From: a virus
Lineage: Duplodnaviria; Heunggongvirae; Uroviricota; Caudoviricetes
Strand: one strand, 5' to 3'
Length of the DNA: 17,049 bases
IMG/VR virus record: IMGVR_UViG_2671181094_000003
In this document: piece after piece, positions 1 through 17,049 of the stretch
Layout of the letters: each line of letters begins with the position of its first letter
Numbering within the stretch: position 1 is the first letter of the stretch
The notes under the pieces: generated by a model
What the model was told of the DNA's origin: nothing
Databases searched by the model: none
The model's input: the letters and a program-made list of their open reading frames with translations, nothing else
Program-made: the position numbers and the translations under genes

Positions 1-256
1 CGGCCAGCCATCCGTCATCCATATCACCACGTCAAAGGGTGACAGCAGGCTCATAAGACGCCCCAGCGTCGCCATAGTGCGCTCACCGAATACGTGCGCA
101 ACAACCGTCTTCCGGAGACTGTCATACGCGTAAAACAGCCAGCGCTGGCGCGATTTAGCCCCGACATAGCCCCACTGTTCGTCCATTTCCGCGCAGACGA
201 TGACGTCACTGCCCGGCTGTATGCGCGAGGTTACCGACTGCGGCCTGAGTTTTTTA
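1..256 (-). CDS. insB: IS1 InsB' reading frame, partial (runs out of the window); made as InsAB' transposase by -1 frameshift at the A6C motif
   Basis: Position inside IS1 downstream of insA. A6C run (minus-strand TTAAAAAACTC) at about 247-257. Coordinates approximate. Confidence 0.75.
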
Positions 257-506
257 AGTGACGTAAAATCGTGTTGAGGCCAACGCCCATAATGCGGGCT
301 GTTGCCCGGCATCCAACGCCATTCATGGCCATATCAATGATTTTCTGGTGCGTACCGGGTTGAGAAGCGGTGTAAGTGAACTGCAGTTGCCATGTTTTAC
401 GGCAGTGAGAGCAGAGATAGCGCTGATGTCCGGCGGTGCTTTTGCCGTTACGCACCACCCCGTCAGTAGCTGAACAGGAGGGACAGCTGATAGAAACAGA
501 AGCCAC
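231..506 (-). CDS. insA: IS1 InsA (transposition inhibitor/DNA-binding protein), 91 aa, GTG start
   Basis: Translation [40 protein letters not shown]... is the familiar IS1 InsA with its zinc-finger Cys motifs. Confidence 0.95.
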
Positions 507-561
507 TGGAGCACCTCAAAAACACCATCATACACTAAATCAGTAAGTTGGCAGCATCACC

Positions 562-766
562 CATGCCGGGCTAAAAATTTTTCAAATGAATCACGTTCAT
601 TCGCCTCAACTTTGAAATCACAGGTGAAAACGCGCAGAGAATGATTAAGTCCATTTGGACTTCGTTGCTCATAACCATCGCCAAATCTTACAGTTTTTAT
701 CGATGGTTTATTTTCTGTTTTCATTCCATCCTCTGGTAACCAGTGAAATTCTTCCGTATTAGCCAC
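562..766 (-). pseudogene. Lambda gpM-like minor tail protein, 5' fragment truncated by the IS1 insertion at 561/562
   Basis: N-terminus ...FHWLPEDGMKTENKPSIKTVRFGDGYEQRSPNGLN resembles the lambda gpM N-terminus (…VRKVRFGDGYSQRAPAGLN, from memory). The ORF runs straight into the IS1 terminal repeat. GTG start overlaps the tape-measure stop. Confidence 0.75.
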
Positions 767-3700
767 TTAACATTCCCCCATCACGTCGCATATTTAACAG
801 ATTGCCCTGCACCCGCTGATCAACCATCCCCATAAGTGCTTTTATTGCCTGAGGGCCAATCTCTCCATTCTGGCCGTCATTTTGAATAGTGATTTGGTAT
901 ACAGGGGCATAGGTAATATCTCCGCCTCCATTACCACTTTTACTATTAATAGCTCTGACACCAAGAGAACCATCGGAAGTTCGTGTTAATGGCATAATGG
1001 CTTCCGGACCAGCCTCACCAAAAACACCAGCCCCTTTTGCAAAAGCAAAAAATTGCGGGGAATCATAAATACCGTTCGAATACATGTTCAATGACGGAGA
1101 CTCATAAACACCGCCCTTTGCATTCGGAATAAATTTACTAATAGCACTCCCGATAGTTCCTAAAATCCCCCCAGAAGAACTGTTACTAATGCTGTCGAAA
1201 ATCCCAGTAATTGAAGCCTTTAATGCTATTCGACTAAGATCCGAAATCACGGAAGTAGCGAAAGAACGAAAATTTGCCTTGCCTGTCGTGACAAAATCAC
1301 CCAGCGCATCGGTCATTCCATCAAACATCTGAGTCGTGGTTGATTTTATCTGCTCACTGATATCCTTAGTGTCATCCAGCCAGTTATTGAATCCCTGGGA
1401 GGCACCACTAACCCAGTCTCCTGCCTGAATATCGAGCTGCTCGTTTTTCTGTCTGACAATGTCTTTTTCTCGTTCCAGAGCATCATTCAGAGCCTGCATT
1501 TTCTCCTGAAAAACATGATTTGACATCCCACGGGATTTATCTGCATAGTCACGTTCAAGTTGCAGACGCTGATTGTTATATTCACGTTCAATCCGCAGTA
1601 ATTCCTGCTGGCGTTGCTGATTTTTATCGCCAACCCCATAACCAGCAATCTGAATATCATACCCCTGTTGACGATTATCAATCGAAGCCTGCAATGAATC
1701 ACGCCATGCAGCTATTTCGGCGGATTCCTTGATTAGCCTGTTATTTTTTTCAATCGCAACATTTTTCTCCATCAACGCGGTTATTTCTTCCCGGTGTAAG
1801 AGAAGCGATTTCTGATCCTGGGTTAATTTCGATGACGGTCGTGACTCCAGGTTGGCAATCTGCTGACGCCACTTAACCAGTTCCTGTTCAGTGGAACTTA
1901 ATTTAACGGTTAATTCAGTTTGTGAACTTAGTAACGCATTCTGTTGATTCAGATGATCAATCATTCGTTGGGCAGCATCATCCGAATAACCTTTCGCCTT
2001 TGGTTGCTTTGGATCTTTATAACGCTCATTTATTTGAGCGATAAGATTATTATATTCTTCCTTTGAATACTGACTCTTTAGCTTTTCCAGTTTTGCAAGT
2101 TCACTAGCTCTCTGCTGCTCCCGGGTCTGATATTGTTTTGAAAAGGCATCTGCTCTCTGTCTGAGTTCAATTCCTTCCTGTTGTCGCTTGTTGTAATCGT
2201 TTATTGATGAATTTAGTACGTCCTGAGCAATTTTTTCTGCTTGAAGTGCGCCCAATTGCTGCTTTAATCGTGCCAGCCTTTTATTTTGAGCTCCGCCATC
2301 TCCAATGCCACCTAACCCGAAAACTCCGGGTCGGGTATTTTTTTCTATTTCATCAATTTGACGGAGAACATCTGAGATTTTTTGATCAAGGGAGGCCTCA
2401 CGGCCAATATCCAGCATGGAATCCCATGCCCATTTTGCGGAGTCTGCGACAGCTTTCCATGCAGTCTCAAGATAACCAAGATTTTCTTTAATCTGGTTGG
2501 TGCGCTGGATCATTGAGGATGAGTATGCTTCTGTCGCAATGCGGGCGGCCTCCTGCTGGTTCCCTTCATCCTGTAGCGCCTTAATCTGGTTATAAGTCGC
2601 AATTGTCAGAAAATGGTACTGATCATTAAGTTTTGATATGGCACTGACAGGATCCTTTGCAATTTCATTGAAGTCATTAACCAGTTGTTCGGTTGATATT
2701 CCTGTTACTTCGCTCGTTTTTACTATCGCTGTCGTCACTTGCTCCAGCGAACTGCTCGCTACCTTTCCCGAACGCACAAGCTGGTTTAATACTGCCGCCG
2801 CAGCGCCAGTTGTCGAATCAGCCGCATTCCCGGCACGTTGAGCTATATCGGCCAATTGCCCGCTGGTTGTCCCCAACTGATTTCCGGTAAGAATAAGAGA
2901 TTTATTAAATTCGTCCTGCTCCTGAGAGCCTTTATAGTAAGCCAGCCCTAAGACGCCAACGGCTGCTGCGGCCAGGGTAAAAGGATTAATTAATCCCAGC
3001 ACATAAGAACCAACACCTTTGATCGCCGGGCCAATCCCACCGAACATATCTTTTAGCTGGCCGCCCTGCTGCATTAACACCATAAAAGGCGACTGACCAG
3101 TGGACAACCCAACAACAATATCCGTCATTTGTGCAGGCAACATGCGCATAGCAAAAGCCGTTTGTTTTGCCGACATTCCGGTTTTGCTTAATTGAGATTG
3201 AGTAACCTCAAGCTCACTCCGCATAGCACGAAGTTTTCCAGAAAGTTCCTCATACATTTCAGGAGAGAGCATCCCCTTAGCTTTTGCTTCATTGAGCTGT
3301 TTCTGTTGTTCTACCAGACGATTAAAAGCAGTTCCGACAGGGTCAAGTTGAGCAATCAGACGTTGCAAAGCAGCAACCTGTTCATCATGCGCTTTTGCTG
3401 CTTCTCGCTCTGCCTGAGCCTCTCCGGTAAGCTCTCGCCGTGTTTCCTGTATTTTTCGGCTATAATTCTCAAACTGAGAACCATTTATTTTCCCGGATGC
3501 AAACGCAGCATTAAGTTCATCCTGCTGTTGTTCAAGATTTCTTAGCGCCGCAGCCAGAGGGTCGATCTTGTCCAGCATTCTTTGAAAGGCCTGAGCCTGC
3601 GCTTCCTGCTGGGCGGCAGCAAGTTTTCCGGCCTTCTCGGCTTCTCTCTGCGCTTGCGCAACCCCGCTCAATTCCTCTGTGGTTTCATTAAGTTTACGGA

Positions 3701-3992
3701 CAAGAAATTCATATTCTTCTTTATCAATAAGCCCTTTATCGAAAAATTTCTTTAATTCAGAATAGCGTCGACCGACAGTATCAATTGCGGCACCAACTGG
3801 ATCAATAGCTGCTTTTAATTTTGCGAGCGCGTTCTTCTCATCTTCTGTTGCCTTAGTCACTTTCCCTGCGCTATTTGCAGCAGTTTCCCCGGCCTGCGTC
3901 ATTTTGACTAATGAGGAGGTCAGATTGTCAGCATTATTTTTTGCTCCAGTGCTATCAATAATTATTGCGAGACGCGAGGTTTGCTCTGCCAT
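759..3992 (-). CDS. Tail tape measure protein, lambda gpH homolog, 1077 aa
   Basis: Uninterrupted 1077-aa ORF with AGGAG SD 9 nt upstream of the ATG. Segments [11 protein letters not shown]…[17 protein letters not shown] and the C-terminal …[14 protein letters not shown]…[10 protein letters not shown] match recalled lambda gpH motifs. Position follows the G/T chaperone pair. Confidence 0.92.
3164..3806 (-). repeat. Three tandem ~60-80 aa repeats in the tape-measure N-terminal region (residues about 63-277)
   Basis: Protein repeats start [14 protein letters not shown]…, [14 protein letters not shown]…, [14 protein letters not shown]…, each with a G-x-I/L…Y…KL…EL…AQA core. DNA coordinates derived from residue numbers. 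Confidence 0.6.
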
Positions 3993-4005
3993 TTATTAAA
4001 ACTCC

Positions 4006-4037
4006 TGACAACAAAAAACCCACCGCGAAGTGGGTTT
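4006..4037 (-). terminator. Candidate intrinsic terminator just upstream of the tape-measure SD
   Basis: Minus-strand RNA AAACCCAC-UUCGCG-GUGGGUUU followed by UUUGUUGU. Lies in a 165-bp non-coding gap between the T-frame stop and the tape-measure start. Confidence 0.45.
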
Positions 4038-4157
4038 CAGGCGACATAATAGTAGATATAGCGATTACGAGGCCACGCAATGCTTTTCTCCAGGAGCATC
4101 ATCGATTTAATTAAAGACACCATCACATCTCTGTAACAGAGTGTACGTAATTAACAA

Positions 4158-4478
4158 CTACACACACTGCTCCTGAAAATACTGGTCATCCAGTGCAAAG
4201 ATCACTGCTTCAAATTCATCGCGCTCAATCAATACCGGATGAGTGGCTAAATATTCATTTATCTCTGTCAGAGATAAAGGCAAAGGCACCCCAGCCATTC
4301 CAGCATAACGTCGGGCACGGGATATTACCGAATAGGCGTACAACAACTCCTTAAGCACCGGGTCTATTTCTGGTTCCGGTATCGGTGGCAACCTGAGTTT
4401 TTCTCGCTTCCATCTTGCCTTTTCCCCCCTTTCTCCCCCGAACTCCGATAACCACCGCTGGGCAGCTATGGCTTTTTT
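4158..4478 (-). CDS. Tail assembly chaperone T segment, expressed only as a G-T fusion by -1 frameshift (no independent start)
   Basis: The -1 frame from the heptamer at 4472-4478 is open through ...AIAAQRWLSEFGGERGEKARWKREKLRLPPIPEPEIDPV... to the stop at 4158. Matches the conserved G/G-T arrangement of long-tailed phages. Confidence 0.65.
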   Translation of the reverse strand, partial: KKAIAAQRWLSEFGGERGEKARWKREKLRLPPIPEPEIDPVLKELLYAYSVISRARRYAGMAGVPLPLSLTEINEYLATHPVLIERDEFEAVIFALDDQYFQEQCV

Positions 4479-4915
4479 ATCGTATCCTGCTTCTGCTGCT
4501 CTTTACCCTGGGCGATGCTGGCTGCTTCTGCAAGGATCTGCCAGTACAACTCTGGATTCTGCTTAAGCAGCGCGATCCCTCGTTCTGCCGTATATTCCAG
4601 TGCAACCTCAACACCATTAACCAGTTCACCAACCCCTTTCCAGTCTTTCAGCAGATAACGAGCGGCATTATCAATGAGTAAATCATCAACAGAATCCACC
4701 TCGGAAACCTTTGAAATATCAAACTCCTTCGTTCCGACGTGCAAACTGGCATCCATTTTCTCAATGTGGCGACGGATTAATGCATTACGGGAGCGATACT
4801 GATCGTTATCGCTGCTTGCCACCAACAGTTTTAACCCGTCTACAGGTTTTAAGTCCTTCATTGGCGTAAACCAGCGTTCTCCACCAATGATAATTTTCTG
4901 ATTAAGAATAAACAT
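4466..4915 (-). CDS. Tail assembly chaperone, gpG-like
   Basis: Position between major tail and tape measure. Ends at the slippery heptamer and TAG. Start placed at the second ATG (4915), which has a GAGG SD 6 nt upstream; the ORF-track start at 4927 is also possible. Confidence 0.7.
   Translation of the reverse strand: MFILNQKIIIGGERWFTPMKDLKPVDGLKLLVASSDNDQYRSRNALIRRHIEKMDASLHVGTKEFDISKVSEVDSVDDLLIDNAARYLLKDWKGVGELVNGVEVALEYTAERGIALLKQNPELYWQILAEAASIAQGKEQQKQDTIKKP
4472..4478 (-). other. Programmed -1 ribosomal frameshift slippery heptamer A_AAA_AAG
   Basis: Minus-strand ...ACG AUA AAA AAG CCA UAG: the heptamer A AAA AAG sits two codons before the G stop in the correct zero-frame phasing. 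Confidence 0.65.
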
Positions 4916-4975
4916 CCATAACCTCATTCAATGCGTCCCCCTGTAGGGCAGTACCACAGGAGGAATAACGGAAAA

Positions 4976-5938
4976 TCAACTAATCGCCTCAGCACTGGCT
5001 TTTGCGATCACGGCAGCCGGGGAATTTTTTTTTCTGGTTATCGTAGGTGCTTCATCTGCTGCGGTAATGCTCAATTGAACCTGGATAATGTCGCTATTAC
5101 CCCCATCAGGCCATTCACCTGACACCTGAACCTTCGGGAAACTGAAAGTGTATGCCCCCTCTCCATTCGAAAGCGTGAAGCTGAACGGAACTGTTTCTCC
5201 AGTCAGTGTTTTACTCCAGATTTCCCACGCGGCTTTAGACCATGAAAGCGTCACCGTACCGGACGGTGTAAAAGTAGTCGGAATATTTGCTCCTGCATAA
5301 GGCGAGCCAGTCCCGATACAACGCTGTGTCTGGAGTTTGTTATCGAACTGAATATCAAAACTGTCGATACAAAAACCGTTACCTCCGGCAACACCATTCA
5401 GGCTTACTGCTGAAACCTCCTTAAACGAATAACGTAGCTTTCCTGCACTATCCACAGGTTCGCCTTTGATAAAATTCGTATCATCGGCCTTTGATTCCCA
5501 GTCCAGTCCGGCAAAGGTTACGGTCGCTGTAATATCGCCGTCGTTAGGGATCTGCATTTTCCATGAGCCAACCTGCGCTCCTCTGACGACAGAGGCAATT
5601 CCGACATCGGACGCATAGGTCGCCAGAGAAAATGTTATTCGCTCATTCCCCATTGTCAGAGAATCGCCTGACCATTCCGCGCCGAAACAGGATGCAAGAA
5701 AATCATCATGTTGACCCCAGCGAAATTTGGTACCAACATCACCGCCGACATCCACAGTGCCAGGCGTCGCCCCCTGAGCCATCCGGGAGCCACCAATCTC
5801 ATTATTTTCGCCTTTATTCTGGGTGGGTTTTACTCCCCAGCTTGTGCGTTTTAATAAACTCCAGTCACCACTTGCTGGCGTAGTGCCTGCAACCGTCTCC
5901 CGGATAAATGCCGAGATAACCTTTGCACCTGAACTCAC
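4976..5938 (-). CDS. Major tail (tube) protein, 320 aa, GTG start
   Basis: Position immediately upstream of the G/G-T pair. Strong SD (TAGGAGG) 6 nt before the GTG. Gly/Thr/Ser-rich beta-type composition typical of tail tube proteins. Not similar to lambda gpV by eye. Confidence 0.75.
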   Translation of the reverse strand: MSSGAKVISAFIRETVAGTTPASGDWSLLKRTSWGVKPTQNKGENNEIGGSRMAQGATPGTVDVGGDVGTKFRWGQHDDFLASCFGAEWSGDSLTMGNERITFSLATYASDVGIASVVRGAQVGSWKMQIPNDGDITATVTFAGLDWESKADDTNFIKGEPVDSAGKLRYSFKEVSAVSLNGVAGGNGFCIDSFDIQFDNKLQTQRCIGTGSPYAGANIPTTFTPSGTVTLSWSKAAWEIWSKTLTGETVPFSFTLSNGEGAYTFSFPKVQVSGEWPDGGNSDIIQVQLSITAADEAPTITRKKNSPAAVIAKASAEAIS

Positions 5939-5964
5939 AGGAGCCTCCTATGTCATTAATTGCG

Positions 5965-6357
5965 CTAGAGCGCGCGATATGGAATTTGAAGATTAAGCTG
6001 GAACCAGCCATTCTTTTCGCCAACGGCTATTGAGGAAACAGCCTGGTAACTGAGACGATCGTCATCCTGAAACTCAAACAGTTCCCGCAATTTATCGGCT
6101 GTCTCAGTAATGAGTTTTGAACCAGAACCTGCGGGGACAAATAACTGAATAATGATTATCCCCGTGCGATAAACAATCGGCCCCGCGCCAATTTCATTAA
6201 CTCCAGCCTGCCCGGGAATATTACTTAACCGCGCCCAGATTAACTTACCGGAAGGATCGAACGTTGGCGCGTTCGGATACAATACGTCTTTTCCATCAAT
6301 AATCGTCTGTGCCGTCATTCTGGAAATAACCGTATTTCTGATTTCAGTAAACGTCAT
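5965..6357 (-). CDS. Putative tail terminator/tail completion protein, 130 aa
   Basis: Gene order (directly upstream of the major tail gene) and size. ATGA start/stop overlap with the upstream gene. Assignment by synteny only. Confidence 0.5.
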   Translation of the reverse strand: MTFTEIRNTVISRMTAQTIIDGKDVLYPNAPTFDPSGKLIWARLSNIPGQAGVNEIGAGPIVYRTGIIIIQLFVPAGSGSKLITETADKLRELFEFQDDDRLSYQAVSSIAVGEKNGWFQLNLQIPYRAL

Positions 6358-6734
6358 TTGTAAACCTGTAAAACACCATGAAAAGCGTTGGCATACACGC
6401 CAGTTGGCGCTTGTTGTGAATGACCGTTTTCAAGAGCCTCTGCATAAGGAAGGTTATTCTGGATATAAATAACTCCGTAATTTGCAGCTTTCGAAATAAC
6501 CCCGATCCCACGCTGAACAGCAATCGTACCGTTCGGATCCACGTTATCAGATATACCAATATCGGGATGCTGTAACGACACCAGGTTGTTATTTCTGAAA
6601 CGTCCGGTATCAACCGGAGCAGCAATATCAATAGCAGTAAGAATCTGAATAGCGATGTAGCGAATCTTCAGCCCTACATCTTCCTCAATCATCCCGGCAA
6701 ATATTGACGGTTCTATATCCCATGCCTTTGCCAT
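6354..6734 (-). CDS. Putative neck/tail-component protein, HK97 gp10-like, 126 aa
   Basis: Synteny plus the NNLPYAEALENG segment recalled as characteristic of the HK97 gp10-like family. TAAATG junction with the upstream gene. Confidence 0.5.
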   Translation of the reverse strand: MAKAWDIEPSIFAGMIEEDVGLKIRYIAIQILTAIDIAAPVDTGRFRNNNLVSLQHPDIGISDNVDPNGTIAVQRGIGVISKAANYGVIYIQNNLPYAEALENGHSQQAPTGVYANAFHGVLQVYK

Positions 6735-7118
6735 TTACGCTCTCCTTAACTGGATAGAGTAAACTGATGCGGAAGGATCTACACTTGCTGTAATTACCTC
6801 GTATCGTTGTAACTGCCTTGATACAGGATCATAAATCTCAATAATATGGTCGACAGCTGGTTTATCCGTAACCTCGCATACCAGAGCGGTTAATTTAAGG
6901 TCACCATGCAAAATATTAATCCCATCAATTCTGCCCAGCTTATAACGTGTCAACACGCCTCGCCCGGTATAGATTGCGGTGGATTCGCCGCCAGTTTCCG
7001 TCACAGGATCCCAGTGCCGGTGCGTAACGTAAGAACCAGAAAAATCACTCACGGCGTCCGCTAAATCCTCATCAAAAGCAGCGGCAACCTCTGACTGAAT
7101 CTCTTCACGAAGCCCCAT
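6735..7118 (-). CDS. Putative head closure/head-tail joining protein, 127 aa
   Basis: Synteny between the capsid and tail genes. TAATG overlap with the upstream gene. Confidence 0.45.
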   Translation of the reverse strand: MGLREEIQSEVAAAFDEDLADAVSDFSGSYVTHRHWDPVTETGGESTAIYTGRGVLTRYKLGRIDGINILHGDLKLTALVCEVTDKPAVDHIIEIYDPVSRQLQRYEVITASVDPSASVYSIQLRRA

Positions 7119-7513
7119 TATCCCCCCCTCACAACCCTGACTTGTGAGCGACTAAGTCCGTACGGTTTCAGCAGTGCTATCGCAAGCTGTAAATCGGGTT
7201 CAAGCAATGCAGTGCTGTTTGCTGGCAACTCAGAAAATGATTTCGATACACTGACCCCGTCAGCCGACACGGCTTTACTGATAACAACGCCAGAATCATT
7301 TTTCTGCTGAAACAACTTACCGAATGAGGCAATTCTGGCTGCATATGCTCCCGCAAGTTTTACCTCTTCCGGAATACGGGATGGGTTAATTTTCAGGTTG
7401 AAGCCATTAAGCCAGGCATTAGCCATTAAAACAGCTTTATTTTTAGCGTTCTCACTCGTCCAGGCGTTCCCAAACGCATTATCAACGTCATCACAGGTCA
7501 CGTAAGTGATCAT
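7118..7513 (-). CDS. Putative head-tail connector/adaptor protein, 131 aa
   Basis: Synteny: first mid-sized gene after the capsid gene. Tightly packed with neighbours. Confidence 0.45.
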   Translation of the reverse strand: MITYVTCDDVDNAFGNAWTSENAKNKAVLMANAWLNGFNLKINPSRIPEEVKLAGAYAARIASFGKLFQQKNDSGVVISKAVSADGVSVSKSFSELPANSTALLEPDLQLAIALLKPYGLSRSQVRVVRGG

Positions 7514-7516
7514 GTG

Positions 7517-7693
7517 TTACTCCTGAGTTTTCCAGCCCATAGCCTTCCAGTTGTCAACTTCATCAGGATGAACATTAGCGATAGTTGGTGCGCCGGGAAA
7601 CATCTGATAATCGGTCACCATAACCACTAACTCAATTTGCGTTTTTTGTGCGGCTTCACGCTGTGCTCTTTGCTCTTTAGTTAATCCGGCCAT
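7517..7693 (-). CDS. Small hypothetical protein, 58 aa (MAGLTKEQRAQREAAQKTQIELVVMVTDYQMFPGAPTIANVHPDEVDNWKAMGWKTQE), absent from the ORF track
   Basis: Hand-translated ORF that fills the gap between the capsid-gene terminator and the connector gene. G-rich SD-like run before the ATG; its stop is 3 nt from the next start. Confidence 0.35.
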   Translation of the reverse strand: MAGLTKEQRAQREAAQKTQIELVVMVTDYQMFPGAPTIANVHPDEVDNWKAMGWKTQE

Positions 7694-7702
7694 ATGCCCC
7701 CC

Positions 7703-7725
7703 ATTAAAAATGGGGCCGAAGCCCC
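7703..7725 (-). terminator. Intrinsic terminator downstream of the major capsid gene
   Basis: Minus-strand GGGGC-UUCG-GCCCC followed by AUUUUUAAU, starting about 10 nt after the capsid stop codon. Confidence 0.5.
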
Positions 7726-7735
7726 GTTTGAATGT

Positions 7736-8875
7736 TTAACCAAGAATCAGACAACCATGTGCCGGCTTCACTGATGAAACACCCCATGCCAGTCCAACTT
7801 CATAGCGCACCTGGCGATACTGACGATACAGTGCAATCTGGAACGTAATCCCTGAAATCGGGTCCGTAACATTCATTACATCATCAGCATTATCGCCACC
7901 TTCCGGCATTGCCGGAGTACGGGATGCCAGCAGAAACGCGTTGCGATCAAACGCCATATTTGCCGTAAAGGCCCCAACAACTGTGATGGCAGTATCATCG
8001 GCCAGATCCTGACGCAGTCCGGGCGCTGCAAGAGTAATCAGATTGCTGGTCGCTGCTGCCACAACATACTGATTCGGATCACCAGCGAACGTAACAATCT
8101 GACCTGCAGAAATACTCCCCGAACCAGTATCAATGGAAATAAGAACATCGCCTTCTTTTTTCTCTCCATTCACGAGATAACCAGTTGCAGCAACCTTTGG
8201 CGCTCGTTTCACACCTGCCGAACTGTGAATATTGAATCCCTCCAGACGCCCCAACACGCCCTCACGCAGTAGCTGTTCAGTGCCGGATTCATTCACTTTA
8301 AACAATACAGACTGTTTTCCGCGCAAATTAGCAATGGCAGTGGAGCCAAGCACCATCTGCAGATCGGTTGTCGGTGCGCCGTTATCCTCCAGAACCTGAC
8401 GAGCCAGAGCAGCATCAGAAAGATCATCTTTAACACCAAACGGCGTTGTCCCTGCGGTTCCCACGGCGCGGGAAGCACCGAAATACAACGCACCAAGATC
8501 AGCCTCAACCTCGTTTGCAAGGGCGCGAAAAGCCTGCTTGAACTGATCAGCCAGAATGGTGTTGTAAGTCCCTGAAGGGCCAAGAGCCAGTTGTTCTTCA
8601 CCATTCCATTTAACCGGTGCCATTTTGGATTTAGTAATTTTTACATCAACAGCGCCAATATTTTGATCACCGGTATTCGGAGCTGACGGCCCCGGTACGA
8701 TATCTTCGGTTTTCGCCTCAGGCGCAACTGGCGCGGTTACCGTCTGATCTTTTGCTGCGGCGTCAGCTTTTGCGTTTTTTGCTACCGCAGGGATAAAACC
8801 TACCTGCTCACGGGATACAACATCCAGGGCGGTATAAATAGTCGGGATCAACCCGGTCAGGGTATTTCCAGCCAT
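7736..8875 (-). CDS. Major capsid (coat) protein, ~380 aa from the ATG at 8875
   Basis: Position after the scaffold gene. AAGGA SD about 11 nt upstream of the ATG at 8875; the ORF-track N-terminal extension to 8968 has no SD. Internal ...GQIVTFAGD... and the C-terminal ...IALYRQY...GLAWGV... loosely resemble P22-type coat protein (recalled, weak). Confidence 0.8.
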   Translation of the reverse strand: MAGNTLTGLIPTIYTALDVVSREQVGFIPAVAKNAKADAAAKDQTVTAPVAPEAKTEDIVPGPSAPNTGDQNIGAVDVKITKSKMAPVKWNGEEQLALGPSGTYNTILADQFKQAFRALANEVEADLGALYFGASRAVGTAGTTPFGVKDDLSDAALARQVLEDNGAPTTDLQMVLGSTAIANLRGKQSVLFKVNESGTEQLLREGVLGRLEGFNIHSSAGVKRAPKVAATGYLVNGEKKEGDVLISIDTGSGSISAGQIVTFAGDPNQYVVAAATSNLITLAAPGLRQDLADDTAITVVGAFTANMAFDRNAFLLASRTPAMPEGGDNADDVMNVTDPISGITFQIALYRQYRQVRYEVGLAWGVSSVKPAHGCLILG

Positions 8876-8973
8876 AATTAAATATTCCTTAAAAATTTGC
8901 GTAATTGTGAATAGATGGAGTAATGAGCTATCCAGCCCTGACACCAGCTCCCATCCGGAAGCTGACAAATGTG

Positions 8974-9738
8974 TTAATCAACGATTGTGATACCGTCTTT
9001 CAATGCGTTTTGCTTACCTGCAACATCCAGTGCATCAAAAGCAGAGCGTTTCATCGTTTTCTGACCAATATCATGCTGTGTCGGACGGGAGCCGCCGCCA
9101 TTGTTGCCACTGGCTTTCAGGATGTAGTCTTTCTGAGGGTAATTTTCGACAAGGAACTCCAGCGCCTCATCAAACTGCGCCAGTTCGCCAGGCTTCGCGC
9201 GGGAATAAATTTTGTTGCCGGAAGCGTCATAAGCAACGATCCTCCCTTCTTCCACTTTGAATGCCTGCCCGAAGCGGGCTTGTAATAAATCTGCCGGGAT
9301 CGCAATTTTATCGGCAATATATTTTGAACCCGCAAAACTACCGCCAATCATAGAATCGTAAAGCTGCTTCTCCAGCATCTGAGAGCGTTGCTTTTCTTCA
9401 TCTAATTGCTGCTGAAAATTTTTCGTAATTTCTGCCTTAACCTGGTCAACCTGTCCCGCATCGAGCAGCTTTTTCTGGTCGATTTTTGACAGCATTTCCA
9501 GTGCCTCGATCGCCTTCTTCGGGTCTTCGATAGCGGCAAACTTAGCCAGTTTTTCCTCTGCAGCTTCTTTAGCCAGGCGATGATTTTTTGCCTCGCCATT
9601 AAGCTCTGTAATTTTTTTTGTCGCCAGCGGTGCATCGAAGCCAATTTCTTTACCATCGTCGTGCACATAAACTGGCAGGCCAGCAGTATCAATTTCTGCG
9701 TATTGTTTTCCGTTAATCTCGACCGTTTTCAGTTTCAT
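8974..9738 (-). CDS. Putative scaffolding protein, ~254 aa from the ATG at 9738
   Basis: Position between the head morphogenesis and capsid genes. Highly charged, helix-forming composition (AKEAAEEKLAKFAAIEDPKKAIEALEM…). The ORF-track start at 9810 would overlap the upstream terminator, so the internal ATG is preferred. Confidence 0.55.
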   Translation of the reverse strand: MKLKTVEINGKQYAEIDTAGLPVYVHDDGKEIGFDAPLATKKITELNGEAKNHRLAKEAAEEKLAKFAAIEDPKKAIEALEMLSKIDQKKLLDAGQVDQVKAEITKNFQQQLDEEKQRSQMLEKQLYDSMIGGSFAGSKYIADKIAIPADLLQARFGQAFKVEEGRIVAYDASGNKIYSRAKPGELAQFDEALEFLVENYPQKDYILKASGNNGGGSRPTQHDIGQKTMKRSAFDALDVAGKQNALKDGITIVD

Positions 9739-9795
9739 ATTAGTACCTGGTTTAAGTCTTCCGACAGTTACGCTGCTCACCATCCGGATCGCAGC

Positions 9796-9822
9796 AATAA
9801 AAAAGGCCACCCGAAGGTAGCC
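9796..9822 (-). terminator. Intrinsic terminator between the head morphogenesis and scaffold genes
   Basis: Minus-strand GGCUACC-UUCG-GGUGGCC (7-bp stem including one G-U pair) followed by UUUUUUAUU, about 20 nt after the upstream stop codon. Confidence 0.6.
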
Positions 9823-9842
9823 TGTTGTAATAAATGATTTAT

Positions 9843-10958
9843 TTAAATCCCTGCTTTTCTGAATACCTGTGCATCACGCTCACGGAGCTGCTTCAGCGTC
9901 AGCCATTCGCCTTTATCGGTGTAAAATTCATCTGGCGACATACCACCATCCCGAATCAGCTTTGCTCGGGTTTCCCCCACAATCTGTTTTTGTCTGGTGT
10001 AAGGCTGACGCAAAAACCATTCCCTGTAGGTTGTATCTCCGGCCACCACGCCATCCATGCTGGCCCGCTCAGCCGGGGAAATATCGCGAACATCAATACC
10101 CAGTTCCTTCGCTGATTTCAGAATGAACGTTTCCGTTGAGCGGCAGCAGAAATGAATTTTTCCCGGCCCCTGCAAATAAGGCACGCTGTGACCTACAGGT
10201 TTATTATTCAGCGTATATTTGAGGCGATCCCTGATTCGACATTGTGGCGTAGTACGATTATCAAGCGTTGATAACCATTGCTTACCCTTAATCAAATCAT
10301 TATTCGCGCTGGCAAAACTCTCACGGGCAGTAGCAGCAAGATGTCCAACCGCTGTTTTTGCAATGCTGGCCGCATTAGCCCGGCTCATCTGCAATGCACC
10401 ATCCTGAAATCCCTTACTGACATGTCCCCGAATTTTTCTTGCGATCTGCTCATTGGTATCCCCCAGCAAAAAACCCTGACGCACTGTATTTGTTATGCGT
10501 CTGAGCCGATCCGCCTCAAGATCTGAGGCCCACTCACTGAGCAGTCGTCCCTGAAATGGTCGCGCCATTGCAGCGGCATAAAGTGCATCAGGAGAGATAC
10601 CAACCAGAGGGTGAACATCAGCAACAAAATCAGGTAGCATAGAATCAAACAGACTTAACTGATAACCAGCCTCATAAATTGCCAGCTCGTTCAGCTCTCC
10701 GGAGAGACTGGTAAACATGCTGTTAATAGCAGTGCGGTTAACCTCTCTGACGCTCGCCAGAAGTGACTCCAGGCGCTTAACGGTAAAACTACCTGGATCG
10801 AGGCTGTCCAGTGCTATCAGCAGGCGAGCAGTAAGTTCCGCATCGCTGTCATTCAGTATTTTCACCATTCTGGCAGCCACGCCAGTGCTATAGCGGGATA
10901 TCCAGACTGCATGAGCAATTGATTCATCACGCAGCCGTTCATTCACGGTTTGCATCAT
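9843..10958 (-). CDS. Head morphogenesis/minor capsid protein, Mu F / SPP1 gp7-like, 371 aa
   Basis: Position directly after the portal gene, overlapping its 3' end by 20 nt. Size and the conserved-looking ...TTPQCRIRD... region fit this family (recalled). Confidence 0.7.
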   Translation of the reverse strand: MMQTVNERLRDESIAHAVWISRYSTGVAARMVKILNDSDAELTARLLIALDSLDPGSFTVKRLESLLASVREVNRTAINSMFTSLSGELNELAIYEAGYQLSLFDSMLPDFVADVHPLVGISPDALYAAAMARPFQGRLLSEWASDLEADRLRRITNTVRQGFLLGDTNEQIARKIRGHVSKGFQDGALQMSRANAASIAKTAVGHLAATARESFASANNDLIKGKQWLSTLDNRTTPQCRIRDRLKYTLNNKPVGHSVPYLQGPGKIHFCCRSTETFILKSAKELGIDVRDISPAERASMDGVVAGDTTYREWFLRQPYTRQKQIVGETRAKLIRDGGMSPDEFYTDKGEWLTLKQLRERDAQVFRKAGI

Positions 10959-12345
10959 TGATTTCCATCAGCATTACACTCTGATTTTTTAATTCATCGA
11001 TCACTTCCTCTGGACGGGAATCCTGATCGATAAATTTCAACGCCTGCAACACCCGAACCGCATCAATCTGACGTATATCACCGCCCTGACGCAATGACTG
11101 AACAGCCAGCGCGGAGGATGAGTCAAACACCTGGGCAGATACATCCAGTTCAGTGCGCACATCCACATTGCCACCGCAACTCTCTCCGATCCATTCCGCC
11201 ATTATCTGGAGAATATTATCGAGGGCATCTTCGAGGGAGTTCGCCATTGTATAAAGCGGCGAGTTTTCCTGCATTCGCTCTTCATTAGTCTGATCAACAG
11301 ATTTGGTGGATGTATTTTCAGCACGCAGAAGTTTAGCGCCGGCATGACGCATCTGATTTTCCAGCTTCTCAAGTGATGTTTCGCCAGATTCTATCGCTGC
11401 GCCACTATGTTCAACATATTCGAGGCCATTTTTTGTTCTGTCCTCAAAAATCGTAGCGGTGGATGCACCAACCGTCAGTTCTTCATTCCTGTCCAGCCCG
11501 TAGGCCACCAGCAATGGAACGCGGGCAACATGAAGAATATTGTCCTGCTCGCTCTGGCTTTGCCAGTGCTTGATATTCAGCAAGCCAAGATTAAGCAATG
11601 GCGGTGTACCACGCATAAATCCTGTTTTCTTCGTGTACAGTGTTACCAGAGGAATATCATCACGGCTGGTATTCCATGACTCATGAAGCGTCCAGACAGA
11701 TTCGCCATTAGTGCCTTCGCTACGTCGATAAATTTCAACTCGACGGGGCATAATATGGCGGATCTGCTCCACCTTCTTCTGCCCGAAATCATCACCATCA
11801 ATAATGATGACCTCTTTTATACGCAAATCAGTGAGAACAACTTTCCCTTTTTCAACTTTCGATTTCCATCCAATAACCTGGCGTGGATTCAGCATCGTAA
11901 CGTACGGACGACCACCGGTCGCGTTTTCATCGGCTTTTGTCCGAATCTCTTTCATATCCGTTCGTGGATAGTCCACCAGCGCATGTGCCACACCATACTG
12001 AAATGCGAGGCTGAAAAATTGCTGCGCCCACACATCCAGTCGGCTCCCCTCCATGTCGATATTTTCTGCATATTCCCTGATTTTTGCCGGCGTTTCCTCA
12101 CTCAATACTGTCGGCTCTGCAAATATGCGCCCAATATTTTGCTTGATGCTTTCTTCATACACAGGAAGTAGCGTAGCCACAGACAGGCGTTTTTTATAAG
12201 CGTCTTCATCTTCGTTAGGCCATTTTGGGAGATAATTTTCCCCCTGCCTGCGCATTTCAAGCGTACCGCCCATCAGTGCGTCGTTAATATCCCACGCCTC
12301 CAGCATATCGTTATAGTCGAGGTTGGGTGTTGATATATCAGCCAT
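10939..12345 (-). CDS. Portal protein, 468 aa
   Basis: Position immediately downstream of the large terminase (TAA, 2 nt, then ATG). Size typical of portal proteins. Confidence 0.75.
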   Translation of the reverse strand: MADISTPNLDYNDMLEAWDINDALMGGTLEMRRQGENYLPKWPNEDEDAYKKRLSVATLLPVYEESIKQNIGRIFAEPTVLSEETPAKIREYAENIDMEGSRLDVWAQQFFSLAFQYGVAHALVDYPRTDMKEIRTKADENATGGRPYVTMLNPRQVIGWKSKVEKGKVVLTDLRIKEVIIIDGDDFGQKKVEQIRHIMPRRVEIYRRSEGTNGESVWTLHESWNTSRDDIPLVTLYTKKTGFMRGTPPLLNLGLLNIKHWQSQSEQDNILHVARVPLLVAYGLDRNEELTVGASTATIFEDRTKNGLEYVEHSGAAIESGETSLEKLENQMRHAGAKLLRAENTSTKSVDQTNEERMQENSPLYTMANSLEDALDNILQIMAEWIGESCGGNVDVRTELDVSAQVFDSSSALAVQSLRQGGDIRQIDAVRVLQALKFIDQDSRPEEVIDELKNQSVMLMEINDANRE

Positions 12346-12347
12346 AA

Positions 12348-13658
12348 TTAAATCCGAAGTGATGTGCCTCTTCCGGTCGGTTTGACAATAGGGAATTGCT
12401 TAACGATGAAATAACCTCCGGCATCATTCGGGTGATCATTGCCAGATTTTTTATCAGGCTCCCCCTTCTCATCCCAGACCTGTTGCTCCAGAGATTCGGC
12501 ATATAACGGGCAACGCTTCACATTAACTTTATAGCGACGCTCACCATTGGCATTGCAGAACATTGCATTCATTGAGTTAACGCGATCTTTTACTGGCGGG
12601 TTCGAGCTGTTCACCACAACGTTAAAACCAGCCTGCTTAAGCTGGGCTATATCCGTCGTACTTGCGTTACTTGATTTTCTGGAATCCCCGGAAGCATCTG
12701 GATAAATATAAATTTCCCTCACTTTCCGGTAATCATTCCCATCATACAGCCAGAAGCGTTCTTTAATGATGCGGATCATATCCGGCGTATCGTAGGCATT
12801 GATGATTTCAGTTACCGCACATGGAAGCCCCAAACGCAGCACATGGACGATTCCCGCCATCTTTCCAACGTTAAAATCCATCCCAATATAAATCGGCTCC
12901 CCTGGCTGCTCCACTTCTTCGCAATTATTCAGTTTCCGGTCAAACTGATGGTAAACAGTACCACTTGTCAGGTTAGTAAACTGTCCTCGAAGATAGGCTT
13001 TAATCAGCTCTGGAGGGTATGATTCAAGAAGCGAAGGAATGTAATCTGCTGGCAGGTTCTTTTCATTATCGAAAGTAGATGCCTGCACCAGACCATACAG
13101 TGAGGCCAGCTCTGTTTTTTCACGCACGGCTTTAACAAACTGCTCGTAGACAAATTTGAATCCTTCCGGCGTGGTTGTAACGTCAATACCGTTGCGAAGT
13201 CCATCAATCTTATAACGCATACGTGCAATTATCTTGCGCCACGCCGTTCTGGCTTTTTCCTTCGGCAAAATGTCCAGTTCATCCACCAACGCATTACCAA
13301 TTTTGAAACCGACGATCGTTTGTGGCTTCTCCATCGATCTGCAGATAGTGGTTCCCCGATACTGGCGTCCGTAATAAAAGTGAACCTCTTTATTTCCCTC
13401 ATTAATTTTTACGTTCAATCCCCAGTCAGCAGCAACTTCTTCCACTGTAGGGTAAAAAATATCGCGAATTTGGGGATACGTTGGCGCAAAATATCCCTGA
13501 TTTATACCTGGATGCTCCCAAATCCCCTTGCATATGCCGCCACACCCAACCCATGTTTTGCCCGAGCCAAAACCAGCAATATAGGCTTTAAATTTATGGG
13601 GCATTGAAAGAAATCGCGCCTGAGGCACATTAAGCGTCGGAGAGATCATCTTCATCAC
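12348..13658 (-). CDS. Terminase large subunit, about 435 aa
   Basis: Walker A-like GFGSGKTW near the N-terminus. Position between the small terminase and portal. Start is one of three clustered ATGs (13658/13655/13649) just after an AAGGAG SD, overlapping the small-terminase 3' end. Confidence 0.9.
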   Translation of the reverse strand: MMKMISPTLNVPQARFLSMPHKFKAYIAGFGSGKTWVGCGGICKGIWEHPGINQGYFAPTYPQIRDIFYPTVEEVAADWGLNVKINEGNKEVHFYYGRQYRGTTICRSMEKPQTIVGFKIGNALVDELDILPKEKARTAWRKIIARMRYKIDGLRNGIDVTTTPEGFKFVYEQFVKAVREKTELASLYGLVQASTFDNEKNLPADYIPSLLESYPPELIKAYLRGQFTNLTSGTVYHQFDRKLNNCEEVEQPGEPIYIGMDFNVGKMAGIVHVLRLGLPCAVTEIINAYDTPDMIRIIKERFWLYDGNDYRKVREIYIYPDASGDSRKSSNASTTDIAQLKQAGFNVVVNSSNPPVKDRVNSMNAMFCNANGERRYKVNVKRCPLYAESLEQQVWDEKGEPDKKSGNDHPNDAGGYFIVKQFPIVKPTGRGTSLRI

Positions 13659-14724
13659 TCCTTACTCTGGCATCAACCACATTAATTTTGATCGCCACAG
13701 GCTGGGGATGTTCATTATCTTCCACCGTTTCGATCTCTTTGCGCAGCTTCTGGTTTTCCATTCTGCGCCGTTCAATTTCCAGTTCCTGTAGCCGCTTATC
13801 TGCACATAAAGCCCCGCCAGCAGAAAGCAAACGCAACAATTCACGCCGGGCGGCAGCCTTATCCTCCAGCAGGATCTCAACGCCGAATTTTCCGAATTTT
13901 GCCCCTGCATATAATTGCCGCGCATCCCCATCAAGCAGAGTGGTATCAGCCATATAAAGCTGTCCCGTTCCCTCACCGCAGCACTTCGGGCAGTCCGGAT
14001 TGGGTATGGCGTTATCAACAAAGCCGAGGCCTCCATATTCCGGTTCGGGTTTGCCATCTCTGGAAGCCTGCGCCGCTGCCTTGTCGAATTCTGCTATATC
14101 GCGCCACTGGTAGAGATGATTCTCGCCCCAGCAATAACGGCAGTTAACACGGCGAAATTGTGCAAGCTGATTGGGGTCGGCCAGGACAATGGCCATCAAC
14201 TGACTCACTAGTAAATCCAGGTCTGCGGTATAGCGTTTCTGGTACTGATTGCGGAAGTAGCTGATAGCGCGAAAAACCCTGGCATTTCTAAGCATACGAC
14301 TGGCGTTGCTGTTAGCTGTCGCACCTTGCCCCTCATAACCGGCTAGTCGGTACGCCTCTGTCGGCTTTTTACCCTGAGCAACAAGCATCGCAAACTTAGC
14401 CTGCTGGTCAGAAATGCCGAATTCATCGGGACAGAACGAAAATTCCTCCGCGTCGCCCTCATTCAGGCCCGCATCGAATACTGGCTTTTTTTCCTGAGAT
14501 TTTTCGTTCCGCTTTTGTGCAGTCTGCGCAGATTTTTTCTGCGCACTTTTTTGCGCAGTTTTGCGCATTTCTGTCTGCGCATTTTTCGGAGTTTTTTTGA
14601 TGTAACGACGGGCTGTTGCGTAATTCAGTCCCCTTGCTTCACACCATGCCACCGGAGATATACCGGAGCGGGTGTATTCAGCAATATACTCCTGCTGCAA
14701 CGCCCCCCAGTCCGGTCTGCTCAT
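13630..14724 (-). CDS. Terminase small subunit, unusually long (364 aa): N-terminal HTH, Lys-rich linker, Terminase_2-like core, Cys4 cluster
   Basis: The segment ISDQQAKFAMLVAQGKKPTEAYRLAGYEGQGATANSNASRMLRNARVFRAI matches the recalled small-terminase signature (Q..F…TEAY..AGY…A…LL.N..V..AI). Position is directly upstream of the large terminase. Confidence 0.75.
   Translation of the reverse strand: MSRPDWGALQQEYIAEYTRSGISPVAWCEARGLNYATARRYIKKTPKNAQTEMRKTAQKSAQKKSAQTAQKRNEKSQEKKPVFDAGLNEGDAEEFSFCPDEFGISDQQAKFAMLVAQGKKPTEAYRLAGYEGQGATANSNASRMLRNARVFRAISYFRNQYQKRYTADLDLLVSQLMAIVLADPNQLAQFRRVNCRYCWGENHLYQWRDIAEFDKAAAQASRDGKPEPEYGGLGFVDNAIPNPDCPKCCGEGTGQLYMADTTLLDGDARQLYAGAKFGKFGVEILLEDKAAARRELLRLLSAGGALCADKRLQELEIERRRMENQKLRKEIETVEDNEHPQPVAIKINVVDARVRSDEDDLSDA
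14525..14581. repeat. Five copies of the palindromic hexamer TGCGCA interleaved with T-tracts, inside the small-terminase coding region
   Basis: TGCGCA at 14525, 14540, 14552, 14562 and 14576, with T-runs of 4-7 nt between them. Encodes the low-complexity AQK-rich linker (…KTAQKSAQKKSAQTAQK…). Confidence 0.5.
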
Positions 14725-14727
14725 CAG

Positions 14728-14937
14728 TTAGTCCTGATTTTTATCCACCCTGAGTAGTTCGCGCAGAGCAAAGGCATCCCCTTTTCTGGCAAGCTTAAAC
14801 AATGCCGCTCGTAACTCGGCTTCACCTTTCGCTCTGCCCTTACGGATGGCCGCATAAAAATCTGTCATTGCTTCCCGATTTTCTTTCAGTCGGTTCAGAT
14901 CAACATCCAGAACGTCAGCGATTTGTTGTGCAGTCAT
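14728..14937 (-). CDS. Small hypothetical protein with a predicted helix-turn-helix, 69 aa from the ATG at 14937
   Basis: ORF MTAQQIADVLDVDLNRLKENREAMTDFYAAIRKGRAKGEAELRAALFKLARKGDAFALRELLRVDKNQD. Overlaps the 3' end of the upstream gene. The ORF-track start at 14979 would overlap by 65 nt. Confidence 0.45.
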   Translation of the reverse strand: MTAQQIADVLDVDLNRLKENREAMTDFYAAIRKGRAKGEAELRAALFKLARKGDAFALRELLRVDKNQD

Positions 14938-15847
14938 CCGGCACGCTGCCAGAGACTCGACTTTCGAATACGGAATCATTTGTCACCCCCATTGATATGC
15001 AGGGTGTCTTCTTCCTGTATTTTTCGTGAAGGATTTTTACTGCAGCGTTGTTCCAGGTGACCTGATGGTGAATGCGTTTATGGCTGGCACCCATCAGTGA
15101 AATTTTTACGCACGACGGCGCATACATGACGGAGTAAAAACTTTTAACGTAGGTTCCGGAATCCAGATACAGCTCGGTCATTCCGCCGCTGTTTTTCTGC
15201 GTCTGTTTCTGCCCTAACTGGACAGCACCGATCGTCATAAACAATTCACCACAGCGACCGAGATTCGTGTACGTATTCACATCCTCGTTAATGCGCCCCA
15301 TGAATGAGAACGGTCGATCAACCGAACAGATAAAGCTGTTCATTGCCTTGCGTTTCACCCACGAAGCATGGCCGCCATTGTCACCAAGAAAATCCCCGCC
15401 CTGCGACATAGCGATGGAAAGAGCAGGTATTGATTCGTAGTACGCCAGCATTTCAGAAAGGATCGCATCCAGTTTCCTTATCGGAAAATAGGCCTGGTCA
15501 TAGTTGCGATCCACCCGAAACTGGAACTCGTGATAATCATCATCGAGCTGAATGAAGTATTTACACCCGACCAGTTTTGCCAGGTCAAAACAGGCATTAC
15601 GGGCGTAAAAAATTGAGCGGCGGTCACAGAAATTATCGGCTTCGTCAAAACGACTGGCGATATCGGCTTTGGAAAACACCAGCACCTGTTCACCAAATTC
15701 AGCCATGTACTGATGCCGTGTCTTATCTTCATCATCAACAACGATAAAAATTTTCCCGGTATAGCCAGCACGACGCAACGTCCGGTAAGTCAGAACTTTG
15801 TCTGGTCGCCCGTGAGTCAGAATAAAGGCGCAAAAATCATCACGCAT
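14915..15847 (-). CDS. Hypothetical protein, ~310 aa, with GT-A glycosyltransferase-like motifs; substrate unknown
   Basis: ATG at 15847 has an AGGAGG SD and overlaps the ParB-like stop in ATGCGTGA. Motifs FILTHGR…IFIVVDDEDKT and YFIQLDDDYHE resemble the GT2 signatures (…PTYNR…VVDDGS.D, DxD). No obvious transmembrane segment. Assignment from motifs only. Confidence 0.5.
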   Translation of the reverse strand: MRDDFCAFILTHGRPDKVLTYRTLRRAGYTGKIFIVVDDEDKTRHQYMAEFGEQVLVFSKADIASRFDEADNFCDRRSIFYARNACFDLAKLVGCKYFIQLDDDYHEFQFRVDRNYDQAYFPIRKLDAILSEMLAYYESIPALSIAMSQGGDFLGDNGGHASWVKRKAMNSFICSVDRPFSFMGRINEDVNTYTNLGRCGELFMTIGAVQLGQKQTQKNSGGMTELYLDSGTYVKSFYSVMYAPSCVKISLMGASHKRIHHQVTWNNAAVKILHEKYRKKTPCISMGVTNDSVFESRVSGSVPDDCTTNR

Positions 15848-16631
15848 ATTCCTCCTCCTCACCACCATGCATGATCTCCACCATGCGCTGCGTCATCCGG
15901 ACAAATCCATTTTCAATAGCCTGCTGATAATCAATGATCACCAGCGCCGACTCCTCGAAAAAACACTGAATTTCAGCGGGGGCGTGAGCGTAATAGTCCG
16001 CAATTCTGCTGAAATTAAACACCGTGTGACGTTCTGCCGCACACAGGAGGAATTTCTCAATATCAGGCTCAAGGGACGCCGAACGTATCCGGCTGATCAG
16101 CTCCTGAGTTTTCGTATCGTCGTACAGTTCACTGATATCCGGTTTACCGCCCGACGGCTCATAAACAGGCGTATCAATTTTCGTCGTATACGGCTCCTCC
16201 TCATTTCCTGTACCGGGCACAACATCCGTCAACAGTTCATCAATTTCTGTCGGGATGAAGCCTGTCAGGGAGACATCAAAATCAGCATTGATTAGGTCCG
16301 ACAGCTCCATCCGCAACAGATCTTCATCCCAGCCAGCATTCATCGGCAGGCGATTATCTGCCAGGCGGTACGCCTTTTTCTGCTCATCCGTCAAGCCAGA
16401 CAGAACAATGACCGGAACAGAATCCATTTTGAGCATTTCAGCCGCCATAACACGACCGTGACCCGCAATAATTTCGCCCTTTTCGTCAATCAGCACCGGA
16501 TTAGTCCAGCCGAATTGCTTAATACTTTCTACCAGTTGTGCCACCTGCTCAGGGCTGTGCGTCCTGGCGTTGTGCGCATACGGTGACAATTCTTGTAATG
16601 GGCGATAGACTATCTTTAATTTCTCGCTCAT
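15840..16631 (-). CDS. ParB-like N-terminal-domain (ParB/Srx fold) protein, 263 aa
   Basis: N-terminal region …YRPLQELSPYAHNARTHSPEQVAQLVESIKQFGWTNPVLIDEKGEIIAGHGRVMAA… has the ParB-N pattern with a G-H-G-R motif. AAGG SD 6 nt before the ATG. Confidence 0.8.
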   Translation of the reverse strand: MSEKLKIVYRPLQELSPYAHNARTHSPEQVAQLVESIKQFGWTNPVLIDEKGEIIAGHGRVMAAEMLKMDSVPVIVLSGLTDEQKKAYRLADNRLPMNAGWDEDLLRMELSDLINADFDVSLTGFIPTEIDELLTDVVPGTGNEEEPYTTKIDTPVYEPSGGKPDISELYDDTKTQELISRIRSASLEPDIEKFLLCAAERHTVFNFSRIADYYAHAPAEIQCFFEESALVIIDYQQAIENGFVRMTQRMVEIMHGGEEEEYA

Positions 16632-16640
16632 ACAGCCTTG

Positions 16641-16682
16641 CTTTATGAATAAAACGCACCCCAGCAGCCAGTGCTACTGGGG
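16641..16682 (-). terminator. Candidate stem-loop/terminator-like structure in the leader upstream of the ParB-like gene
   Basis: Minus-strand CCCCAGUAGC-ACUG-GCUGCUGGGG (10-bp stem with one G-U pair) followed by UGCGUUUUAUU. The U-tract is offset 3 nt from the stem. Confidence 0.3.
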
Positions 16683-16752
16683 ACGGAGGTGTTGCTGGTA
16701 AAGTTAGGTATTGGATCAATGAGTGAGTCAACATAATATTAAACTCACAATT

Positions 16753-17049
16753 GGTGATGCTGCCAACTTACTGATTTAGTGTATGATGGTGTTTTTGAGG
16801 TGCTCCAGTGGCTTCTGTTTCTATCAGCTGTCCCTCCTGTTCAGCTACTGACGGGGTGGTGCGTAACGGCAAAAGCACCGCCGGACATCAGCGCTATCTC
16901 TGCTCTCACTGCCGTAAAACATGGCAACTGCAGTTCACTTACACCGCTTCTCAACCCGGTACGCACCAGAAAATCATTGATATGGCCATGAATGGCGTTG
17001 GATGCCGGGCAACTGCCCGCATTATGGGCGTTGGCCTCAACACGATTTT
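16753..17049 (+). mobile_element. IS1 insertion sequence, partial copy cut by the window end; inverted relative to the left copy
   Basis: IS1 terminal repeat GGTGATGCTGCCAACTTACTGAT at 16753-16775; the downstream sequence is the reverse complement of the left copy. Confidence 0.95.
16808..17049 (+). CDS. insA: IS1 InsA, partial (C-terminus beyond the window)
   Basis: GTG start at 16808; the DNA is the reverse complement of the left-copy insA region. Confidence 0.9.

Follow-up and report, generated by a model that had tools for sequence, protein, structure and literature searches.

How does a nearly complete set of phage packaging, head and tail genes come to lie between two inverted copies of IS1, on DNA that displays none of the lysis, regulation, integration and tail-tip genes of the phage? 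The question is raised by IMG/VR record IMGVR_UViG_2671181094_000003, a stretch of 17,049 nucleotides analysed here as a whole and referred to as the window. A preliminary description of it had offered three readings, namely an IS1 composite element carrying structural genes, the product of IS1-mediated deletion or inversion in a prophage, and a module kept under selection. The features of the window are as follows.

1..561, minus strand: left IS1, partial, IS1 positions 1-561 of 768, from reading of the sequence
231-506, minus strand: insA of the left IS1, with the 5' part of insB next to it and then the contig end
557..766, minus strand: minor tail protein M, truncated to 68 of its 112 codons and closed by a Gly and a stop codon from the IS1 terminus
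759..3992, minus strand: tail tape measure protein, 1077 aa, full length (99.0% identity, no gaps; TMP_2, TMP_4, Tape_meas_lam_C)
4158..4927, minus strand: tail assembly chaperone pair, G/GT type (PHROG 313, tail assembly chaperone; Phage_YdaY)
4466-4927, minus strand: YdaY-like G ORF, part of the G/GT pair
4976..5938, minus strand: tail tube protein, 320 aa (Phage_tube_2, 9e-32; reference prophage comparison)
5965..7693, minus strand: neck/connector genes, whole block (reference comparison and profile matches)
5965-6357, minus strand: tail terminator
6354-6734, minus strand: tail completion/Neck1
6735-7118, minus strand: head closure
7118-7513, minus strand: head-tail adaptor
7517-7693, minus strand: 58-aa ORF
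7736-8944, minus strand: major capsid protein, P22-coat type (RefSeq version, 379 aa)
8974-9810, minus strand: DUF6651 scaffold-like protein
9843-10958, minus strand: Mu-F-like minor head protein
10939-12345, minus strand: DUF4055 protein at the expected place of the portal gene, a putative portal by gene order
12348-13649, minus strand: terminase large subunit
13630-14724, minus strand: terminase small subunit
14728-14937, minus strand: 69-aa ORF, head of the late region
14915-15847, minus strand: TAGT/GREB1-like glycosyltransferase, head of the late region
15840-16631, minus strand: ParB_N protein, the full-length YnaK, head of the late region
16632..16752, no strand: remnant of the trkG-ynaK spacer, from comparison with reference prophages
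16753..17049, plus strand: right IS1, partial, IS1 positions 1-297 of 768, from reading of the sequence, then the contig end

Compared with a reference Rac-type prophage, all 18 genes from ParB/YnaK to the tape measure were full length and free of gaps, with 97.7-100% amino acid identity, and the -1 frameshift site of the G/GT pair was intact, with the slippery sequence A AAA AAG at 4478-4472 and the -1 frame open from 4502 to 4158. The nineteenth phage gene, M, was cut after codon 68. Thus, the module that had been described as otherwise intact is so for these 18 genes, and gene M, of 112 codons, is broken by the left IS1.

The inner 16,191 bp was found collinear and about 99.5% identical in 694 of the 5,426 complete E. 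coli genomes, with trkG as its neighbor on one side and the tail genes M-L-K-I-J on the other. Upstream, these relatives carry int, recET, racR, ydaS/T, Q, the lysis genes, trkG and ynaK, and downstream M-L-K-I-J. The early genes and an integration at ttcA, which the relatives have, would lie off the contig in the case of the window. This sequence comparison identifies the 16.2 kb segment as the late region of a common Rac-type lambdoid prophage. The comparison with IS1-free relatives, which the preliminary description had proposed, located the breaks, since homology to these genomes ended exactly at 562 and 16752, that is, at the IS1 termini. Breaks placed exactly at IS1 termini are as expected of transposition and unlike those of a chimeric join.

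Both IS1 copies are indeed inverted relative to each other, as had been noted, and neither is complete. The 23-bp IRL terminus, GGTGATGCTGCCAACTTACTGAT, was present without change at 539-561 on the minus strand and at 16753-16775 on the plus strand, so that an inverted repeat links the two ends of the window and the IRL of each copy points inward, toward the phage genes. The left copy encodes an InsA identical to INSA1_ECOLX, with the Pfam domains Zn_ribbon_InsA and HTH_Tnp_IS1 (PF03811, PF12759), and its insB product, at the contig end, matched DDE_Tnp_IS1 (PF03400). The right copy extends into insA only, where an 80-aa product with InsA domains reaches the contig end.

Why the window should begin and end in IS1 became apparent from its origin. 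It is identical in sequence to the whole of contig CXYS01000066.1 (17,049 bp) of the E. coli draft assembly GCA_001269125.1, a short-read contig with both ends inside IS1, an element that E. coli genomes carry in many copies (a median of 19 matching places each). A repeat of this kind is impassable for assemblers, which is why the contig has IS1 at either end; at least three further short-read contigs with IS1 at the gene M site likewise break off after 27-53 nt of it. The IS1 "bracket" is therefore the ordinary, expected look of a repeat-broken contig. Since window and contig have the same limits, the genes for lysis, regulation, integration and the tail tip are off the contig and are not shown to be absent. 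The main argument of the preliminary description, that IS1 marks out both ends and these functions are missing, fails for the same reason: it describes one whole draft contig rather than a genome. A general caution follows for any window that is a whole short-read contig, where ends that fall in an insertion sequence, like the apparent lack of functions past them, are to be expected from assembly and are not biology.

The two junctions were then compared for their occurrence elsewhere. The gene M fragment at the left junction matched Phage_min_tail (Pfam) at 7e-18 over profile positions 1-65 of 108, and the truncated product is WP_249437710.1, which NCBI assigns to Escherichia coli. The left junction itself was present in an ENA metagenome contig, with 0 mismatches in 2,257 nt, and also in a Logan contig (samples ERZ28658995 and SRR15095427), and in another sample IS1 lies at the same gene M nucleotide in the reversed orientation. 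In the 5,426 complete E. coli genomes, no alignment crossed this junction into IS1 in either orientation of the element, and exact scans of the viral contigs and genome contigs collections found none. At the right junction, the trkG stop codon of reference prophages lies 16 nt past position 16752. With the IRL oriented as in the window, no alignment ran into IS1 at this place in the 5,426 complete genomes, exact scans of the viral contigs and metagenome contigs collections found no copy, and a pattern scan of the genome contigs collection for the predicted far side of the right IS1 gave no match. Among the contigs listed, a limited set on which its absence elsewhere rests, the right junction occurred in this contig only, and those with the identical ParB allele, the window contig excepted, had trkG directly upstream with no IS1 between. 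The different distributions of the left and right junctions suggest that they arose in separate events.

Taking these results together, we consider that two plain IS1 insertions into a Rac-type prophage, each with an 8-9 bp target duplication and with the remainder of the prophage on other contigs, explain the window about as probably as all other readings combined. Two IS1 copies would have transposed into one prophage on separate occasions, one into tail gene M, at a site apparently struck by IS1 more than once, and the other into the spacer, 16 nt past the end of trkG. IS1 being a multi-copy repeat, the assembler would have been blocked at each copy and the contig would end inside IS1 on either side. 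Left off the contig would be, toward the early region, trkG, lysis, Q, replication, immunity, recET and int, and toward the tail tip, M'-L-K-I-J-lom-stf. A plain insertion on the left predicts, on the far side, the IRR end of IS1 (...AAGTTGGAGTCATTACC), then CCCGGCATG and the rest of gene M (AAGGCTATAAATC...; AAGGCTATAAATCTTTTTTTTGG), and this part of the gene would lack an in-frame start where it meets IS1. On the right, it predicts the trkG 3' flank ...ATATATGGCTGATTTAT and AATTGTGAG, followed by GGTAATGACTCC as the IRR terminus. The left IS1 breaks tail gene M, and the late operon is interrupted by the right IS1 a little upstream of the packaging genes. The loss of M should render the prophage tail-defective, and from what holds for lambda, a lambda-type tail tip would probably not be assembled from this locus with gene M cut; the right IS1 may be polar on late transcription. 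In biological terms, the window would represent one more IS1 strike on a Rac-type prophage, a case of the decay for which E. coli prophages are well known.

A reading that we regard as quite possible, at somewhat less than an even chance, takes one or both IS1 junctions as the end points of an adjacent deletion or rearrangement linked to IS1. Either intramolecular transposition or recombination of one IS1 copy with another would have removed the early, lysis and trkG side, the tail-tip side, or both, leaving the late module as a remnant that IS1 connects to other DNA, and the effect at the contig edge would be the same. What keeps this reading alive is the state of IS1 in sibling complete genomes, together with the literature, in which IS-driven decay of E. 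coli prophages has been described (PMC6379469). Five of the eight IS1 copies in or near this type of prophage were plain insertions with 8-9 bp duplications, which speaks against deletion, while the remaining three had no duplication and lay beside a truncated prophage gene, followed by recE or non-prophage DNA. These three are all at the trkG/lysis side: in ES8 the order is truncated trkG-IS1-recE and in JNQH497 truncated lysozyme-IS1-recE, both with no target duplication, and in GTEN_23 the IS1 sits 10 nt inside the 3' end of trkG, 27 nt from the right junction of the window, followed by crcB and iuc genes, again with no duplication. Given these three copies, IS1-mediated deletion would still be a live option for the window. 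At the right end, a plain insertion therefore has only a moderate prior, because three of eight sibling copies have no duplication and that of GTEN_23 is 27 nt away. On the opposite side, the tail-tip genes M-L-K-I-J were kept, left of the tape measure, in 7 of the 7 sibling genomes inspected, and this counts against a loss there.

The other readings fared worse. Inversion of the 16.2 kb segment, by homologous recombination between the IS1 copies or by one intramolecular replicative transposition that also made the second copy, appears very unlikely to us. The copies are mutually inverted, as inversion needs, and the inner junctions would be the same before and after it. A single replicative event, however, predicts identical copies, and the left and right copies showed 1 mismatch in their 297 shared bases, which might itself be an effect of the assembly consensus; it also predicts that the junctions occur together, whereas the left one was present in other samples and the right one, among the contigs listed, here only. 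Composite transposons are known in which the two IS1 copies are directly repeated or inverted, as in Tn9 and Tn1681, and in this respect an IS1 pair that moves, or once moved, the late genes as a unit has its precedents. Against it, the sequence at the two inner ends follows the native Rac-type neighborhood exactly, both junctions are absent from the complete E. coli genomes, the viral contigs and one further collection each, the two differ in distribution, and the cargo has no obvious selectable function; nor did such an IS-cargo-IS unit turn up in a second genomic context. The composite element proposed earlier is thus unsupported, and we hold it to be extremely improbable. Equally improbable in our estimate is that the late module has been selected as a domesticated particle-forming unit after the loss of the other phage parts. 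The 18 intact genes, the intact G/GT frameshift site and a dN/dS below 1 agree with selection, but gene M is broken, and the dN/dS values of the module genes, 0.26-0.67, are based on 14-64 differences, too few to address the period since IS1 arrived, on which they are silent. Because near-identical modules sit in the apparently complete prophages of hundreds of genomes, the intactness of the module reflects recent descent; intact ORFs are expected soon after insertion, and selection need not be invoked. A wider version, in which the inverted IS1 pair and the 16.2 kb module form one unit kept intact for host use, be it a composite transposon or an invertible cassette that uncouples the structural genes from the late promoter, is only a shade less improbable. 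More probable than such a unit or cassette is a recurrent hot spot for IS1 at the gene M site (CCCGGCATG, with A/T runs on either side), where Rac-type prophages would be disabled repeatedly in independent lineages. On the whole, what the preliminary description observed is confirmed in part, and we cannot tell which of its interpretations is right.

Among known arrangements, Tn1681 resembles the window in having inverted IS1 copies around a DNA segment. The window differs from Tn9 and Tn1681 in that its cargo is in its native phage context, with no sign of movement as a unit. E. coli LR-29-1 (NZ_AP027515.1) comes closer, as two inverted IS1 copies, IRL inward, enclose most of the late region; there, the copies are 19.4 kb apart and occupy other sites, one inside the tape measure gene and the other past trkG by about 5 kb, and both are plain insertions, as an 8-9 bp duplication at each of them demonstrates, whereas the window displays the inner IS1 sides only. 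ES8, JNQH497 and GTEN_23 share with the window an intact late module that has IS1 at its trkG/lysis edge, and unlike the window they expose the far side, which is recE or crcB/iuc DNA and has no duplication. The cryptic Rac of K-12 is without most of the module and retains ynaK and ydaY as remnants (RefSeq annotation). A fuller Rac-type version, collinear with the module of the window and 99.5% identical to it, is "Escherichia phage vB_EcoS-666R9" (ON470614.1; PHASTER-predicted), although the "phage" records that match the module are PHASTER predictions from draft genomes rather than isolated virions and are no proof of particle formation. The order ynaK(ParB)-TAGT-terS-terL-portal-MuF-scaffold-capsid-connector-tube-G/GT-tape measure-M, with the portal assigned putatively, is common to the window and Rac-type prophages, whose tail side in complete genomes continues as L-K-I-J-lom-stf-tfa. 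What sets the window apart from these complete prophages is an IS1 in gene M after codon 68 and an IS1 16 nt downstream of the position of the trkG stop.

The window was identified, through an exact match of its truncated M protein (WP_249437710.1, named Escherichia coli by NCBI), as the entire contig CXYS01000066.1 (17,049 bp) of draft assembly GCA_001269125.1, and both loci returned from this contig matched it base for base. Sequence comparison joined the window ends by an inverted repeat. On reading the sequence, we located the left terminus of IS1 (IRL, GGTGATGCTGCCAACTTACTGAT) twice, on the minus strand (539-561) and on the plus strand (16753-16775), with the IRL ends of both copies pointing inward. 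The two copies differ at 1 of 297 shared bases; Pfam identified InsA and the beginning of InsB, and INSA1_ECOLX has the same InsA sequence as the window's.

Features of the window, from left to right
1-561, minus strand: left IS1, partial (IS1 positions 1-561), cut by the window end
Left part of the module, minus strand: tail tube, G/GT chaperone pair, 1,077-aa tape measure, and gene M codons 1-68
Left of the coat protein, minus strand: four connector and neck proteins
Minus strand, in right-to-left order: Mu-F-like head protein, DUF6651 scaffold-like protein, and P22-type coat protein
Minus strand: DUF4055 protein, occupying the expected position of the portal gene
Next leftward after the 69-aa ORF, minus strand: terminase small and large subunits
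14728-16631, minus strand, rightmost in the module, in right-to-left order: ParB_N protein, TAGT-type glycosyltransferase, and 69-aa ORF
16753-17049, plus strand: right IS1, partial (IS1 positions 1-297), cut by the window end

In a search with the whole window, E. coli genomes had a median of 19 matching places each (maximum, 88), nearly all of which were IS1. Short-read assemblies break at multi-copy repeats, and three other short-read contigs over the same gene M site end 27 to 53 nt into IS1. The preliminary description had taken both ends to be defined by IS1 and the lysis, regulation, integration and tail-tip genes to be missing; since the window is one whole draft contig and IS1 is multi-copy, these statements apply to the contig ends and not to the genome. 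Two points are highly probable: the IS1 bracket is a contig-edge effect, and the bracketed DNA is a late region of Rac type struck by two copies of IS1.

The inner segment was 99.3 to 99.7% identical to sequence in many complete E. coli chromosomes, and in 694 of 5,426 complete E. coli genomes one place spanned at least 80% of the window. In complete genomes, the matching segment belongs to a Rac-type lambdoid prophage, whose late region it forms, with trkG, lysis genes, Q-region genes, ydaV/ydaU, ydaS/ydaT, racR, and sieB to the right of the module and M, L, K, I, J, lom, and tail fibre genes to its left. The full order from int, recT, and recE to M-L-K-I is seen in ON470614.1, a prophage predicted in silico (PHASTER) from a draft genome rather than an isolated phage. 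Rac is found in about 69% of sequenced strains; it is incomplete in K-12, and fuller versions occur in other strains (PMC6379469).

The IS1 copies enclose 16,191 bp in which every gene is on the minus strand. The description of this module as otherwise intact held for the 18 complete genes, all of them full length and gap-free with 97.7 to 100% amino acid identity to the reference prophage, but not for minor tail protein M, which ends at residue 68 of 112. In the G/GT-type tail chaperone pair (4158-4927, minus strand), the -1 slippery site A AAA AAG is intact at 4478-4472 and the -1 frame stays open between 4502 and 4158; K-12 ydaY is a remnant of the chaperone G ORF. The ParB_N protein is full-length YnaK, and the TAGT/'GREB1-related' glycosyltransferase, which resembles DNA glycosyltransferases, matched Pfam PF20691 (3e-35) and PHROG 842 (6e-104), with no TET/JBP partner in the window. 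The ParB_N/TAGT/69-aa trio, which opens the late operon just upstream of terS, was kept in every Rac-type late region seen. In two contigs with the same ParB allele (L015 and L016), the trio is followed almost directly by an opposite-strand YdaY-family ORF, with tape measure and J fragments, an arrangement reminiscent of K-12, as if structural genes had been internally deleted or rearranged.

The junctions were examined with 124-nt probes spanning each, searched against complete E. coli genomes. Phage-side matches were obtained in 678 records for the left probe and 1,567 for the right, and no alignment entered IS1: all ended exactly at 562 and 16752, so both junctions sit precisely at the IS1 terminus, a pattern that favours real transposition over chimeric joining. 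Each junction was absent from all 5,426 complete E. coli genomes searched. The left IS1 splits gene M between ...AGCCCGGCATG and AAGGCTATAAATC..., and the right IS1 is in the spacer between trkG and ynaK, 16 nt beyond the trkG stop codon position. Exact scans were empty for the left junction in the viral and genome collections and for the right junction in the viral and metagenome collections, and the predicted far-side junction of the right IS1 had no match in an exact scan of the genome collection.

The left junction recurred in the same orientation in two places: an ENA metagenome scaffold that matches over 2,257 nt with 0 mismatches, and a Logan contig. The first ~27 nt of Logan contig L005 (window 2111-2137) carry 15 clustered mismatches, which probably arose at the end of the assembly graph and do not reflect true variation; its remaining 1,549 nt are identical. 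In metagenome contig L006 (640-711; window 553-570), IS1 follows the identical gene M nucleotide (...AGCCCGGCATG) in the opposite orientation, the right terminus (IRR) abutting M, and the prophage allele differs by two SNPs. This suggests that IS1 entered the target independently there; thus, the gene M site looks like a recurrent target, or hot spot, of IS1. This 9-bp site is G/C-rich and flanked by A/T runs, and either IS1 orientation yields the same 69-aa truncated protein. Among the matches listed, the right junction occurred only on the window's own contig, and trkG lies directly upstream, without IS1, in the other listed contigs with the identical ParB allele. These differing distributions, together with the single base at which the copies differ, suggest that the junctions arose in two IS1 events rather than in one that created both.

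As a stand-in for the window's outer flanks, we used eight IS1 copies in or next to the same prophage type in seven complete genomes, all seven of which have the tail-tip genes left of the tape measure. Five copies are plain insertions, each flanked by an 8- to 9-bp direct duplication. Strain LR-29-1 carries two inverted copies 19.4 kb apart, IRL inward as in the window and each with its own duplication, and this pair has the same look as the window and is fully ordinary. We give about an even chance to the reading that the window likewise comes from a prophage complete but for two plain insertions. The other three copies lack a duplication and have a truncated prophage gene on one side.

IS1 copies without a duplication
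L018, 20483-21250: E. coli ES8, followed by recE
L019, 19218-19985: E. coli GTEN_23, 27 nt from the window's right junction, followed by crcB and aerobactin genes
L020, 20968-21735: E. coli JNQH497, followed by recE

In these three cases, the early and lysis regions seem to have been lost through IS1-associated deletion or rearrangement; the losses appear independent, with the structural module left intact. That such an event affected one or both ends of the window, likelier the trkG side, is a substantial possibility, somewhat short of even. Inversion between the IS1 copies is improbable, and a composite transposon is very improbable. We regard as equally improbable that selection maintained the late module: intact ORFs need no selection. 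Just 14 to 64 coding substitutions separate the window from its relatives (dN/dS, 0.26 to 0.67), a small divergence that fits recent descent from a phage that is active or was so until recently.

Gene M is broken irrespective of the outer flanks, which by analogy with lambda should keep tail tips from assembling. Late transcription that enters from the lysis/trkG side may also be subject to a polar effect of the right IS1. The analysis is chiefly of cautionary value, since windows that match draft contigs can routinely be expected to look "bracketed" by IS elements. The exact insertion sites are new only in being absent from the complete genomes searched, and they represent strain-level variation, not a new kind of element. 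Overall, the finding is already known: IS1 and Rac-type prophages are familiar, and so are the contig breaks that repeats induce and the insertions and deletions that IS1 causes in prophages.

Follow-up and report, generated by a model that had tools for sequence, protein, structure and literature searches.

A copy of the insertion sequence IS1 has very likely inserted at codon 69 of the gene for a gpM-type distal tail protein in a Rac-type lambdoid prophage of Escherichia coli, and in every scenario of this account the M gene is broken. The window, that is, the whole stretch of DNA analysed, is the entire contig CXYS01000066.1 (17,049 bp) of the draft assembly GCA_001269125.1. In the history that we propose, IS1 would have transposed into the M-type gene of a prophage resident in an E. 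coli strain, and the broken gene would now encode a 69-aa product only. The window contains the following features:

1–561, minus strand: partial IS1, nucleotides 1–561 of 768, ended by the contig edge (alignment to IS1A; InsA and DDE_Tnp_IS1 domain matches on record for its open reading frames).
231–506, minus strand: insA of the left IS1 copy, 91 aa, intact (Pfam Zn_ribbon_InsA, 76 bits; HTH_Tnp_IS1, 107 bits).
539–561, minus strand: left terminal inverted repeat of IS1, 23 bp, adjoining the tail gene (exact match to GGTGATGCTGCCAACTTACTGAT in reverse complement).
557–766, minus strand: truncated gpM-like distal tail open reading frame, comprising 68 native codons, a junction Gly codon and an IS1-derived TGA (open reading frame, Pfam and homologue alignment).
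562–570, no strand: presumed 9-bp IS1 target CATGCCGGG, the first native bases beyond the IS1 end (the 9-bp length is assumed; the other flank lies outside the contig).
759–3992, minus strand: tape measure protein gene, intact, 1077 aa, sharing 8 bases with the start of M (matches to Pfam TMP_2, TMP_4 and Tape_meas_lam_C on record; same length in the relative L001).
3993–16752, minus strand: other late genes (YdaY-like chaperone; tail tube, terminator and completion; head-tail connector; capsid; scaffold; Mu-F-like; portal; large and small terminase; ParB/Srx, ynaK-like).
16753–17049, plus strand: second partial IS1, nucleotides 1–297, inverted with respect to the first and ended by the other contig edge (its left repeat starts at 16753).

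The sequence ATCAGTAAGTTGGCAGCATCACC, at window positions 539–561, is the exact reverse complement of the 23-bp left inverted repeat of IS1, GGTGATGCTGCCAACTTACTGAT, which is found without mismatch at 561–539 on the minus strand and again at 16753–16775 on the plus strand. Just inside the left end lies insA with its zinc ribbon and HTH, for which the matches to PF03811 and PF12759 are well over the cut-offs. Window positions 1–561 correspond to IS1 nucleotides 561–1, and differ at 2 positions from a full 768-bp IS1A element of another E. coli genome; the contig stops at IS1 nucleotide 561, and only the start of the DDE_Tnp_IS1 region lies within the window. The exact terminal repeat, the presence of insA and the identity of 559 of 561 bases to IS1A are shared with the 768-bp insertions of the IS1A/IS1B type in E. 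coli and Shigella. Nothing is distinctive in comparison with typical IS1 insertions, and just 561 bp of the first copy and 297 bp of the second were assembled here.

The boundary between IS1 and native DNA falls between positions 561 and 562, which is where the first-pass annotation had set it: the terminal repeat at 539–561 is exact, and every match to the flank in a set of 5,426 complete E. coli genomes begins at window position 562. In 711 of these 5,426 genomes the flank is identical from position 562 and has no IS1 at that point. The insertion site is an AT-rich stretch surrounding a GC-rich 9-mer, a setting that fits the known target preference of IS1, whose usual target duplication is 9 bp.

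The open reading frame at 557–766 on the minus strand encodes 69 amino acids. Residues 1–68 are identical (68/68) to the start of a 112-aa "phage tail protein" (WP_000024051.1), the product of an uninterrupted 339-bp gene at the locus of E. coli 13P484A (L001). Codon 69 reads GGG (Gly) where the relative has GAA; its first base is native and its last two bases are from IS1, and the TGA stop at 559–557 lies entirely within the IS1 repeat. The truncation is thus directly observed, in agreement with the earlier description of a gpM-like frame cut by IS1 after about 68 codons, and alignment of the 68-aa fragment to full-length homologues places the breakpoint after codon 68 of 112. The exact 69-aa product is present in RefSeq as a complete "phage tail protein [Escherichia coli]" (WP_249437710.1), an entry in favor of a naturally short gene. 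This reading has next to no probability and is refuted by the 112-aa homologue, by a partial Pfam match that ends at profile position 65 of 108, and by the 711 complete genomes with the same flank, none of which has IS1 there; L001, the one relative examined, continues to 112 aa. Moreover, IS1 contributes the stop and some of the last sense codon. The homologues are not themselves short proteins of only about 68 aa, since those of full length measure 109–112 aa.

The family assignment to gpM, also made in the first-pass annotation, was verified at the level of domain profiles and of solved structures. The 69-aa fragment matches Pfam PF05939 (Phage_min_tail) with 65.4 bits (gathering cut-off 39) over profile positions 1–65 of 108, and the intact relative matches it with 109.8 bits over positions 1–108. 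A member of PF05939 would be expected to have a complete single domain of about 108–112 residues; the window reading frame lacks 44 residues, so that it is classified as a gene remnant, not as a functional member of the family. Residues 6–111 of the intact relative match the solved lambda "Tail tip protein M" (8IYK chain M and four further entries) with E = 2e-25, and lambda gpM (109 aa) aligns end to end with the 112-aa homologue. By this homology, the M gene of the window is assigned to the gpM-type distal tail protein genes. Compared with lambda gpM (PDB 8IYK, 8IYL, 8K35; PF05939), the window fragment is 42% identical, and its gene is placed alike: it follows the tape measure gene immediately, overlaps it and, in intact relatives, precedes L, K, I and J; the fragment differs in retaining just the first 68 of 112 codons. 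For the gene order tape measure, M, L, K, I, J, the upstream neighbor in the window is the overlapping tape measure gene, and the downstream part is visible in relatives only.

Lambda gpM is a distal tail protein that consists of a single beta-sandwich with all of its 109 residues ordered, and it forms a hexameric ring between the gpV tube and the gpL/gpJ tip (PMC10721106). With 44 of 112 residues gone from a ring protein that has one domain only, the gene is very probably inactive, and because these are the last 44 residues of a single beta-sandwich, the allele is predicted to be almost certainly null. We infer a loss of function on this basis, and the prophage would be unable to form tails without M supplied by another prophage. 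The first-pass annotation had presented the truncation as direct evidence that the locus cannot build a complete tail; the conclusion itself is reasonable from the truncation of M alone, but it depends on homology to lambda and is therefore not direct evidence.

At either end the contig runs into a multi-copy repeat, the kind of place where assemblers err, and a chimeric junction would leave M intact in the real genome. We regard such a chimera as very improbable and rejected it. An identical junction is found in the ENA metagenome contig L004, with 100% identity across 2,308 bp, and in L005, a Logan contig of another sequencing run, which differs at 4 positions in 1,588 bp; no k-mer that might cause a mis-join is common to IS1 and the M flank, and the exact 69-aa product is already a RefSeq protein. 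The junction is thus real and no assembly artefact, being shared by independent assemblies. Neither the exact left junction nor the right-hand IS1 junction of the window contig is present in any of the 5,426 complete E. coli genomes, and DNA scans of species-representative genomes, JGI metagenomes and IMG/VR did not return the left junction either. Nine places in the complete E. coli genomes reached a query cover of at least 80%, all of them consisting of two joined pieces with a span exceeding the query length; in L002 (H1), the sole one of the nine that was inspected, IS1 lies within the tape measure gene.

In relatives of the window, trkG, a ynaK-like ParB/Srx gene and ydaY are arranged as in the Rac defective prophage of E. 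coli K-12 and its fuller relatives. Because they place the block beside trkG, ynaK and ydaY, the element is assigned by its gene order to the Rac-type lambdoid prophages of E. coli. The neighboring genes share the minus strand and are consistent with a siphovirus late operon, and M-L-K-I-J-Lom are found downstream in intact relatives. The head genes are unlike those of lambda, with a P22-coat-like protein, a Mu-F-like protein, a DUF4055 portal and a T4-type terminase. The Rac prophage of E. coli K-12 is without the head and tail-shaft module, large parts of its structural genes having been lost, whereas the window prophage keeps this module complete. IS elements occur in the tail region of other Rac relatives as well, and related prophages decay at differing sites: in isolate F1053 the tape measure region contains both IS1 and IS5 (L002 4198–7909), and the tail tube gene is frameshifted in 13P484A (L001 10415–11378). 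The window copies of the tail tube and tape measure genes are both intact.

Two further observations concern the late genes. A gap of about 470 bp (3993–4465) separates the YdaY-like gene (4466–4927) from the tape measure gene, and its sole content is a 77-aa open reading frame with a TTG start (4158–4391, minus strand), which is probably the frameshift extension of a tail assembly chaperone of the G/GT type; its counterpart is unannotated in L001 too. At the start of the late block, a 317-aa open reading frame matches phrog_842, "beta-glucosyl-HMC-alpha-glucosyltransferase", and is labelled hypothetical in relatives; it adjoins the ParB/Srx (ynaK-like) gene (14915–15868 and 15840–16631, respectively).

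In the relatives, the site taken by the second IS1 copy falls in the interval that separates trkG from the ParB/Srx (ynaK-like) gene, 17 bp downstream of the trkG 3' end. The contig is therefore a 16,191-bp late-gene stretch bracketed by inverted IS1 copies, with both left ends facing inward. The two copies differ at IS1 position 262, which is one of 297 shared positions. A repeat search extended the IS1 arms by 18 bp into both flanks; this was judged a chance extension and no real repeat. In the proposed history, the body of the first IS1 and the second, inverted IS1 in the trkG/ynaK-like gap would also interrupt the late operon, so that a polar effect on the downstream genes may be expected.

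Both contig ends were located directly inside IS1, position 1 being the point where the assembly broke off, 561 bp inside the 768-bp repeat. A short-read assembler is unable to cross a multi-copy repeat, which accounts for the sequence stopping at this point, and a contig stop within IS1 is no evidence of missing DNA beyond it. Since the window ends inside IS1, the loss of L, K, I, J and the fibre genes cannot be read from it. The first-pass annotation had gone further, concluding that the tail-tip, host-specificity and fibre genes downstream were all missing or had been displaced; this statement is unsupported, as it was drawn from the end of the contig inside IS1 and other IS1 alleles keep those genes. 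In other draft genomes with IS1 elsewhere in the gene, contigs begin within IS1 and then read into the 3' portion of M, after which come L, K (a C40 peptidase), I and J; of two such contigs, L008 is the longer and reaches Lom and a side fibre gene (Stf), and L009 terminates inside J.

With a simple insertion, the remainder of M followed by L, K, I and J would be found about 0.78 kb farther along, in a different contig. Our working guess, for which the chances are about even or slightly better, is that IS1 went in by such a simple insertion, duplicating the 9 bp of CATGCCGGG, and that the downstream genes are located on another contig of the same assembly. This estimate derives from the usual behavior of IS1 and from the retention of the downstream genes in the other IS1 alleles.

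A simple insertion predicts a reciprocal junction, composed of the right end of IS1, the duplicated target and the 3' part of M. This junction was modelled for duplications of 8, 9 and 10 bp. With a duplication of 9 or 10 bp the M remnant has no usable start codon, and with 8 bp it forms a 51-aa open reading frame with a TTG start. With the 9-bp duplication, a stop is found 60 bases inside IS1, and the remnant is callable only on contigs that start within the last 60 bases of IS1. A DNA pattern for the reciprocal junction, allowing duplications of 6–14 bp and either IS1 orientation, had no match in the species-representative genomes, the JGI metagenomes or IMG/VR; the known junction is equally absent from the same three collections, and these DNA negatives are therefore uninformative. 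At the protein level, a homology search of the protein collection with a chimeric IS1/M query returned no product of this junction, and none of 19 exact look-ups of predicted contig-edge products, covering both IS1 orientations, matched in that collection. The chimeric query did recover the analogous products of two other alleles, P0001 and P0002, which indicates that the method can work. In P0001 (contig L008) the right end of IS1 is joined near codon 41 of the tail gene, and in P0002 (contigs L009–L010) the left end is joined near codon 36. The protein negatives for the reciprocal junction are nevertheless weak evidence, because the remnant is without a start codon and the assembly runs 297–561 bp into IS1.

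Alternatively, and in line with the first-pass annotation, IS1 may mark the end point of a deletion or rearrangement. The rest of M, L, K, I, J and the fibre genes could have been removed by a deletion adjacent to the element, or they could have been separated from the window by an inversion between the inverted IS1 copies. The inversion could have arisen by one-step duplicative inversion or by later homologous recombination, and would leave these genes about 16 kb away and opposed to the late operon. Deletion and inversion taken together are a serious candidate whose chances we place somewhat below even. The late block lies between two inverted IS1 copies with their left ends inward, which is the geometry of a duplicative inversion, and Rac-type prophages are known to lose structural genes in E. 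coli K-12. In addition, no product of the reciprocal junction was found in a protein collection that holds the 5' junction from at least three samples, but this negative can be explained technically by the missing start codon and by the extent of the assembly into IS1. A deletion, moreover, cannot be shown by a window that ends inside IS1, and the genes downstream are still in place in the other IS1 alleles of M. The difference at position 262 among the 297 shared bases also argues against fresh sister copies, as assembled, although IS copies from short reads are unreliable at the level of single bases. From the comparison with these alleles and the usual behavior of the element, we infer that the downstream genes more probably persist beyond a simple insertion, at the strength of the working guess given above.

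The same tail gene is hit in other sequences. In the ENA metagenome contig L006 (711 bp), IS1 adjoins M at the same nucleotide in the opposite orientation (643–711), with the right repeat GGTAATGACTCC following ...GCCCGGCATG. The predicted product is the same 69 aa with a TAA stop, and the flank is 99.1% identical to the window, so that L006 seems to record a separate insertion into this target. The gene is broken otherwise in other E. coli genomes, by IS1 near codons 41 and 36, as described above, and in P0012 unrelated sequence of unassigned source is joined near codon 76. The 90% cluster of P0018 has shorter members of 64, 70, 72, 75, 84, 88, 90 and 98 aa; several of them are labelled partial and are contig-end calls, at least one, P0019, is an alternative start call, and not all short members of the cluster are real truncations. 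It may be speculated that the 9-mer CATGCCGGG is a true hot spot for IS1, hit independently both ways in different lineages, and that the 16.2-kb block is invertible or similar to a composite transposon, but we consider this combined proposal quite improbable. If it were true, the IS1-bracketed block could switch or mobilise a phage structural module.

Insertion of IS elements into prophage genes is a textbook route of prophage decay, and an IS1 in a prophage tail gene is ordinary decay of a Rac-type prophage, already known in kind. The truncated product is already in RefSeq, and the finding carries little biological weight. For annotation, it illustrates that a gene running into an IS element at the end of a draft contig is a broken gene, and does not imply that everything beyond is missing. 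The prophage should be scored as tail-assembly defective with at least two IS1 hits, and not as a prophage without a tail tip module.

Follow-up and report, generated by a model that had tools for sequence, protein, structure and literature searches.

A predicted lambda-like -1 frameshift in the ydaY-type tail assembly chaperone genes of Escherichia coli phages and prophages

Tailed phages of the G/GT class make a protein G together with a fusion protein, GT, with G in large excess, and both are needed for the formation of tails while being absent from the virions. The -1 frameshift of this class is textbook material (Levin, Hendrix & Casjens 1993; Xu et al. 2004, 2013, 2014; all as cited in PMC5009743). 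An E. coli example using the heptamer A_AAA_AAG is the pair ECs1801/ECs1802 of prophage Sp9 in O157:H7 Sakai, which belongs to the cluster A_AAA_AAG_25 and is given as a true case (Sharma et al. 2014, PMC4066793). The ECs1801 cluster was mapped to GeneTack cluster #10 (PMC4066793 Table S7), which we infer to be the HK97-like cluster assayed by Antonov et al. 2013 (PMC3711429); there, two E. coli prophage tail-chaperone genes showed 6-7% frameshifting. The same heptamer is used in the E. coli dnaX cassette, where it is combined with an upstream SD-like element and a downstream stem-loop and reaches an efficiency of about 50%.

Here we analyse a stretch of 17,049 nucleotides of Caudoviricetes DNA (IMG/VR record IMGVR_UViG_2671181094_000003), below called the window, in which two overlapping reading frames, G and T, occupy positions 4158-4915. 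A sequence-only reading of the window had proposed that the two are joined by the -1 recoding known from tail chaperones. This proposal is supported by the slip site in 118 of 119 distinct junctions, the position next to the tube and tape measure genes, the match to PHROG 313, and the selection acting on the -1 frame. From these comparisons we predict that G/T is, with high probability, decoded by a lambda-like programmed -1 ribosomal frameshift with tandem slippage of tRNA-Lys.

The DNA around G/T is 100% identical to the isolated Salmonella phage SPF_0923 (ON032529), which has a complete structural module, and several E. coli siphoviruses match the window at 98% identity. The genes follow each other in the order ParB-like, glucosyltransferase-like, small terminase, large terminase, portal, head morphogenesis, scaffold-like, major capsid, Ad1, Hc1, Neck1, tail terminator, tail tube, G, T and tape measure. 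The G/T pair is thus flanked by the tube and tape measure genes, as the class requires, see Table 1.

Table 1. Coordinates of the G/T pair, its signals and its neighbours in the window.
Feature	Position	Strand	Description and basis
Tail tube (major tail) protein gene	4976..5938	-	Upstream neighbour; PHROG 290, E 3e-112; RefSeq 'phage tail tube protein'
SD-like GAGG	4922..4925	-	6 nt upstream of the G start codon; sequence reading
Gene G, tail assembly chaperone (predicted)	4466..4915	-	149 aa, start ATG 4915, stop TAG 4468-4466; translation
Slippery heptamer A_AAA_AAG	4478..4472	-	In the X_XXY_YYZ phase of G; predicted -1 tandem-slippage site
Local hairpin	4445..4471	-	Begins 0 nt after the heptamer; not conserved, probably not a stimulator
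T segment	4158..4471	-	104 codons + stop in the -1 frame; AIAAQRWLSEFGGE...QEQCV*
Predicted G-T fusion CDS	join(4915..4472, 4472..4158)	-	252 aa; G(1-148) + 104 residues
Tape measure protein gene	759..3992	-	Downstream neighbour, 1077 aa; PHROG 24, E 0; GenBank annotation ON032529

Profile searches agree with this position. G alone matches PHROG 313, 'tail assembly chaperone', with an E-value of 4.9e-46, and the predicted fusion covers positions 20-246 of the 258 in the same profile (E 8.2e-51). T alone instead matches PHROG 1189 (E 1.4e-36), a family of unassigned function that evidently collects stand-alone calls of the T segment. No Pfam-A match was found for G in a set that did not contain PF27119, the label that its homologs carry in precomputed annotation, and T reaches 20.7 bits against Phage_TAC_18, under the cut-off of 27. 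Neither protein has an NCBIfam match, and the Pfam families of lambda gpG and gpT show no significant similarity to G or T. Structurally, the AlphaFold model of G (pLDDT 71) matches no PDB fold at E < 0.7, and a sequence profile search of the PDB was empty. In BFVD, the model aligns best to predicted structures annotated as tail or tape-measure chaperones, with TM-scores of 0.45-0.56 and E-values from 2e-4 to 2e-2, and several of these matches are 230-270 aa long. As matches to the lambda families and the PDB are absent, the proposed chaperone mechanism rests on the position, the PHROG labels and these modest BFVD fold matches. Gene order and PHROG 313 together support the identity of G/T as a tail assembly chaperone.

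Gene G is the intact form of the E. coli protein 'YdaY'. Its initiator methionine at ATG 4915 is invariant in 18 homologs and marks the conserved start, while an in-frame ATG further upstream, at 4927, is an alternative start but not the conserved one. At the 3' end the zero frame reads GAT ACG ATA AAA AAG CCA TAG, i.e., the AAG of the heptamer and the stop codon are separated by the single sense codon CCA. This agrees with the earlier description of A_AAA_AAG lying two codons before the stop of G. The -1 frame had been described as open for about 105 codons, which is also correct: it is open from 4502 to 4158, between a TAA at 4505-4503 and the TAG at 4160-4158, and this corresponds to 106 codons from the first AAA or 104 codons past both lysines. 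The predicted fusion reads ...DTIKK/AIAAQRW... over the junction, and the corresponding junction peptide would be ...QDTIKKAIAAQR.... T has no start near the junction, as had been noticed. The first ATG, GTG or TTG of the -1 frame after the slip is a TTG at codon 29 (4391), and it is from this non-canonical start that T appears in the ORF track as a separate 77-aa ORF. A second candidate start, TTG 4343, has an AAGGAG 3 nt before it.

The heptamer by itself is no more than chance would provide, as AAAAAAG is found 5 times in the window with 5.5 expected; it is the arrangement that goes beyond chance. The 17 genes of the window contain 26 in-phase X_XXY_YYZ heptamers, two of which run into a long -1 ORF, and the G/T site is the only A_AAA_AAG among them. 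The other long extension follows a G_GGG_GGA at 7127, which was rejected as a recoding site, being the SD and the TAATG overlap of the next gene. From any codon in the window the -1 frame stays open for a median of 7 codons, and for at least 105 codons at 1.4% of positions. The reality of the slip site is settled, as far as comparative evidence goes, by its conservation in homologs.

To obtain these homologs, GTDB genomes and IMG/VR were scanned. The conserved motifs of G were present at 175 loci, which contain 122 distinct junctions, 119 of which can be evaluated. The set is phylogenetically redundant, with just 16 T sequences that stay below 85% identity among themselves. In all 119 evaluable junctions the heptamer position lies 8 codons past an invariant IAxGK motif, and at this codon 118 have either A_AAA_AAG (112) or G_GGA_AAG (6). 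The latter six junctions come from seven loci in Raoultella, Serratia, Tatumella and metagenomic phages, and the one remaining junction, from Pectobacterium, has the non-canonical G_GGG_AAG. The heptamer is hence not lacking in homologs but kept, including the switches to the lambda-type sequence. The first base of the heptamer is the synonymous wobble position of the preceding Ile or Val codon, and it is an A (ATA or GTA) together with AAA_AAG but a G (GTG) together with GGA_AAG. The second lysine codon, in the A site, is AAG in every junction and never AAA. The zero-frame stop, on the other hand, shifts among homologs and is found 2, 3, 9, 27 or 37 codons past the site. Even so, 116 of the 119 junctions keep the -1 frame open over 100 codons or more; in a few loci T is interrupted and its frame reaches 41, 52 or 63 codons. 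A 35-nt deletion found in E. coli NB16F79 is predicted to give GT only.

More distant relatives were searched for by tblastn against GenBank phages. At the equivalent local motif, the Acinetobacter phages TCUAN1 and TRS1 have G_GGA_AAG and the Pseudomonas phages phiPSA1 and Aurca01 have G_GAA_AAG. In Erwinia phage Gungnir39 the site is C_GCA_AAG, which keeps only A_AAG and is followed directly by TAA. All in all, slip site and open -1 frame are kept in Escherichia, Citrobacter, Klebsiella, Raoultella, Serratia, the Pantoea group, Tatumella, and phages of Acinetobacter and Pseudomonas.

How the T frame is entered can be judged from its evolution. Conservation of the T protein sets in right at the first codon past the slip (KK[AV][IL][EA]AQxWLxEFGGExGEK), and the first 26 codons past the slip site hold no start codon. 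We sorted codon differences by frame among the 16 sequences whose T parts fall below 85% identity. In codons 3-28 the synonymous share is 57% in the -1 frame, compared with 13% and 8% in the zero and +1 frames, and for the rest of T it is 55% in the -1 frame vs 8% and 6% in the other two. Variability is maximal at the third position of the -1-frame codons. Judged by these differences, purifying selection acts on codons 3-28 past the slip in no frame but the -1 frame, and we infer that the -1 frame is translated straight from the slip site. If a stretch without an initiation codon is translated in the -1 frame, the frame change has to occur inside the 12-codon overlap of the two frames, where A_AAA_AAG is the sole slippery motif.

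The same data bear on the possibility that T is an independent gene, with TTG 4391 or TTG 4343 as its own start, used by initiation or by coupling once G has terminated, so that the heptamer would be incidental. This is how gene callers treat it, with a 61-aa CDS from 4343 in GenBank ON032529 and a 77-aa ORF from 4391 in RefSeq; PHROG 1189 is likewise built from stand-alone T calls, and an AAGGAG lies 3 nt before TTG 4343. However, the spacing of 3 nt is too short for an SD, the AAGGAG coincides with K-E codons and is missing in other lineages, and neither start is conserved: the TTG at codon 29 is missing in most lineages, TTG 4343 behind its AAGGAG is not conserved either, and the first -1-frame start codon lies at codon 50 or 60 in 56 of the 119 distinct junctions. 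Further, the 26 codons before TTG 4391 are conserved as protein and show a -1-frame selection equal to that of the rest of T. We therefore consider an own start of T, for which no conserved start codon or SD was found, to be very unlikely.

Under the favoured reading, a ribosomal frameshift in the tail module of a Rac-type siphovirus, most ribosomes would read G to its TAG and release the 149-aa protein, while a minority would slip. The tRNA-Lys on AAA in the P site and the one on AAG in the A site would both re-pair one base back, to AAA AAA, and the -1 frame would resume with GCC to give the 252-aa G-T fusion. By analogy to lambda gpG and gpGT, G and the G part of GT may coat the tape measure protein and the T part may recruit the tail tube protein, and the slippage frequency would set the large excess of G over GT. 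Thus the chaperone roles of G and T are ascribed here from the lambda precedent.

A change of frame could in principle also be made in the transcript, if the RNA polymerase slipped on the A6 run and added one A to a part of the transcripts. A homopolymer exists here, and transcriptional slippage can take place on poly-A tracts, but it is efficient only at runs of about 8-9 or more (PMC3711429), while the run here is A6. In addition, the A6 is replaced by GGGAAAG, with only A3, in the six junctions (seven loci) with the lambda-type heptamer and in the Acinetobacter relatives, with the X_XXY_YYZ phase kept. Such a phase-specific pattern is the signature of tandem tRNA slippage, and we give the slippage of the polymerase even less credence than an own start of T. 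The least credible alternative is that the heptamer arose by chance or that the site, in prophage-like DNA, is decaying or no longer functional, so that the G/T overlap would serve no present function. In favour of it, E. coli K-12 Rac carries the same DNA as a truncated remnant (ydaY), a few T frames are interrupted as described above and AAAAAAG occurs at chance frequency. Against it, an isolated phage whose structural module is complete matches the window at 100% identity, and the site, the open -1 frame and the selection signatures are kept across many genera.

In dnaX, the slippery sequence is assisted by other signals. The sequence-only reading had proposed RNA folding as a way to look for a downstream stem-loop or pseudoknot; no conserved structure was detected. 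The 99 nt 3' of the heptamer fold no better than shuffled sequences (z = -0.32), and RNAalifold across 16 homologs gives essentially no consensus structure (-2.5 kcal/mol). The local hairpin that starts right at the heptamer was rejected as a downstream stimulator; its spacing is 0 nt, and it is not kept in diverse homologs, with only 57% of cells paired across 16 of them. On the upstream side, an AGGA is found 6 nt before the heptamer in the window and many relatives. It was not accepted as an SD stimulator, as it coincides with Gln-Asp/Glu (Q-D/E) codons and is missing in several lineages, and a conserved SD about 10 nt upstream of the heptamer was not found among the homologs. Directly 3' of the heptamer, 107 of the 119 junctions have a CC dinucleotide, whose bases are also under coding constraint; of the 3' contexts, CC is reported to be the one most prone to shifting (PMC5009743). 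From the comparison of homologs we conclude that a conserved dedicated stimulator is absent, as is thought to be the case for lambda G/GT, and a dedicated RNA stimulator appears not to be needed here.

By analogy with the measured sites, a frameshift frequency between a fraction of a percent and a few percent would be expected. In an E. coli reporter, the bare heptamers without stimulator gave 0.29% for A_AAA_AAG vs 0.28% for G_GGA_AAG; with the IS911 stimulator the values were 4.3% vs 3.8%, and with the IS3 stimulator 39% vs 43% (PMC4066793 Table S3). The interchange of A_AAA_AAG and G_GGA_AAG at one codon in the YdaY-type family fits these near-identical efficiencies.

The variants seen at this codon in near and distant relatives are A_AAA_AAG, G_GGA_AAG, G_GAA_AAG, C_GCA_AAG + stop and G_GGG_AAG, and only the A-site AAG is invariant. 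It can be speculated, although we regard it as rather doubtful, that the slip sites of the YdaY-type family, all at the same homologous codon, make up an allelic series that exists in nature. If so, variants with differing but compensated G:GT ratios would test how tightly the chaperone ratio has to be set, and a candidate for the compensator would be the terminator-like hairpin that recurs in the gap behind T, before the tape measure gene, and lies at 4038-4015 in the window. In addition, the family would show if slippage of a single tRNA on A_AAG is sufficient in vivo.

The locus is very common. Among 5,426 complete E. coli genomes, 1,073 contain identical DNA, with G under the name 'protein YdaY'. 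In current records G and T are annotated as two unrelated hypothetical proteins, T being called as a TTG-start ORF of 61-77 aa, and RefSeq leaves G only 119 aa as 'protein YdaY', an annotation taken over from the truncated remnant in K-12 Rac. Slippage is annotated in none of the GenBank and RefSeq records of the phage group of the window, and none of the literature searched links ydaY with frameshifting or tail assembly. This makes G/T a new, unannotated case of a known class. Its recognition gives the orphan ydaY a predicted function, as a tail assembly chaperone, and returns a predicted 252-aa product to the proteome of these phages. The main value lies in correcting how this gene pair, which is very common in E. 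coli prophages, is annotated. The family also provides a clean evolutionary example of A_AAA_AAG and G_GGA_AAG being interchangeable at one site, while the understanding of recoding or of tail assembly is unchanged by it.

Among the known systems, dnaX shares with G/T the heptamer and the same slippage logic of tRNA-Lys(mnm5s2UUU) (PMC5009743). However, in contrast to dnaX, the G/T site has neither a conserved SD nor a downstream hairpin, its shifted product is longer and not shorter, and a low efficiency is expected. The sequence-only reading had set the heptamer apart as dnaX-type instead of lambda's. The identity of the heptamer, A_AAA_AAG, is confirmed, but it is not unusual in this role, as it is documented for ECs1801 (PMC4066793).

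ECs1801 is similar to G both in its site, with A_AAA_AAG within one or two codons of the G stop (it ends in AGA AAA AAG TAG), and in its position between the tail tube and tape measure genes of an E. coli prophage. It differs in size, with a G of 124 aa and a fusion of 226 aa compared with 149 and 252 here. That G belongs to the ECs1801 family was considered and rejected; the proteins are unrelated, with no BLASTP alignment at E <= 100.

A distant homolog is instead found in the Acinetobacter phage vB_AbaS_TRS1 (TRS1_18/TRS1_19, NC_031098), whose T part is 39% identical (E 4e-6). Its slip site lies at the equivalent motif, DIVGKS compared with DTIKKP here, and a joined CDS with slippage is already annotated as tail assembly chaperone in its RefSeq record. 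Unlike the site in the window, it uses G_GGA_AAG, and its zero frame runs for 26 codons past the site.

Finally, lambda gpG/gpGT differs from G/T in the heptamer, which is A_AAA_AAG here, and in sequence, as similarity to the lambda proteins is not detectable. Further, T and the tape measure gene lie 165 nt apart here, with a terminator-like hairpin in the gap, unlike in lambda. Still, the arrangement is the same. Both loci have two overlapping ORFs between the major tail and tape measure genes, an in-phase heptamer near the end of the first ORF, and a -1 extension of about 100 codons without its own start, and in neither is a dedicated RNA stimulator evident. The heptamer of lambda itself, G_GGA_AAG, is used at the same codon by some of the YdaY-type relatives.

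The slippery heptamer of G, the tail assembly chaperone gene, is replaced in several relatives by non-canonical sequences at the homologous codon. In Pectobacterium odoriferum the site reads G_GGG_AAG, and the -1 frame stays intact over 115 codons. G_GAA_AAG takes its place in the Pseudomonas phages phiPSA1 and Aurca01, where the -1 frame is intact as well. In Erwinia phage Gungnir39 the site is C_GCA_AAG with a TAA immediately after it, i.e., an A_AAG tetramer plus stop; for this phage the analysis of the -1 frame covered its start after the slip.

One allele lacks the site. Two copies of a 10-bp direct repeat, GCAGAAGCAG, lie close to the end of G, and the 240-aa protein P0001 of E. coli NB16F79 corresponds to a 35-nt deletion between them, which joins G in frame to T, the -1-frame segment, and removes the slip site. 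This allele is a natural "GT-only" form.

Among the other in-phase heptamers of the window, G_GGG_GGA lies three codons upstream of the stop of the connector gene Ad1, and its -1 frame is open for 130 codons; it is no recoding site, being the G-rich Shine-Dalgarno sequence together with the TAATG overlap of the next connector gene, Hc1. A second A_AAA_AAG falls at codon 78 of 364 in the small terminase ORF. Slippage here would yield a truncated product, because a stop closes the -1 frame after 10 codons, and this heptamer is probably incidental. In the tail tube gene, which has 320 codons, an A9 run spans codons 302-304. The run is 7, 8 or 9 nt long in relatives, its alternative frames close within 6-15 codons, and RefSeq marks the tube gene of strain 64.1 as "frameshifted". 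The run could be prone to indels or to slippage during transcription.

Downstream of T, a 165-nt gap precedes the tape measure gene. This gap, within the late tail operon, holds a terminator-like hairpin, GAAACCCAC-TTCG-CGGTGGGTTTT followed by a T-run. In 9 of 16 diverse homologous loci, T is likewise followed by a GC-rich hairpin and then a T-run. In several loci the equivalent gap carries insertions of 450-1440 nt, which suggests a moron insertion site.

Coordinates of the features (window positions unless a locus is named)
Feature	Position	Strand
G from its ATG (149 aa)	4466-4915	minus
G as called from TTG 4825 (119 aa)	4466-4825	minus
Same call, L184	4676-5035	
GCAGAAGCAG copies	4487-4496; 4522-4531	minus
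T stop to tape measure start	4158 to 3992	
Hairpin	4015-4038	minus
Tail tube gene	4976-5938	
A9 run	5025-5033	minus
Hc1	6735-7118	
G_GGG_GGA	7121-7127	minus
Small terminase ORF	13630-14724	
Second A_AAA_AAG	14485-14491	minus
ParB-like ORF (263 aa)	15840-16631	
Putative Rac deletion	~4817 to ~16373	
ynaK-ydaY, L185	2749-3352	
Non-canonical slip site, L012 (P. odoriferum; = L117)	2920	
Non-canonical slip site, L183	~1985	
Non-canonical slip site, L181	~440	

In E. coli K-12-type Rac prophages, ynaK directly abuts ydaY, the local name of G, and the first 86 aa of the ParB-like ORF of the window correspond to ynaK (98% identity). Together, the junction and this match imply that about 11.5 kb was lost from K-12-type Rac. 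Such a deletion would have taken the terminase, portal, head, connector and tube genes as well as the first ~33 codons of G; despite it, the slip site is still present in K-12. In intact prophages the RefSeq/PGAP call for G is a "protein YdaY" starting at TTG, while the ATG is the conserved start in 18 homologs. The shorter call was apparently copied from the 5'-truncated K-12 Rac remnant.

Follow-up and report, generated by a model that had tools for sequence, protein, structure and literature searches.

The small terminase (TerS) gene of a Rac-like lambdoid siphophage prophage of Escherichia coli carries, immediately next to a portable N-terminal helix-turn-helix (HTH) module, a linker that is encoded by a DNA-constrained array of TGCGCA hexamers, an arrangement that is newly described here. 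The gene was analysed within a single window of viral DNA (IMGVR_UViG_2671181094_000003; 17,049 nucleotides), and the protein that it encodes further combines an SF6/SPP1-type Terminase_2 core with a conserved four-cysteine (Cys4) insertion. The account as a whole, in which such a protein would use the array inside its own gene as the packaging initiation (pac) site, is one that we consider moderately likely to be correct.

The terminase gene and its SF6-type core

The 364-residue open reading frame occupies 13630..14724 on the minus strand, and begins with an ATG codon that follows an AGGA ribosome-binding site located 7 nt on its 5' side. Its assignment as a small terminase subunit, which an earlier sequence-only reading had proposed, was borne out by the ORF listing and by Pfam, PHROG, PDB-profile and PGAP comparisons, and is close to certain: Pfam Terminase_2 (PF03592) matches residues 122-321 (E 1.3e-8; 36 bits, with a gathering cut-off of 26.1), phrog_51 aligns from end to end (E 4e-76), a profile built from 107 homologues matches SF6 TerS (3zqp/3zqq; E 1.6e-17), and 'terminase small subunit' is the name that PGAP gives it in 896 E. 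coli genomes. Among 5426 complete genomes of E. coli, 896 carry the gene, which is, as an annotation, an ordinary and very common prophage gene; a PADLOC search matched the protein to no defence system.

The surrounding region displays a one-strand gene order of TerS-TerL-portal-MuF-scaffold-capsid-tail, in which terS lies directly 5' of its large-subunit partner, TerL (12348..13658, minus strand; Pfam Terminase_6N, E 3.7e-33, and Terminase_6C, E 3.4e-10), and of the portal gene (10939-12345, same strand as terS; assigned from the ORF listing, Pfam and PHROG), and in which the start of the TerL frame overlaps the 3' end of terS. On the other side of terS, an HTH-like ORF of 83 residues (14728..14979, minus strand) ends with a stop codon 4 nt before the terS ATG and matches positions 145-218 of the 319 in phrog_309, itself named 'terminase small subunit' (E 8e-23); it may encode an accessory protein, and a PDB search conducted with it returned nothing informative. 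A ParB_N protein and a small HTH-like ORF are kept just upstream of terS, and in two distant loci (L014 and L015) an ORF of 85-88 residues occupies the place of the 83-residue frame, a correspondence of position only.

The architecture of the protein was examined using a monomeric AlphaFold2 model built from a multiple sequence alignment, a single-sequence model (mean pLDDT 47) having been discarded. Residues 105-147 (14284..14412, minus strand) form the canonical Terminase_2 DNA-binding HTH domain, as defined by profile alignment and by the model, in which helices are predicted at 106-116, 121-127 and 134-146 with block-mean pLDDT values of 96-98. Positions 10-92 of the homologue profile align to residues 21-102 of the SF6 TerS chain, positions 9-74 match isolated structures of the SF6 DNA-binding domain (4zc3, E 5e-11; 2cmp, E 3e-10), and Pam5 TerS (21di) matches the same profile with an E value of 1.5e-13. 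The SF6-type DNA-binding domain of the query thus corresponds to residues 105-147, and hence does not lie at the N-terminus of the protein. Homologues that lack the N-terminal module begin at approximately query residue 104, which, together with the span of the Terminase_2 match, agrees with the previous placement of the core's start near residue 105.

The remainder of the core follows the same pattern. A long helix, residues 148-183 (14176..14283, minus strand; modelled as helix 148-181), falls, in the profile alignment, at the tail of the first SF6 stretch and is the equivalent of oligomerisation helix 1, and a beta-hairpin (272-286; strands 272-278 and 281-286) followed by a long helix (289-336) is the counterpart of the second half of the oligomerisation core (13717..13920, minus strand), where profile positions 188-225 align weakly to SF6 chain residues 117-154 (domain E 0.6). 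The protein ends in an acidic tail, residues 337-364 (13630..13716, minus strand; final residues DEDDLSDA), which is modelled at low confidence (block-mean pLDDT 51-54), overlaps the start of TerL at the DNA level, and is presumably, from general knowledge of small terminases, the region that contacts TerL. A Foldseek search of the PDB with the whole model gave no significant match (all E > 0.2; the best, E 0.27, being PaP3 TerS), and a search of BFVD recovered other TerS proteins only, the best being that of Itty13 (E 1.3e-18).

The core is of the SF6/SPP1 Terminase_2 type: its HTH domain and the helix after it are homologous to those of G1P (3ZQP/3ZQQ; DNA-binding domain 4ZC3/2CMP), with a profile E value of 1.6e-17, and a second, weak match covers the beta strand and second helix. 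SF6 TerS is a protein of 145 residues, the deposited chain comprising 164; unlike the query, it possesses no extra N-terminal HTH, basic tether or Cys4 module. The gene neighbourhood is likewise reminiscent of SPP1, with terS upstream of TerL and followed by an SPP1-like portal and MuF head module.

A conserved four-cysteine insertion within the core

The Cys4 module spans residues 184-268 (13921..14175, minus strand), as delimited by conservation and by the gap in the profile alignment, and has the pattern C195-x2-C198-x-G ... C245-P-x-C248-x-G-x-G, with cysteine codons at 14140-14142, 14131-14133, 13990-13992 and 13981-13983 on the minus strand. The protein contains cysteines at positions 28, 98, 195, 198, 245, 248, 249 and 307, and the two clusters, NCRYC (195/198) and CPKCC (245/248/249), have their first cysteines 50 residues apart. 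In 107 diverse homologues, with individual identities to the query of 26-53%, C195, R196, C198, G200 and G250 are invariant and C245, P246 and C248 reach at least 90% conservation, whereas conservation is absent from C28, C98, C249 and C307. In each knuckle the glycine located two residues past the second cysteine is invariant, and the consensus reads RRxxCRxCWG...GGxGF...PNPxCPxCxGEG; as judged from this alignment, the four-cysteine pattern lies far beyond chance expectation.

The Pfam match covers 200 residues of TerS as compared with only 110 profile positions, and the SF6 alignment jumps over profile positions 92-188. The module is internal to the core, in the middle of the Terminase_2 match: some 80 residues are inserted after oligomerisation helix 1 and ahead of the beta-hairpin and second helix, a junction that about 15 residues bridge in SF6. 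The sequence-only reading had correctly singled out two CxxC pairs, whose four cysteines proved to be conserved, but its placement of the cluster at the C-terminus must be replaced by one in the middle of the core. The insertion is modelled with high confidence (block-mean pLDDT 97-98), with DSSP assigning to the predicted model strands 188-193 and 253-258 that flank the knuckles and a helix, 210-222, between them.

The same reading had also suggested a zinc ribbon, and that fold was not supported. The Cys4 segment alone matched no Pfam family at E<=10, and searches of Pfam, NCBIfam and PDB profiles with either this segment or the N-terminal HTH by itself returned nothing significant. A profile of the module gave weak PDB matches only (anti-TRAP, E 0.056; UvrA, E 0.5; DnaJ, E 3.8); those taken as relevant, the zinc sites of these three proteins, were restricted to the second knuckle, which would thus bear a weak similarity, at the level of the motif only, to CxxCxGxG zinc knuckles. 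The conservation pattern nevertheless makes it probable that the module binds metal, the four cysteines of the two CxxCxG knuckles most likely holding one zinc ion. The insertion may stiffen an extra crown on the TerS ring, its place in that ring being a guess from a monomer model, and the conserved arginines of the RRxxCR motif might contact DNA.

TerS proteins of the F116, Bcep22 and Itty13 type (~250-270 residues), which are named plainly 'terminase small subunit' in public records, share the Terminase_2 core, the Cys4 insertion and its motif with the query, and differ from it in having no N-terminal HTH, tether or hexamer array. Since F116 and Bcep22 TerS (~250 residues) carry the Cys4 module alone, the module is independent of the N-terminal HTH. 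No description of a zinc, CxxC or cysteine module in a phage TerS was found in the literature searched, and a 2022 review of TerS proteins mentions zinc for herpesvirus proteins only (PMC9611059). The latter, pUL28/pUL56, are terminase DNA-recognition subunits that contain zinc fingers (PMC9611059); no relationship of sequence or fold between them and the query TerS was found.

The N-terminal HTH module and the hexamer array

Residues 1-44 (14593..14724, minus strand) are predicted to form a three-helix HTH module (helices 6-20, 24-31 and 35-41; block-mean pLDDT 88-95), the third helix of which is basic, lies in a helix-turn-helix layout in the AlphaFold2 model, and is the presumed recognition helix (ATARRYI, residues 35-41). 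No Pfam match of any kind was obtained for residues 1-60, and a resemblance to the HTH of IS66 TnpA was weak (E 2.7e-4) and below the cut-off. That this module is an addition lying outside the standard TerS fold, as the sequence-only reading had also supposed, is upheld by its predicted helices, by its absence from the ~250-residue homologues, and by its presence in front of unrelated cores.

The same HTH heads the TerS proteins of phrog_370, phrog_32222 and phrog_51 and was found in 252 phage records, Stx phages among them; it is a module common to at least three different TerS cores. In the Stx phages the core that it heads is phrog_370. The TerS of the Stx/933W type (for example, that of P13374) resembles the query in an HTH that is approximately 40% identical over residues 1-43 and in a repeat-encoding spacer after it that contains two TGCGCA copies; it is unlike the query in its unrelated core, which has no Pfam match, Terminase_2 HTH or Cys4 module, and its spacer also contains a different repeat, four copies of GATCAT with a 12-nt period. 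Whether the module is sometimes a separate gene was examined using a 50%-cluster homologue library, in which no intact separate gene was found, and a word-indexed search, which gave only relatives more than 82% identical. Short ORFs that contain the HTH were rejected as separate genes, being fragments at least 72% (most 82-99%) identical to full-length genes, and several of them are visibly frameshifted within the linker.

An extra DNA-binding domain in front of a Terminase_2 core has a precedent in the Bacillus phages Sam46 and Sam112, the TerS of which was published as an unusual architecture consisting of FtsK_gamma and Terminase_2 domains (the latter at residues 107-230; approximately 105 in the query), with the additional domain suggested to read specific sites (PMC8190038). 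That domain is a winged helix that belongs to a Pfam family and is thought to be host-derived (PMC8190038), whereas the domain of the query is a three-helix HTH without a Pfam family that is common to many TerS cores of proteobacterial phages; moreover, neither a Cys4 insertion nor an in-gene repeat array has been reported for Sam46. The architecture of the query is thus analogous to that of Sam46 and Sam112, and is not a member of the FtsK_gamma group.

Between the HTH and the core lie a basic 'AQK' spacer (residues 45-80; 14485..14592, minus strand), delimited from the model and by sequence comparison and predicted to be helical at 47-76 (block-mean pLDDT 73-78), and an acidic disordered tether (residues 81-104; 14413..14484, minus strand), which the model leaves without regular structure as far as residue 98, with pLDDT falling below 50 over residues 78-88. 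Within the spacer DNA is a palindromic TGCGCA array (14516..14581, with no strand assigned), recognised by clustering and by codon tests, which we regard as a candidate pac or TerS-binding site. Exact copies lie at 14525, 14540, 14552, 14562 and 14576, spaced 10-15 bp apart with A-rich flanks, and a degenerate TGCACA is found at 14516-14521; of the 12 occurrences of TGCGCA across the window, five are packed into 57 bp. Across array-bearing genes the hexamer spacings cluster at 9-15 bp, with 12 being the commonest.

Several lines of evidence bear on the level at which this sequence is maintained. The spacer peptide varies strongly among relatives (AQK, SANK, CE(T/S)N, HEID) while the DNA motif is kept; hexamer copies fall in two reading frames in terS, and in two or three within or between genes, such that the same hexamer contributes to MRK, TAQK, CAK and CE peptides. 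The TGCGCA count in terS exceeds that obtained by synonymous-codon resampling (P 0.0005), and, among 14 terS genes equipped with the N-terminal HTH, 12 contain 3-7 copies of TGCG[CA]A as compared with 0.35-2.2 expected for the same protein (P<=0.0015); the first 150 nt of the F116 and Bcep22 terS genes contain none. Of 49 Ala-Gln dipeptides, 46 use GCG for alanine, a codon chosen for 23% of alanines elsewhere in these genes, and 47 have a T just before that codon, with nine different residues ahead of the alanine; the wobble base that follows varies freely (28 CAA versus 21 CAG). Together, these sequence comparisons show that the constraint on the linker region acts on the DNA and not on the peptide. 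What had been read as a Lys-rich linker is indeed a basic spacer, but it is better understood as the peptide that results when a DNA repeat array is translated, since the hexamer is kept while the peptide differs and codon usage is biased towards TGCGCA.

Two observations count against the packaging proposal set out below: one divergent N-terminal HTH (P0145) is accompanied by a single hexamer, and the Stx phages have only their two TGCGCA copies besides GATCAT. In every distinct array-bearing gene, ARRYIK helices are paired with TGCGCA and AKRYIK helices with TGCGAA/TTCGCA, so that the hexamer type tracks residue 39 of the recognition helix (Arg39 with TGCGCA, Lys39 with TGCGAA). Codon 39 lies only about 25 bp from the first hexamer, and this correlation could be explained by physical linkage alone. 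One locus (L096) looks recombinant, with a breakpoint just before codon 39, and the covariation was accordingly downgraded as proof of direct read-out.

A proposed packaging model, its competitors and its significance

The mechanism that we favour would proceed as follows. The core (residues 105-336), with its HTH DNA-binding domain and the helical oligomerisation region after it, would presumably build the usual TerS ring, from which the N-terminal HTHs would hang on flexible tethers of approximately 60 residues, the first part of each being encoded by five to six TGCGCA hexamers. The HTHs of the ring would then read the hexamer array inside the phage's own terS, and TerS bound there would recruit TerL for the first cut, after which headful packaging would follow, with the array serving as the pac signal or as part of it, and the HTH and array would travel from phage to phage as a single specificity cassette. 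On the sequence comparisons it is plausible, though slightly short of probable, that the N-terminal HTH reads the array as the pac site. A further proposal is more tentative and is offered as possible rather than likely: that this cassette is self-contained and has been grafted by horizontal exchange onto at least three unrelated TerS cores, that of Shiga-toxin phages included, that residue 39 determines which base stands fifth in the hexamer (Arg39, TGCGCA; Lys39, TGCGAA), and, separately, that the Cys4 module is the first zinc element found described in a phage TerS ring.

There are parallels for such a location. Phage P1 pac consists of clustered TGATCA/G hexamers that are read by PacA, lies in the gene of the terminase recognition subunit, and is under Dam-methylation control. 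By analogy only, it resembles the array in comprising several short near-palindromic hexamers in a recognition-subunit gene, while differing in its hexamer, its protein family and its control by methylation. In SPP1, pac overlaps the 5' portion of the TerS gene, where the DNA-binding domain is encoded (PMC6316719), and the pac of P22 lies within terS, while that of ES18 remains unknown (PMC11260489). In the literature searched, no mapped pac site was found either for Stx phages or for prophages of this group, nor any link between TGCGCA and phage packaging.

Alternative explanations of the array differ in whether it has a function as DNA. It might be a slippage by-product of a low-complexity (AQK)n peptide, with the N-terminal HTH reading some other site or none. 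Such an origin would fit a spacer that repeats in tandem every ~12-15 nt, with a copy number that differs by whole units among close relatives, and it would also fit the close E. coli copies, in which variability (0.045 at hexamer as compared with 0.068 at spacer positions) does not clearly separate the two and unit indels dominate. We nonetheless regard it as decidedly unlikely: the hexamer is kept in different frames, synonymous resampling rejects a protein-only model in 12 of 14 genes, GCG and its preceding T are retained (46 and 47 of 49) whatever the neighbouring residue, and slippage alone would not keep the hexamer across phages of Vibrio, Pasteurella, Yersinia and E. coli with spacers that cannot be aligned. 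Somewhat less improbable, though still unlikely, is an array that functions in a capacity other than pac, as a late-gene operator, as a UGCGCA structure in mRNA, or as a recombination hotspot for the N-terminal module. The constraint on DNA would suit any of these, the array lies exactly at the junction of the HTH with different cores, and the reference list of one paper (PMC6316719) includes a study of how the SPP1 terminase represses its own synthesis, which would suit an operator. Against these roles stand the co-occurrence of the array with a DNA-binding domain of the packaging-recognition protein, which points to TerS as its reader, the spacing by helical turns, and the known pac sites in terS genes.

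Two further possibilities concern the protein. The model originally proposed, a standard TerS with a fused N-terminal DNA-recognition domain and a C-terminal zinc ribbon as a DNA-binding appendage, anticipated a separable, modular HTH and a conserved Cys4 pattern; it is highly unlikely as a whole, given that the Cys4 module sits inside the core and independently of the HTH (in F116 and Bcep22), that no zinc-ribbon family was matched, and that no stand-alone gene for the N-terminal domain was found. Equally improbable is a purely structural Cys4 module combined with an HTH that serves in protein interaction or regulation, docking the 83-residue protein, the ParB-like protein or a host factor. 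The conserved small HTH-like ORF and ParB_N protein just upstream would provide it with partners, but phrog_370 loci are without the ParB-TAGT-83aa trio, the TerS proteins of this family (Stx-type, RothC, Pmp11) match no Pfam entry and have the N-terminal HTH as their sole recognisable domain of DNA-binding type, and the predicted helix-turn-helix layout with its basic third helix suggests binding to DNA.

To the general question of how small terminases recognise their own genome, this TerS family brings a testable pairing: a detachable HTH and a repeat array a few base pairs away, with an apparent correspondence of one residue to one base. Its ring core also contains a conserved metal-type module, of a kind that the TerS reviews consulted do not mention for phages and that, if it binds zinc, would be the first such element found described in a phage small terminase ring. 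If the cassette reading is true, pac sites, and with them the start points of headful packaging and of lateral transduction, would become readable from sequence; this would apply to approximately one-sixth of E. coli genomes, and pac would be reprogrammable by design. A correct prediction of pac would bear on the transduction of virulence and resistance genes, since 896 of the 5426 complete E. coli genomes contain the gene and 252 phage records, Stx-converting phages among them, contain its N-terminal module.

Identity and setting of the gene

The open reading frame at 13630-14724 on the minus strand, which in the ORF listing begins with ATG and encodes 364 amino acids, had been taken from sequence alone to be a small terminase gene (terS), and that assignment was upheld: the Pfam family Terminase_2 matched residues 122-321 (E 1.3e-8, over the gathering score), the PHROG family phrog_51 ('terminase small subunit') matched the protein end to end (E 4e-76), and the large subunit, TerL, is encoded next downstream. 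A ribosome-binding site, AGGA, stands 7 nt 5' of the start, and the stop codon of an upstream 83-aa ORF lies 4 nt ahead of the ATG. On the same strand, TerL (Terminase_6N/6C), a DUF4055 portal and a Mu-F-like head morphogenesis protein are followed by genes for a scaffold, a major head protein, adaptors, tail proteins and a tape measure; the region is a siphophage late operon, with TerS at its canonical position. A record labelled 'Salmonella phage SPF_0923' (L001, ON032529), which displays 100% identity to the window over terS, carries, at 421-1797, trkG beside a ParB-like gene, and the region was therefore read as a Rac-type E. coli prophage despite that label. Of 5426 complete E. coli genomes, 896 carry the gene, which PGAP annotates there as 'terminase small subunit'; the gene is common and correctly named, and its annotation is ordinary.

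Directly upstream of the packaging genes, and also on the minus strand, lie genes for a ParB_N-like protein (15840-16631) and a TET-associated glycosyltransferase, or TAGT (14915-15868; PF20691, E 4e-35). The ParB_N-like protein matched phage and PADLOC type II methyltransferase models over its N-terminal part only, and no TET/JBP or cytosine methyltransferase gene was visible within the window. The order ParB_N-TAGT-85aa-TerS recurs in a distant metagenome locus (L014), and the first two genes may represent a DNA-modification function tied to packaging. The 83-aa ORF (14728-14979, minus strand) displays an HTH-like sequence pattern and matches an internal stretch of phrog_309 'terminase small subunit' (positions 145-218 of 319, E 8e-23); ORFs of 85-88 aa, likened to it by size and place, occupy its position in L014 and L015. 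It could encode a second, separate DNA-recognition partner of TerS. Several database proteins (P0006, P0026 and P0032) join this TerS to other domains, including a 565-aa fusion of Terminase_2 and TAGT and a 616-aa 'tail fiber protein' with Terminase_2 and tail-fibre domains; these are probably read-through products or assembly chimeras rather than true architectures.

A cysteine module within the terminase core

A search of 50%-identity cluster representatives (E<=0.001) recovered 1769 relatives, the best 150 of which are mostly proteins of about 250 aa that start at about query residue 104. A profile of 107 relatives (26-53% identical to the query) matched the solved SF6 TerS structures 3zqp/3zqq (E 1.6e-17), as well as Pam5 TerS and isolated SF6 DNA-binding domains; these matches identify residues 105-147 as the canonical TerS HTH domain. 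The shorter homologues and the SF6 match together bear out the sequence-only reading, which had placed the start of the core around residue 105.

That reading had also pointed to two motifs, NCRYC and CPKCC, and both are present, with their first cysteines 50 residues apart. The protein contains cysteines at residues 28, 98, 195, 198, 245, 248, 249 and 307; across the 107 relatives C195, R196, C198, G200 and G250 are invariant and C245, P246 and C248 are kept in at least 90%, and C28, C98, C249 and C307 show no conservation among homologues. The consensus of the region is RRxxCRxCWGxxHxYQW ... GGxGF ... PNPxCPxCxGEG ... DT. The cluster had been placed at the C-terminus, with a zinc ribbon suggested, a layout that the alignments contradict: Pfam Terminase_2 spreads 200 TerS residues over 110 profile positions, phrog_51 aligns 364 residues with 261 positions, and the SF6 match falls into two stretches that skip profile positions 92-188, for which the SF6 counterpart is about 15 residues long, all of which places the cysteines inside the core. 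An AlphaFold2 model built from the alignment (mean pLDDT 85.9, with block means of 97-98 over residues 181-260) predicts, in order, a long helix (148-181), a strand (188-193), a first knuckle (C195, C198), a helix (210-222), a second knuckle (C245, C248), a strand (253-258), a hairpin (272-286) and a long helix (289-336). By these alignments and this prediction, the Cys4 module sits between the two core helices, as about 80 residues inserted into their connection.

The module is found in the TerS of phages F116 and Bcep22, which lack the N-terminal domain. The protein is matched by approximately 70 phage records, whose hosts include Pseudomonas, Burkholderia, Erwinia, Klebsiella and Yersinia, and most of these matches span the module-containing region; the four cysteines were verified directly in F116, Bcep22 and Yersinia phage 29.18. 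A Pfam search of the segment returned no covering family, and a module-only profile gave weak matches to solved structures, the relevant ones limited to the CPxCxGxG knuckle (anti-TRAP, E 0.056; UvrA, E 0.5; DnaJ, E 3.8). Since those are all genuine zinc sites, metal binding is supported by analogy and the module probably binds zinc, while its membership in any of the three families is not established. The TerS reviews consulted either name zinc for herpesvirus pUL28/pUL56 alone or omit it, and a literature search for zinc or CxxC with phage TerS returned nothing relevant.

A portable N-terminal domain and a hexamer array

Residues 1-44 are predicted by AlphaFold2 to form three helices (6-20, 24-31 and 35-41; block-mean pLDDT 88-95). 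Searches of this domain yielded no Pfam family and no relative among solved structures, and a single match, to the IS66 TnpA HTH, fell below threshold. A tblastn search with residues 1-80 matched 252 phage records, nearly all of them limited to residues 1-43 at the very start of terS. The domain precedes a Cys4-bearing Terminase_2 core in this gene and in Yersinia phage 29.18, a phrog_370 core without a Pfam match in Stx phage P13374, RothC, Pmp11 and Vibrio phage douglas 12A4, and a phrog_32222 core in PSTCR3; it is thus a module exchanged among TerS families, which supports the earlier suggestion of a fused accessory recognition module. An intact separate gene for it, which that suggestion had raised as a check, was not found among the homologues compared: short ORFs with the domain are fragments that share at least 72% identity (82-99% in most cases) with full-length genes, several of them with a visible frameshift inside the linker. 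Truncated or frameshifted copies (L064, L071, P0147, P0164, P0180 and P0207) diverge within the A-run-rich array and linker, leaving short ORFs that carry the HTH alone; they may be pseudogenes, or may stem from sequencing slips or from true slippage in homopolymers. The TerS proteins of Bacillus phages Sam46 and Sam112 likewise add an N-terminal DNA-binding domain to a Terminase_2 core, but theirs is FtsK_gamma (PMC8190038), to which the present domain is unrelated. The anatomy first proposed was largely correct, except that the Cys4 cluster is an internal insertion and that no stand-alone gene for the N-terminal domain was found.

The linker that follows had been noted as Lys-rich; it is better read as a DNA repeat array. 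Its AAA-rich coding strand is interrupted by the palindromic hexamer TGCGCA, with exact copies at 14525, 14540, 14552, 14562 and 14576 and a degenerate copy, TGCACA, at 14516-14521. Across the full 17 kb of the window 12 copies occur, versus 7.6 expected; for five of them to fall within 57 bp, the Poisson probability is about 1e-10. In the genes tabulated, hexamers are mostly 9-15 bp apart, 12 being the commonest spacing, and the distance falls to 6-7 bp where they abut, as in the palindrome TGCGAATTCGCA. The window's terS has an extra TGCGCAAA copy near its 3' end (13738-13745), not far from the TerL start and some 780 bp downstream of the array.

Every other examined terS with a close copy of the N-terminal HTH bears a comparable array at the corresponding position, regardless of the core it is joined to. 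Vibrio phage douglas 12A4 has six GCGCAA, five of which are TGCGCA; Pasteurella phage Pmp11 has eight TGCGAA, which two frames translate as Cys-Glu and as Ala-Asn; and RothC, PSTCR3 and Yersinia phage 29.18 have TGCGAA(TTCGCA). Stx phage P13374 carries GATCAT four times with an exact period of 12 nt, followed by two TGCGCA that are translated as Cys-Ala. Its repeats (L007, about 2640-2690 and 2732-2765) lie just past the shared HTH, and each GATCAT holds a Dam GATC site; they resemble the P1 pac site, with its hexamer clusters under Dam control. Among genomic and metagenomic homologues, six of seven have four or five copies each, and the seventh (P0145), with a divergent HTH (AKKYIS), has a single hexamer.

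One could regard the array as a by-product of a low-complexity peptide, but reading-frame and codon evidence argues against it. One copy lies in another frame (ATG CGC AAA, M-R-K, versus ACT GCG CAA AAA, T-A-Q-K). When synonymous codons were redrawn with the protein fixed, and TGCG[CA]A was counted in the 150 nt past the HTH, 12 of 14 genes had 3-7 copies versus 0.35-2.2 expected (P<=0.0015), a conservative result because the codon table took in the arrays themselves; F116 and Bcep22 have no TGCG[CA]A in the first 150 nt of terS. Alanine is encoded by GCG in 46 of 49 Ala-Gln dipeptides from 11 genes, versus 23% elsewhere in the same genes; the base before this Ala codon is T in 47 of the 49, with any of nine amino acids preceding, and the base following the hexamer is free (28 CAA, 21 CAG). 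The array peptides differ radically across phages (AQK, SANK, CE(T/S)N, CAK, HEID), but the hexamer, or a form that differs from it by one base, persists. Resampling, codon choice and peptide divergence thus show that the array is constrained as DNA.

A candidate pac cassette

The third helix of the N-terminal HTH reads either A-R-R-Y-I-K or A-K-R-Y-I-K. All 14 distinct tabulated ARRYIK genes have TGCGCA arrays (4-8 copies, zero TGCGAA), as do about 45 ARRYIK loci among 47 distinct IMG/VR loci, and six AKRYIK genes have TGCGAA/TTCGCA. In loci L096 and L097 just two HTH positions depart from the L086 group, one of them R39K, and the hexamer type is switched. This pattern fits, and does not prove, direct reading of hexamer position 5 by residue 39. 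Some 25 bp separate codon 39 from the first hexamer, and L096 is an apparent recombinant, RothC-like from that codon on, so that linkage alone could yield the same pattern. That the N-terminal domain is instead a protein-interaction domain is unlikely, because searches of the phrog_370 proteins revealed no other recognisable DNA-binding domain. The array could also have a function other than pac: it might act as an autoregulatory operator, form an RNA structure or serve as a recombination junction at which modules are exchanged.

In the mechanism proposed, TerS presumably forms a ring of the usual type through helices 148-181 and 289-336, and its canonical HTH domains (105-147) would make general DNA contacts such as those described for SF6 (PMC4737164). 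A rigid crown would come from the insertion, presumably stabilised by zinc, and the conserved RRxxCR arginines of this insertion might touch DNA. Each N-terminal HTH is attached by a tether of about 60 residues, in which a basic helix (47-76) gives way to a disordered acidic stretch; these HTHs would bind the hexamer array within terS and so mark the pac region, after which TerL (Terminase_6 type), together with the acidic C-terminal tail, would begin headful packaging. A pac site within terS is described for P22 (PMC11260489), and that of SPP1 overlaps the part of gene 1 encoding the DNA-binding domain (PMC6316719). The combination of a Terminase_2 core, an internal Cys4 module, a portable HTH and a DNA-constrained hexamer array was absent from the reviews and papers searched; its interest rests mainly on the testable hypothesis that the HTH and the array form a pac cassette.

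Follow-up and report, generated by a model that had tools for sequence, protein, structure and literature searches.

A TGCGCA hexamer array within the small-terminase gene of a Rac-family prophage as a candidate pac recognition site

No more than a few pac sites have been mapped, and the closest precedent for the locus described here is that of phage P1. In P1, pac spans 161 bp of pacA and contains seven TGATCA/G repeats (PMC10028697; see also PMC11260489), and synonymous recoding of these hexamers lowers P1 packaging about 9-fold (PMC10028697). In the annotated P1 genome four TGATCA hexamers are found at nt 194-233 of pacA and three more hexamers at nt 324-352; pac cleavage is annotated between the two clusters, at nt 278-284, next to an IHF site. 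In SPP1 and SF6 the pac region (pacL/pacC/pacR) overlaps the start of terS and includes direct repeats and bendable DNA rich in A-tracts (PMC4737164). P22 and Sf6 are temperate enterobacterial headful phages that carry pac inside terS (PMC9611059, PMC11260489). How TerS recognizes pac DNA has been described as unclear and controversial (PMC9611059).

We analyzed a stretch of 17,049 nt of phage DNA (hereafter the window; coordinates are given along its + strand) which matches Salmonella phage SPF_0923 with 100% identity. Alignment with ON032529 shows its right end (16769-17049, - strand) to be the 3' end of trkG, the potassium-uptake gene of the Rac prophage, and this identifies the element as a Rac-family E. 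coli prophage. The product of its terS gene (Table 1) scored above the gathering score of the Pfam family Terminase_2 (PF03592; E 1.3e-8, 36 bits versus a cut-off of 26.1, residues 122-321) and matched phrog_51 'terminase small subunit' with E 4e-76. An AlphaFold model of TerS, built on a shallow alignment with a mean pLDDT of 48.5 and useful only for the split into domain, linker and domain, placed a second helical domain after the linker, at the start of the Terminase_2 region. Within this region a CxxC…CxxCC motif (NCRYCWGE … NPDCPKCCGEG; C194, C197, C244, C247/C248) is invariant and suggests that a zinc ribbon has been inserted into the TerS core. Among PDB entries, sequence searches yielded none that was informative for TerL or TerS. 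The terL gene follows directly and overlaps the 3' end of terS; a portal gene and a Mu-F/SPP1-gp7-like gene lie downstream of it, with matches of TerL and the gp7-like protein to PBSX/SPP1 families below the curated cut-offs. Solely from this gene content we infer that the window phage packages by the headful mechanism.

Several further features surround terS. An 83-aa ORF (14728-14979, - strand) lies four bases upstream, matches the middle of phrog_309, another small-terminase family (positions 145-218, E 8e-23), and is fused in frame to terS in some public assemblies (P0003, P0004). It overlaps the end of a glycosyltransferase ORF. Directly upstream of terS, a TET-associated-glycosyltransferase-like protein (14915-15868, - strand; PF20691 with E 3.8e-35; phrog_842 'beta-glucosyl-HMC-alpha-glucosyltransferase') and a ParB_N-domain protein (15840-16631, - strand) are encoded, which may form a module for DNA modification or with nuclease activity. 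Among the window proteins scanned, neither a TET nor a methyltransferase was detected.

Table 1. Features of the terS region, with window coordinates and, where given, positions in the terS gene
Feature	Window position	Strand	Gene nt	Remarks
terS, 364 aa	13630..14724	-		N-terminal HTH, linker, Terminase_2 core
terS N-terminal three-helix domain, codons 1-44	14593..14724	-		ends GLNYATARRYIKK; pLDDT 75-84
terS linker, codons 45-93	14446..14592	-		basic, low-complexity; pLDDT <50
Whole array and flanking A-tracts (T-runs on + strand)	14486..14598	-		
TGCGCA hexamer 1	14576..14581		144-149	AAT-GCG-CAG = N-A-Q
TGCGCA hexamer 2	14562..14567		158-163	other frame, ATG-CGC-AAA = M-R-K
TGCGCA hexamer 3	14552..14557		168-173	ACT-GCG-CAA = T-A-Q
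TGCGCA hexamer 4	14540..14545		180-185	AGT-GCG-CAG = S-A-Q
TGCGCA hexamer 5	14525..14530		195-200	TCT-GCG-CAG = S-A-Q
Degenerate sixth copy	14516..14521		204-209	TGTGCA on + strand, TGCACA on coding strand
terL (Terminase_6N/6C)	12348..13658	-		presumed nuclease/motor

An earlier reading of the sequence alone had pointed to five TGCGCA hexamers in the terS linker, irregularly spaced at 10-15 bp and interleaved with T-runs. This array is real. The five exact copies on the + strand of the window are separated by start-to-start distances of 15, 12, 10 and 14 bp, and T4-T7 runs lie between and around them (14486, 14500, 14513, 14533, 14547, 14559, 14582 and 14592). When the window was simulated 400 times with a first-order Markov model, the largest TGCGCA cluster within 62 bp held one copy in 348 runs, two in 51 and three in a single run, and never five. 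The whole window contains 12 copies versus 7.6 expected; since the seven copies outside the array match chance, the excess is the array cluster. On the coding strand the hexamer has the extended consensus AAA-n-TGCGCA-R-A, and the array (gene nt 144-209) encodes NAQTEMRKTAQKSAQKKSAQTAQ. Hexamer 2 has been lost in some close relatives, which have TGTGCA (M-C) at this place, and many close relatives have an exact TGCGCA in place of the degenerate sixth copy. In gene orientation, the array is closely followed by a 12-nt inverted repeat (GAACGAAAATTC at 14434-14445 and GATTTTTCGTTC at 14498-14509, 92% complementary, 52 nt apart). We rejected it as a cut region: it is kept in close relatives and not conserved in distant homologues.

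The TGCGCA motif is selected at the DNA level, independently of the protein code, as judged by its use of reading frames, its excess over codon resampling, its conservation next to diverged codons and its turnover. In the window four hexamers read xxT-GCG-CAx (N/T/S-A-Q) and one, at nt 158, reads ATG-CGC-A (M-R). The 266 hexamers found in relatives are spread over the three frames as 213, 48 and 5, and Buttiauxella has an extra hexamer in the third frame (AAC-TGC-GCA). Resampling of synonymous codons in the window linker, using the phage's own codon usage, yielded a mean of 0.67 hexamers versus the five observed, with five being reached in 2/5000 resamplings. For ten further homologues 0.25-0.66 hexamers were expected and 3-7 were observed, a number almost never reached in 5000 resamplings each; in relatives down to about 50% identity, the hexamers are 6-14 times above the number that the protein sequence would give. 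The distant relatives were collected by scanning one genome per species. Among these, the terS genes of Serratia, Superficieibacter and Buttiauxella (TerS proteins 53-55% identical) carry four to five exact TGCGCA at gene nt 138-204 even though their linker proteins differ. In the HTH codons adjoining the array the same codon is used at only 39-62% of conserved residues (about 50% synonymous divergence), so the hexamers do not simply reflect recent shared ancestry. Among close relatives single hexamers are gained and lost, and yet their number remains 4-6; site turnover at a steady total is typical of binding-site arrays. Synonymous-site conservation, which the sequence-only reading had proposed as a check, thus speaks for a DNA-level element.

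What does this mean for the linker? TGCGCA can be read as A-Q, M/L/V-R or C-A, and A-tracts are read as Lys, so that the composition of the linker follows the site. The AQK-type sequence of the linker therefore results for the most part from the coding content of the DNA site. The earlier proposal that the repeat serves both as linker code and as DNA site fits these data, and the constraint on the DNA seems to dominate. Across the linker, stops are absent from each of the three sense frames (gene nt 87-259, 14465-14638). In many single-member public protein records (P0011, P0018, P0025, P0037 and others) the translation switches to the +1 or +2 frame in the linker and later comes back into frame, and one IMG/VR copy (L056) is truncated by an extra A in the linker; these shifts are either homopolymer sequencing errors or real A-run slippage that is tolerated. 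A linker dictated by the DNA site would explain the frame-shifted readings in public assemblies.

We also considered that the array might be a mere by-product of an AQK linker that arose by replication slippage, its DNA motif being functionless. The stretch is indeed tandem-repeat-like (TRF periods 10-15) and encodes a basic linker predicted with low confidence, copy number differs among close relatives, and public assemblies frequently show A-run indels. However, a by-product of the protein would not be expected in three frames or so far above the protein-based number, nor would it stay exact across differing linkers and next to synonymous sites diverged by about 50%, and slippage alone would allow the repeat unit to drift between lineages. 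We regard this explanation as already largely refuted and its probability as very small.

Selection on the DNA raises the matter of what reads it, and the proposed reader of the hexamers is the N-terminal three-helix domain of TerS. We compared HTH helix and motif in 63 distinct genes drawn from the species-scan relatives, 80 IMG/VR loci and several GenBank phages, which are phylogenetically non-independent loci. All 52 genes with the HTH helix A-[RH]-R carry 3-8 TGCGCA and 0-1 TGCGAA at gene nt 127-270. All ten genes with the helix A-K-R (Klebsiella RothC, Yersinia vB_YenM_21.09 and others) carry 5-7 TGCGAA/TTCGCA and 0-1 TGCGCA; these arrays consist mostly of direct TGCGAAT repeats, with 4-5 sense versus 1-2 antisense copies. 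The single gene with the helix A-R-T-R, that of 933W as one representative of the Stx-phage type, has four CGATCATGAAAT repeats. TGCGCA with the ARR helix occurs on three terS body classes and TGCGAA with the AKR helix on two. Mutual BLAST similarity of the three classes was undetectable in a pairwise matrix of representatives (parts after residue 110), which we used in place of a single-linkage BLAST clustering that merged all terS bodies. Thus, the motif always lies directly after the HTH, switches with the HTH helix and is unchanged when the TerS body is swapped. The R-to-K change that is paired with CGCA-to-CGAA may represent one or two evolutionary events only, and HTH and array are physically adjacent and hence co-inherited regardless of function. 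The relation of helix to motif is also no simple code, as P1 PacA has a 'TARRY' helix and yet TGATCA hexamers.

Arrays of their own were seen after unrelated N-terminal HTH types as well. One such type (L184-L197, L009, L010) has GGGGCA(A)n three to four times followed by inverted TGCCCC two to three times, in the linker DNA at about gene nt 130-215 and conserved down to 45% identity. Another, that of pPE4 (L003/L104), has GTTTCCAC twice and then GTGGAAA twice, again in linker DNA. Among the 120 IMG/VR matches listed for triple-TGCGCA stretches, 77 have the window-type HTH directly upstream and 2 more are truncated copies of HTH and array, giving at least 79/120; several of the others listed follow different terS-like HTHs.

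The array might instead be a recombination joint that promotes the exchange of terS modules among mosaic phages. The window ceases to resemble Rac-SA53 and pPE4 at the array or close to it (query 211-943), the deletion fusion of Rac-SA53 ends inside it, and HTH plus array are found as a cassette on three unrelated terS bodies. A joint would not account for a motif that changes together with the HTH helix, for the upkeep of several spaced copies or for unrelated HTH types having arrays of their own. Moreover, if the cassette is the functional unit, module junctions fall after the array anyway. We consider a recombination joint highly improbable. The Rac-SA53 locus itself (L002, KU052037, 3150-3240; annotated 'gpO-terS fusion by deletion') no longer encodes the N-terminal HTH and retains part of the array, with two exact TGCGCA, one AGCGCA and one TGCGAA.

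P1 and the window phage share several palindromic TGnnCA-type hexamers in the 5' part of the small-terminase gene, and in both the array starts shortly after an N-terminal HTH and also encodes protein. In position and architecture the window array is the counterpart of the left-hand hexamer cluster of P1. The N-termini of the two small terminases show a weak match too: the P1 PacA N-terminus (…NLNPNTARRYLRAF) and that of the window TerS (…GLNYATARRYIKK) are 34% identical over 35 aa (BLASTP, pairwise E 0.002), with …NTARRYL… of PacA facing …ATARRYI… of TerS. The match of the TerS N-terminus to D6 PacA is likewise weak (tblastn E 0.4). TerS residues 6-79 matched phrog_1711 'terminase' with E 3.8e-5, and the domain matches terS genes of several PHROG families. 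P1 and the window phage also differ. The window hexamer is TGCGCA rather than TGATCA/G and provides no Dam GATC sites and no methylation switch; no GATC occurs within 14486-14598. Unlike the P1 arrangement of HEX4 and HEX3 around the mapped cut, the window gene has a single cluster, although some relatives have a second one (L018, L082, L093, L099, L102). No IHF consensus was found near the array, the five WATCARNNNNTTR matches in the window all lying elsewhere. Unlike PacA, the remainder of the window TerS is a Terminase_2/Zn-ribbon body unrelated to PacA. The array would therefore work like P1 pac/PacA but lack two features that define the P1 system, the GATC/Dam sites and the bipartite HEX4/HEX3-IHF layout.

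The TGCGCA array is probably the recognition part of a pac site that is read by the N-terminal HTH of TerS. The sequence-only reading had named the array as a candidate pac site; that the motif follows the HTH variant of TerS rather than the terS body fits recognition by TerS, and for the initiation of packaging we infer a role from the analogy to P1 PacA/pac and a weak homology to PacA. Hexamer spacing has a median of 12 bp and 86% of distances fall within 7-16 bp, and the array would thus offer five to six binding sites in a row, each roughly a helical turn from the next. Neighbouring hexamers may be bound cooperatively by several HTH domains from a single TerS ring, which flexible basic linkers would tether. 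TerS would be encoded by the very stretch of DNA that its HTH domains bind. Once bound at the hexamers, it would mark phage DNA (concatemers) and position or recruit TerL for a first cut nearby, from which headful packaging might proceed in the direction of lower window coordinates, where terL and the portal gene lie. The literature searched contained no mapped termini, footprints or transduction data for the window phage or for TGCGCA-type relatives. We looked to the ends of the deposited records of vB_EcoS-xxx and SPF_0923 for a hint of pac and dismissed them, as they appear to be artefacts of assembly or convention.

Binding by TerS could also serve another purpose. The array may be a site at which the TerS HTH or another protein regulates genes (terS autoregulation, late operon), or its UGCGCA copies may pair into RNA hairpins, with no part in packaging initiation. 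HTH domains often autoregulate, which counts for this idea, and the minus-strand RNA of 14470-14610 folds better than shuffled sequences (z = -3.5). In SPP1, promoters of terS overlap with pac, for which a link to gene regulation has been made (PMC4737164). A good fold is, however, trivially expected from palindromic hexamers, and stems cannot explain the TGCGAAT arrays with their predominantly direct repeats. The site is located 140-200 nt inside the ORF, away from a promoter or ribosome-binding site, and P1, the sole experimentally characterized relative, uses such hexamers for pac cleavage. Overall we consider an exclusively regulatory or RNA-based function unlikely; autoregulation by the HTH is possible, be it alongside packaging or in its place.

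SPP1 and P22 had been cited in the sequence-only reading as precedents; there too pac lies within terS or overlaps its start, but P1 is the closer precedent. The G1P proteins of SPP1 and SF6 are the founding Terminase_2 small terminases, and the core of the window TerS belongs to the same Pfam family (PF03592). Like the window array, the SPP1/SF6 pac region sits at the terS start and combines direct repeats with A-tracts. The SPP1 repeats (boxes A-C) are longer and moderately conserved, and they are not bound specifically by the DNA-binding domain, whereas the window array is built of a short, exact and strictly conserved hexamer and is accompanied by an extra N-terminal HTH that SPP1 G1P lacks. 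With P22 the window phage shares a location of the site inside terS. P22 pac is, unlike the window array, one asymmetric stretch of 22 bp located midway through gene 3, and P22 TerS is unrelated to that of the window; Pfam and PHROG profiles gave no P22 gp3 family match for the window TerS.

The comparison with SPP1/SF6 raises a further alternative, namely that TerS selects intrinsic T/A-tract curvature, as proposed for these phages, and that the hexamers are incidental. The SF6 model favours shape over sequence (PMC4737164), and A-tracts stand beside nearly every window hexamer. We predicted curvature with our own implementation of the Bolshoy-Trifonov wedge model, which we do not use as support. 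The strongest local bend predicted anywhere in the window, 39 degrees over 41 bp, fell at 14594. Over 130 bp, by contrast, the end-to-end ratio was ordinary, with 19% of window fragments being more bent, and the T-runs are unphased, with spacings of 14, 13, 20, 14, 12, 23 and 10. The bent DNA suspected from the sequence is thus not clearly supported. A-tracts are also produced by Lys codons, and shape alone leaves unexplained why the hexamer is so exactly conserved and why it switches to TGCGAA or GATCA. Selection for curvature is an improbable explanation of the array.

The N-terminal HTH module of the window TerS, with an array at the same position, is also present in 933W and Stx phages, 5 LV-2017, RothC, vB_YenM_21.09 and phiARM81mr, the terS bodies of which differ. 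Klebsiella phage 5 LV-2017 and Aeromonas phage phiARM81mr have TGCGCA, Klebsiella phage RothC and Yersinia phage vB_YenM_21.09 have TGCGAAT, and 933W has CGATCATGAAAT. In the 933W terS (L017, NC_000924) the four 12-bp CGATCATGAAAT repeats, at gene nt 141-265, encode IDHEIDHKTDHEIDHD; they come directly after the HTH shared with the window terS and are followed by one TGTGCA and one TGCGCA. These GATCA repeats look intermediate between the window and P1 arrays and represent a P1-like GATC array in Stx phages, a description of which was not found in the literature searched. The same holds for the arrays of the other four phages and for TGCGCA/TGCGAAT arrays in terS in general, the search having covered mostly literature outside subscription journals, where an earlier description is possible. 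Papers on Stx/933W pac, Rac-SA53, vB_YenM_21.09 termini and PhageTerm analysis of Stx phages reported neither the array nor mapped ends.

We tentatively propose a wider reading, which we hold to be possible though somewhat short of probable: that an N-terminal HTH and an array of its own motif in the next 60-100 bp form a portable specificity cassette which moves between unrelated TerS bodies in many enterobacterial and other phages. The motif types of this cassette would be TGCGCA, TGCGAAT, GATCA, GGGGCA and GTTTCCAC, and the linker amino acids would be a by-product of the DNA site. If so, the R/K helix variants would provide a readable recognition rule for the TerS-pac interaction. An exact motif that co-varies with an identifiable HTH helix on interchangeable terS bodies makes for a directly testable model of TerS-pac recognition, and if the pac model is true, Rac-SA53 should be defective or altered in pac recognition. 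At the level of coding, the candidate site is a case of overlapping codes in which an array of DNA-binding sites dictates the sequence of a protein linker. A known pac site would also permit the engineering of packaging specificity, as is already done with P1 phagemids, and would predict where lateral transduction starts in strains that carry the terS 5' region. The 5' 330 nt of terS are present in 891/5426 complete E. coli genomes, and the cassette, if it exists as proposed, would set the specificity of packaging and of lateral and generalized transduction in about 16% of complete E. coli genomes.

Follow-up and report, generated by a model that had tools for sequence, protein, structure and literature searches.

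The window analyzed here, that is, the whole stretch of 17,049 nucleotides of viral DNA, carries two genuine minus-strand genes between positions 14915 and 16631, namely a ParB-like gene (gene 1) and a glycosyltransferase gene (gene 2). Their features and those of the neighboring genes are listed in Table 1. The 3' end of gene 1 reads ...GAG GAG GAG GAA TAT GCG TGA on the minus strand, and the location of the gene 2 ATG at 15847-15845 makes ATGCGTGA a stop/start overlap between the two genes. The Shine-Dalgarno run AGGAGGAGGA is found 3-6 nt upstream of this ATG. The longest open reading frame of gene 2 starts at 15868; all homologues start at MRDDF, which indicates a product of 310 aa and matches the NCBI annotation. 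Among 80 independent junctions between a partner gene and its TAGT-family glycosyltransferase gene, the projected TAGT start was located at -8 nt from the upstream stop in 39 cases and at -11 nt in another 23 (62 of 80 in total), and 75 starts fell between -11 and +22 nt. This recurring spacing argues for translational coupling beyond chance. The overlap and the AGGAGG Shine-Dalgarno sequence of the second gene inside the first, both noted in the original prediction, are thus borne out, and the co-expression that it read from them is likely. A terminator-like hairpin precedes the start of gene 1 by 28 nt, so that transcription of the pair would have to read through it (late, antiterminated).

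The pair had been described as lying directly upstream of the packaging genes. The terminase genes terS and terL do follow, but a conserved ORF of 83 aa intervenes. This ORF overlaps the final 65 nt of gene 2 and travels together with the module in enterobacterial prophages; it was present in every one of the 80 loci fetched with the TAGT protein whose contig extends far enough, and it shows 60-66% identity in loci where terS shows 38-56%. The family that it matches, phrog_309, is an internal part of a terS family. A TGCGCA array, counted with the presumed pac region, occupies 14525-14581.

Table 1. Positions of the genes, domains and sequence elements at the ParB-like/glycosyltransferase locus.
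Feature	Position	Strand	Description
Terminator-like hairpin	16659..16682	-	10-bp stem, 7 GC pairs, then T-rich tail
Gene 1 (E. coli name ynaK)	15840..16631	-	263 aa; ParB/Srx nucleotide-binding domain, helix pair, acidic linker and C-terminal domain (CTD)
ParB/Srx-type nucleotide-binding domain, residues 1-100	16332..16631	-	AF2 pLDDT about 90
Helix pair (residues 101-136), then disordered acidic linker (137-153)	16173..16331	-	AF2 model
CTD, residues about 146-255	15867..16196	-	No Pfam family; constant partner of this TAGT clade
Shine-Dalgarno run AGGAGGAGGA for gene 2, within gene 1 end	15850..15859	-	
Stop/start overlap ATGCGTGA, gene 1/gene 2	15840..15847	-	8 nt
Gene 2, predicted soluble GT-A glycosyltransferase, TAGT family	14915..15847	-	310 aa
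DDD codons of gene 2 (residues 102-104)	15536..15544	-	DxD metal/nucleotide-sugar motif of GT-A enzymes; alignment-invariant
83-aa ORF, between glycosyltransferase and terS	14728..14979	-	phrog_309, E 8e-23
Small terminase subunit terS	13630..14724	-	Terminase_2, E 1e-8; phrog_51, E 4e-76
Large terminase subunit terL	12348..13658	-	Terminase_6N, E 4e-33; Terminase_6C, E 3e-10

Gene 2 matched the Pfam family TAGT (PF20691) over residues 8-222 with an E value of 3.4e-35 (122.3 bits, cut-off 27.5), and phrog_842 with an E value of 6e-104. PF20691 was present in all 120 gene 2 homologues among the matches listed. Both of the motifs first noticed as GT2-like, VVDD (residues 35-38) and DDD, were found and are invariant across the family. 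In the family alignment R14, D102-D104 and E188-D189 are invariant, which fits the R...DDD...ED motif set of phage GT-A DNA glycosyltransferases (bioRxiv 10.1101/2023.12.21.572611); about 60 further residues are invariant in addition to the DxD. The structure model of gene 2 is reliable for about residues 1-150 only, the C-terminal third being of low confidence. Foldseek matched this model to SpsA, ColGalT1, SunS and K4CP, which corresponds to the GT-A fold, and the fold matches include GT-A protein glycosyltransferases and glycogenin; a profile search of gene 2 against solved structures gave no match. The protein lacks a transmembrane segment (maximal Kyte-Doolittle value of 1.08 over 19 residues), in agreement with the earlier impression of a soluble enzyme unlike the membrane-anchored GtrB type. 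Profile and fold searches thus place gene 2, as first suspected, in a GT-A-fold family, and we predict it to be a soluble TAGT-family glycosyltransferase of the GT-A type. The TAGT family comprises the second glucosyltransferase of T2/T6 and the TET/5mYOX-linked DNA glycosyltransferases (PMC13216743; bioRxiv 10.1101/2023.12.21.572611). The NCBI label for gene 2 is "GREB1-related protein". The PHROG name "beta-glucosyl-HMC-alpha-glucosyltransferase" was rejected as a literal function, given that the lambdoid prophage has no alpha-glucosyltransferase, dCMP hydroxymethylase or hmC pathway; the label is an inheritance from the family and not a function.

Gene 1 matched Pfam ParB_N (E 1.2e-6, residues 23-90) and phrog_620 (E 1e-90). 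With the nucleotide-binding domain, Foldseek retrieved Noc, CDP- or CTPgS-bound ParB, PadC, KorB, Srx and SerK (best E 5e-7), and the ParB/Srx-type N-terminal domain had therefore been correctly recognized. The N-terminal part is closest to the ParB domain of ParB-methyltransferase fusions (E 2e-50 and 4e-38). It contains N21, R23 and S36, and its box II reads G57-H-G-R60 versus GERR in canonical ParB; since the catalytic Glu of GERR is missing, clamp cycling is uncertain. Among 96 family members, G57 and N93 are conserved in at least 90%. In the AF2 model, helices were observed at residues 103-134 and pLDDT values below 50 at residues 137-153, and the helix-pair and linker segments have a pI of about 4.1-4.2. 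No helix-turn-helix (HTH) family of Pfam was found in gene 1, and the model shows only the helix pair after the nucleotide-binding domain. The TIGR00180 score was 38.4 bits, below the cut-off of 58.45, no ParA gene was found in the neighborhood as annotated in the E. coli prophage, and the ParA-binding motif LG[KR]GL is absent from the gene 1 N-terminus. The low TIGR00180 score and the lack of ParA and HTH separate gene 1 from known partition components, a possibility raised when the locus was first described.

The CTD of gene 1 is roughly 100 aa long, with a pLDDT of about 90 at residues 160-220 and a structured part covering residues 160-235 in the AF2 model. Its conserved motifs are Y148-T-x-K-x3-P155-x-Y157-E-P, F194-L, A-A-x-R201-H202, Y214-A-H, E226-x-S-A-L-V-I-I-D234 and A238-I-x2-G242. 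The CTD family comprises 1405 representative clusters, and the domain is also found by itself, in proteins of about 130 aa. In the 96 family members its conservation is far above that of the nucleotide-binding domain, and Y148, P155 and Y157, located at the edge of the disordered linker, are 98-100% conserved. The CTD is acidic (pI 4.5) and is predicted from its composition to be incapable of binding DNA itself. A profile search of the CTD against solved structures matched only designed armadillo proteins, spuriously and through summing over repeats, and Foldseek with the whole gene 1 model gave matches to the nucleotide-binding domain and none to the CTD. This unnamed domain of about 100 aa is now defined as an obligate partner of the glycosyltransferase.

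The co-occurrence of the two genes across phages, which had been suggested as a check, was followed from both sides. Each of the 80 loci retrieved with the TAGT protein shows the order ParB-CTD, TAGT, 83-aa ORF and terS. When the CTD alone was used, TAGT was directly downstream in 78 of 80 viral loci and the remaining two contigs end there, which means 78 of the 78 informative loci. Tandem CTD-TAGT-CTD-TAGT arrays were also seen, in which each glycosyltransferase paralogue has its own CTD, and a T4-type TAGT has no CTD nearby. The invariant partner of TAGT is the CTD, and the ParB part can be missing. The proposed pairing of a glycosyltransferase with a ParB-like protein is thus conserved, but its constant element is the CTD, the ParB domain being optional. 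No CTD-glycosyltransferase fusion was found among 150 representatives; a single TAGT+ParB+CTD protein in this set looks like a gene-calling fusion.

Two genomic contexts were observed. In one of them, the CTD is fused to ParB_N, and a large terminase gene, from one of three unrelated families, follows no more than three genes away. In the other, the stand-alone CTD, which has no DNA-binding module, is found beside DNA polymerase A, beta clamp, DnaB and DNA methylases. Such replication modules, far from terminases, house the members without a ParB domain, which make up about one third to one half of the family. The genomic company of the pair is always DNA handling. The pair is also present in virulent phages, and it occurs, with 27-47% identity, in phages of Lactobacillus, Nocardia and Porphyromonas as well as in HHTV-2, a haloarchaeal virus. 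In Nocardia phage NTR1 it is located directly before terL, with no terS annotated. The genes within or adjoining the pair include a radical-SAM enzyme, a class-I methyltransferase and phosphatase-cytidylyltransferase fusions, which commonly belong to hypermodification clusters or serve to supply nucleotide sugars. In PADLOC neither protein is a listed defence component, with the exception of the methyltransferase-type ParB domain. The module was initially considered impossible to map to a described system, and our literature search indeed found no study of the ParB/CTD-TAGT pair; TAGT is, however, a named DNA glycosyltransferase family, and precedents exist for ParB proteins that act with DNA-modifying enzymes.

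To our knowledge, all understood phage DNA glycosylation proceeds from a hydroxymethylated pyrimidine, and we know of no glycosyltransferase that acts on canonical DNA bases. No recognizable TET/JBP dioxygenase or hydroxymethylase was present in the annotation of the E. coli prophage. In phage c5, whose complete genome of 31.8 kb contains 50 ORFs, no dioxygenase or thymidylate-synthase homologue was found down to E = 1; nearly all of its ORFs were assignable, and one ORF of 208 aa had no family match. Additionally, no acceptor-making enzyme was found within 8 kb at three metagenomic loci, nor among the 25 commonest Pfam families of 340 neighboring ORFs. Since the neighbor censuses were made of these 25 commonest families, they leave room for a rare TET/JBP neighbor. 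The known TAGT and GT-A DNA glycosyltransferases require 5hmC, 5hmU or glucosyl-hmC (PMC13216743; bioRxiv 10.1101/2023.12.21.572611).

Among the systems already described, the closest is 5mYOX176/ParB176, a ParB-dependent phage thymine dioxygenase shown in 2026 (O'Toole et al., PNAS 2026; PMC13229309); that ParB domains direct DNA-modifying enzymes had been proposed by Iyer 2013, as cited in PMC13229309. In that system, as would be the case here, a ParB-like protein is encoded beside a DNA-modifying enzyme, often near terminase genes, and the pairing is cognate-specific. The 5mYOX-activating ParBs resemble gene 1 in their layout: the nucleotide-binding domain is followed by a short structured segment, then by an unstructured linker and finally by a C-terminal domain, and HTH is lacking. 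Moreover, N21, R23, S36 and R60 of gene 1 parallel N14, R16, S29 and R56 of the NTP pocket of ParB176. The enzyme next to gene 1 is always a TAGT glycosyltransferase, whereas in the 5mYOX176 system it is a 2OG dioxygenase, none of which was found here. Unlike in 5mYOX176/ParB176, the CTD alone can be the partner, and the partner dependence of activity, which was measured for that system, we infer for this one.

The T2/T6 beta-glucosyl-HMC-alpha-glucosyltransferase and the other TAGT DNA glycosyltransferases, among them the TET/5mYOX-linked ones (Pyle et al. 2024; PMC13216743), belong to the same Pfam family as gene 2 and share the GT-A fold, DxD-type motifs, solubility and viral origin. In contrast to these enzymes, gene 2 is accompanied by no alpha- or beta-glucosyltransferase, dCMP hydroxymethylase or TET/JBP gene, its identity to T4-like homologues is 22-24%, and its clade has an obligate CTD partner gene, which T4-type TAGT does not have. 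The gene 2 clade corresponds to the "solitary TAGT" class, found in 288 of 753 phage genomes and flagged as functionally undefined (PMC13216743). The most similar nucleotide-binding domain is that of the ParB_N-DNA methyltransferase fusions (phrog_498; PADLOC MTase_II; Kaljevic et al. 2025, PMC12704722), which likewise join a ParB fold with a DNA-modifying activity in prophages. In those proteins the enzyme is fused directly and transfers methyl groups, whereas here ParB carries an adaptor domain, and a separate coupled gene encodes the enzyme, which is predicted to transfer glycosyl groups. The T4 alpha-glucosyltransferase couples to the gp45 sliding clamp, and the stand-alone CTD-TAGT pairs adjoin beta-clamp and polymerase genes; the T4 enzyme has, however, a GT-B fold, no adaptor gene and a 5hmC acceptor made before replication. 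The trypanosome base-J glucosyltransferase (JGT) is a structural match of phage GT-A DNA glycosyltransferases (bioRxiv 10.1101/2023.12.21.572611). JGT, which needs 5hmU made by JBP, and GREB1 are eukaryotic, and their likeness to gene 2 is by NCBI name and description only.

The PF20691 match, the GT-A fold and the invariant motifs, together with the family members that glycosylate DNA, namely T2/T6 TAGT (PMC13216743) and the 5mYOX-linked GT-A enzymes (bioRxiv 10.1101/2023.12.21.572611), support a DNA-modifying role, and the pair probably puts sugars on viral DNA. The form of this role that we propose, a two-component, ParB-assisted DNA glycosyltransferase, is in our opinion evenly poised between right and wrong. 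Further support for it comes from the obligate CTD-TAGT pairing with its conserved junction, from the wide spread of the pair, from its DNA-handling neighbors and the hypermodification-type genes in or beside it, and from the likeness of gene 1 to the 5mYOX-activating ParBs and of its nucleotide-binding domain to ParB-methyltransferase fusions. The two genes would encode two subunits of one enzyme, made late and in fixed proportion by means of translational coupling, with gene 2 as the presumed catalytic subunit that uses a nucleotide-activated sugar. The acidic, helical CTD would be the cognate partner that binds, activates or completes the glycosyltransferase, and the flexible acidic linker would tether it to a ParB/Srx domain of the phage DNA methyltransferase-fusion type. 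This domain may load the complex on double-stranded DNA, either as an NTP-gated clamp or as a DNA-opening factor, which would parallel the ParB-like activator needed by the phage thymine dioxygenase on double-stranded DNA. Sugars would then be added to the replicated phage DNA shortly before it is packaged or while packaging proceeds, and would shield it from host nucleases. A tentative extension, which we consider doubtful, is that CTD-TAGT needs no hydroxymethylated precursor and, with the aid of the CTD and in this prophage also of a ParB clamp, places the sugar on a canonical or host-methylated base or on a DNA end, in double-stranded DNA and after replication. The two-component DNA glycosyltransferase is weakened as an explanation by the lack of an acceptor-making enzyme, the acidic CTD, the stand-alone form without a DNA-binding module and the box II without Glu, and also by GREB1 as a protein glycosyltransferase of the family and by the low-confidence C-terminal third of the gene 2 model.

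Several of these points would suit an enzyme that glycosylates a protein, an explanation that we regard as unlikely. The target would be a flexible motif of the partner itself, in a glycogenin-like self-glycosylation for which Y148-T-x-K-x3-P-x-Y157-E-P-S/T-G in the CTD is a candidate, or else a terminase, portal or replisome protein. This would agree with the nearly invariant Y148, P155 and Y157 beside the disordered linker, with the own CTD of each glycosyltransferase paralogue, with a CTD that is not DNA-binding in appearance, with the protein glycosyltransferases and glycogenin among the fold matches, and with the lack of a DNA acceptor-making enzyme in phage c5 and among the 25 commonest neighbor families. 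GREB1, a eukaryotic member of the TAGT family, reportedly glycosylates a protein. However, the constant neighbors are terminases, polymerases, clamps and methylases rather than structural proteins, the N-terminal fusion partner has a DNA-clamp fold known also from fusions with DNA methyltransferases, and the characterized viral PF20691 members all act on DNA. Somewhat less likely still is a classical TAGT, acting on 5hmC or 5hmU, or on a first sugar thereon, with an acceptor enzyme that is too divergent to be recognized or is encoded elsewhere in the genome. It would have the known activity of the characterized family members, thousands of 5mYOX-like contigs lack a TET/JBP annotation (PMC13229309), and the 208-aa ORF of phage c5 and the rarer neighbor families beyond the 25 censused could accommodate such an enzyme. 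It is opposed by the nearly complete assignment of the phage c5 ORFs, by the E. coli prophage with no acceptor-making gene, and by the ParB-dependent 5mYOX clusters, whose genes reportedly encode kinases and amino-acid transferases and not glycosyltransferases.

A role as packaging accessory, in which the ParB-like protein would recognize or prepare pac/cos or help the terminase in the manner of HNH proteins while the glycosyltransferase-like protein would be structural or regulatory, appears improbable. The position of the pair right before terS and terL in numerous unrelated phages speaks for it, as does Nocardia phage NTR1, but the ParB-less part of the family in replication modules, the constancy of the pair while the terminase families vary, and the failure to find in gene 1 a domain that reads DNA sequence (Pfam, AF2 model) speak against it, and the DxD with its other invariant residues argues for catalysis. 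Among the roles initially listed for the pair, DNA modification is therefore the best supported, protein modification and packaging less so. Phages often carry O-antigen glucosyltransferases, and proteins of the gene 1 type are labeled in databases as, for example, "chromosome (plasmid) partitioning protein"; serotype conversion by a GtrB-type enzyme and prophage or plasmid partition by a centromere-binding ParB are nevertheless both very improbable. Partition was rejected on the TIGR00180 score, the absence of ParA, HTH and a ParA-binding motif, and the presence of the pair in virulent phages, and the GtrB-like enzyme on account of the missing membrane segment, the different Pfam family and the lack of gtrA or gtrC neighbors in the E. 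coli prophage.

Glycosylation of phage DNA is a main escape route from restriction, CRISPR and DNA-glycosylase defences. Here a glycosyltransferase is found without base-making enzymes, and yet identity stays at 27-47% all the way from E. coli prophages to a virus of archaea. What would follow is either a new acceptor chemistry or a non-DNA target, and each would answer the question raised in 2026 on the "solitary TAGT" genes. If the sugar is indeed added without a hydroxymethylated precursor, this would represent a new type of DNA modification, one carried by roughly one sixth to one third of the E. coli strains sequenced so far and also by viruses that infect haloarchaea or members of no fewer than four bacterial phyla. 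The two-component DNA glycosyltransferase would, moreover, add glycosyltransferases to the dioxygenases as DNA-modifying enzymes that ParB folds activate. The module is tractable in E. coli, where the genes are native and occur in hundreds of complete genomes, and where the two ORFs are small; the region was matched in 1607 of the 5426 E. coli genomes.

The window corresponds to the late region of an E. coli prophage that is lambdoid and Rac-like; its minus strand carries, in order, an IS1 end, the ParB-like gene (gene 1), the glycosyltransferase gene (gene 2), an 83-aa ORF, terS, terL, the portal gene, and the head and tail genes. NCBI names gene 1 ynaK (ParB/Srx family) and gene 2 "GREB1-related protein". 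Ten deposited phage records are at least 99% identical to window 14700-16760, and 1607 of 5426 complete E. coli genomes match this segment, 867 of them across at least 80% of its length. As the original prediction had proposed, the two genes overlap: the 263-aa ORF (15840-16631) terminates in ...GAGGAGGAGGAATATGCGTGA, and the gene 2 ATG lies within ATGCGTGA (15847), immediately preceded by an AGGAGG run. Homologues and the NCBI annotation place the start of gene 2 here, not at the upstream ATG at 15868. The suggestion that its product is soluble was also borne out, since no hydrophobic segment is present. In L001, an annotated E. coli prophage locus, ynaK (13144-13932) is annotated by PGAP as a partial pseudogene (13675-13932); it nevertheless has an intact 263-aa ORF, 100% identical to the window's gene 1 protein, and the pseudogene call is probably an artefact of a truncated K-12 ynaK reference.

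The IS1 left end (inverted repeat, then insA; 16753-17049) is inserted 121 bp upstream of the gene 1 start, where the relatives L001 and L092, both annotated E. coli prophages, carry trkG and the lysis cassette, and it cuts the pair off from the late promoter region. A terminator-like hairpin precedes gene 1 and is probably the terminator of an upstream moron gene, so that the pair would need antiterminated late transcription. At the other end, gene 2 has in this lineage a 22-aa C-terminal extension (310 aa vs ~288 aa in relatives; 14915-14979), which shares 65 nt with the beginning of the 83-aa ORF, in a different frame.

Features of the gene 1/gene 2 locus and of the gene 1 protein
Feature	Position	Strand	Remarks
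Strong terminator-like hairpin	16659-16682	minus	10-bp stem, 7 GC pairs, then T-rich tail; 28 nt upstream of gene 1 ATG
83-aa ORF	14728-14979	minus	matches internal part of terS family phrog_309, E 8e-23
ParB/Srx domain	gene 1 residues 1-100		confident (AlphaFold)
Helix pair	gene 1 residues 103-134		AlphaFold
Acidic disordered linker	gene 1 residues 137-153		AlphaFold
Helical C-terminal domain	gene 1		confident (AlphaFold)

The only Pfam match in gene 1 is ParB_N (residues 23-90). Its N-terminal 140 residues are closest to the ParB domain found in fusions with phage DNA methyltransferases (phrog_498, E 2e-50; PADLOC MTase_II, E 4e-38), no HTH was recognised in it, and Box II reads GHGR, vs GERR. 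Its AlphaFold model (79 input sequences, pLDDT 78) was aligned by Foldseek over ~140 residues to Noc, ParB with CDP or CTPgS, PadC, KorB, sulfiredoxin and a serine kinase.

Sequence, fold and motifs all place gene 2 in Pfam TAGT (PF20691, "TET-associated glycosyltransferase"). It matches this family with E 3.4e-35 and phrog_842 with E 6e-104, and its AlphaFold model (mean pLDDT 63, N-terminal half confident) retrieved only GT-A enzymes with Foldseek (among them SpsA, ColGalT1, SunS and K4CP). The family comprises at least 8000 clusters, all significant, and is under strong constraint: in 15 members that are 60-82% identical, ~60 residues never vary. These include R14, DDD102-104 and E188-D189, which correspond to the R...DDD...ED active-site set of phage GT-A DNA glycosyltransferases (bioRxiv 10.1101/2023.12.21.572611). 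DNA is the substrate of the characterised TAGT members: GT-A enzymes of TET/5mYOX (dioxygenase) clusters glycosylate 5hmC (bioRxiv 10.1101/2023.12.21.572611), and the T2/T6 TAGT adds a second glucose onto glucosyl-5hmC (PMC13216743).

The contextual hallmark of the TAGT family, a linked acceptor-making enzyme, does not accompany gene 2. Neither a TET/JBP dioxygenase nor a thymidylate-synthase-type hydroxymethylase was found in the annotated E. coli prophage, in the complete 31.8-kb phage c5 genome (annotation, plus a Pfam scan to E = 1 of the ten largest ORFs that lacked an assignment), or within 8 kb in three metagenomic loci (precomputed Pfam). Both were also absent among the 25 most frequent families of each of three neighbour censuses (340 neighbouring ORFs in total), which cover the commonest families only, so that rare acceptor-making neighbours would not show. 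Gene 2 belongs to the "solitary" TAGT class, present without defined function in 288 of 753 glycosyltransferase-bearing phage genomes (PMC13216743, 2026), and its PHROG label, "beta-glucosyl-HMC-alpha-glucosyltransferase", is not to be taken literally.

We compared the partners of TAGT in Lactobacillus phages jlb1 and c5, Nocardia phage NTR1, a Porphyromonas phage and haloarchaeal virus HHTV-2. These distant proteins have a highly conserved C-terminal domain (CTD) in common, marked by the motifs YTxKx3PxYEP, FL, AAxRH, YAH, ExSALVIID and AIxxG, and in fused proteins its conservation is far above that of the ParB domain. In 191-kb Vibrio phages the gene immediately 5' of TAGT encodes the CTD alone, without ParB. 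When the TAGT protein was used to retrieve loci from IMG/VR, all 80 had ParB-CTD, TAGT, the 83-aa ORF and terS in this order; retrieval with the CTD alone gave 80 loci, of which 78 carry the TAGT gene directly downstream, and the remaining two contigs stop right after the CTD. The pairing is essentially perfect, and the real partner of TAGT is the CTD. The projected TAGT start lies at -8 nt relative to the CTD stop in 39 cases and at -11 nt in 23, and five junctions hold one inserted gene. No CTD lies near a T4-like TAGT that was examined. In the available literature, neither the CTD nor its obligate pairing with TAGT turned out to be described.

Among 1.84 billion proteins, the CTD profile matched 1405 representative clusters. 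The best 150 comprise 91 with a ParB_N+CTD architecture (one with two ParB_N matches), 30 bare CTDs, and 29 with other, truncated or unrecognised N-termini, one being GmrSD_N/DUF262; one additional protein, TAGT+ParB_N+CTD, resembles a fusion created by gene calling. In representative P0407 the ParB/Srx-related GmrSD_N (DUF262) domain is fused to the CTD, and at least 18 others have N-terminal domains of at least 100 aa matched by neither Pfam nor the ParB_N profile. Some phages have a tandem CTD-TAGT-CTD-TAGT arrangement (loci L091, 6844-10241, and L125, 6715-9225), in which every glycosyltransferase paralogue has its own partner CTD; a radical-SAM gene lies inside the second pair of L091.

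In 17 non-redundant loci, ParB_N-fused pairs have a large terminase no more than three genes away; three unrelated terminase families are represented (Terminase_6N, 10 ORFs; Terminase_3, 8; GpA, 3), and in named phages the pair likewise lies near a terminase. In the available literature, only passing mention is made of ParB-like and terminase genes beside phage glycosyltransferases (bioRxiv 10.1101/2023.12.21.572611). Stand-alone CTD-TAGT pairs are located in replication modules, with DNA polymerase A, beta clamp, DnaB, primase, RecA and DNA methylases as neighbours. Genes inserted in or adjoining the pair encode radical-SAM enzymes, a class-I methyltransferase, and fusions of a histidine-phosphatase or HAD-phosphatase to a TagD/RfaE-type cytidylyl/adenylyl-transferase (L153 1478-2470, also L161 and L165; L090 9442-10170). 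Such equipment is of the kind found in hypermodification clusters, and the fusions could supply unusual nucleotide-activated donors.

The closest precedent for gene 1/gene 2 is a subclass of phage thymine dioxygenases that, specifically on dsDNA, depends on a ParB-like protein encoded next to it, in a cognate-specific pairing (PMC13229309, 2026). Those 5mYOX-activating ParBs and gene 1 alike have a nucleotide-binding domain, a linker, a C-terminal domain and no HTH (PMC13229309), whereas gene 1 pairs with another enzyme, the TAGT glycosyltransferase. The conserved unit is most likely an enzyme and its cognate small domain, which translational coupling keeps in fixed proportion; the CTD would bind its enzyme and activate or complete it. 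With temperate phages, the complex would be recruited to double-stranded DNA by the ParB/Srx domain late in infection; with lytic phages this task may fall to the replisome context, as for T4 alpha-GT and the clamp (PMC13216743).

We give about an even chance to the pair being a two-component DNA glycosyltransferase. The family precedent and the constant association with DNA enzymes favour this reading, and the lack of any known acceptor counts against it. Protein glycosylation, possibly at the CTD's own invariant Tyr/Thr motif, seems unlikely beside that same association. Classical action on hydroxymethylpyrimidines would follow the T2/T6 example and call for an unrecognised enzyme, the two expected types being missing from the genomes and neighbourhoods searched; we consider it slightly less probable still. 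A packaging accessory role would suit the terminase-linked pairs and not those in replication modules, and is improbable. Partition or O-antigen conversion is very improbable: although the nucleotide-binding fold of gene 1 is that of ParB, its score falls under the cut-off of the partition-ParB model TIGR00180, and it is not a partition ParB. The acceptor of the pair is directly testable in E. coli.

The 83-aa ORF travels with ParB-TAGT-terS in every enterobacterial locus reaching that far and is conserved at 60-66%, vs 38-56% for terS; its NCBI version is shorter (69 aa). In the IMG/VR loci that TAGT retrieved (L002-L081), the ParB-TAGT-83 aa-terS block is joined to differing large terminases, and many loci lack a match to the window's terL, which points to a mosaic junction inside or just past terS. 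Within terS (13630-14724, minus), five TGCGCA palindromes occur in 57 bp at a spacing of 10-15 bp, preceded by TGTGCA (14517-14581); the whole window has 12 copies of the palindrome vs 7.6 expected. The cluster, a candidate pac or terS-binding array that may also come from coding constraint (AQK repeats in TerS), recurs at the same site (4-6 copies per 80 bp) in 52 of 80 related loci, some with terS only ~40% identical.
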